Source: Bigelowiella natans CCMP2755 (lineage: Eukaryota; Protista; Cercozoa). From it: DNA of 57,196 nt. This document shows, one piece after another, positions 1-57,196 of the stretch. A program made the translations under genes and the position numbers. Where the stretch lies: positions 1 through 57,196 of the forward strand of contig ADNK01001981.1 in assembly GCA_000320545.1 (NCBI GenBank), read 5' to 3'. How positions within the stretch are numbered: the first letter of the stretch is position 1; each line of letters opens with the position of its first letter. Under the pieces are notes generated by a model. That model saw only the letters and a list, made by a program, of their open reading frames with translations. It did not search any database and was not told the origin of the DNA.

Positions 1-1006
1 CCGGGGCAAGAGAAAAATATCCCCTTTCCCCACCTACTGGCTACCTTTGAGAAAATTTGGACTTTCAGGCGTCTCTATTTTAACTGGATGGGACGGGGAA
101 GAGGCTGTGAGTTTACCGCGCACCCGCCAGAAAAAAAAATTATGTAACATAGAATGGCAGTAACCTTATTTTTCTTTTGAATTTCTGATGCTATTATTTT
201 TGCTTCAAGCAACACGTCAATTTGAGTTTTGGGAGCTGGCGCGCAGAGAGAGAGAGAGAGGGAAAAGAGAGAGAGAGAGAGACCTCCCTAGAGATGAAAG
301 GCGGGGAGGAGGAGGGAAAGGGGTTTTCTCGTAAAAAGCTCACTTTTAAAACTTTCTACATAAATATTGTTGTCGCAACCACCAAAACACCTATATAATG
401 TACATTTACGGGACACACGGAGAAGTTATACTAAATAAATATTCGGCCCGAATCACAAATAACAAAAAGGCCCTCGTAAATGCCACAAATGCATCACAAA
501 AAATGGATGACCTTGTTCCAGACCAACGCAAAAGTTCAAAATCGTTTTGGCCCGCAGCGGGCACACTTGCTGACTTGCCGGCGAACATGCGGTGTGAGCA
601 CCGATTGGTGCACGCGTGGGCCCTGGTGCCTGGTTCCTGCAAAAACTTGCAATTGCACCCAACTCCGATCATGGAAGACCTGGTCCATCTGAACGAGGGG
701 TTGTGTCTTCACGGGGAACATCTCGTGAGAGGCGTGAGTTGCTTTTTGCCACCGGGGACTGCCCGGCTCACAGCAAAATGACATTGAAGAAACAAAAGAG
801 CTTGACAGGCAATGGCAGTTGAGTTTGTCCATTGCACCCCAAGGTTGTTCTGGTTGCTGTTGTCACGTTCCATCAGGTGCATGTGACCGCTGCAAAGTGC
901 TTGGGAAGACTCACTTGCGTCGTGTTGCATGCCGAAACACTGAACAGGAGGACGAGCCCGAATTGCACGTGCGAGCGGACGCATTTGGCCCTGACATGCA
1001 ATTCGA

Positions 1007-2409
1007 TTGCAATTCACAATGTTTCCACAAGAAGATTCAATGTTCACTTTTCTTCACAGGGACGGATGGACGGGAGGGTCTGTCTTCGCTCTGTTCTTGC
1101 CGCATTTCGATCCAGCAGAACAATCTGCGCATTGTCATGCGCATGGCACAATGAACATTGCCAGGGATCTTTTTCAGTGCGTGTGCAATGCTGGTCGTGA
1201 GGTTTTCACTGCGGAGATGCAGGAATTGGAAAGCGAACGGGTTGGGTTTGATGTCAAGGACGCAGACAGAGACATCTTCCCCTGGTCGGTCGATGAAGCC
1301 GACGTCAAATCAACAGAGGAGAACATGACAAAAATCATGGCTGGCACCAAAGAACGTGAATGTGGTGCAGGCCAAAGGAGCCCGTTCTTCGCCAAGGGAA
1401 AAAAGAAACCGACACCATGGCAGGACAGGAAGATGATGTTTTGGACCCTCCCAATGAAGTGCCCGCTGGCCAAATTGATGCTGCACGTGTCACTCCACGC
1501 GGGCGCTCACGAGCGCACCATCACCCCGCTCTTTGAACTGTGCGATGCCCTGGCGCTCATCTGGCACACACCACCACCACCGCGGAACTGGATGAGCTGG
1601 AGGCCAAGTTGGACATTGCAGTGGATGCAATTGAAGAAGTGCCACCGAAGCAGCAATCTGCAATGTGTCCACACTTGATGCGGCATGTGCCGGATCAAAT
1701 CAGACGTGCGGGGCCGCTCCACCAATCATGGACCCACTTTGTGGAACGCTACGTCCGTTTCGTGCGTGGAAGGGCATCTGCACAAAACCGCACGCTGACG
1801 TCAATGAAAAATGCGATTCAAGCTTGGCTTCGAGCGACCCCTCTGTCTGGATCAAATGCACCGAGCCGGCCAGCGCATGGTGAACCCAACGACAGGGTGC
1901 GGGTTCAAGAGAAACGCAAATGGAAGACGCATGTGCCCACCAATGAACACGCAGTGGCGTTTCTGGAGGCAGTGGAACTGTGCGGGTTGGATCACCAAGG
2001 TGGTGTTTTCTGCCGGGGATCCTCGTGCGTGGTCAATGGTGGACCCATGTTCCGAACACGAGGAACAGAATCAACCACATCTTCCAAAAATTCGTGGGTC
2101 ATTTGCCTGTTTGAAGAAAAAGGAAATCCCATTCAGGTGCTCGCTGGTGTGGAGGAAGTGTGGAAATGGCACCCGAGGGGAGAACCGTCTCAAAGCCACT
2201 GTGCATTCAAAGTGAAATGCAAAACAACGACGTTGTTGAGCGTGCACAGGCCTAGCGGGTTCACTCTCTGCTCGGCCAACACCAACTCTGTCAGAGGCTC
2301 GGCACGGGGAGAATTTGTCACCTCAGCTGACACATCATTGGCAAACCCCATGCCAGCACCTCACGTGAACCATGCAGCATGTGGGAGGAGTGCGCAGTGC
2401 TTCGAATGA
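1007..2409 (+). pseudogene. CACTA/EnSpm (CMC)-type DNA transposase remnant, frameshifted and TA-edited
   Basis: ORF 1540-2409 has HLMRHVPDQIRRAGPLHQSWTHFVERYVRFVRG, resembling the CMC/DUF4218 motif HLxxHxxxxIxxxGPxxxxWxYPFERY. The overlapping ORF 1007-1678 lies upstream in another frame. No TIRs identified. Confidence 0.65.
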
Positions 2410-2663
2410 ACATTGCCACATCATTGACCCTGCAGAGGCAATTGCGCAGTGGCATCAATGACAAAGAACAGACTTGCAGTGAACACGTTGCAATTTGCAA
2501 TCACGTTTGCATTTGAACACAGCAAGCACACTGTGCTGTTCTCCTGCACAACCTGTCACATCTGACCTGAGCAAGGTGTGTGCAAGTGACATTGATGCGT
2601 TCACATCGTGTGGAGCGTGACCTCACATTGACATTCATGGCGCTCAGAACAGCCAAACAGGTG

Positions 2664-3035
2664 CATTGGAGGGCTGGGTGCGGTGCGATGTGCGCGCAGT
2701 GAGCAAAAGCTGACAAACGAGCAGGCAGCGGTGTTCAGGTTGAACTGGGATGTCATCATGCGAGGGTGGACCGCCCTCGGACAGATGTTGAGCTTGTCAT
2801 CAGTCACACGCAATTGCATTGGGTTTCTAGGCCACGACAAGGCTGGTCCTTGTCGTGCGACATGCGTGTGCATTCCTTGTCGCGGCAGACTGAAGCGTCA
2901 CGGCAATGCTTGTCGCACCTGTGCCGCTTCACCTGCTGCTACGTGCACAGTCAATTTGCTAATTTCCTCGGTTCATGCTCGCTTGCATGTTGACTACATG
3001 CATGTCAAACTTGCGCGAACATGGGAGCATCAACA
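2664..3035 (-). repeat. 3' LTR of Copia copy 1 (372 bp)
   Basis: (C/T)(A/G)TTGGAGGG...GCATCAACA. Diagnostic variants (gctgacaaac, gggtggaccgccctcggacagat) match the split LTR at 10067-10151 plus 17948-18234. Confidence 0.92.
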
Positions 3036-3047
3036 CGCCTCCCAAAT
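3036..3047 (-). promoter_or_regulatory. Polypurine tract of Copia copy 1 (equivalent at 10524-10535 for copy 2)
   Basis: The minus strand reads TTTGGGAGGCG immediately before the 3' LTR start TGTTGATGC. Confidence 0.65.
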
Positions 3048-5139
3048 TGGCAAATTGACTGACGCGCATGCACGCATGCACGTTTCCACAACGGGCAAAC
3101 CGATGCATCATGCTGCGCATGCGATGCCTCTTCAATCAAGCAGGCCACCACATGCGTTGCCGCCATTGGAAGCTTGCACTCACTCGTGGTCGAGCTACAG
3201 GCTTGAATGCATGCAATGCATGCATGGGTAGGAAGCGCCAATGGCCGCAAAAACCTCCCGTTGCTTTGCACGATGTGCAACAGCTCCGGAATCGAACTCA
3301 CTGCAACGCACGTGCAGTTCGATTCGGTGGCTCAGGGCACGGCCTGCCACGATGATCCTGCACAACCAGTTGCAATGCTTGAGTTGCACGGTGAGTGGCG
3401 ATGCATGCTCGCACCTTCCGCTCGTTCTGCATGCGAACCGAACGGAAGTGCAGCCATCCGCTTCACCGTCAACTGCATCTACATCACTGATGTCAGAATG
3501 CATCACTCGTGGCAGCTGACGCCACAATTGCGAGGAGGAAAGCTCTCACGAAGAGCAGCCATCCGCCTCCCCAATTTGCAAATTTGTTGCCGAATTGATT
3601 TCGGTTGCGAAAAATTCGGAAAATTCGAAATGCGAATTTGCAAAAAACAATCTCCATGCACTAAGCACCATTTCATTTTCTTGAAATGGGGTCAATCCCT
3701 ACGAAAATGCAAAGTGGCTGCAAAAAATGCAGGCGGTCAACACGCCAAGCGAGAAAAATGTCAGGAAAAGATCCACACACTCACAAAAACACGAAGGTGG
3801 AATGAAAGGGAAAGAGGGGGGGAAAGGGAAAGGGGGAAGGGAAGTGAAGGCATGACGACAGGCAACCCCAACCCTCATTTGCAAAATTGGATGCCTTTGC
3901 ATTTTCACTTTGTGAACATCCTTCCTTTTGAAAAGGAAAGGATTTGAACCAATCACTTTGTTCATTTCCGCCATCAGAAGGACTTTCCTTCGGACCAAAG
4001 GTCCGTGAAGGAAATGCGGTGTGAGGAATGTGATTGTTCAATGTTCTTTTTTTTTTTTTTGCATCGGCATCCTTTCTTCATCAAAGACAAGGACACAAAC
4101 TGACTTGATCATTTTTCCTTTGCATGTTCCAGCAAAAGGCGGGTCTCAATTTCGTGAAACCACCCGCCTCGCAAAGCGAAAAATTGTCCGGGAAGAACCG
4201 GAAAGGTAGGAAACCAATGATCGCAGGGTGTAGTTAGCATCAAGCAACTGCAGGTTCCTTTCTCTCCTTGATGCTCAACCGGAAAATTCATGATTCAACA
4301 CCAGTTGCAACAACCGAGTGTTCTGTTGTGTTCACAGGTTCGAACTGAGCCTGAAAACTAATTCTCAACAAGGTGATCCTTGTCACTCGTAGGACACCAT
4401 TGCAGATGGCAATGTTGAGCATGTTGTGCATCGGGGTTGACCCGCACACATTTGTTAGTAGCGGTGTTGCTCAATTTGACACCAGCAACACCCTGCAAAT
4501 TCCACAGATTTCACATGGGCTCACAGTTGCACAATCAACATGCCAACTGTAGCCCTGCAGAATGATGTCCTTTTGATGTGAGCCAGTTTGTTGCTGCATG
4601 TAGCAATGCATTGAAACCAGCCATGTGACTGAACACTTGTTGTGTCAGTGTTAGCTCGGTGTGCAACTGTGATTGCAACACATCAGCTGTGCTGCATGTG
4701 CTGCAATTTCATGGTTCCCATTGAGTGCAGAACATGTGTCAGCGTTGATTGCTGCATGCATTTCAGATGTCAACATGACAGTTGATGCAACTGTGCATGT
4801 TCTGCAGCGACACTCACTGTGGCAAAGTGTTGCAAGTGATGCATCCCACAATTCACAGGTTTGTCTTGGACGCCTCCCCAGCAGCAACAAGTGCTCCCCC
4901 CAGCCGCAGAGGCTAACGCCTCCCGAGCTGGAGAAGCTGGAGGCTCATGGGGGTCAGTGCAACACCCCATGCGGCATGCATGTTGACCATCACACACCGT
5001 GATGGACACCTGTGCATGCAATGTGCATGTGCTACAGGTAGTGGAGGAGAAGCCTGGCGTCACGCATTGAGCGTCGACGCCAGCAACCATGTGGAAGGAC
5101 TGTTCCAGCCCATCGTCACGCATCAAACGTCGACGGAGG

Positions 5140-8100
5140 CTAACGCCATGCCCCACAAAGGCGACATGTGCCGGCTTGACCGGCGTCACAGAGGCACCAT
5201 TTGGTGCGCATGTCAGCGTGGAACTTCTGGCAACATGCCAGTGTCGGTGTTCGGCCGATGGGTTTGGTCAACACATCTGCAGGTTGATCCTTGCCAGATG
5301 CATGACATGGTCGCATGACGTCATCACGTGTGAATTGTCTAACGTCATGGTACGCAACTCTCATTGACTTGGACTTCTTGGCAAAGCCAGGGTTGGTGGC
5401 TGTCCGGATGGCGGGCTGGCAGTCTTCAAACACAGGCATCTTCATTGAGATTTTCTTGTCAGGCTCGAAGCCTAATTCTTCAACTAACTGTGCAGCATGT
5501 ACCACATCACGCCCTAGCTGAGACATGCTCATGTGCTCAGCTTCGGCTGTGTGATCAGCTACCACAGTCTGTCTGTGTGAGCCGTGCAATGCAGGGCCAC
5601 CGCAGAACTGTGAGAAGTGACCTGATCTGCTTTTGCCATCCTTCTCAGTCATGTGGGTGGCATCGGCGCATCCCTCGAAGCCTCGCTCAGGTCGGTTGTG
5701 GCACGTCTTGCAGTGTTCAGCATTTGGTGAACACTTCATGACCCCACACGCCATTTTCAAGTGGCTTTCCCTTGGGTCCTGCGAATGCACTGCCAGTAGC
5801 GACAAGGCCGCGACTGTGTCCGGTCGTGTAGCTGCTGCAACGTGTGAACAGGCACCAATGACTGACCCAAGTGACGTTTGATCTGCTTCAGGTTCACTGC
5901 TACAGTCCCTCCTTGCATCCATCGGGATCGGAGTCCGAGCGCGCTCAGAAGGCAAGATTTCAAATCTTTCACACATCTCCGTGATGCATTTTTCTTGACA
6001 GACAGAGCAACAACCTCTGCTGTCTCTTTCTGTCTGTGAACCTAAGCACTCTTGCACTGGGCCAAGATGGTGCATTTCGCATTCCTTCTTCAAATTTTCA
6101 ACAACGCAGTCTTCATCTTTCTCGTTTTGAAAACACAGAAGGGCATCGTCCACGTAGATGCCCACTGTGACTTTTCCATCTTCTCCTCTGTCCAACACAA
6201 ATGAGCATGGGTCTGTCTCCATTTGTTTGAAACCCATCTTGGTGAGAGACCTCACGAATGTTCGGTTCCATGTGTGTGCTGATTGCTTTGGACCGCAGAT
6301 GGATTTGTTCAACTGACAGGCTGCATTGGCCCTGTCATTCATTGTCTCTTCTTCTTGTTTGCTCCCACAATCTCCTTTTTCCAACCCATCAGGCATCTCA
6401 AGGTAGACATCGGCGTCAATCTGGCCGCAGAGGTGAGCTGCACGTGTGTCCACATTGTGCATCATCAGCTTGCATCTGGAGCACAACGCCAATGGTGTGC
6501 GCAGAGATGCCTGTGAGAGAGTCGGTGCACACGAGCGAAACCATTCAACGCCTCGGCGTTGATCGAATCCTCTTGCCACCATGCGAGACTTGTAGCGAAC
6601 AGACCCGTCAGGGTTTGGTTTCTTTTCAAATGCCCATTTAGCAGAAACTAACTCACCTTTCGGTCGTCTAACTGCATCCCATGTGTGTCTCTTGACTGAC
6701 GATCCAATTTCATCCTTTGTTGATGGTGACCAACACTTCTTCTCAGGTCCAGTGACAGCCTCGCGGAAGGTTTTGGGTGTGTCCAATGTGTCATGTGCAG
6801 ACACATCAACATCCTTCAACACAACCTCCCCGGTGCTTTGATCAAGAGCGGCGAACATGCGTTCCGCCGTTCTCATCTTGTCACGTTCCAATCGTGGATG
6901 TTTGCACTCTTCAGCGAATGAGCTGTTGCCAGCATGGGCAACAGAGGCAATGCACTGCTCTTCATCCTGCATGGCCTGAAAATCCATTGGAGCATGGACG
7001 CCGTGGTTGCGGCCCATCATGGCCGGAGGCACGTTCTCATCAGATCTCTTGGAGACTCCAGTGGGCAGTTGAGGTGCCTCCCTGCGCTCATGCTTTGCTT
7101 TGTCCATCTCAGGCGCAGTTGAAGAACTCATTCCTCCCGTGGACATCGGCAGCTTTGCAGGCAAAGGCAACGTGGTGTCTGCTCTCTCCTCACCATCATC
7201 CTTCTTGGTGGCGATGGTGGCTGATGATGATGATGATGACATCGCATCTGTCTTCTTGGCGAGAGTGCTCAGCGTGTCATGCAATGATTTGATGAAATCC
7301 ATCACATTGGTGATGTTTGCACTGGAAGAAGGTTCTGATTCATCTCTCTTCTCACTCGCAGGAACCTCGCCTTTGTCCATCTCGACATCAGAGTCCTCAG
7401 GATCCCGACATTGAGGCAACTGTTGTCTTGGAGCAGCAGAGCGAAACACACTTTGACACCACTTGTCCACGTTCGCTTTTTCCATGATTTTGCCGGTGTC
7501 GGCACTGACCATGCACGTGCCATGCCTCGCATCACATCCGAGCATGCGTGCATGCTGTCCAGCATCCTCCAACCGTGACCTTTTGCGCAATTGTTTGTCC
7601 ACCGACAGTGCACCGATGCAGCCAAACACCACTGAATTGCTCAGGTCTGGCTTCTTCTTGTGGCAGAGCTCGCAGGGAGTCTTCGTGCCATCGGCAGAGT
7701 GAGGCATTCGATTCACAGTGTGGATCACATGATCCAACGCGTGACACCAACACCGTGACGATGCACCGCATTGCTTCATCATCGTGCGCATTTCAGTCGT
7801 CACCGTTTGTGTCGCTCTGTCAGATGTTCCGTTCTGTTCTGGCGTTCGCGGCGCACCAGGATCAAAGGCAATGCCGTTCTCATCTGGAAATTTCTGCAGC
7901 GAAGTGGCCGCAAATTCGGAGCCATCATCCGAACGGAACTCTGCAATGTGCGACCCGCATGCGTTTTCATGCTTGCGCAATGCACTGCGCGCAAGCGCCG
8001 GTGTTTGCGATTTCTTTTTGGCCTCAGCCGCGGTTGTTCTGCGTGCACCTTCGTGTGCGCACACCACGAAGTGCTCACAACCGCGCACGCCACGCATTGA

Positions 8101-10014
8101 GCTTTCAGCATCCGCGTGCACACGTTCGCTTTGGGCCGAGGTTGCTCCTGGCACACCTCGCCTTGCGCGTTTGGTGTTGGTCACATCACATGCTGCACAA
8201 TTCATCTTTTTCAACTGATCAGGAGTTTTTGATCCCGTTGAACGTTTTGCAACTTGTGATGTTTTGGGTCGATCACAGTGCAGCAGCTTTCTGTGAAGCT
8301 CCACGTTGTCATCCATTTGATTGCAGACCTGATCGACAGCACACTCAGGCACTTCGACACCACACGACACATCAACATCGTGTGACTGCACGTTGGTTGA
8401 CTTTCCATTGTTGAGCACATTGTGATTGTCATCCAACACGGCATGACACAATCGATTTTTCACCTTGAAATGCACAATGGGCTCATTGTTTTTGAATGCC
8501 AGGGTCTGGCCATTCGCGGTTTCCATGCGACAACCGGTTCTGTCAACCTTGGATTGGGACATGCAAGACAAAGAAGAATTGGGTGAGCACAACACTCCAC
8601 TCAGCATTCCCCTTTTCTTTTTGCCCGAGGGGAGCACGAAAGTCATTGGCACTCTCCCCTTGTGTGTTGCAGCATGGGCAACACCCTTCTTGCCAACACT
8701 CACTTTTCTTTTGTTCAAGAGAGGGAGCAGGTGAGAGAAACACTTTTTGTCATTGAAAATGTGCGCAGTTGCACCATCATCAAGTGTCATTGGACTTTCA
8801 GCATCATGTTCCGTGCTCTGCATGTGACAACCTCTCCCGAACAAATCATCTTCGTCCTCTGAGGAGCCGTGTTCCTCACATTTTTTGTTCTTTGTTTCCT
8901 GCTGCACGTGCATCGCCTCCTTCTCACTCTTCTTGTCCTTTTCACATTTTTCCAGGACGGCGTTGTGCTGCTTCTCGGTCAGGTCGTCAATGTGATGGCA
9001 TTCGCGTGCACAGTGTCCTTTCTTGCCACACGAACAACACACCACATCCTTTTTCGCCTTTTTGTGATCACTCTGCTGATCCTTTTTGTGATCATCATTG
9101 CAGGATCGCTTCCTTCCACCACGCCCTCGGCCTCGGCGTCCGCGTCCTCCTCTGCCGCGAGAACCGCGCGACCCTCTGCCTCGTCCGCGCTGGTGACAAT
9201 CATCATCATCATGATGACACTGGTTTCCCTGATGATTCATCATTTCTTGCGCCGGACGCTTTTTGACGTGAATCCTCTTCACTTCTGCCTGCACGTGGTT
9301 CTTCTCCTGTCCGTCTCTGTCAGCAGCCATCCTTTCAGCACTGAGCAGATCTCGTAGCTGTTCCATGGCATCTTTTGGTTTTTTGTTGTTGGCCGTGGCC
9401 AGGCTGTGCACGATGGCCTCATGTTTCTTCTTTGGTTTCAACCCATTTGTGAAACAGGTCATCTGCATCTGCTCGCCAACAGGCCAGTTCGCGTTGGCCA
9501 GCCTTCCGCAGATGGCAACGAATTTGAAATGATGTGCCTCCACGTCGTGATCGAAATTTTCGATGGAGGCTTGTTGCAGGCTGCTGTTCAACTCATGCAT
9601 GGATGCGTTGTCGGTGGGCTTGAACCTCTCCGTTGGACGAGCCCAGGCGACAGCTGCAAGGCCTCCGGAGTCATCGAGTGGGTGTTGGTGGGCGGAGTGC
9701 ACCGTCAGACAAATCGCGGCGCAGGCCCTCACATTGGCCTCATCGTCGGCGCTCGTAGCAGGCACACCTCCGCGCCAGATTTCAGCTTCGGTCTCGCCAA
9801 TCCGGGCCACCTCCCTGCAGTGCTCCGGATTCTCAATCACTTTGACAAGTTTCGCCGGCCTGTTGGCCGTGGTCGATGGTTTCGCCATTTCGAAACAATC
9901 GATCATGTTTTCGGCCGCGAAAACAGCTTTCATCGTGAAGGCGCAATGGTTGAAGTTGCCACCTGACCTGGTCAGGTGAATCTTGGCTTTGCTCAGAAAA
10001 GACAACTGGGACAT
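5140..10014 (-). pseudogene. Copia gag-pol polyprotein, copy 1 (frame open but missense-riddled)
   Basis: Zn knuckle CCSCGKKGHCAREC, protease LDDGATAH, integrase RSDDGSEF...PEQNGTSDR, RT RYKSRMVARGF, KSICGPKQS and GIYVDD, RNase H ADVLTK. Only 4 Tyr in the 1628-aa ORF. The former stop TAG is now TGG at 5197-5199. Confidence 0.93.
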
Positions 10015-10055
10015 GATTTCTCGCAATTCTCGTCAGTGAACTTTTCTCACTTTGA

Positions 10056-10066
10056 GGCTCACAACC
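10056..10066 (-). promoter_or_regulatory. Primer-binding site of Copia copy 1 (copy 2: 17560-17570)
   Basis: The minus strand reads GGTTGTGAGCC directly after the 5' LTR, matching the GGTTATG(A/G)GCC type of Copia PBS with TA>TG. Confidence 0.7.
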
Positions 10067-10151
10067 CATTGGAGGGCTGGGTGCGGTGCGATGTGCGCGC
10101 AGTGAGCAAAAGCTGACAAACGAGCAGGCAGCGGTGTTCTGGTTGAACTGG
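10067..10151 (-). repeat. Part 1 of the split 5' LTR of Copia copy 1
   Basis: First 85 bp of the LTR sequence, ending in ACTGG, the TSD of copy 2. Confidence 0.9.
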
Positions 10152-10523
10152 TGTTGGAGGGCTGGGTGCGGTGCGATGTGCGCGCAGTGAGCAAAAGCTA
10201 GCAAACGAGCAGGTAGCGGTGTTCAGATTGAACTGGGAGGTCATCATGCGAGGGTTGACCGCCCTCTGACAAGTGTCAAGCTTGTCATCAGTCACACGTG
10301 ATTGCATTGGGTTTCTAGGCCGCGACAAGGCCAGTCCTTGTCGTGCGACATGCGTGTGCATTCCTTGTCGCGGCAGGCTGAAGCGTCACGGCAATGCTTG
10401 TCGCACCTGTGCCGCTTCACCTGCTGCTACGTGCACAGTTGATTTGCTAATTTCCTCGGTTCATGCTCGCTTGCATGTTGACTACATGCATGTCAAACTT
10501 GCGCGAACATGGGAGCATCAACA
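10152..10523 (-). repeat. 3' LTR of Copia copy 2
   Basis: TGTTGGAGGG...GCATCAACA, 372 bp, with TGTTG/CAACA inverted termini. Confidence 0.92.
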
Positions 10524-12689
10524 CGCCTCCCAAATTGGCAAATTGACTGACGCGCATGCACGCATGCACGTTTCCACAACGGGCAAACCGATGCATCATG
10601 CTGCGCATGCGATGCCTCTTCAATCAAGCAGGCCACCACATGCGTTGCCGCCATTGGAAGCTTGCACTCACTCGTGGTCGAGCTGCAGGCTTGAATGCAT
10701 GCAATGCATGCATGGGCAGGAAGCGCCAATGGCCGCAAAAACCTCCCGTTGCTTTGCACGATGTGCAACAGCTCCAGAATCGAACTCACTGCAACGCACG
10801 TGCAGTTCGATTCGGTGGCTCAGGGCACGGCCTGCCACGATGATCCTGCACAACCAGTTGCAATGCTTGAGTTGCACGGTGAGTGGCGATGCATGCTCGC
10901 ACCTTCCGCTCGTTCTGCATGCGAACCGAACGGAAGTGCAGCCATCCGCTTCACCGTCAACTGCATCTACATCACTGATGTCAGAATGCATCACTCGTGG
11001 CAGCTGACGCCACAATTGCGAGGAGGAAAGCTCTCACGAAGAGCAGCCATCCGCCTCCCCAATTTGCAAATTTGTCCCCGAATCAATTTCGGTCACGAAA
11101 AATCCGAAAAATTCGAAATGCGAATTTGTGAAAAACAATCTTTGTGCGCTAAGCACCATTTCATTTTCTCAAAATGGGGTCAATCCTTGCGAAAATGCAA
11201 AATGATCGCAAAAATGTGGGCGGTTGATCCGCCTAGCGAGTGGAATGTCAGGAAAATGCCGCACACTCACAAAAACACGAAGGTGGAATGGAAGGGAGAG
11301 AGGGGGGGGGGGGGGGGGGGAAAGGAAAAACTCAAGGTGACCCCTAACCCCCCTTCAACTTGCAAAATTGAGTGGCCTTTGCATTTTTCATTGTGAATGT
11401 CCTTTCTTTTGAAGGAAAGGACTTGAACCAATCACTTTGTCTGATTTCGGGCTGTTCGCTACAATCAGTACGCGAACCAGAAGGATTTTCCTCCGGACCA
11501 AAGGTCCGCAAAGGAAATGCGGTGTGGGGAAGGTAATTGTTCAATGTTCTTTTTGCATTGGTGTCCTTTCTTCATCAAAGACAAGGACACAAACTGACTT
11601 GATCATTTTTCCTTTGCACATTCCAGCAAAAGGCGGGTCTCAATTTCGTGAAACCATCCGCCTCGCAAAGCGAAAAATTGTCCGGGAAGAACCGGAAAGG
11701 TAGGAAACCAATAATCGCAGGGTGTAGTCAGCATCAAGCAACTACAGGTTCCTTTCTCTCCTCAATGCTCAACCGGAAAATTCATAATTCAACACCAGTC
11801 ATAATAACCGAGTGTTCTATTGTGTTTATAGGTTCGAACTGAGCCTGAAAACTAATTCTCAACAAGGTGATCCTTGTCACTCGTAGGACACCATTGCAGA
11901 TAGCAATGTTGAGTACATTGTACATCGGGGTTAACCCGCATATGTTCATTAGTAGCGGTGTTGCTTAATTTAATACCAGCAACACCCTACAAATTCTATA
12001 GATTTTACATAGGCTCACAGTTGCATGATTAACATGCCAACTGTAGCCCCATAGAATAATGTTCTTTTGACATAAGCCAGCTCATTGCTGCATATAGTAA
12101 TACATTGAAACCAGCTATATAACTGAACACTTATTGTGTCAGTATTAGCTCGGTATGTAACTATGATTACAACATATCAGCTATGCTGCATATACTATAA
12201 TTTATAGTTCCTATTAAGTATAGAACATATATCAGCGTTGATTGCTGCATATATTTCAGATGTTAATGTGACAGTTAATACAACTGTATGTATTCTATAG
12301 CGATACTTACTGTAGTAAAGTATTACAAGTAATGTATCCTATAATTTATAGATTTGTCTTGGACGCCTCCCCAGCAGCAACAAGTGCTCCCCCCAGCCGC
12401 AGAGGCTAACGCCTCCCGAGCTGGAGAAGTTGGAGGCTTGTAGGGGTTAGTATAACACCCCATACGGTATGTATTTAAACCATCACACACCGTGATAGAC
12501 ACCTATACATATAATATATATGTGCTATAGGTAGTGGAGGAGAAGCCTGGCGTCACGTATTAAGCGTCGACGCCAGCAACCATGTAGAAGGACTATTCCA
12601 GCCTATCGTCACGTATTAAACGTCGACGGAGGCTGACGCCATGCCCCTTAAAGGCGACATGCGCCGGCTTAACCGGCGTTGTAGAGGTA

Positions 12690-15600
12690 CTATTTAGTAC
12701 GTATATCAGCGTAGAACTTCTGGCAACATGCCAGTGTCGGTGTTCGGCCTGTAGGTTTAGTCAACATATCTGCAGGTTGTTCCTTGCCAGATGCATGATA
12801 TAGTCGTATAACGTCATCACGTATGAGTTGTCTAACGTTGTGATGTGCAACTCTTATTGACTTAGACTTCTTGGCAAAGCCAGGGTTGGTGGCTATCCGG
12901 ATGGCAGGCTGGCAGTCTTCAAATGCAGGCATTTTCATCAATATTTTCTTGTTAGGCTCGAAGCCTAATTCTTTAACTAACTGTGTAGCATGTACTACAT
13001 CACGCCCTAGCTGAGACATGCTCATGTACTCAGCTTCGGCCATGTGATTAGCTACCACAGTCTGTCTGTGTGAGCCGCATGATGCAGGGCCACCGCAGAA
13101 CTGCAAGAGGTAACCTGATCTGCTTTTGCCATCCTTCTCAGTCATGTGAGTGGCATCGGCGTGTCCCTCGAAGCCTCGCTCAGGTCGGTTGTGGCATGTT
13201 TTGTAGTGTTTAGTGTTTAGCAAATACTTCATGACCCTACACGCCATTTTCAAGTGGCTTTCCCTTGGGTCCTGCGAATGCACTGCCAGTAGCGATGAGG
13301 CCGCGACCATGTTCGGTCGTGTAGCTGCTGCAACGTGCAAACAGGCACCAATGACTGACCCAAATGATGTTTGATCTGCTTTGGGTTCACTGCTACAGTC
13401 CTTCCTTGCATCCATCGGGATCGGAGTCCGGGCGCGCTTGGAAGGTGAGATTTCAAATCTTTCACACATCTCAGCCATGCACTTTTCTTGACAGACAGAG
13501 CAACAACCTCTGCTGTCTCTTTCCATCTGTGAACCTGAGCACTCTTGCACTGGGCCAAGATGGTGCATTTCGCATTCCTTCTTTGAATTTTCAACAACGC
13601 AGTCTTCATCTTTCTCGTTTTGAAAACACAGAAGGGCATCGTCTGCGCAGATGCCCACTGTGACTTTTCTGTCTTCTCCTCTGTCCAACACAAATGAGCA
13701 TGGGTCTGTTTCCATTTGTTTGAAACCCATCTTGGCGAGAGACCTCACGAATGTTCGGTTCCACGTGTGTGCTGATTGCTTTGGACCGTGGACAGATTTG
13801 TTCAACTGACAGGCTGCATTGGCCCTGTCATTCATGATCTCTTCTTCTTGTTCACTCCCACAATCTCCTTTTTCCAACCCATCAGGTGTCTCAAGGTGGA
13901 CATTGGCGTCAATCTGACCGCAGAGGTGAGCTGTGCGTGTGTCCACATTGTGCATTGTTGGCTTGTGTCTGGAGCACAACGCCAATGGCACACGCAGAGA
14001 TGCCTGTGAGAGAGTCGGTGCATGCGAGCGAAACCATTCAACGCCTCGGCGTTGATCGAATCCTCTTGCCACCATGCGAGACTTGTAGCGAATGGACCCG
14101 TCAGGGTTCAGTTTCTTTTCAAGTGCCCATTTGGCAGAAACTGACTCACCTTTCGGTCGTCCAACCACATCCCATGTGTGTCTCTTGACTGACGATCCAA
14201 TTTCATCCTTTGTTGATGGCAACCAACACTTCTTCTCAGGTCCAGTGACAGCCTCGCGGAAGGTTTCAGGTGTGTCCAACGTGTCATGTGCAGACACATC
14301 AACATCCTTCAACACAACCTCCCCGGTGCTTTGATCAAGAGCGGCGAACATGCGTTCCGCCGTTCTCATCTTGTCACATTCCAATCGTGGATGTTTGCAC
14401 TCTTCAGCGAATGAGCTGTTGCCAGCATGGGCAACAGAGGTGATGCACTGCTCTTCATCCTGCATGGCCTGAAAATCCATCAGAGCATGGACGCCGTGCC
14501 AGCGCAGTTGCGGCCCATCATGGCCGGAGGCACGTTCTTGTCAGATCTCTTGGAGACTCCAGTGGGTGGTTGTGGTGCCTCCTTGCGCTTGTGCTTTGCT
14601 TTGTCCATCTCAGGCGCAGTTGAAGAACTCATTCCTCCCGTGGACATCGGCAGCTTTGCAGGCAAAGGCAACGCAGTGTCTGCTCTCTCCTCACCATCAT
14701 CCTTCTCAGCAGCGATGGCAGCTGATGATGATGATGATGACATCGCATCCGTCTTCTCAGCGAGAGCACTCAGCGCACTGTGCAATGATTCAATGAAATC
14801 CATTGCACCAGCATCATTCGTGCTGTGAGAAGAAGATTCTGATTCATCTCTCTTCTTGCTCGCAGAAACCTCGCCTTTGTCCATCTCGACGTCAGAGTCC
14901 TCAGGATCCCGATGTTGAGGTGACTGTCGTCTCAGAGCAGCAGAGCGAAACACACTTTGATGCCACTCATCCACATTCGCTTTTTCCATGATTTCACCGG
15001 CATCGGTGCTGACCATGCACGTGCCATGTCTCGTGTCACATCCGAGCATGCGTGCATGCTGTCCAGCATCCTCCAACCGTGACCTTTTGCGCAATTGTTT
15101 GTCCACCGATGGCACACCGACACAGCCAAACACCACCAAATTGCTCAGGTCTGGCTTCTTCTTGTGGCAGAGCTCGCAGGGAGTCTTCGTGCCATCGGCA
15201 GAGTGAGGCATTCGATTCACAGTGTGGATCACATGATCCAACGCGTGACACCAACACCGTGACGATGCACCGCATTGCTTCATCATCGTGCGCATTTCAG
15301 TCGTCACCGTTTGTGTCGCTCTCTCAGATGTTCCGTTCTGTTCTGGCGTTCGCGGCGCACCAGGATCAAAGGCAACACCGTTCTTGTCCAGAAATTTCTG
15401 CAGCGAAGTAGCCGCAAATTCGGAGCCATCATCCGAACGGAATTCTGCAATGTGCGACCCGCATGCGTTTTTGTGCTTGCGCAATGCACTGCGCGCAAGC
15501 GCCGGTGTTTGCGATTTCTTTTTGGCCTCAGCCGCGGTTGTCCTGCGTGCACCTTCGTGTGCGCACACCACGAAGCACTTGCAACCGCGCACGCCACGCA

Positions 15601-17518
15601 TTGAGCTTTTGGTGTCCGCGTGCACACGTTCGCTTTGGGCCGAGGTTGCTCCTGGCACACCTCGCCTTGCGCGGTCAGTGTTGGTCACATCACATGCTGC
15701 ACAATTTGTCTTTTTCAACTGATTGGGAGTTTTCAATCCAGTTGAACACTTTGCAACTTGTGACATTTTGGGTCGATCACAGTGCAGCAGCTTTCTGTGA
15801 AGCTCCACGGTGTCATCCATTTGATCATGGACCTGATCGACAGTGCACTCAGGTGCTTCGACACCACACGATGCATCAATGTCACATGACTGCACGTTGG
15901 TTGATTTTCCATTGTTGAGCACATCATGATCATCATCCAATGCGGCATGATGTGATCGATTTTTCATCTTGAAATGCACAATGGGCTCATTGTTTTTGAA
16001 CACCAGGGTCTGGCCATTCGCGGTTTCTGTGCGACAACCGGTTCCATCAATCTTGGATTGGGACATGCAAGACAAAGAAGAATTGGGTGAGCACAACACT
16101 CCACTCAGCATTCCCCTTTTCTTTTCACCCGAGGGGAGCACAAAAGTCATTGGTGCTCTCCCCTTGTGTGTTGCAGTGTGGGCAACACCCTTCTTGCCAA
16201 CACTCACTTTTCTTTTGTTCAAGAGAGGGAGCAGGTGAGAGAAACATTTTTCATCATTGAAAATGTGCGCAGTTGCACCATCATCAAGTGTTGTTGGATT
16301 TTTGGTGTCACGTTCCGTGCTCTGCGTGCAACAACCTCTCCCGAACAAATCATCTTCGTCCTCTGAGGAGCCGTGTTCCTCACATTTTTCATTCTTTGTT
16401 TCCTGCTGCACGCACATCGCCTCCTTTTCACTCTTCTTGTCCTTTTTGCATTTTTCCAGGACGGCGTTGTGCTGCTTCTCGGTCAGGTCGTCAATGTGAT
16501 GGCATTCGCGTGCACAGTGTCCTTTCTTGCCACACGAATGACACACCACATCCTTTTTCGCCTTTTTGTGATCATTCTGCTGATCCTTTTTGTGATCATC
16601 ATTGTGGGATCGCTTCCTTCCACCACGCCCTCGGCCTCGGCGTCCGCGTCCTCCTCCACCGCGAGAACCGCGCGACCCTCTGCCTCGTCCGCACTGGTGA
16701 CAATCATCATCATCATGATGACACTGGTTTCCCTGACAATTCATCATTTCTTGCGCCGGACGCTTTCTGACGTGAATCCTCTTCACTTCTGCCTGCACGT
16801 GGTTCTTCTCCTGTCCGTCTCTGTTGGCAGCCATCCTTTTGGCACTGAGCAGATCTCGTAGCTGTTCCATGGCATCTTTCAGTTTTTCATTGTTGGCCGT
16901 GGCCAGGCCATGCACGATGGCCTCATGTTTCTTCTTTGGTTTTGACCCATTTGTGAAACAGGTCATCTGCACCTGCTCGCTGACAGGCTGGTTCGCGTTG
17001 GCCAGCCTTCCGCAGATGGCAACGAATTTGGAACAACATGCCTCCACGTCGTGATCGAAATTTTCGATGGAGGCTTGTTGTGGGCTGCTGTTCAACTCAT
17101 GCATGGATGCGTTGTCGGTGGGCTTGAACCTCTCCGTTGGACGAGCCCAGGCGACAGCTGCAAGGCCTCCGGAGTCATCGAGCAGGTGTTGGTGGGCGGA
17201 GTGTGCAGTCAGACAAATCGCGGCGCAGGCCCTCACATTGGCCTCATCGTCGGCGCTCGTAGCAGGTGCACCTCCGCGCCAGATTTCAGCTTCGGTCTCG
17301 CTAATCCGGGCCACCTCCCTGCAGTGCTCCGGATTCTCAATCACGTTGATGAGTTTCGCCGGCCTGTCAGCCGTGGTCGATGGTTTCGCCATTTCGAAAC
17401 AATCGATCACGTTTTCGGCCGCGAAAACAGCTTTCATCGTGAAGGCGCAATGGTTGAAGTTGCTGCCTGACCCAGTCAGGTGAATCTTGGCTTTGCTCAG
17501 AAAAGACAACTGGGACAT
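12690..17518 (-). pseudogene. Copia gag-pol polyprotein, copy 2 (frameshift near 14490)
   Basis: ORFs 14480-17623 and 12690-14480 align with copy 1, with an 8-nt length difference near 14500. RT YVDD is degraded to CADD. The C-terminal part keeps Tyr (MKYLL, SRSGY, AEAEY) and the TAG stop. Confidence 0.92.
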
Positions 17519-17570
17519 GATTGCTCGTGATTCTCGTTGGCAAACTTTTCTCACTTTGAGGCTCACAACC

Positions 17571-17942
17571 CATTGGAGGGCTGGGTGCGGTGCGATGTGC
17601 GCGCAGTGAGCAAAAGCTAGCAAACGAGCAGGTGGCGGTGTTCAGATTGAACTGGGAGGTCATCATGCGAGGGTTGACCGCCCTCTCACAAGTGTCAAGC
17701 TTGTCATCAGTCACACGTGATTGCATTGGGTTTCCAGGCCGCGACAAGGCTGGTCCTTGTCGTGCGACGTGCGTGTGCATTCCTTGTCGCGGCAGGCTGA
17801 AGCGTCACGGCAATGCTTGTCGCACCTGTGCCGCTTCACCTGCTGCTGCGTGCACAGTCAATTTGCTGATTTCCTCGGTTCATGCTCGCTTGCATGTTGA
17901 CCACATGCATGTCAAACTTGCGCGAACATGGGAGCATCAACA
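17571..17942 (-). repeat. 5' LTR of Copia copy 2
   Basis: 372-bp match to 10152-10523, adjacent to the PBS. Confidence 0.92.
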
Positions 17943-17947
17943 ACTGG

Positions 17948-18234
17948 GATGTCATCATGCGAGGGTGGACCGCCCTCGGACAGATGTCAAGCTTGTCATC
18001 AGTCACACGTGATTGCATTGGGTTTCCAGGCCACGACAAGGCCAGTCCTTGTCGTGCGACATGCGTGTGCATTCCTTGTCGCGGCAGACTGAAGCGTCAC
18101 GGCAATGCTTGTCGCACCTGTGCCGCTTCACCTGCTGCTGCGTGCACAGTTGATTTGCTGATTTCCTCGGTTCATGCTCGCTTGCACGTTGACCACATGC
18201 ATGTCAAACTTGCGCGAACATGGGAGCATCAACA
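17948..18234 (-). repeat. Part 2 of the split 5' LTR of Copia copy 1
   Basis: Continues the LTR exactly where 10067-10151 stops, ends in CAACA, and is followed by the TSD AGGTG. Confidence 0.9.
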
Positions 18235-18904
18235 AGGTGTCATGCTGGCTAGGCAACCATTTGCTTGTGTTGTGAAAACATTGCAAACCTGCAACATCAA
18301 AACCATGTGCATTGCACACATTGTGCAATGCACCATGCACATTGCACATGTTGTCAAAAGCTCAGTGGACCGCAGTGCAGTGCATGCTTGCACCAGCAGC
18401 AGCAACGCCAGAGCAATCTGCGTGCGTTCATTGGCTGCGACAAGCAACACGCACACAGTTGAGAATGCAGCCGAAGTGCAATGTGCGACTTCGATGAACT
18501 GCCGCGACAATGCGTGCAGTGGCTGCTGACCAATGAGAGCTGACCTCTCATGAGTCAATGGGCTGTTTCGCCCCCATCAATGTTTGGCGCTGCCGGCGCA
18601 CGTGGTGATTCAGGCAATTTCGCCTTGATGAATGTTGACATTGTGCAGCATGCATGAAACGTCATGTCGTCATCAACACAGATCTGAGACAGCTGCTTGC
18701 CCAGCTGTTCTCCCCTGCCTTCCTGCCTCCACCTGACCATGCCAGTCGCCTGCACTCCGCACCGCCTTCAACTCAAACTTCCAACACCTGTCGATTTCTT
18801 TGTCAGTCGAAGGGACACCAGATGTGGCCCCCAAAGCAAGGCAGAACTTGTCATGGGAAGACATGGCTGAGAAAGCACGCAACGTGACCACGTCATCATT
18901 GGCA

Positions 18905-19130
18905 TCAGGTTGATGACGAGACACTAGCTGACGAATCCTGGTCCAAAAACGGTCTCTGATGTCGCACGTTCCGCAATGCCCAGCGCACAGCTTCGTTTTG
19001 AACCCCTTCAAGGAGGCGAAGCGAATGGGCCGGCAATGAATGACTCCACACAGCTGCCGCATGCTCCATCAGCGGCCGCACCATGGCCTTGTGAACGGTG
19101 ACAGCCATGTTGATCAATTTGCCGCACTCG
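18905..19130 (-). pseudogene. Non-LTR retrotransposon (LINE) RT C-terminal fragment, TA-edited
   Basis: VHKAMVRPLMEHAAAVWSH...LLEGVQNEAVR corresponds to the LINE motif LYKxLVRPxLEYAxxVWSP...LExVQxxAxR, with both Tyr replaced by His. Confidence 0.75.
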
Positions 19131-20739
19131 CAAGCAAGACCATTTTTAGCTGTTAGCATGTCGCAGGGGATGAAACACAGTGCATTTATGTCCAAATATT
19201 TGTCCCATCTAATCAATCACCCTCACCGGCCGATCGGTGTGATGGAACCGAACTGCTGACCGACCGACCGACGGATTCATCAAAGCTATCATCAGCTCCA
19301 AATTTCCTCAAACCTCAAGGCTCTGCTGCTTCTAAAAAGAATCGTTTTTTTTTTGTGAATGATACCCTGTTTGCCTCTTTCTCATCATATCCACTCCTCA
19401 CAAACCATAGGAGGAGGACCGCCATCTCATGCATTTGCATCAGGAGGTATATTGGCTGAGTTATCGAGCTTAGCGTTACCGTCCTCTTCGTCACAACAAC
19501 ACCGCCACAATGGCCGTCATTATTATCCAGTGAAAAAATACAACAAGATTCGACTGAAATCTCGGGAAGAGCTATCTGGTATCAATTAGCTTTGTGATGC
19601 CTTACCTGAAGGATATAAATGTAAGACTATCCAATACTAACGTATTTGTGTGTGTCTTTTAAGGATTTCTAGCCAAGCTGGACGCCAACTCAATTACTGT
19701 GCTTATGGAAGATATACGGTAAGTTCAAAATGATGTCGACATACACACACACACACACACACGCACACACACACATTGTTGTTCATCTTCTATATGATTG
19801 TGCACAGTCAATTGACCAATCTAGTTCATGATGAATAACAACTATTTGAAGGGATGAAGGAGAAGAAGGGGTTCCTTTAAAGCAAAAAATCCCAAAAAAA
19901 ACGGTAAGAAGCTGGGTCAAACCTTTGATGATATATTTATTCATTATATCTACAAGTCAATACAACTGCTTTAAGAGGTAATGATGATGATTGTGCTACT
20001 AATGGCATTTGATGGTAGGGATGCTGGGACTGTGAATGCAAGGCTTCTAATCATCAACATCGCTACACATGCTTCAAATGCGGTCATGTGTATTTTTATC
20101 ATCGCCGTTATGATTGTCGCTAAATCGTTGATTGACCCTTGTTGATCTTTCAATCTAAGGAATGGCACGGCCTAAATTACCCCCATTTTACGACTCAACG
20201 CCTATCGTCGCAGTCATATCCATGCGATACAAAGCTCAAACAATTAACAGAAAGTTTCCTCCTCCCTACGACAAGTACTAATGTTATATGATAAGTCGTG
20301 GTAGTCAAAATTGAAAAATGAGGTATTCATAGGTTTTCGGGTGGAGGCTCCATTGAAGTGGAGAAAATGGTCGCTAATAGTTACTTTATAACTGTATTAC
20401 AAAGTCTTGTTACCCCAGCCAAAACTGAGTGTACTGCTCGTCACAATAGTATCTGTTATAAACCATTCGCTTCAATGAAAACAAAGCAACACCTGCGGCA
20501 TACAAATGCCACAATTTTGCAGAATTTTCAATTTTACTTGCACAATGTGTGAGTAGAATACATCTCAGCATAAAAATTTATCTGTCGTGTTTATCAGGCC
20601 TACGGTGTGACACAGGTGTGTCGCTTTTTATCAGCATCGGAGTCTACCGATGATAGGAGAAATCTTGATAAAAATAGCAGGTAAAGGGCAATTATTGTTT
20701 TTGGCATTCGTAATTGCATGTAGGGAGGGTGTATGGGTG

Positions 20740-20800
<61 letters not shown>
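20740..20800. repeat. (GA)n microsatellite, representative of many (GA)n, (TAG)n, (GAT)n, (CA)n and (TA)n tracts across 19.7-57.2 kb
   Basis: Directly visible tandem repeats. Confidence 0.95.
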
Positions 20801-20803
<3 letters not shown>

Positions 20804-21610
20804 TTGGTTGAATTAGAGGAATGGAGATGTAGTTTTGCTAGCAAAGAAGGCGTACATTATTTACCAGTATGATCGTATCATCAGGAGGACATATTTTCTG
20901 ACTGACAGCTCCCAGTTTGTGGATACTGTGGATTCTCAAAAACAGGTTGTAGTAGTAGTAGTAGTAGTAGTAGTAGTAATAGTAGCAGTAGTATTAATTG
21001 TAGTGGCGGTAGTAGTAACTACCGAGCTGCCGTAGTACATTGGGGATTGTTGAAAATGAGGAAGAAGTTGCAAATCCATGCAACTACACAAGTGTCCGGT
21101 TTGCTCGCCCTCCTCCTCCTCCTCCTCCTCTTCCTTTTCCCCCTTTCCTCCTTTTCCTTCCCAGGGCACCTTTGTCGATTACCTTAACGATGCAGCGCTT
21201 AGATATATGTCTTCTTATCTGTTATTATATCCCTTCAACGATCATTTTGCAGCACCGTCATCAACACCCCCCCGACCCTCCTCCCTCCCCCCCCTCCACC
21301 CTCTCCTCCTCTTCTTCTTCTTGTTGTTGTTATTGTACTAGATTCCTGGTCCCCATATGAGACAAGCTCGGGAGTTGTTGGAACGGGTAGTACTACCAAT
21401 GGATTATTGTAGTAATTATAGTAATAGTAGTATGTTTAGTGGTAGTAGTTTTTGTGCGTTTATCATCATCATAGTTCAAAGATCCATCATGTCATAAAGG
21501 CAATAATAAGAGGCAAAATAACAGTATTAATAGGAGTAGATTAAAGTAATTATAACGTATAGTTTTGGATCATTTACAACTTTTAATTCTAGTAAATCCC
21601 TTCAGTTCCC

Positions 21611-21646
<36 letters not shown>

Positions 21647-23375
21647 ACTCGTCCACCTCTCCTAGAGTATTTGTGGATATGTTGGTAGTACGTTTTGGGT
21701 TGAAGTAGTATAAACTCCGAAACTACCGAAATACTTGTTCTTTTCCCCTTACCTTTCCTTTTCCTCGAATCAGTTGTCTCCTGCTCCTGACTTCGTTCAT
21801 ATCCCGAGCATTCGTTGTTCCACCAAAATGGGGAAAAAAAAGAGAGCGACGGCGACAGTGGCTACTGACTTGAATATTAAAAACGAAGGTTAAAGTGCCA
21901 TAACCCGTTGATCATTAATTTTCTTTTCTTTTTCTTTAAAATCAATTAATTTGTTTACATAATCGATTTCAACGAGTCTGACGAAATCGATGGGGGAGCG
22001 GATTCTTTGAGAGCGGTTTGGGTACATGAAGTACCAGATTCGATCTCTGCAGATGCTCTCACTTTTCGCATCAGCTCATCTGTCAAATACATAAATTAGG
22101 CTGCGCTACTGGCATGCAAAATCATCGGATGATTTTAAAACAAGATAGAGGAAATGGTGGTCAGAAGTCACATGATAAATTAGAAAAGATAATTAAATGC
22201 CATAGCATGAATTGGAAAAATAAAAATTATGAGAAGGCGCGAAAGCAGCCTGATCCAGCCCTGTGCAAGGATAGTGTTCAATGTACTCACGGAAATGACG
22301 AAGAGAATAATCATTATTTCTTTGATTATGTATCAAATGAAATAGTACGGCAGTGTTTGATCTGTATGGAAGGAGCGGATGATAAGTGTATGGAAGAATG
22401 AAAGTTGCATGTGAATAAAATTACATGCATTTATCAAACGAGCCCAGAGTAACATGATGAACACCACGCTGCGATGGTCACATCTAGACATGCACATGCA
22501 CCTAGGCACAGCAGATTTGTGAGCAACCATAACCATCATGCTCGCTGGTGCAATTATTGCACACGCACACATCACATACAGCCGCGAACCATGCGTTACG
22601 GGTAGGTCACAAGAGGGCAAATCAGAAATCGCAATATCGATCAGTACGACACAGTGCGGCGCTACGTGCTATACCAGTGTGCTGCAACGTAGCATTCAGC
22701 ACACATCGCGACAGCAACAAAAAGTCTTCGATTATAATTCGGCTCTCAATGATGCATGCATGAGGTCAAAAAACTCATTTATGTTGTCTAGTTGTGCTCG
22801 CTTCAAAAAATCAACGTGTGCTGCAACAATGTCACGTTCATTGATTTGCCAAAACTAGAAAAGTTTGCGCGCGCATGTATGTTGCAAATCATCCAGTCGA
22901 CTTCAGTGCACTCATGCCGTTGTGTCCATGTTTGCTCCATGTCTTCATTTGCAGACAAACAGCACATTGTTAATTCAAACATCGGCATCTGTGCACAGCT
23001 CTCCGGCTCCCTGGTTCAAAAATCTAGACAATCTGCGGCCAAAACGGGATGGCAGCATTGTGCAGCAATGTGTGCACTATTACTCGATTGTCTTAAGGGA
23101 TGGCACGCCTCGCAGTGAGGGGTGATTCATCGTCATCAGCCTCACTCAAATCGTTTTTTACTTCCCCTGTGTGTATGTGTGTGTGTATGTGTTAACAATG
23201 TTCAGGACGCGCATGTTGGTGAGAGTGTGATGGACCTTGGATTTTTAATTTCTCTGCCAAACGAGAAAGTATTTTCGACAACTTCCGCGTTCTCTCAAAA
23301 TTAACCTTCATTTCCGACTGAGAAAGGATAATTGAGTCAGGTATCATTTTTGAGGAATAATCTGTAGAACATCAC

Positions 23376-23918
23376 CTTAAGCTCCGACACCTTGGTATTC
23401 TGTACTAATTCCTTCATTAGGACTAGTTCTTTAGTCTTCTGCGAAAGAGATAACTCTAACTCTCGAATTCGGTCGGACAACCTGAAATTGCAATGTATTC
23501 AAGAGAATAATAAATCGAAGGTTTCAAAAAGTTGTATTTCATTTGCAAACCTTGAAACAGACACCATATCGTTGCGCACTGCTTTTAGCTTTCCAAACTG
23601 TTTTTTGCCGTGAACCATCTGTTCAGATTTATCTACTTTATACGAAAGAACACGATGCATCGATATGTCCTTCCTCCTCAATAGGTCAGTGAGCCTATCC
23701 ACTGTTGATTTAAGATCCTTGTTCTCCCGCCGGAGCTTCAAATTAAGCTTCCTGTACTTACTCCACTCCTCTTTCATTGCCTCAACATCTTTCATGTAAC
23801 CACGTGTTGACTGGCTCCTTTTGTTGCTTCCACCCTTTCGACTTCTTCGACTACTTTTGGTTGAGTTGCTGCCACCAATGGTTGGGCCCCATGCCTGTCT
23901 AGGATTTTTCTTCATCAT
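23376..23918 (-). CDS. Coiled-coil protein resembling the IQCE N-terminal region (first two exons; further exons probably at ~21700-22080)
   Basis: YMKDVEAMKEEWSKYRK...RLTDLLRRKDISMHRVL, then after a short GT-AG intron LSDRIRELELSLSQKTKELVLMKELVQNTKVSELK. The pattern recalls IQCE (from memory, not from a search). Confidence 0.5.
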
Positions 23919-24862
23919 GGAGGAAGATGTAGTGGTAGTCGTAGTAGTAGTTGTAGAAGTAGTATTGTTTGGGTGCTTTTACTGCTCCAAGTTTCCACCT
24001 AGTTAGATGATGTCCAGTCAGAAGAAAGAGGGGGAATGCAGTGAGAGAAACGAAAAAAGTCCCTCCCCTCCCTGTTGTTTCAGTATACTCCGTCCAAAGC
24101 ATACGCATACAATTTGACTCCCCTTGACAGTGATGGGCCTCCTAATCTCCTAGACCTATTACTATGTCTCTACAAAAGAAGTAACCGAAAAGCTGGGTTC
24201 GTCTTGAATGAGGTGCTTGTTCTCCCTCCTCCTCCTACTTCCCCAACGAACAGCTTGAGCTTCTTTGATTAATGATGATGATCCACTAGAATTTTATTCT
24301 TGGTAATCAGTGGCCCATAATCACTTTGCAACATTTACAACACTTACAACAACTCGATTCAGGTGCTTACTTCACAACAATTACAACAATGACAAGAACA
24401 ATTACATGCTAATGGCACTTATGTCCATAGTTTCCACATAACTTTCTTCCTAGTGACTAATTGGAAGAAGAGAAGAAAGAAGAAGAGAAGAAGGACAACA
24501 GCAGCAGCAGCAACAACAATTAGGAAATATTCCCGAAGGAAAGAAGAGAGGAAAAATGTGTGAATAATAATACCATCCGTCTCCGTGGTACTGTTAATTT
24601 CCCTACAAGTTCTAGGAACTGACAAGGGGTCCCATTCGAGAAACATGATGAACGGCAGGCATCTCTTATCCCTTATCATGAGCAAGAACAAGGTTCTTGA
24701 TCAACTTATCATATTTATATTTATATGCTTCTTTTATTTTTATCCTCCACTTAAATTGCACTTGTGAAGCTCTGCGCACTGTCGAATCCGATCTTTCGCA
24801 ACTCTCTATTCCTACTACTTGCTTTGCAATTCATAATCACCGCACTCTTCTTCCAGGTCACG

Positions 24863-26188
24863 ATGGAGAGCGAAGAAGGAGCAGAAAGCAAGAAGAAAAC
24901 CAATTTGAGGACAGCTGAAATGACAGCTAGTATTCGAAGGAGAGCAAGGGAAGGAGATGAAGGAGATCATTTAGGCGGTGATCTCAGCCTTAGAAGCCAG
25001 CAGAGGGGAAATAACTATGGAGACGGGACGGATGAAGACGAGGACGATGACGATGACGAGGATAGTGAAGAAGAAGAGGACATCCATGATCGATATGGCA
25101 AGGTATCGTTATTACGCATCATTTACAAATAGGTGGTGCTTCAGATAAATAAATCGCACTTGCAATGATGGTGGGATAAGTACTGTTTAGAGCGAGGCCA
25201 TGAAATAATATAACGTATCTTTTGTGAAAGATAAAAGAGCCAATACCCTAAATTTCGCCCCTCCGCTGATTTGCTTCTTTCCCATTCTATACTAAAATGG
25301 AACAAGGTTCTACTTCCAGGGTGTGCGAACACCTATTCTCTTCCAACAGAGGATAATGGAGTCAACAATCCTCTTGAAATCATCACGAAGGTTAGTTAGG
25401 AAGTTATTACAGTAAGTAGATTCGCTCTAACGTACTGGCTGCGACATTATGCTGTTTTTACTACTACTTACTAAGATCGGAACCTGTGTTCGTCCAACCG
25501 ATATGAAGTACCAACGACTAGTGGGTAGATCGAAAGAGCTGCTTTGTTTCGCCTTGAGGAAGGGGAGTATTCGGATTCTAGACCTCAACAGCGGTTGGTA
25601 GTATGTAATATATATCAGTTATTGATTTAGTGAGAGTGTAGAGGTGAACAACCAGGTACTGATTGGCAATCAGCACAAGCAGCACAAGCAGCAAGCAGCA
25701 GTAGTGCTAGCAAACGGCTGCTCAAGCTTGTGTCTGCTGCAAATCCAAACATACGTCTGTTACCTTTTCACTGTCTTTCATTTTAATTTTATTATTTTTA
25801 TTATTTATGACATATTTTTGTCACAGAAATAAAAAGCGTACTGAAGGGGAGCGGTTCCGAGGTCATAGACCTTTCATTCCGTCCTAACATTGTTGTCGAA
25901 ACATCTAGCAGCGGCAATAATAACGAGGACGACGAAGGAAAAGAAGAAGACGAAGAAGAAGAAGAAGAAGATGTCCGTTTCCTTGCGAGGTACTACAACT
26001 TGTGATTTTCCTAGCTATTGATTACAGCACTTAAGTAGTTTATAAAGCAGGCAGCAAGCCATAGTACAGTGAAATAAAGAGCATATTGGAAATACTGTTT
26101 TCTGATTGTGCTTTGTTTCGTGCACTCACTCCACATATAGTAATAGTACACAAATACAAATACATATACATCACACGTGTACTCTACT

Positions 26189-26219
<31 letters not shown>

Positions 26220-26878
26220 AATCTACTATCTTCTTTCTGACGGACTTCCTGTTTGTTGTAATAATAGCGTGACCAAGGATGGATCCTTGCGCATTTTCAG
26301 GTCGTAGTAGTGCCAATAAATCTTTAGACGGTTGTTGCATTTAACTGATCGATCAGAGATATTCTTATGAAAATATATAGCAAATTCTTCCGTATTCAGA
26401 CGTTGATCGTTGAATTATTGTATTGGATGATTCATCGTATAATTATTAATCTTATATTCCAACACCTTATGTATGCATGTATGTATGTACAGTTTGCTGC
26501 GTGATGAAAACCAATTGAATTCGTCGTTGGAGTTATTCAAGAACAACGATGACAACGGCAACACCTCCTATACTGGATTTGATTGGGCTCCACGACTACA
26601 AGGTTGTGGTGTTAAACGAGAAAAAGGACGAAGCGATGATGCAATTACTGACATCGATGACAACGATAATAACGCACCTAAGTTGGTGGCCGTATCTCCA
26701 TTCTCGTTGGATATTTGGAAAAGAAAAACGAGGGGTGGTGAAGAGGAGGGGGCTGATGATGCTGGTGGTGAAAAGGAGGGCCAGGTCATCCTTGTAGTAG
26801 TAGTAGTAGTAGTAGTATAACAGTGGTATGTAGTAGAACTTACACTTGCTGCTGCTGCTGCTGCTGCAACTATTGTGC

Positions 26879-26919
<41 letters not shown>

Positions 26920-27623
26920 TTGGAATTTGTATTCTCCCTCCCCTCTTCTCACCCGCACACACATGCACATAGGTTGAATGGGGGTGCGAGCAGTTGTACC
27001 ATTGCAAAGATGTTGGTAATGAAGAAGAAGCTAAGTCAACAATTTTGTGCGCGACATTTTCTGGTGACGGGTCCAAAGTTGTTTTGATCACCAGCGACAA
27101 TCAGGTTAGGTTACATGTATGGTATTATTATTATTATTATTATTAGTGGTAGTAGTAGTAGTAGTAAATAGCGGTAGTGGCTATTAATGAGAGAGAATGC
27201 TCTGTCTCTTCCCAGGGTGGTACTCGTAGTCGTAGTGGGAGTATTATCCTTGCTTTCACACATTATTGTATAAAGTTCAACTTCAAAACAATGAAAATGT
27301 ATTTATTGCTTTGGTGGTGATGTAGATTATTGACAAATCTACTATAGAATCTCGCACCAAGATTAACAGACTATCATCTTCTTCTCCTTGTCCATCTTTC
27401 AATTATCATCCAATATGTAGATCATCGTACTAGAAGCAGGCAATGGTGAGGTAATAGCGAAGCTGGATGTGCAGCAGCAGCAACAGGTAGACGGTGGCTA
27501 CAATGGAGGAGAAGGAGGAGGAGGAGGAGGAGGAGGAGGAGGAGGAGAAGAAAATAGGGATGATGAGGGAGGGGAGAACCAAGAAGAAGGTTCACACTTG
27601 GAGAAGGCCTACATCAGGATCTT

Positions 27624-27656
<33 letters not shown>

Positions 27657-27767
27657 GCCTTCTTCTTCTTCACCGATGGTGATCATTGCGGTGATGACCC
27701 TTGAGACGGGGAGGACTATCGTTCAGGTTAAACCCCGACTAATTTCGGATTTATTTCGTCGAGAAAG

Positions 27768-27810
<43 letters not shown>

Positions 27811-30800
27811 CAAATTGGTTCTGCTGCTTCCTATTGCTTTTCAGATGTACGAATTAAGAAATAAGATCGTATCGTCACCAGGCGGCTCGGAACACGCGCT
27901 TGAAGAAGGAGCGTCTGCTGCATCATCAGCACCGTCGCCTTTGCTCACAATTTGTTCCCAACTTATTATTTTTCCGGGACTACAACAATTGAGGATTACA
28001 TCTGCTGCTTTGTGCTGCAGTAGTAGTAAAAGTAGTGGTAGCAATGAGGAAGGAAAGAGATCATCATCATCATCATCGTCTCTACCATCACCAGAAGAAG
28101 GAGTAGAAGGGTTCTTATTGATAACGTATACTGCCGATGAACCCCAAGACTCTCCTGATGATAACGGCGTCCTTGTGCTACATGTAACCGGTGGTGGTGG
28201 TGCTGCTGGTGAGAACAGCTTGAAGAACAAGACTAAAGCAGCAGCTCTTGGATCTAAGAGGAGGAGGAGTTGTCGTCAAATGCCGCAATTCGACTATCTG
28301 ATGCCTTTTAGGTAATACTCAGTTCTGATTCATGCTTCTTTCAGAGAGAAGAAAGGAGGAGCAATGATGATATAAATGATGCTGCTGCTGCTGCTGCTGA
28401 TGATGATGATGATGATTGTGACCATGGAGGAAAGCTTAAATCAAGCAGCAGGAGTGTGTATTAGTAGTATGTATGTCATTAGATTTAGGGGGTAAGATAA
28501 TGGGATAAATGTAGTAGGTGATAACTCATTCATCATAATAATAAGATTATGATGATGATGATGATTATTATTAGTAGTATTATCACTAAATACATAATAA
28601 CTATTTCAGTGTATATTGTTTGTATGTTTGAAATCAGCTGCCAAATGAAGCTACCAATCGAAAGTGCCTTCGGAAGTTACAATGCAGACAATGAAGAACT
28701 AGCCCTATATTGTGTCCACACAAAACCTGTCATTGCTTACCATATCAATCGCAGCGACATCTACAAACAACGAAAGAATATGGAGGATGATCCTCCTATT
28801 TCAAATACTACAGGAGGAGAGGTAGTAGAAGTAGTACTAGTAGTAGTAGGAGGAGGAGGCGAAGACGGCAGCAGTCTATTAGAGCTGTGGTGTAGCAGTA
28901 ATACTATATGATGATGATGATGATGATGACGACAATGAATTTTTGTTCATCAATAGGTAGACAATAATTATAGCAGCATATTTCCATAAATGTTTGTGTT
29001 TGCGTTGGTCGAGACGGGAGGGCTGGTGATTTGATGGAGATATAATACATTCTCATCATGAATTATGATTCTTGAGATCTTTCTTCTTGAAAACTACCGC
29101 CAGTCATAATCAACTAATTCATGATTATCAACTAAACTTAGAACGTGGTATCTGCTACTACTGGTGCTGGTGGTGATAATGGTGCTTATAATGCTGCTGC
29201 TGATGAGAAGAAAGCTGCTACTGTGCTACTCACAGAACTGCCAGCATTTAATAATAAATCCGTTGGTGAAGAAGGAGAAGAAAACGATGGGATGGTGGTG
29301 GTAGTTGAGGAGAAGGCTGCTGGTATTTCCCCCTCTTCTTCTTCTTCTTCTGGCAAAGATGATGCAAACATGCTGCCCCAGCCCCATGCTACTACAGCTG
29401 CTCCTACTGCTGCTGCTGCTGCTTCTTCTCCAGAGAGTACTGGACGTCTGGTAGGGATACATAGATGATCATACAGGATATTATGATCAATAAAATAAAA
29501 TATGATGTTGGTATAAATACTTCCTCGAGACAATTAAGGTCTAACCCAAATATAACAACGTACGTAGGTACTTCTCGATAACGACGATGATGACGAAGAT
29601 GAGGAAGAAGAGAAACAAGTAGAAGTAAAGAAAGAGGAGGAAGAAGCGCAGCACCGAATTGCAGTGGATGATAGAGCTGGTGAGCAAAGAAACGGTCCAG
29701 CTGAAAATAATGATGATGATGATGACGACGATGGGAATCAACCATTTGTTGTTCAAATCGAAACAGAGGGGAAGGAGAAGGAGCAACTTGAGAAGAAGGA
29801 GGAGGTTAACTATGACGACAACGACGACGAAAAGAAATTATTATCGGGTGGTAAGAATGAGGAAGGATCAACAACAACAACTACTACTACTGAGACTGTT
29901 GCCAGGGTCGTCGGATTTAATGACAACACTGTTTCTTCTCCCCCAAACGGTGAGAATTTAGCAATTGTTGAAAGAGTAGAGGAAGAGGAGGATGGTGATA
30001 ATAATAATGATAATAATAATAGTAACAACAGTGAAGCAGTCGCTTCAGACGATGTATTACTAAAGGACAGGGAAGAACATGAAGATGACGACGATAATAG
30101 TTATGAGATGGGTCATGTCGCAGCAGGTGCTGTGAATACTGAGGCGACAGTGCAAGCTTCTGCTGCCACTGCGACTACTATTACGAAGGAGGAGAAGGGA
30201 AAAGAAAGTGACGATGAATGTGTTGATAAAAGTATGGTCACAGAAGTGACACCTCAGCAACAGCAACAGCAACAGCAGAAGGGTGAGGAGGAGGAAAATG
30301 TAGCGAACAAGCATGAAGAGGAGGAGCAACATGAGCGCCAACGGCAGCAGCAGTCAACACTGCAAACAGCAGCAGCAGCAGCAGAAATAGATGGTAAAAC
30401 TTCAAAAGAAGATGAAGAACAGGGAAGGGAGCCTTATGTTGTTCTGATCGACGATGAGGAGGATATAAATGAAACAAAAGGAAACATTCAAGGGGATTCC
30501 ACAGGTGCGACTACAACGGCAGCGTCGACAAAGTTATCGTCACCGTTGTCATCATCAGGAGGACGTTCTTCTTCCTCTTCTTCTTCCTTCTCCTCCAGTA
30601 TTGATCATAATACGGCAAGTATCGTAAGGCATATCGATGGTATGATTAAAGAGCGGTTTCAAGAGATACAAAACAAGATGGCAACGGAATATGCACGTAG
30701 AAATCGTGCATGGGAGGCTAAGACAATGGTCAGTCAGTCGCTCGTCATAATCGTACTTATTATCTTATGTATGGTCAAATCATGATGCGTGAGTAGTGGT

Positions 30801-31901
30801 AGTAGTAGTAGTAGTAGTAGTAGCAGCAGCAGTAGTAGTACTTATCATTACTAACCATCATCATCATCAACAGCATGATCACAGTCACTATTGGGTTATA
30901 AGCTTACTTGCTACTAATTATTGCGTGATGCACAGAAAACACTGAGCAGTGCTCTAGCAATGTTCCAGCAGCAGCAGCAGCAGTCTTCTTCTTCTTCTTC
31001 TTCTTCTTCTTCTTCTTCTTCTTCTTCCCGACATGATGCTGCTGCCACGGCAGAAGAAATTGGGTTCCATGTCAGCCAGCGAGTACTTCCACAAATAACA
31101 CACACGCTACATAAGGTACGTACGTAGTAGTAATAGTATTAATAATAAGAAAAAGTGAACAAGGAGAGAATAAAGTACTCTTGTATTTTCTAATATGCTG
31201 TTACTCCTCCTCTGCTAGGATTGATGCTACTGCCACTGCTTGAATATCCATGATATTCTCTCTTTCTCTTTCTCTTTCTCTTTGTTTCTTTGTTTCTTTC
31301 TTCTGCTCCCTCCCTCCCTCATTCCCTCCCTCCTTCTCCTTAGGCTGTAAACGAGGCCATGGGTCGTTCTCTACTCCCTGCATTATCTCACCAGATAACA
31401 CATCAAATAGGATCTTCGCTTGCTCAGGTGGATTTCAGGCATGCTATTTCGTATGCTGTGCAACAGGCAACAGAGGAACTTAATAAGAAGAACAAGGAAA
31501 CAATATCATCATCACAAAATGGAGATTCAGCAAAGCAAATGAAAGAACAGCTTGATGTAGCGGCATGCTTGAAGGAAAGCGTGCATGATACATTCCAACA
31601 ACACCTTATACCATCGATTGAAAAATCGACAAGGATGCTCTTTGGCCAGGTGGTAAAAGCCTGTTACTACTACTACTACTACTACTACTACTACCACTAC
31701 TACTACTACTACCACTACTACTTCAGTATCATATGTAATGTAGTAAATTGTGGCAGTAGTGTTTAGTAGAAGTAGGACAACGGGAAAGAAGAAGAAGAAG
31801 AAGAAGAAGAAGAAGGAAAATAAAGGGTTGGTGGTAACAACAAGATGAGGATAATGTTGTGATGATACTGGTGTATGAGTACAACGAAGCTAAGGAATTC
31901 G

Positions 31902-31932
<31 letters not shown>

Positions 31933-33800
31933 AATGATAATAATGGGTGATGGATGTTTTTTATGTCTACTACTACTTCCGTGGTGTTAATAGAGCAGTT
32001 GGTATTTATTTTGCTCTTCCTTCACTCTATTCCTATCAGTGGTGTTCTTATTATCCCGTTCCTTCCCCCACCTCTCCTCCTCCTCCTCCTCCTCCATCCT
32101 CCTCCTCTCCTCTCCTCTCTTCACATCTATTGCTACTACCACCAGGTTGACCGGCAGCTGCAACAGAAAATAGCATCACAGCATGAACATCTCTTTAAAA
32201 CTTTCAAGTCGGAAGTGAAACAACTTAAATCACTACGAGAAAAGCTCGACAAGCGTATGGCCCACTTGGAGATCAAAATGGCAAATATATTAGCAGTCAC
32301 AGCAGCAGCAGGAGGAGGAGGAGGAGGAGGCGGCTCCTCCTCGGCTGCTAATCGGTCGTCTGCGACAAAAGGAGGAGGAGGAGGAGGAGGAGGAGGAAGA
32401 AGAAACAGCAGCGGCAGAGTACATAAGAAATCGTTATCCGCAGCAGAAGCAGCTGCAGCATCCCTGGCCTCTCTGCAGCGATCAATATCAGAGAAAATTG
32501 CAAAGAAAGAATACAAAGAGGCCTTCGTTGATGCTTTGAGGGGACGTCATCAAAAAGCGTTGATGTACCTATGTGAAAGGATAAATCCTGATCAGGGAGG
32601 CCTTCTGTTGAATCAGAGGTAGGTATGATGATGGTGATGTTTATGATAATGATGATGGTGATGGTTATTATGATAATGATCATTATGAGAATGATTATCA
32701 TGATGGCTGCTACCGATCAGATTTGGCCTCTCACAGAATATAGTTCTATCTCTTGTCTCCCAGGTAGTAATAACTATTGCGACGATGATAATGATGTAAT
32801 TATGAATGATCAGCATCCTGAGATTCTATGCCCGCCTATCAGACGTAGATCAAACAGCAATATAGAGTTGCATCATCATCTGTGTGTGTGTGTGCATGCT
32901 TGTGTAATTGGTTTTCTCTCCTCCTCTTTCTCCTCTTCTTCCTCCTCCTCCTCCTCTTGCAGCTAGGAGCTTCCCTTGGTCATGAGACAAGTACACGGTT
33001 GATGTGGTTACGACACGCTATTGCTGGAATAAAAGAGTACGTTGAGTACTAGTAATAGTAGTAGCTAATGTTTAATTGCAAACAAAGTAATGTTTGGAGC
33101 TATTAGGAAGGAGAAATAGCAACTGATAGCAGAGAATATTTATCATTTGATAGCAATAGTCGACATAGACAATGATGTAGAAGTATTCAACTATTACTTG
33201 TGGTAGTAGCATAATGCAATAAAATCAACGTTTCATATACACTGCACGTATACGCACTAATAGTCGTTCTTTTGATACTATAGTCTAAAGTCATCGAAAC
33301 ATACGCTAGGAGTAATTAAAACAGTCAGGTGGGATGATGGTGATGGTGATAATGATGATGATGATTATGATAATTATGATAATCGTGGAGTTGAGTCAGA
33401 AGATTCGATAGAGAATAATAATGAAGTGAATACAAACTGTGCATCACCAGCATTATCTTAATCATCATTATTTCCAAATATCAACATGATTCTGCAAGAA
33501 TATCATTAATTCCTTGCAAAAGACTACTACTAGATTGATTCAGTAATAATTACTATACTTTTTTAGGAATAATTTGGAAAGATTGAAAAATGTATCATTA
33601 CCATCACCTTCTTCTAATGCTCCATGGAAGCATCGTGATCGTTATGCCTTGGTAACATGGGATGATGTGCATATATAATATTTTCCGATTGTAGATTGAT
33701 AATATGGTTGTCACCACATGTCATTAAGTAGTACCATAGTAATCTTAATGTAATCTGTCAGGTTCTTCAAATATATACATTTTTATACATGTACATATTT
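24863..33800 (+). CDS. EDC4: Enhancer of mRNA decapping 4 / Varicose homolog (multi-exon; ends approximate)
   Basis: Spliced peptides LCFALRKGSIRILDLNS-IKSVLKGSGSEVIDLSF and LAS-VTKDGSLRIF (N-terminal WD40). C-terminal LKESVHDTFQQHLIPSIEKSTRMLFGQV-VD, ISEKIAKKEYKEAFVDALR...LMYLCERINP and RLMWLRHAI match EDC4/VCS motifs. Confidence 0.8.
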
Positions 33801-34049
33801 AACATATTCAATTACATACATACTCTAAACCTGCCCTCCCTTATCCGCGCGATTTCTTGTTCCCGATATGTTTTATCATTAGGTGTTGTACGAGTTGTCC
33901 ATGCTTTCAACCCGATGATGATAGTGTTTCCTGACAACAAAAAAGTGTATAGTACCTGCCACAACTTTACACGATCGAACTTTAGACACAGTGTACACTG
34001 CACACATAATACACGCAATGTGCACATTCTAAACTTTGTCTAATGATAG

Positions 34050-35095
34050 ACAGTGTACACTGCACATGCAATGTGTGTACAATGCATGTATGTTATACAC
34101 TTTGAAGCACGTGCGAACAGAACTGCCAAATGGCACAGCGACAAGGTTGCAGGGCTAGAGGGGCTTTGCAGCTATGACCAATGTGTGAGTCATCGCATTG
34201 TCGTGTTGCTGCTGTGAACAGGCATGTGCACATGTGCCTAGTTGTCGCAACGCCAATGTGGACATGACTAGCTAGCTAGATGAAGATAGTACACAACTCC
34301 GCCCACGCTCCAACGTACATGCTCGAAGAGCAGAGCAGCCATCCATGCAACAATGAGCAGTGTTGGAATGGCTACTACGAGCAGCTAGCGCGTTCTAGCG
34401 TTGCGCACACAATCATTTGAGAAACTGGACAAACAAAGAAACAAAGCTGCATCGAACGCAGCAATCTGCAATGCCAACATGATTGATGAGCGAGCTCTGG
34501 AGCCAAAAAATGAGCACAATGCTAGAATGCAAGCCATCTGTGCAACACCACTCTAGCACTGACACAGCTAGAGAGCTCTCACTAGCTCAGCGAGCTCTGA
34601 ACCAGAGAAACTCCAGTCACTTGGACCCCCAGCACACCAGCCACAATGAACACTCCAGCACTTGCTGATTAGATCGTTGGTTTGCACTGTCACACCTCGA
34701 CTAGTCGACTCTTTAGTGCTGCTAGACTGGCTAGCTGGCAAGGTTGTGCTAGACATGCTAGCATGCTCTAGATGCTGGCACGCTAGCACGCTAGCTAGCT
34801 AGCATGCACGTGTGCGCGTGCGTTGAACTGACTGGCGATGAACGAACGATGAGGCAGGGACGTGCCAGCACAGTTCGCTCAAGAGACATGGAGTCTCATG
34901 GACATCGCACCACTGCGTTTCCGATCGATAACGGAACCAGGGAAGGGGGGAGAGGGGGACAAACGGCACGTCTCTTCTGCCACGCTGGCACGCACCGTTC
35001 CTTTGTTCTCTTTTCCAGTCTTGTGCTGAACTTCCACCCTCACTTTTCTCTGATTGTGCGCACCAGCGCACACGTGTCTGTCTGTGTCTGTGTCT

Positions 35096-35138
<43 letters not shown>

Positions 35139-35700
35139 CGCGCAAACACGTTCATGCCAGCATGGCACGTCTGATTGCGCAGCAACATGCCAGCATGACC
35201 CAACTAGCCAACCTGTTCAGCCATGCACACTCCACGTGCATCTTGGGATCATGAATGGCTCGTGTCTGAGGTTTTTTGGCACGTGCAGACAACAGGCGTG
35301 ACACAAGCATGCAAGCGCTGCAGCCACTCCAGCACTGCTTTGCACAGCTGCATTGGAGTGACCATTGAAAAGATTCAATCACTTCATCACGTCTGTCTCG
35401 TGCAGCTGTGCGGCTCGATTTGGATGGTTGAACGGGATCGAAGCTGGCGAAGGGAGGCAATTTCAGACAAATCTGGAAATCTGTGCCTCATGCGCCATCT
35501 TTGTGTTTGCATCAATTTGTCCATCTTTGACAAAACACAATTCAGGCCGATGATAAATCCAATCCCGGGATTGCAACATGGAATGCCGGGCATAATGCTC
35601 ATTATTGTCGGAGATTGTTGTTGTAGAACCATTTCGATCAGCAGCACAAACCTTTGATTCATCTTCTGCTTCCTGCACTGCGCTCGCATGCATGCATCTT
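34050..35700. other. TA-depleted / CTAG-rich intergenic island 1
   Basis: Remaining TAs are almost all in gctagc/ctag/cta. 34800-35700 is nearly TA-free and TGCA/CATG-rich. Confidence 0.75.
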
Positions 35701-35737
35701 CGATATTCTTTTAATTGATGACTTAAACTTCAAAATC

Positions 35738-37402
35738 ATGCCCACCCCTTTCTTCGTCATATTTTTGGCTTCTGTTTTTGTCATGCCCTGCACCGCTTTG
35801 TGGAAGCACTATGATGGCCACTCCCTAGACAAGAGGCTCAACGTACAAGATGTTCAGAAATTCATTCTCCTCGCGACTCCGAGGAGTGGCTCATCGTGGA
35901 TGAGTAATGATTTCTCTGATTCTGTTTCGATGTGTTTAAAGTCCTAGTCCTATTTTAGGCCAAATGCTAGAAGGAACAGACCATATTGCTTATCATTACA
36001 ATGAATGCTTCCAGTAATGAATACACACATATGAACCCCATGTCGAAACATAATGATTTTCACGTTTTCAAATCCGTTTTGAGATGCTAACCAGCAACGT
36101 ATGCTCATTACGTATAGCTCAGAACATTCAATGAACCATTGCTTCTCTGAATGGGCGAGTCCCCAGAAGAAAGATACAAAGTCACAAAATCTACCTCAAC
36201 AATTGGATCTGCTTTTTGCCCCACCAACTGAGTCTGATGTGGTAGATAAAGATGAAGACATTAATTCGAGAAGTTGATTTAATTCTAGTATGCTTATATA
36301 GACGCATGTTGGGTTCAAATGGATGGCAAATCAACATTTTGAGAATAAATCCCAAGTACTAGAAGCGTTAGATTACATCGAAATGAACCAAGTTAAAGTC
36401 GTGGCATTAGGTAAGTATTATCTCACGGATCGCTACATACGGTTTCTCCTAAAATGTGATTCTACGAACAGATCGAAGTAATCTACTTCGAAAGTGTTAT
36501 TCGCGTTATGATATGAGAGTAAGAGAGAGGATTGGACAGCATATCTTCGACAAGACCGATGTAAGTGAAGCTGTAACAGATAAAAAGAAGCTGGTTGCCA
36601 ACTGTAGCCAAATCCACCTGCTATCAAAACAGATAATGCAATTCTAATGTAGGAAAGCAATCGTAAAGTTCCCCAGAGCCATACGATTCCTGAAAGTTGG
36701 ATGGATGGATGTCTGAAAAGGTAAGATTCAGTTTGTGGTTTGTGCAGAAAGGGCTGGAGAAGAAAACAAAAATTCAAATCAAATTAAAATATTAAAACCA
36801 GTTCTTATCTTTTTGATTAGGACTAAAATGAATGCTGCAACCTTCAACGAAATTATAGACACTGCAAAGGATGTTATAGTTATCACATACTCGGTATACC
36901 TTTAGCTTTTACGTTCAACTATCTTGCGTATAATGAAAAACTTCGAACATACAGTGTACCCTAAAGTAATAAGTAATAAGAAAATGATAAATCCTATTTC
37001 GGTCAAACGGCTAAATTAAGCGAAATCAACTCATTAGAATGTTTTGGAAATAAAATGTCAAGGATCTGTACACGGACCCAAATCGAGTTCTTCGAAAGGT
37101 TGGAAAATTTCTCGGTCTTCAGGAAATTGCACAGGCATCAGAACTTCGAAAGTCACACTCAGGTGTAGCTACATGCAGGCAGCAATTTTCATTAGATTTT
37201 ACGAGATATATGAGATTATTCTTGTGTACTTAATCTAATTATTGTTATCTACAAAATTTGGTGTATATTCATCAACGATGATCCAGGATCCATGCATGAC
37301 CTTGTAAAAAATTGGGGAGAATTACGGAAGCATCTTTTGGAAGGTCCACATGCAGACCAGATAGAGGAATGGGAAGCAGAGGAGTGCAGGCAGATACATT
37401 AA
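35738..37402 (+). CDS. NodH/Stf0-like sulfotransferase with N-terminal signal/anchor (multi-exon, short introns)
   Basis: PAPS-binding-like FILLATPRSGSSWM, then VGFKWMANQ, VKVVAL-DRSNLLRK and C-terminal DLVKNWGELRKHL...IH* at 37400-37402. Introns are GT-AG. Confidence 0.75.
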
Positions 37403-37679
37403 CTATGAACTTTTGAATAACGCTCGATATATGTACCGTCTATACGTCCCCCTTCTAGCTTTGTAGTGTTTGGAATTATCAACCTTTCTCTCGGTGATAT
37501 GATTGATTGTATGACACTATATGCAATCAATGTGCAATTATTATGCAACAATTAGCAAAACAAAAAGCAGTGTTCAACAAAGATTCTTAAAATAGCATGA
37601 TTTCACGACTCGACTATCAAAATCTATTGATCACTCAATGAATTCGCACATAATTCTTTTGCGTTGTCATCATTACAAT

Positions 37680-38360
37680 GGTTCAGTCTAGCCACTTTGC
37701 ACTCATTAACAAGTCTAACATTTCAAGTACTGAAGTGCTATACTTGCGTCTAGCTCCATTGGTGAGCGTCAATCGAGACGCGCTAGCGAGTTCTGCATCC
37801 ATCTAGCCATGCTGCACCACTAGATTAGTGCGCACTCTAGCACTGCCAGCTAGCCAGACTGTCTAGCTGTGCATGCATGCTAGCACAGCATGGCCACTAC
37901 AGACTACGACGATCTAGCGATGCTAGGATGCTAGCTAGCTAGGATGGCTAGATCGCCACTTAGCTAGCTTAGCCTCTACTACTAGACTACACTAGTACAG
38001 CTAGCTAGCTCTAGAGCTAGCAAGCTGGCAGCCAACCAAGCTAGCAAGCTAGCGTGCACTACTCTAGTACTAGCAATCTATCAATGCTAGAATGGAACAC
38101 TACTAGACTAGCTAGCTAGCGCAGTCTGGCTTTCATGGCTTTCTCTAGTTCTAGCCTTACAAGCTTGCTAGCTAGCTAGCTCTGAGCTAGCTGAGCTTCT
38201 AGGCTTGTCTAGCTAGCTAGCTAGCTAGTTCTAGAGTTGCGTTCCAAAGTCATCTAGTTGTGTGCTGTGCTGGCTGATCATGCTAGCACGCAAGCTAGCT
38301 AGCGGGCTCTAGAGCTCTAGAGCTAGAAGTGTGCATATCTAAATATCACTAGATTGACGT
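37680..38360. other. CTAG-rich intergenic island 2
   Basis: Dense gctagctagc/ctag/tctaga motifs, with other TA contexts rare. Confidence 0.8.
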
Positions 38361-39591
38361 TGCAACAATGATAATCGCACAAGAGTTACGAATGGCATGA
38401 TTCAAGTTTGATTAATTTGTCATCACGCTCGTCATGTAGATAGATTAAGGTTGAATATCGATATGCATTCTTATTCTGTCTTGCTGTATGTTTACAAAAT
38501 TAAACAGAAGACTTTGTGCGGGCTGTGTTCAAGAGATCAAATATCCCTAAAAATGATACACAAATTACAATTAGACTCATCACAACAAGACATACATGAT
38601 ATGATACATCAAAACCAAAATGTTCAAGCAGGAAATATACAATACCATCCTTTCGACATGAAACCCCTCGCTCGTCCCTCCCTCGAAAAATCCGGTTTTC
38701 CAGAATTAAGATTATCTGAATAATTACCTCTCCTTTAAGTGCGTCTACTACTTTATCTTGCTCTTCTTTTGGCATGTCAGGATGCGTTTTCACATCAATT
38801 ATTCGAACGAAAACCTACGGAATAAGAGAAAATATTCAACGCATAGAGTGATCCTTGTGAATAAGTACACTTAGAGGAAATTATCATTCTAACAGACGCC
38901 ATGCACAAGAAATGGATTTTCCAACATGCGTGTATTTCTAACTTGTTGACTCAAAATGACTATGGTAAAACGAATGTCAGAAATTTACCGCTTTGAGATC
39001 AGACATCTGCTTATCAAACGATAACCGAAGGGACCAATGGCACTCAAAATGCTGCGTCACATTCCATCCCATCCCACATATAGTATTGAAAGTGAGCGAG
39101 CGAGGACATCGAGAATAAACATGGAGAACAGACATCATCGAGACTACGATCAACGATATGACGACGACGAGAATTATGTGATACTACATACGGCAGATAG
39201 ATGAGACAAAGGTGAGCTGATAGTGAGAAGTTTTCTAAAAAGTATGCATGCACGTACTTACTACTTTAAGGAAACAACTGGGCTGTAATAGAACATCATC
39301 GCAGCAGTTGCAACCAATCTAGCCACTACCTACCTACCTACCTATCTACCTACGTATTTATGTATATACGTAGAACTGCAACCAGTAGTACTTACTAATT
39401 CATTCACCATCTTCCGTATGGACCCTACTACCACTACTACAATCTACGTACTACATACAACGTATAGTGCTACTACCAAGCACCATCACCTTAGGGTCAT
39501 CTGGACTGTGAAGGGACTGCTCAATGCGTTTATGGACTATATATATTGCCTCGCCTATGTGTATCTGTATTTTCCACCTACAAGCAACCAG

Positions 39592-39629
<38 letters not shown>

Positions 39630-40204
39630 GATTATCACATCAAAATATTGTAGTCGATGATTATTAATTCCACATTGTTCACAAATTTACTGACCCTTCT
39701 GGCCGATTAACATCCTTGAAGTTTTGCCCCAATGGCTTAAACACTGGGTAACAACAATAGGAGATCGATTGACCGACGAAAGAAAAGTACAATCATCATG
39801 AATCAACACATTCATACATACACTTATTGTTAAAATGTAGTAACCAGATTCTGCCAATTTGACCATCGCAGGGACTAGCATAGATTGATGCTGATGTGTT
39901 TCACGACGAAAATTGAAAAGAATCCAACGATGATGAGGAATGCTTATTATGGGGACATGTTTGAGCAACGAGTAAATACATAGTGCAATCCAGGACGTAC
40001 AATAAGATAAATCATACCGTGGTTTTGAAGATGGCAAAGGTTTTTGAATCTGCAATTGTTGATTATGGTGATAAGTAATGTAAAAGTGTATGCTCTTTCC
40101 TCAACACCAATAATCACTACTAAAAAATAGATATAGAGAAATGATTCTGTGACTTAATTGAAAAATATTGGTAGTATGACCTACTACTATTACTACTACT
40201 ACTG

Positions 40205-40235
<31 letters not shown>

Positions 40236-40249
40236 ATATAGCTCAAATA

Positions 40250-42123
40250 TAAATACCAAGACCAAGACACTTTTCAAACACGTCTTTCAGACTTGGGAAA
40301 ATCTCGGCTAAGTAGTAGTGGTGTATAAGATGGGTGTGTACAAAGTTAGTGCAATAAGTAAGGTACCAACACGTAGCAGTATAAGTACGACCATTAATGT
40401 AAGAAAACGACGACTGAGTTTAGTAGTAGTTGGTAGTAGTTGGTTAGGGAAAGTGAGGAGGTAGGTAGATAGGTAGGTTAGTAGGTAGGTGCCACTAAGT
40501 AGTAGTAGTAGTAGTAGTAGTAGTAGCAGCAGTAAGTAGTAGTGGCGATAATGACGATACTGTAAATACCAAAAATAGCATTGATGATGATGATGATAAT
40601 GATAATGATGACGATGATGATGGTGATGGCATTGTCACCGTTATCTTGAACATTGTGGTCCTTCAAGGCCTTTTTTGGAAAACACACCCCCACGGTCACA
40701 CATATACTACTACATTCAATTTGCACCATATTTATTTGCTTCTGCACGCTAATATTTCGTATGTTTTGGTTCTCAAGGCGTCAATATTACAATTGACTGA
40801 CTACTTGCAGGAATAAAATCGGAAGTTTGTTGTAGTTTCAGCCCCCCCCTCCCAACACACACACACACACACACACCATAATGGCACCTTTTTAAGTTCT
40901 TCGAGTTTTTCCTGTGTTTCAAGTTCTTTAGCTACGAACATTATCAACTTGCATACACTATCCCACACACCACCCCCTGATGATGTGGAGGGGGGTGAAG
41001 AAGATGATGACGATAATGATGACGATGATGATGTAGATGACGTAGTAGCAGCAGCAGCAGCAGACGACCCTTTGGCCTCTACCTGCAAGTGGTAGTAAGC
41101 AGCAATAAGAGAGTCAAATTATTTCTTCATTCAGATTCTTCTTTTAAACGAAATAGTGATGCTGATGGCTCGCAATTTCAAATAATTGACATTTTCAGCG
41201 GCAAATATTGCTATAAGTACTTACTACAACAACAAAATACTAGCACCGCTTCTACTGCTTGTGAAATAATACGGTATCATTGCTCCGTCTGTCTATCTGT
41301 CTACCCACTCACTCACTAACTCATTGATCCACTCACTCACCTAGGAGGAGGAGGAGGAGGAGGAGGGGGAAGGGGAGGAAAATTGCAGCACAACCACTGG
41401 CTAAAAGAAGTACTATTAGCACAAATATACGTGGTCACATCATACCTCAAACTTGCGCTCTTCATTTCCTCCCCCTGTTGACGTGACCGATATACGCTTC
41501 ACCAATCTTGGTAAGTCCTTATACACGACAGTCTTTGCACTTGTCCTATCCGGTGGTGACCGTCACACGGATTGAATGACACAATAATTACAATACCAAT
41601 GATGATGATTATAAAAATGATGATAAAGATGATTGTGGCGGTTGTTGACTGATTTGCTAGTTGTTTTCTTCCAACTTCTTATTCGCTACCGATCATTATC
41701 ACTATGATAATAAAGTCGTTATTCGGTAATAATACCATGTTGCTGCAAACTGCTCCACAAAAATATCTGCGTTGGATTTTATATCGCCCTCGCTACGTGA
41801 AAACTGGCGTTCTACGCTCTTGTGTGACTTGAATACTGAAGGCTGTGAGTAGTCAGTGGTGTTAATTTATAAATCCAATATTCGTTATTTATGTTGCTGC
41901 TCGATCATCATGACTAGACTGACAGATACCATGAAAACATATCACGCACGCACACACACACACACACACACACACGCAACATGAATATTCTCAAACTTTC
42001 TCTCTTCCAAATAAAATAGAGATATGGTCTTCCACAAACAAATTATTGACTACTATTACTACTACATACTACTACTACTACTACTACTACTACTGCAACT
42101 GCTCCAGTTCAACTCAGTACATG

Positions 42124-42175
<52 letters not shown>

Positions 42176-42336
42176 CTTGTAGTTTATACGTTAAGTCGTT
42201 TAGTAACTGTTATTGGTACTCGTAACAACATTACGCTGCCGCCAACCTTTCTCCTTATTGGAGGCTTCACTGTCGGCGCATTATTATTCAGCAACGTCTT
42301 CTTATCAACACCTTCATGGTAATAACCACAAGTCCC

Positions 42337-42370
<34 letters not shown>

Positions 42371-42487
42371 AAGATATACTCAGAACAACTGCTTATTATC
42401 ATTATCATTATTATTAAACAATGGACTACTACTATTCATTATTGTTGTCTGTTTGTTGCTAACCCTACCCATCTCTTCTCTGCAATT

Positions 42488-42570
<83 letters not shown>

Positions 42571-45229
42571 CGGAAATATGTACCTGAGCCCTTGCGAAAC
42601 TTTGGGTTGTTCTCCACAAATCTATTGAAATGAGGAATGGCAGTTGAGTAAAGTAGTCCGATTTCCTGTAACGGCGATGTAGGTAGGTGCGGGTACACGA
42701 GCAATACATGCACAATGTGACAAAACGATGCTGCATAACGTTTGCGAATAATTCAATATTCTGCATTTCCCCTTCTTTTTAAAGGAGAGGCAATAACGAT
42801 GATGATGATTCGTAAATCTCAGAAATTACTTTGCCATTGCCTCATCGTACTCGGCAAAAGCTTTGTTCACCTTGCAGCAGCACACCATAAATAGCGGCAG
42901 TAGTTTAGGAATACGAGGAAGAAAGGTGATGATGGTGAAATGATGCTTTAAAATTATCCATCATTCTTGATTAGAACTCATTTACGACGCAGTTTTTGAT
43001 TGATGTTTCCAACAAAAGATGATAAGTAATGTTGATGCTACAACTACTACTACTGCTACCATTGTGTGGGACAGATAGACAGATAGTACTACCTGTTGTG
43101 TGACTTCTGTGCACAAATCAGTGGCTTGCTTCACTAATTTAAACTCTTCGTCGCCCTATATATCAATCGTATACGTAATCATATACGTAATCGTAATCGT
43201 AATCGAATTGAATAAACGAGGTAAGAGGAGAGGAACAGATAGTAATTGAGTGGACGATGAGATAATAGATAGTGCCGTGGTAACATTGTATTTAGTAACG
43301 ACTCAAGACAAACTGATGTGATTGAGGTTGTCATCACGTATTGATTTATGTAGAGTAGTACCTCTTCTGTGCTTTCCAAGAGATTTTCCATAAGATCCTA
43401 GCAGGCAGTAATCAATAAGTAAATTAGTATAGTAACAGCAGCAATAAATTGCGTAAATGTATGTAAATGTGTGTGTGTGTGTACGCGCCATCATCCACTA
43501 TTTATGAGGACTTAATTATTATCATAATCTTCGACTAAAAGTCGCCATGCTTTCTCCCATAATAATGACTCACAACACTAACCAAACCATCATCGACCCA
43601 TCATCATCATGATCATCATCATGATCATTCTACGTACGAACAGACAGCCGTCATGGACCTTGTATTGTGGAAGTCGGTGTACAGGAAGAGTCAGCAGGGT
43701 TATTAAATCCATTCCTTTTGTGCTGCATCGTTCAAATGCACGTACATATCAAGCAGCTATTTTGTTCGTGCTATTGCAAAAATAAACTATCCAGCAGCAG
43801 GGAGTGACCAGATGTAGTAGTAGTAAATGGCTCATTATTATTTTTATTATTATTATTATTATTACTTTCGTAACTATCATCATCAACTACCACAGTTGTC
43901 CATACGTCATTACGATAAACTTGTACTTCCAAATGAAGCTATTTTTCGAAAATGTTTTAATAATACCCTCGGTTTCTCTGAGTAATTTGTAAGAATTCTC
44001 TGAACCGCTTTTGCTTTGCCGTTGTTACGAAGTTTGTCGCCGTCTTATGTATTGTATTGGTGAAAAAGAAAATACGAAAAATAGAAATAAGAAGAAAGGG
44101 AAGAGCACTTTAAGGAACATCTCGGATATTGTATGATTTATTTGGATGATGCCATACGCGTAAACACATTATTACGCATATTATCGGATTTGCCTACCTT
44201 AAGGTTGTTGACGTAGTCTTTGTACATTCGCAAATACGGTGCATGTTTGTTTAACACCTTTATAATAAAATAGTGAGAAACACTGTCACGCACAATATAT
44301 TTATCCTGTTCGCATTTCGATAAAACATAATGACGATACCGAGGCAATCGCCATTTTAGAGTTCTCCGCGGTCCCTGCTGTTTTAAGGTCTTGGTGAAGT
44401 TTCAAATGAAATCTGCAACATTAGAATGATCATTGCTACCATTATAACAATATATAGACCTCTTAGCAGATTACTGGGTCATATGATGATGAAGTATACA
44501 AAGAATATTGACCAATACGGACGATATGATTATGAAAGTATATGACTAGATTGGTCACAACAGAAGAAGATATACGCAAGACAACTCACGAGAAAAGAAG
44601 CGGGATAATATTGAAGACTCTTCGCAGCTCATCCTCATTGAGAATTTCTTTTTTTGTTCCTAGACTGTTTTTTATTGGATCGTAATATGATTCGATTAAG
44701 ACGCGTAGACGATTCAGGTAGATCTCCTCCGTTGAAACTGACAATAGCACGGTACAAGTGACTGTGAGAGTGAGTGCGCATGAACGTGTATGTACCACAA
44801 CTGTACACGACAACCATTGCTGTGTACTTTTTTTGTTACGTATTGCGGCGGCGTTTGGTATCTGATGTTGACCTATTTCCTTGGGATCCGCTTGTACTCC
44901 AAACAATTTCGCAGTGCTATGTTTAGAGATTGTCGAATAATTGGAGGGTTCGATAATAATATTCACATTTCAACAAGAGTGCTCAAGTATCATCCATGTT
45001 CCATGATATGAACCAACTATCCTCAACATGCGATCATTTAGGAAAGATTTCGTGCTTTGTATTGACATGGCAGATATGTACATTGATCCCCTAAATCAAT
45101 CAGTCCTTCTCAAGATGAAATTGTTACCAGGGCTCATTTGATTTCATAACATGTATGCCTACGGACAAACCTTGAGGAAATTGACGGAGGTTTTGTAACC
45201 TTAGTGTCGCTAGGTTTGCTGTTTTGCAT
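40250..45229 (-). CDS. Dbl-homology (DH, probably DH-PH) Rho guanine nucleotide exchange factor (multi-exon; ends approximate)
   Basis: Exon peptides STEEIYLNRLRVLIESYYDPI...ELRRVFNII, HAPYLRMYKDYVNN, DLITLLTLPVHRLPQYK and ILMENLLEST match the DH conserved regions. Confidence 0.8.
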
Positions 45230-46849
45230 CACTGATCTGGGGGGGGGAGCGGACGAGGGTTATTTCTTCTTCTTCTTCTTCTTCTTCTTCTTCTTGTTCT
45301 TCTTTTCAGTTCTTTCTGCCCCGGAAAGTCACTAAGAAAATAAGAAACAAAGGGGATTTTGATGCTGCAGCGTACGTTTACCAGGAGGGGATTGTGATTC
45401 GAAGCCCATAAGATACGAAAAGTGACGAAAGTATTTGTAGATCTACGACAGTCTCCAAAATGTGTCGCAGTTTCAAATTATTTTTTCGGTATAAAAGCAT
45501 CCAGCAGCATCGACACGTGCTCGGGTAGCACGTTGTGTTTGTAAGGACAAGAAATTCCCTAATTTTATACTGAACTACATTGGCGATAATGAGGCCATTT
45601 TGACAATTGCAATCATGTTTTGGGCATTCGGTCCTGTTTCCGCATGCCAACCGAGAAATTATTTCCTTTCCGCGCGTAGCTGTTGGTTTTTGATATTGAG
45701 CATGGAGAAATCTGTTTCTTTCGATGTGATGTTTGGATTACATCTTGACGACAACAATACCTTGAAGACTCTGGTGCTAATTGCATCCCCAACAGAGTTT
45801 TTCAACTGTGTTATGTCACACACCATTTCTTAATACAGCGGAATGGATCCCCAGGTCATGTCTGTCAGCGAATGTCTTTATCTGGGCGCAGAAGGACCAA
45901 ACTACCACGATACAAATTCATTCAATAAAATTATATTTTCCAATACGAGACAACGGAATCTTGTAATGAGAGCGTCGTTGGGTTAGCTTTTCCACTTGCG
46001 CCACACTCACGCTTGATACATGCTTAGACTCCCAAGAAGGTACCGCTGACTCTTGCCAGCCATCTCATTCAAAATGGAATACCTAGGTAATTGTGAACAC
46101 ATGATTACTGTGGAGGGAGTGTACATCAAATTTAATTCTGGTTTTAAATTTCATGAACAGCTATGCCAGATTTGCAAAAGCTCAAGGATCAGCAGTGAGA
46201 TCTCGAGGAAGCATTCTCAATAGAAACTCCATACAGGTGCAACAACATTAACTTCAGATTACAATAGGAGTGTGTGTTCATCAAGATCATAAAAACGGGG
46301 GTGGTCGGTCTGAATATTAGATACACGAGTGCTATTGGTTTGGGCCTCCATCGCAGCATTTTTATGCCATATATTTTAGGTTCCGAGAAACACGTCGTTG
46401 ACCAAGGCCATCCGAGAGCACCTTCAAACTGTTGCTGCTGTAAAGAACTTGGCAACGAAAGAGAGGAGAGTAGACGGCGAATAAGAGCTTTCGTCAGTTT
46501 CATTTGTCTCAAACGCCGTTGATGCTGGCATGGAGGACAGAGCAAATAAAAATGATGATCGTGCCAGCATACACGGTAGCTGACGCAGCTAAAGATCTGC
46601 TGGAGGAAGCTAGTACATATTTCATACTTTATGTCATTAGCACACAAACACACGCAACATCTGCATAGCCATGTACAGTAAAGAAATCTAGAAATGCCAA
46701 TTGATGTTGAAGATCAGCACTTACTAAACAAGTAGTGATACCGCCTGGTTAGTTCGAGTTTAAATGAAGGGTGACCATTACAACGAATGAATCAGCGGTG
46801 CCGATGAAACACTGCGCCCTGCCATTGTTCACCATACGCAACAAGGCAA

Positions 46850-47600
46850 TTCTAGAATTGCATGAAGTCCTGAACCGAATGTGCTAGCGTGCACATTCAC
46901 ATTCAATAGAGCGCGCGCGCAACTAGACCCATGATGTGCATGCACTGGGAAAATGCTAGCAGCTTGATGGAGTGGAAACGGTTCAGAGAGTAGGGAAGGC
47001 ATGCGCTAAGCGCCTGTCTAGCTATGGCTCGCTAGTAGTGCTGCTGCTAGCAATAATGTTAGATCGAATGCTGTAAAGTAATAGATCGAGTAGTCTGTCT
47101 AGCTGTGAGACGGATGTAATCAATCAATTGTGTTCAATGGTCATCCTTATGTAGCTGTGCAATGCAGCGGCTGCAGCGCTAAATCTGTAGCTAGCCAACA
47201 TTGAATCTGTTGGTCTCCGCCGCTATAGCTGTGATGTCTAGCATGGCTAGCTAGCTGTTTAGATGCACATTAGCGTAATTGCAGCAGCAGTACAACGTCA
47301 AGTAGACGAATGGGATCTAGAGATGAGAATGGGCATGCCATGGCTAGCTAGCTAGCTAGCATGGACACCCAGCCATGCTAGCGCATGCTGCATCGCATGC
47401 ATGTAAACTGTTTGGCATGCCGCATCTAGCGCATGCTATACATGCGTGTGTTGTCGTAGTCTAGTAGTGTGCACCGGCGACATGTGTCACAGGCACGTTC
47501 GTGAAACATACTTCTAGATAGGTATACTTGTAACGACTGCTGCTTGTCACAACATGTCTCATTCGTTGGACGCATTAATACGATGGACTACATGAAACAG
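46850..47600. other. CTAG-rich / partly TA-depleted intergenic island 3
   Basis: gctagctagctagc and catgc-rich tract between gene regions. Confidence 0.7.
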
Positions 47601-47654
47601 CTCACAAAAAAATCTCAGTCTAAGCTACGCTTCAATGCAAAGGTCTGGAGATTT

Positions 47655-48115
47655 TTATTTTGAGTATCTCTCGAGGTGATCTTTAGCTTCCTTGAATGTC
47701 TTACTACTAATGTAGCATCGGTCTGGTAGTTTAGCCAATGGCAGCAGATTCTGCCAAGTGTCGTATTTCTTGCTGTCATTGGTTCGATCCAGGATCCCAA
47801 TATCATTTTTGTCTAGATTTTTCTTTTTCTCCATTACAATTCCCAGAGCGATCATAAGCTGTTTTAAACAGATGGCGATTATTATTCTGCTAAATACTGG
47901 TTAGTTATATTGGTGATGATGATGATGATGACAGAGAAAATTATATCGTTTTTGCAGGAAGACTACAATTCAAATACCTTTGCTCTTTCTCGTGCCCACA
48001 ATCCTAATATTATCACCTTGAAATCACATAGACGATGACGACGATGAAATGTATGTAAGAACCAAAACCACAGTTTAATAATCATAATATAAGCTTTAAC
48101 TGAATATAACAATTC

Positions 48116-48183
<68 letters not shown>

Positions 48184-48309
48184 ACTGTGTTTTTAGAGGT
48201 GCAGGATTTTACAATTTAGTTTGACAATTATGATCGATCGGCGAGTAGGCAGTAGCATAGCCACAATCAATCACATTTTCCAACCTTTCGAACGTTACTA
48301 CTGCCACAG

Positions 48310-48343
<34 letters not shown>

Positions 48344-48380
48344 CATTTTGTATCTCTTAAGAGAAGTAGTAGTAGGAGTG

Positions 48381-48413
<33 letters not shown>

Positions 48414-48504
48414 TTTTATCTCTTGGTGGTTTAATCCTACCAGCATTGGAGACTTCTGTTCCTTCGCATAGGGCTCGTTGTCAAATATCCTAGTAGTAGT
48501 AGTG

Positions 48505-48538
<34 letters not shown>

Positions 48539-49831
48539 GTTGTAGCAACAACATTTAACAACAAGAAGCAACATCAACAAAGTAATCGCAATAACCTAAT
48601 ACGTGCTCATTCTCATCGCAGCTGATGATGATGATGATAATGATGTGACACATCAAGAGTCATTTCATAGGTGCCAATAAGCTTCTGATGATAGACGACT
48701 TTCGCATCGCTAGTCGGTTTCATCATCATCATCATTATTGTTTTTTTTTACCATTTCTTAAAAGCGTCGATACGTTCGTCCGGAAATAGGAAACTTCGCG
48801 TCTTTGCCTATACATATAAGAGTGAATATTGTGATTTTGCTAAAAACGTGGAAGAGTATTTTCAAATTTGATTTCATATGATAGAACAACAATGAAATAA
48901 ATATGATGATGATGCTAAGATTTTGCACCTCCCCCACCCCATTAAATTGATTATATTTTCATGTCATCCATCGTTGTGTACAATCATCAAGAATGAGCTT
49001 ATAGTAAAGCAACGCTAAGGATTACACTTAAACTTGTTTTTCCTTAGAAAAACAGCAGACATTACATTACACTACTTCGTAACAATTTGTAGTAGTAGTA
49101 CCAATTTGTAGTTGTCGTTATGTTGTGTCTCCAAATCACCACGTTCCTTCATCCTTTTCTAGAGGAGCAACAGCAAGAACAAGAACAAGAAGTCGTTGGT
49201 TGATTGGCTGGTTGGTTGGTTGGTTCATGGATGGGTGTTGCTGCCAACATCATAGCACCGATGACGAAAGTACCATCATCATCAGAAGAAGCAGCAGCAG
49301 GTATCAACAGCAGCAGCAGCATAACACAAGATGATGCACAGAATATGTAAAGTTGTGAGGACTAAGGAAGCTCTGTCTAACTTAATCATCATCATCATCA
49401 TCTTATTATTATTATTATTACCATAGCCATTGCATATGTCAGAGTACCAAATAGGCCGAAACCAGGTATTATCACCTGCGTATGTTGTACGTGTGTCTTC
49501 TTCTTCTACTACTTGTAGTATTGTTGTGTGCACATAAATAAACGAATTGTTGTTTATCAGAGCAGCGGCTGATAGTGAGCCTACTACTACTACTACTACT
49601 CCGAAGAACGTACATTACATACGATTATAAACGATTATAAACGACTACTACATCATATTATCATTATTATTAATAATAAACGAGCAAGAAGAGCTTTTCG
49701 CCTCCTCCCTCCTCTCCATAATCATTCATGATTACTCACGTTGCTTGTGACTAACAATCGCCTATTCCACGTATGGACTTCCCATTTATTAATATGGAGA
49801 CTACTCATTGCCCACTACTTGGTTCCCTCTA

Positions 49832-49872
<41 letters not shown>

Positions 49873-49903
49873 CTTCTTCGTCAATAATGCGTTGTCGTGT
49901 TGA

Positions 49904-49936
<33 letters not shown>

Positions 49937-50167
49937 CAGGACGATGATCGTTCCATTATTACTTGGTATGGATGCACCACCGTGCTTGAAGAAGAAGAAG
50001 GAAGAGGAGGAGAAGAAGGAGGAGGGGGGGATAATGATGACGAATTATCAACATTAATCCCGCCGCCATCCTTACCATCACTTCCGATTAAACTGTAAAG
50101 TAGAATAGTAATAAACCACAACATACACGCAACAACCACTAGCGCCACAATCATCATCAGCACCTAG

Positions 50168-50201
<34 letters not shown>

Positions 50202-51579
50202 TATTTACAATACACATCCTTCTTCACCTGCTCATCATCATCATTATTCTATTCAATTATTATCATATTGCTCATGTAATACTACTACACATAAGAAACA
50301 ATACACAATACTAATTATAATTAACACATTGTACGAAATTGAAATTCTCTTTGATAAAAACCTTTCCTGATGATTCTGATCCATTAACTCCATTAAATAC
50401 TGAGCAAAACGTGGCTGAACCTGCAACAACATCAACAACAACGACAACACCAATAATATTAATAGTAATCATAACTCACCATCATCAACAATAACAACAA
50501 TGTATTCACTTCTCCATCAATACTATGTATTATTATGCTCCTGCTACTTATCGTCGTCGTTATCACGAACAATTCACTCACTACTTCTGATGTATACGTA
50601 TTCGATGTTGATAAATAATGAACGAAATAACTATCACCATCGTCGATTGCAAATGATGCTTAAAGGAGTACTACCTTTTTCAAGGCCTCCATATATCGAT
50701 TTTGTCCTTCCCCCTCCCCTCTCTTTGTGCTGCCTTGGACGGTAAGCTCCTTCGTCGCTGGTACTTGTTTAGTGATGCTGGTAGTTATATCATCAGGACG
50801 ATGACAACCTTGACCATTTTCTTGTTGTTGTTGTTGTTGTTGTTGTTGTTGGTTATTGCTCTCAACATCATGATCATCATAAGATTTAGAGCTTGAAATT
50901 AGTCGTCTTCTTCTACCATCGTTGTTTGTGCAGCAGCTCAAGCTATAAATAATGCCTGACAAAGGAATTGTGGTAACAGGAGTTAGAAGCCTCGTAGTAG
51001 TAGTAGTTGTTCTGCTGCTGTCCAAAACTGCTGTCGTGGTCGACTTAATAGTCGTCTTGATATGTTTGGTGCCTCCACCTATAACAACACCGCCATCCTC
51101 TCCTCTTCTTCTTCCTCCTCCTCCTCCTCCTCCTGGTGTTGCTGCTGCTTCCTGCTGCTGCTGCTTCTTCTTCTCCTTGTTGTGGTGATCACAATTCCAC
51201 ACAACCCAGTTAGGAACTTGTAGGTTCCAAACAGTGATGTTTGGTTTGGTATTTGAGGCGGTATAGAGGAAGACTTGATGCTTGTCAATCCTCCTCATCT
51301 TCCCAAAATCTCCTTCACCCTTCTTTGAATTCTGACGACTCCGCCCCTTTTGCTTCTGCTGCCTTGAATAGTAGGAGGAGGAGGAGGAGGAGGAGGACGA
51401 GGAGAAAGAGGGCTGGATGGTATTGTGTCCAACATATCCATTGCCATTTCGTCCTCCATCTCCCCTTCCTCCTCCTCCTCCTCCTCCTGCAGCAGCAGCA
51501 GCAGTACTAGTAGTAGGAAATGGTGCTGGTGGTGATGAGAAAGAACCCACCGATGCTGCAATCATCACCCGCGGCTGAA

Positions 51580-51613
<34 letters not shown>

Positions 51614-52856
51614 CTCGATAGGAGGAGATCCTACTGATGATTGTAGCTTCTCCATTGCAATTGGTTGCGTCTTTCTCGAGTCCCAGATATGAATGTATTC
51701 CTTGCTCCCAGAGACGAACAAGTATCTGCTGCTACTGCTACTACTACTACTACTACTACTACTGTTATCATCCCTTCCTCCTCCTCCTCCTCCTCCTCCT
51801 CCTCGTGGTGGTCGTGTTGTCCCACCAACACATAGGAGACTCAACACAGGTGATGTTGTCCAAAACTCACGTGTGAGCTGTAGTGACTTATGCTGCTTGC
51901 TGCTGCTGCTGCCATCAATGAGTAGTGACCAAATCTTTATCTTATTGTCTGAACTTCCTGAAATGACACTTCTCCCATCATGAGTGCACACCAGTGTATT
52001 TATTTTGCTGTTGTGTGCATTCTCCTTCGTTGACACCGTGTTAACAACCACAGTGGTGGTGGTGGTGGTGGTGGTGGTGGTGGTTGTGCTGCTGCTGCTG
52101 CTGTTGGCCTTCTGTATATTCATCCTGAACATTCTTAAGCTTCCATCTTCACAACCACTGATAAAATGTGTCCCATCTAGGGTACAAGCAATGCTCGTTG
52201 TGGCGTGGCAAGTAGCACTGTAAATGCTTCTGCTATTAGTAGTAGTTACTTTAGTACAACTACTCCCATTAGTGGTGTCGCCGCATGGAAGATAACCCAC
52301 CAAAGACAATTTTTCTACATCAAAAATCTTGTAGCACGGTCCTCCTTCTTGTTGTCGTTGTTTTTCTTTTTCTTCTTGTCTTTCCGAACCTTGATATGCC
52401 ATCATCGGATTGATAGATGTTGCTCTCTCCGCATCACCTGAGCTGCTGTCTAGGGCGACGATCAGGAACTGCTGCCTTCCTAATCCTCCTCCTTTTTCAT
52501 TATTATTACGATTCATAGATGCTGTGTGTGTTGTACTATAACACGAAGAAGCAGCCATCGCCCTAACTGGTGTGTAGCATGGCAGACTACCTACGAGGAG
52601 GTGATGGTAGCTGCTGATACTATTATTATTGCTGTTGCTGCCCTCGTCAGCACCAGCTTCATTAGAAAGTTTCCACACATTTATTGTAGACTTTAACCCC
52701 CCCCCATTACTACTACTACCTCTCATCATCATCTGCTTCTTTCTCTCTAAGCTCTTTGTGGTATTGGTATTTGAATTGTCCATGTAGGTAGCAGTGATGA
52801 CACGGGTGCTGCCGTCTCTCGTGCAGAGTGCTATGTGCTCGGCATGTAAGAAGGAC

Positions 52857-52889
<33 letters not shown>

Positions 52890-53511
52890 AATGTACTACT
52901 ATCAGGCTGCTGGTGCAACAAAACACTGTAATTATGCTTTTTCGGTGTTGTCGTCATCTGGGAGAGGAGAGAAGCGATTGGCCTCTTACGACTACTAGCA
53001 CTTCTACTGCTGCTGCTGCTGATATAATTGCTGGCCATCTTCCTCTCATCGGAGACATCCCATATACGAATGTTATCGTCCTCCATCCACTGACGATTTA
53101 CCATCTAACAATAACCAAATCAATGCTGTATACTTTTTATTTCAATGTCGTTGATTCGTGTTCGTTCGTTCACAACACTGCCATTGCCATAATCTCATAT
53201 CTACTCCAATCCCTTCTCGTAATAGAAGGAAATCTCTCCCTGATTCATTGCAATTCATTGGAATGGTACTTTTACACTACTTACCCGATGAGATAAAGCC
53301 GATGATGCTAGTGACGATGATGATCCTTAGTTGTGACAACAAAAAATAAAAAAAAGTCTCCAATGAAAGAGGCATGGTGATAATTATTGAAGAGTAAAAT
53401 TCCAAAGGCGAACTACAACGCCTATAGAAAGGTCGAAATGTTGCATTGATTCAAGATTTCAACTGTTCAAATATTCGTCTTCCATGCGATCGATCATACA
53501 TATGTTCATTG

Positions 53512-53542
<31 letters not shown>

Positions 53543-53871
53543 AGGATTGTGTACAGCAGCAGCAGCAGCAGCAGCATTTGTAATGGTACGTACTATGATG
53601 AGGAGTAGGACAACCAAAGGTCCATAGTGCTGGATGATAATGATGATGAGAAGAAAGAACGGACAAAATGAGCAAATAAACACAACAGTTGGAATCTACG
53701 TCATCAAATTCCACGATTAGCAATCGTCATCATCATCATCATCATAGCTATCACTACTTGTACTCTTAGCCAGTAATACCTTCCGCTAATTTTCGAGTAT
53801 CCTTTTTAATCCATTTTTCTATACTACGAAGAGTCACCTAGGACGAGAAGAAATGATAATGATGATGATGC

Positions 53872-53908
<37 letters not shown>

Positions 53909-55500
53909 AAGAACGACTGATAGTTAATGAATATGACAATTGGAGGAGACAATATTTACAGGATTGTTGAAGGAGTAGAGAAAGATAAGGGAAAAGAAAC
54001 TACACCCGCATATAGAGAATGCACTCATTGCATATCGTCATCATCATCATTTATTTTTAAAATGATGCAGTTTGCACATCAAAAATGAATAATACTTCCT
54101 CGTTTGGCTGCGTCTTTCTCGTAGGAGGGTCAACATATCCCATTTCAATCATTACGTCTCGAATGCTCTGGTCAATGGTTTCTAAAAACTGATCACAGAT
54201 GACATCATAATCATCTTTAGGTGCCGCTGTGTACTCTATTAGAAACTTGTAAGTTTCCACCACCATCATCAACCTCTCCTCCTCATCATCATGATTACTA
54301 TCACTACCACCAACAAACAACAACTGATATCACGTACCCCCTTATTTGTTGTTGTCTTCTTTTTGGTGCCACCAGGCTGTATCAAACCGGGAGGAGGTTG
54401 TTGATCCACAACGGGGGGCTTGCCTGTGTTTTCAGCAATATTTTTTCTAGTGATAAATGATGATCTTGCTAACGCTGCAACGTCTGTTTGGTGCGACTCC
54501 ATCCTCCCTCCATTTCTTTTTGATTCGTTGTCTTCATTGTAAGAAGTGTTCCTCCTCGACGACCAATTTCGTATGCCAGGAACCGGGCCAGTCTCAGATT
54601 TTGTCCTGATGAATTGACCGTCTGCGGTGCAGTATATATATTATCAATGTTCGGGAGTACATTCATGGTGCAGTAGAAGGGGAAAATATCGCAATTTATG
54701 CCAGGAATGAGACAATTTTAGGGCTAATAAATGCAAATTGAAACACGTGTAATAATATATCACAGCAGCAGCAGCGGAATTAGTGCAGCAACAAAGGGGA
54801 AACAGCAGCATCTTACTACTACTCAACTCCTTTCGGAAATCATCTGACGCTATATTTATTTTCTATTCACTATACCAGGTCTAAAACCGGCGGGATGAGG
54901 CTCCTCAGGGGTTCCTCTTAATTTGGCCGCCATCACAGTGCTATTGTGCTGCTGTTCTCCAAATGGGTGCACGTGGTGGTGGTGGTGGTTTGTTGCATTA
55001 TTATTACCACTGCTTCCCGGATTCACAATTTGAAACTCGATGTCTTGGCGTACGGAGCCTACATTGGCATCGAAGTTGGCATTGAAGAGAGAGTTGCCTA
55101 GATAATGATGATGGAGGAAATGAGTGCAACTTAAAGCTCAATTCCGATTCTTAATATTAAGCACGGTTTACCAGGCACGCTTGTGTCTTCCACTGGGTAC
55201 CCCTAAGTTTAAGGAATTAATAATAATCATTGGTGTTATCTTAATCGATGATGACCCACATCTACTGCCATGTAGTTCTTTAGTGTGGCTACTACTACCG
55301 GTTGTTCAATCTTCACAGGCACACTGAAGCTGGAGTCCGCTCCATCCACCACGCGTCTATTCTCCCTAGACCATTCTCTGTGCAATGGATCAAGATTGCT
55401 GAATGTTGAAGACCTTTGCATAGATGATTCTTCTTCACCCATTGCTTGATTCGAAAACGATCCCTTTGAAAGAATCAGAGGTATCAAACATCGAGAGGCT
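47655..55500 (-). CDS. Probable multi-exon gene(s) surrounding the WD40 exon; boundaries and linkage uncertain
   Basis: Coding-like segments with splice signals at 47655-47890, ~50350-50420, 54095-54255, 54470-54666 and 54880-55100. Confidence 0.4.
50660..53104 (-). CDS. Large exon encoding WD40 repeats interrupted by homopolymeric runs
   Basis: 814-aa ORF with TSIACTLDGTHFISGCEDGSLRMF, AHNSKINTLVCTHDGRSVISGSSDNKIKIW and LFVSGSKEYIHIWD. Confidence 0.8.
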
Positions 55501-57196
55501 AATTCTGAAGACGAACTAATTATACATTGATTGAATCCTGGGGCTGCTCAATCCTCTGCCTTTTACTCAAAGGAGCAGATTGGTCAGCGTTTGGATTTGT
55601 TGAACGACTCAAGTTGTTATTCTTATCCTCCATCTTCCTGTCTTCTCAATAGGAAGTGCGTGTGCACGCTCTCGGTCCTTGTCCTTCTCCTCCGCGTTGT
55701 CCTGGGATCTTATCTGTTCTTCTCGGAGCGACAACAGATCTACCTTGTCGCATAATTGCAACAACAATAAAATTCTTCTTCTAGGAGATTATTGGTATTG
55801 TGTATGTCGCTCTCCAAAAACGTATCCCATTTGGTACAGAAGTTGTCGCTCCTTGGGTCAGATCTACCGGCTACCCAAGTTGCACTTGCATGTGATGATG
55901 AGCTCTACGATAGCAGCACCTCCTACAATGACGAATGATAATCTTGTGATCATGATGATTATGACAGTGATGATAGTGACCACATTTATGATTGTGACTA
56001 TGATAAGAAACTTTTATTTGAACAGAAAACGTGCACAGCAGTACCACCACTCCAAGAAGCTGGCAACACTACAGAGGAGCGTGCACCACGATCAAAAGAA
56101 CACAGCATCATCTACAACAAACCGCCAAACAAAAAATGACTCTTTGAGTTTGTTCCCAGACTGATCAATGGAGTTAGCAATCGCAACGACGACAAAAACT
56201 ACATGGTCGAACGGGCCATCACGAAAACAAAACGTGCTCGGAAACTTCTTCAAAACTACCATCACTAGTCGAAGTCCTGGCCGATCACCACGTGCATGGC
56301 TGCTGACCCTACCATCTGGGGGTACACAAACACACTTACCTTTACTAAAATATTCAGAGGGAAGGAGTGAGAATAGAAACACGCACATTGTATATTTTCA
56401 GCCTACACAGTAGCGCGTACCATTAAAAAGGAGGAGGGCACAACATCAGATAAAGGCAGAGAAGGAAGTCTATCCAATGAAAGAAAGGGCCCATTATTTG
56501 ACCTTGTTCATTGCAAAGAGATGCATGTTAAAAGGTAATAATAGCTTATTGGATGTTAATAAGTATTCTCGTACATGATCTGGCTTCGTTCATCCTTGTA
56601 TGGCCTAAATATGATGGATGACCCAATTAGGATTCTCTCTTCTCATGCAATGTTAAAAGGATCTCAACATTGCAAGAATGATGAGACTAAGGTGATATGA
56701 TCCTTTGGATGACTGTGTAATATAATTGCGCCTCAAACAACCTTCATGTTGTTGCGCTTCTTCTGTAATCCGTAACAGAGCAGCACTGCCAGGTTGATGA
56801 TTTTGAGCGCTTGGGAACAATCTCTCATGTTCTATCATCAAAATCACGAAGGAGGAAGCGTGGGTACTACGTTAGAATACCTTCCAAAATTGTTAAGGAG
56901 AGTGTGTGAACAATGTGAGAATGAAAAAAGTTGTTTGACTGAAAAGGTATTATTAATGTTTAGGAAAACGACCTCTCATGATAACAACACTCCTCCTTCA
57001 GGACAGCACTCACAATAAATTCTGCGTACATACACATGTTACAGAGCTTCCAAAAGTCGCGAAGGTGTGTTTCAATGGAATGGTCATCGCCAATTTCACG
57101 TGAGTGAGTGTGTGTGTGTGTGTGTGTGTGTGTCGACTTTCGGCCTATGTTGTAATTTATTAGAAACCAATCACTGTCCAATTTTTTCGGCTCTCC

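What the first reader, a model, noticed from the sequence alone, without database searches (positions are those of the whole stretch)
480..19140. Repeat-targeted TpA>TpG/CpA hypermutation: a candidate 'reverse-RIP' genome-defence system
Seen: TA is essentially erased from the TE cluster, with none by eye in ~2.7 kb (6671-9354) and about 20 in the 4.9-kb copy-1 ORF, whereas neighbouring host genes have plenty. Direction is fixed by conserved Tyr codons (TAY) that became Cys (TGY) in one Copia copy and His (CAY) in the other: CCSC/CHSC (zinc knuckle), RSCAPT/RSHAPT, KSICGPKQ/KSVHGPKQ (canonical SLYGLKQ) and EGCADA/EGHADA. Leu>Ser/Pro, Ile>Thr/Met and Val>Ala follow the same rule. Established: fungal RIP and 5mC decay are C>T changes (RIP creates TA), and ADAR/APOBEC editing of retroelements is strand-polarised. 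Here the change is A:T>G:C, TA-specific and strand-symmetric. Inference: a chromatin- or homology-guided DNA mutator. Candidates are TA-preferring DNA adenine deamination (TadA/ADAT-like), a modified A or T at TpA, or Pol-eta-like error-prone repair. I know of no described pathway with this signature.
Basis: partly seen in the sequence, partly recalled or inferred. Interest (0 to 1): 0.96.

Follow-up and report, generated by a model that had tools for sequence, protein, structure and literature searches.

The report
TpA-erasing hypermutation of an algal transposon nest
A nest of dead transposons has had nearly every TA dinucleotide turned into TG or CA in the chromosome itself; the pattern is real and striking, but a 2026 preprint on the alga Bigelowiella natans already reports it and points at this very region, with the enzyme still unknown.

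Summary
Window 478-19140 holds 216 TA where 1091 are expected, and 155 of those sit in one 2-kb island. One stretch of 2,686 bp has none. TG and CA are 1.4-2.1 times over-represented.

The domain is a nested transposon. A single Copia insertion, flanked by a 5-bp target duplication (AGGTG), expanded in place to LTR-unit-LTR-unit-LTR. It sits inside a DUF4218-bearing element.

The two units were identical at birth. They now differ at 627 sites, and 473 of these are TA-derived. Adenines preceded by T changed to G about 29 times more often than those preceded by A. The two strands were hit equally and independently, even at sites no more than 30 bp apart. So the change happened in chromosomal DNA, not in RNA.

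The phenomenon is not new. Mettrop et al. (bioRxiv 10.64898/2026.01.13.699255) showed TpA-only A:T>G:C hypermutation of integrated viral DNA in B. natans by mutation accumulation. They list a cluster at 'scaffold_50 1,000-19,000'. The window matches that cluster and one of their mutation records, so it is almost certainly this locus.

'Repeat-targeted' is not supported. 'No described pathway' is out of date, although the enzyme is still unknown.

The parts
478..2663 (+). Left part of the older host transposon into which the Copia inserted; TA-free
   Evidence: 2 TA against 120 expected. ORF 1537-2406 matches Pfam DUF4218 (transposase-associated) at E=1.1e-8, 35.4 bits against a cut-off of 27. 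The last dense TA on the left is at 477.
2659..2663 (.). Left copy of the 5-bp target-site duplication AGGTG
   Evidence: The same pentamer abuts the outer ends of the first and last LTR.
2664..3035 (-). LTR 1 (3' LTR of unit 1), TG...CA-type ends
   Evidence: It is 93-97% identical to the other LTR copies. All copies end in ...CATCAACA.
3036..10066 (-). Internal region of unit 1, with an open gag-pol reading frame at 5140-10026 (open because TAA and TAG no longer exist)
   Evidence: Pfam RVT_2 at E=1.1e-38, plus Pol_BBD and SH3_retrovirus. 20 TA against 270 expected in the ORF. Tyr content 0.2%.
10067..10151 (-). Extra 85-bp copy of the LTR start, next to LTR 2
   Evidence: Repeat family D6, 99% identical to 2664-2748.
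10152..10523 (-). LTR 2, shared by unit 1 (as 5' LTR) and unit 2 (as 3' LTR)
10524..17570 (-). Internal region of unit 2; gag-pol is split into two ORFs (12690-14480 and 14480-17623) by a frameshift
   Evidence: 91% identical to unit 1 over 7.5 kb. Pfam RVT_2, rve, Pol_BBD. Gap columns lie near 14368-14618.
11345..13400 (.). Unmutated island inside unit 2: the end of pol plus the 3' untranslated part, with normal TA content
   Evidence: 155 TA against 160 expected. Tyr is kept in this stretch of the protein. The twin stretch in unit 1 lost 87% of these TA. Non-TA divergence is about 1%, as elsewhere.
17571..18234 (-). LTR 3 (17571-17942) followed by a 293-bp internal duplicate of it (17943-18234)
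18235..18239 (.). Right copy of the target-site duplication AGGTG
18240..19140 (.). Right part of the host transposon; TA-free
   Evidence: 2 TA against 48 expected. TA density resumes at 19147. No Pfam match.
34800..35554 (.). Separate small patch with the same composition and unknown identity
   Evidence: 3 TA against 40 expected; CA+TG make up 22% of dinucleotides. No similarity to anything fetched.

Best explanation
The window is almost certainly Bigelowiella natans (Bigna1) scaffold_50:1-57196. Bases 478-19140 are a dead transposon nest: one Copia insertion that expanded in place into a tandem array, sitting inside a DUF4218-type element.

The nest has been driven nearly to saturation by the TpA-specific A:T>G:C hypermutation that this alga directs at foreign DNA (Mettrop et al. 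2026).

Shown:
- The changes arose in chromosomal DNA after integration.
- They hit an adenine only when a T precedes it.
- A hit destroys the TA, so each TA is hit only once.
- Both strands are hit equally and independently.
- A 3' G lowers the chance modestly.
- The affected domain ends at the element's edges.

Inferred: the chemistry is enzymatic deamination of adenine to hypoxanthine in DNA, read as G at the next replication. A tRNA-A34-deaminase-type enzyme (ADAT2/TadA fold) would explain the need for a 5' T, because its natural substrate is always U33-A34. The enzyme would reach single bases in duplex DNA rather than running along one exposed strand. It would be directed by a heritable, element-bounded mark rather than by sequence duplication.
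For: Identity of the window:
- The preprint's Fig. S11 legend names a cluster 'scaffold_50 1,000-19,000'. The window's domain is 478-19140.
- The preprint's Table S2 lists scaffold_50:4201 G>A in context GGA. Window 4200-4202 reads GGA.

The change happened in place, in DNA:
- One AGGTG target duplication flanks the whole three-LTR array, so the units were identical at birth.
- They now differ at 627 sites. 590 are transitions, 473 are TA-derived, and 164 dinucleotides read TG in one unit and CA in the other.
- The flanking element, which is not part of the Copia, is equally TA-free.

Specificity:
- With the island as the ancestral state, A>G occurred at 43% of adenines after T. That destroyed 87% of TA dinucleotides. 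The rate was 1.5% after A, 4% after G and 10% after C.
- No TA became CG.
- Adenines followed by G were hit at 35% against 47% for the rest (odds ratio 0.60, p=0.0013).

Strand symmetry:
- Unit 1 has 148 TG and 149 CA outcomes in 144 runs, against 149.5 expected (z=-0.64).
- Sites no more than 30 bp apart share the outcome in 114 of 219 cases.

Not an assembly artefact: two Illumina metagenome contigs of a related Copia (L002, L011) differ from each other in the same way, and 65 of 87 both-base dinucleotide differences listed are TG against CA.

Live process: the preprint found 230 of 231 new mutations in two viral inserts to be A>G or T>C, nearly all at TpA, at about 1000 times the background rate. 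It proposes an ADAT2-like candidate, Bn78255.
Against: - No enzyme has been shown. The candidate rests on sequence motifs and predicted structure only.
- The window contains no deaminase gene.
- A strand-symmetric, unclustered, palindrome-centred pattern is also what decay of a symmetric base modification would give.
- The unmutated island inside one unit is not explained by any simple targeting rule.
- No TpA mutation on scaffold_50 appears in the preprint's mutation list, so there is no direct proof that this locus is still being mutated.
- The identity of the window rests on two coordinate matches, not on a sequence alignment.
Confidence: 0.62

Rival explanations
1. Decay of a modified base. 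TpA in marked foreign DNA carries a symmetric modification, such as 5-hydroxymethyluracil, a J-like base on T, or a modified adenine. That base mispairs or deaminates, much as methylated CpG decays to TG/CA.
For: - The target is a palindromic dinucleotide.
- The two strands are hit equally and independently, one site at a time. Methyl-CpG decay behaves the same way.
- In dinoflagellates 5hmU replaces T preferentially in TA and TC and is enriched on repeats (PMC11572971).
Against: - No such modification has been reported in B. natans in the papers found here.
- T followed by C (an adenine after 5' G on the other strand) is barely affected: 4% against 43%.
- By my arithmetic from the preprint's numbers, the live rate is about 1e-5 per TA per generation. 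It switches between 0 and 45 hits per line. That looks more like a regulated enzyme than spontaneous decay.
Confidence: 0.2
2. Targeting by duplication, as in fungal RIP. Repeated DNA is recognised by homology and both copies are mutated.
For: - The affected DNA is transposon DNA.
- The two tandem units each gained many independent hits after they duplicated: 164 dinucleotides read TG in one unit and CA in the other.
Against: - About half of the former TA sites carry the same state in both units (72 same, 23 different), so loss began before this duplication. The element may already have been multi-copy elsewhere in the genome, which the window cannot show.
- One unit keeps a 2-kb unmutated island although its twin is mutated.
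- The preprint confirms by read depth and blastn that its hypermutable giant-virus region is single-copy.
Confidence: 0.1
3. Error-prone patch repair by a Pol-eta-like polymerase that inserts G opposite T at WA motifs.
For: From general knowledge, Pol eta produces A>G changes at WA motifs during somatic hypermutation.
Against: WA includes AA, but adenines after A changed at 1.5% against 43% after T. No transversions or clustered patches accompany the changes: 590 of 627 differences are transitions and outcomes are unclustered.
Confidence: 0.04
4. RNA editing of transposon transcripts (ADAR- or ADAT-type), fixed in the genome by reverse transcription.
For: From general knowledge, ADARs and the fungal TAD2/3 editor prefer a 5' U, and the main element is a retrotransposon.
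Against: - The two units come from one integration (one target duplication) and diverged in place.
- Within each unit, sense-strand and antisense-strand changes are equal (148 against 149).
- The flanking element, which is not part of the Copia and carries a transposase-associated DUF4218 domain, is just as depleted.
- New mutations appear in integrated double-stranded DNA virus sequence.
Confidence: 0.02
5. Artefact or selection: base-calling or polishing error, GC-biased gene conversion, or codon or dinucleotide selection.
For: The GC content of the domain is raised, 52% against 41% in the flank.
Against: - The same ancestral site reads TG in one unit and CA in the other, which a systematic miscall would not produce.
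- Independent Illumina metagenome assemblies show the same pattern.
- Gene conversion would not spare AA, AT and TT.
- The coding sequence is wrecked, with Tyr at 0-0.2%.
Confidence: 0.01

Closest known systems
TpA hypermutation of integrated viral DNA in Bigelowiella natans (Mettrop et al., bioRxiv 10.64898/2026.01.13.699255, April 2026)
   Same: It is almost certainly the same organism. It shows the same signature: A>G and T>C only, at TpA, giving TpG and CpA, confined to foreign DNA. The region itself is named in their Fig. S11 legend. Reverse-transcriptase and DDE-endonuclease Pfams are enriched among their TpA-poor coding sequences.
   Different: - They measured new mutations in a giant-virus insert and a virophage insert that still hold many TA. 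Here the target is a transposon nest at the end state (0-4% of expected TA in the parts run to completion, up to about 25% in unit 1's 3' part).
- They did not dissect this cluster; of the 25 predicted genes in their three named clusters, neither of the two with an IPR hit is on scaffold_50.
- The following are not in the preprint: the single-insertion proof of in-place change, the unmutated island, the tests of strand independence, the 3' G effect, and the metagenome relatives.
Repeat-induced point mutation (RIP) of fungi
   Same: It is a DNA-level process that produces only transitions, depends on dinucleotide context, and inactivates mobile DNA. It leaves compositional domains with sharp edges.
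   Different: RIP is C>T, mainly at CpA, so it creates TpA and lowers GC. The process here is A>G at TpA, so it removes TpA and raises GC. RIP needs duplication and a sexual cycle; here a single-copy region mutates in vegetative lines.
AID/APOBEC3 hypermutation of retroelements and viruses
   Same: A host deaminase mutates foreign nucleic acid as a defence, with a dinucleotide context rule.
   Different: AID/APOBEC deaminates cytosine on single-stranded DNA, which gives strand-polarised, clustered changes. Here the target is adenine and the changes are strand-symmetric and unclustered.
tRNA adenosine-34 deaminases (TadA, ADAT2/3), their DNA-active relatives (amphioxus BjADAT2, engineered TadA base editors) and ADARs
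   Same: They deaminate adenine to a base read as G, and they prefer a 5' U or T. U33-A34 is the invariant natural context (general knowledge). The preprint cites DNA activity for BjADAT2.
   Different: Their natural substrates are RNA. No natural enzyme of this group is known to mutate chromosomal DNA domain-wide. From general knowledge ADARs favour a 3' G, whereas here a 3' G is disfavoured.
Methyl-CpG decay
   Same: A palindromic dinucleotide is lost to TG and CA on both strands, one site at a time, in silenced mobile DNA.
   Different: The target there is CpG, through 5-methylcytosine. Here CpG is not depleted: observed/expected is 0.7-1.0 in the domain.
5-hydroxymethyluracil on repeats in dinoflagellates (PMC11572971)
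   Same: It is a thymine modification enriched on transposons, with a reported preference for TA and TC dinucleotides.
   Different: It is described as a silencing mark, with no mutational outcome reported. It occurs in a different lineage. TC is not affected here.

Membership tests
B. natans TpA hypermutation (Mettrop et al. 2026) | Changes are almost exclusively A:T>G:C transitions | tested here: met
   590 of 627 differences between the units are transitions. In the island comparison there are 158 A>G or T>C changes against 37 C>T or G>A.
B. natans TpA hypermutation (Mettrop et al. 2026) | Changes are restricted to TpA, giving TpG or CpA depending on the strand | tested here: met
   473 of 627 differences are TA-derived. 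The A>G rate after a 5' T is 43%, against 1.5-10% after other bases.
B. natans TpA hypermutation (Mettrop et al. 2026) | Confined to DNA of foreign or mobile origin, with normal composition next door | tested here: met
   The domain equals the Copia array plus its DUF4218 host element. TA content is normal on both sides.
B. natans TpA hypermutation (Mettrop et al. 2026) | The sequence is from the B. natans nuclear genome | tested here: met
   Two coordinate matches support this: the cluster 'scaffold_50 1,000-19,000' and the mutation record scaffold_50:4201 G in context GGA.
B. natans TpA hypermutation (Mettrop et al. 2026) | The mutation rate is raised now, in mutation-accumulation lines | tested here: inconclusive
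   The only scaffold_50 entry in Table S2 is a G>A outside any TpA. About 5 hits would be expected in the island at the per-TA rate of the giant-virus region (my arithmetic). Whether this locus was callable is unknown.
Fungal RIP | C:G>T:A transitions at CpA that create TpA | tested here: not met
   The direction and the context are the opposite.
Fungal RIP | Triggered by sequence duplication | tested here: not met
   About half of the TA loss predates this duplication. One duplicate has an unmutated island. A single-copy region mutates in the same organism.
AID/APOBEC-type editing | Cytosine deamination with strand-coordinated clusters | tested here: not met
   Adenine is the target, and runs tests give z=-0.64 and z=-0.98.
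RNA editing fixed by retrotransposition | Changes lie on the sense strand only and are acquired before integration | tested here: not met
   There was a single integration. The two strands are hit equally. The flanking element, which is not part of the Copia, is also affected.
Adenine deaminase of the ADAT2/TadA fold as the mutator | A deaminase-fold protein that deaminates adenine after T in DNA | not testable with these tools
   No such gene lies in the window. The preprint's candidate Bn78255 is untested.
Ty1/Copia LTR retrotransposon | LTRs with TG...CA-type ends, a 5-bp target duplication, and the domain order gag, protease, integrase, RT/RNase H | tested here: met
   LTRs and the AGGTG duplication are shown. 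Pol_BBD, rve, SH3_retrovirus and RVT_2 occur in that order.

The most novel reading that the evidence does not exclude
The TpA mutator is this lineage's general way of killing transposons and is active in wild marine populations. Related Copia copies in seawater-type metagenomes carry the same signature, next to an intact relative.

Its targeting would be a heritable mark with sharp boundaries that can skip 2 kb inside an element. That would make it a natural, guide-directed adenine editor acting base by base on duplex DNA.
Probability: 0.3. Interest if true: 0.85.

Novelty: already known. Interest (0 to 1): 0.45.

Why it matters
A cell that deliberately converts A to G in its own chromosome, only after T and only in foreign DNA, would be the first natural counterpart of engineered adenine base editors. 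It would also be a mirror image of fungal RIP.

That claim now belongs to the 2026 preprint. This locus adds three things:
- A retrotransposon nest shows the end state of the process.
- There is clean internal proof that the changes arise in place in DNA, on both strands independently.
- An unmutated island shows that targeting is not simply 'all repeats' or 'the whole element'.

These points narrow the search for the enzyme and its guide.

Tried and rejected
**Organism from host genes.** This failed.
- Pfam on 150 ORFs of the flank gave only WD40 and weak SNARE and RhoGEF hits.
- A homology search with the 814-aa WD40 ORF found only generic WD40 proteins.
- Exact-product look-ups for that ORF and for the Copia ORF found nothing.
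- Rfam and the tRNA scan found nothing.
- The organism came from the literature instead.

**Literature.** Searches worded around RIP, ADAR and 'A-to-G' found nothing relevant. The phrase 'TpA-depleted' found the preprint. A follow-up search found no second report.

**Dinoflagellate origin with 5hmU.** I considered this and set it aside once the organism was identified. It is kept only as a chemical analogy.

**Foreign origin of the island.** The non-TA divergence there is the same as elsewhere. The high divergence at its left edge is slippage in a purine tract and a poly-T tract. This neither supports nor excludes gene conversion.

**More relatives.**
- The JGI metagenome scan returned only two loci, one of them already held.
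- The representative search gave no other Tyr-poor Copia.

**Patch 34800-35554.** It has no similarity to any DNA or protein fetched.

Full report
**1.

In 1-kb windows, TA observed/expected is 0.00-0.25 from about 500 to 11000 and from 13000 to 18700. TG and CA stand at 1.4-2.1. The rest of the window shows 0.6-1.2 for TA.

Exact counts:
- 216 TA against 1091 expected in 478-19140.
- 61 against 933 once the island 11345-13400 is removed.
- 20 against 270 in the copy-1 ORF.
- 0 against 149 in the 2,686 bp between 6669 and 9355.

The left edge is abrupt. There are 30 TA in bases 1-477, then none for 1,273 bp. On the right, TA resumes at 19147.

**2. Anatomy**

A self-comparison shows that 2656-10151 and 10146-17655 are 91% identical over 7.5 kb, followed by a third LTR.

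The LTRs are 2664-3035, 10152-10523 and 17571-17942. The last carries a 293-bp internal duplicate reaching 18234. An extra 85-bp copy of the LTR start lies at 10067-10151.

The pentamer AGGTG sits directly outside the first LTR (2659-2663) and directly outside the last (18235-18239). The whole LTR-unit-LTR-unit-LTR array therefore descends from one integration. Unequal LTR exchange is the usual route to such arrays (inference), and the two units were identical when the array formed.

The coding strand is minus. Pfam finds Pol_BBD, rve, SH3_retrovirus and RVT_2 in Copia order. Unit 2 is split by a frameshift near 14480, and its two pieces were searched separately.

The DNA interrupted by the insertion (478-2663 and 18240-19140) is itself mobile DNA. 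One ORF matches the transposase-associated domain DUF4218 above Pfam's cut-off. This DNA is as TA-free as the Copia.

The TA-poor domain is therefore exactly a nested pair of elements.

**3. Direction and specificity**

Unit 2 contains an island, 11345-13400, with normal TA content: 155 against 160 expected. Its twin in unit 1 is depleted.

Taking the island as the ancestral state gives these A>G rates on either strand:

| Base 5' of the adenine | Adenines changed to G |
|---|---|
| T | 43% (87% of TA dinucleotides destroyed) |
| A | 1.5% |
| G | 4% |
| C | 10% |

The 10% after C is probably CpG decay in the other unit, read backwards.

Across the whole unit pair, 590 of 627 differences are transitions. 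473 are TA-derived, 28 are CpG-derived, and the remaining background is about 1%. 164 dinucleotides read TG in one unit and CA in the other. No TA became CG, so a TA is hit once and is then no longer a target.

An independent reference agrees. The closest intact relative is P0001, on metagenome contig L001. That contig has TA observed/expected of 1.09 and the protein has 5.3% Tyr. At P0001's 51 aligned Tyr positions, unit 1 has 23 Cys, 18 His and 4 Tyr. Phe is kept at 21 of 22 positions and Trp at 7 of 7.

None of 148 other Copia relatives falls below 2.09% Tyr. The window copies have 0-0.2% (1.2% in the ORF piece that overlaps the island).

The 3' neighbour matters little, except that an adenine followed by G is hit less often: 35% against 47%, odds ratio 0.60, p=0.0013.

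**4. Strands and clustering**

At sites known to descend from TA, unit 1 has 148 TG and 149 CA outcomes in 144 runs, against 149.5 expected (z=-0.64). Unit 2 has 95 and 81 (z=-0.98). Neighbouring sites no more than 30 bp apart share the outcome in 114 of 219 and 52 of 96 cases. The island-only test gives z=0.08.

The two strands are therefore hit equally and independently. This does not fit an enzyme that runs along one exposed strand, as APOBEC does on single-stranded DNA and as R-loop or transcription-bubble models would require. It also does not fit RNA editing followed by reverse transcription.

**5. Timing**

153 in-codon TA dinucleotides of L001 align to both units. Of these, 72 carry the same derived state in both units, 23 carry different states, 16 are TA in one unit, and 4 are TA in both.

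If TG and CA are equally likely, roughly half of the loss predates the duplication. The shared share falls from the 5' to the 3' part of pol: 27 same to 5 different at the start, 13 to 9 at the end. One caveat applies. L001 belongs to a different family (about 68% nucleotide identity), so some 'shared' states may be native TG or CA.

The process was therefore running before this duplication and continued after it.

**6. Not an artefact, and not only this genome**

Two SPAdes Illumina metagenome contigs carry a related Copia: L002 (ERZ1740072) and L011 (ERZ1740067). Their TA observed/expected is 0.2-0.5 and P0002 has 0.6% Tyr.

They differ from each other mainly by TA against TG or CA. 65 of the 87 both-base dinucleotide differences listed are TG against CA.

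A systematic miscall could not give TG in one copy and CA in the other at the same site.

**7. It is already described**

A full-text search for 'TpA-depleted' found Mettrop et al., bioRxiv 10.64898/2026.01.13.699255, dated 14 April 2026.

Main findings of the preprint:
- The experiment covered 3,132 generations of mutation accumulation in Bigelowiella natans.
- 231 of 302 new nuclear point mutations fell in one integrated giant-virus region and one virophage region.
- 230 of those 231 were A>G or T>C, nearly all at TpA.
- The rate there was about 1000 times the background.
- The mutations appeared in only some of the lines.
- The giant-virus region is single-copy.
- Genome-wide there are 124 clusters of TpA-poor, CpA+TpG-rich 1-kb windows.
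- Reverse-transcriptase and DDE-endonuclease domains are enriched among TpA-poor coding sequences.
- The authors propose an ADAT2-like adenine deaminase, Bn78255, as the candidate.

The legend of their Fig. S11 singles out 'scaffold_50 1,000-19,000'. Their Table S2 lists scaffold_50:4201 G>A in context GGA, and window 4200-4202 is GGA. Their low-TpA gene lists include the first gene models of scaffold 50.

I conclude that the window is scaffold_50:1-57196 of that genome. This conclusion rests on coordinates, not on an alignment. A further search found no second report of the phenomenon.

**8. What the window adds**

- This cluster is a transposon nest. The preprint says the genes in these clusters have almost no annotation.
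- The single target duplication proves that the changes arose in place, in DNA.
- Section 4 adds the strand-independence result and section 3 the 3' G effect.
- The end state is close to zero TA.
- The island is new.

My arithmetic from the preprint's numbers (211 mutations, 6,169 TA, 3,132 generations) gives about 1.1e-5 per TA per generation. That is a half-life of about 64,000 generations.

The 1% background divergence between the units, at 3.5e-10 per site per generation, implies about 1.6e7 generations. A continuously targeted TA could not survive that long. The 61 survivors outside the island, and the island itself, mean that targeting is episodic or bounded.

At the giant-virus rate, about 5 hits would be expected in the island during the experiment. 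None is listed, but whether this locus was callable is unknown.

**9. Mechanism**

The leading explanation is enzymatic deamination of adenine after T in chromosomal DNA. The U33-A34 context of tRNA adenosine deaminases gives a natural reason for the 5' T rule (general knowledge).

Decay of a symmetric modification at TpA remains a serious rival, because the pattern is palindromic, symmetric and unclustered. The dinoflagellate 5hmU precedent is relevant here.

Pol-eta-type repair, RNA editing with reverse transcription, gene conversion and artefact are each contradicted by the tests above.

Duplication as the trigger is not supported.

**10. Housekeeping**

Flank ORFs were searched one by one, by reference.
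- The tallies from the preprint's Table S2 given under 'noticed in passing' were made by hand.

Noticed in passing
window 11345-13400: A 2-kb island of normal TA content lies inside unit 2, with TA-free DNA on both sides. Its in-place twin in unit 1 lost 87% of the same TA. Non-TA divergence is no higher than elsewhere.
   Followed up: partly
window 34800-35554: A second, small TA-free patch (3 TA against 40 expected, CA+TG at 22% of dinucleotides) contains (TG)n and (CG)n runs. It sits just right of a block of GCTAGC-like repeats at 34700-34800. It has no similarity to any DNA or protein fetched.
   Followed up: partly
window 10067-10151 and 17943-18234: There are two small tandem duplications inside the LTRs: an 85-bp copy of the LTR start beside LTR 2, and a 293-bp copy of the LTR body after LTR 3.
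   Followed up: partly
L001 (ERZ27264819); L002 (ERZ1740072); L011 (ERZ1740067): Metagenome contigs carry the closest relatives of this Copia. L001 is intact (TA observed/expected 1.09, Tyr 5.3%). L002 and L011 are partly TpA-depleted and differ from each other by TG-against-CA changes. Their source organisms are unknown. L002 is also arranged as element end, LTR, element start.
   Followed up: partly
window 478-19140 (unit alignment): An adenine followed by G is hit less often than other adenines after T (35% against 47%, p=0.0013). The preferred motif is therefore T-A-H. ADARs show the opposite 3' preference (general knowledge).
   Followed up: yes
preprint Table S2, scaffold_10 (not in the window): This is a hand tally of the 211 new mutations. 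T>C outnumbers A>G, 119 to 91. Context CTA has 17 and its strand mirror TAG only 3. Four T>C changes are not at TpA (ATG three times, ATT once). In lines 3 and 19 the strand outcomes show no significant runs (z about -1.2 each).
   Followed up: partly
window 50660-53104 (-) and other flank ORFs: The host flank is rich in homopolymer-coding runs (Ser, Thr, Gly, His, Gln, Tyr) and microsatellites. The only long ORF (814 aa, weak WD40 match) has no close relative in the protein collection.
   Followed up: partly
window 4201: The one new mutation the preprint records on this scaffold (G>A, line 19) falls inside unit 1 of the Copia array and is not at a TpA.
   Followed up: no
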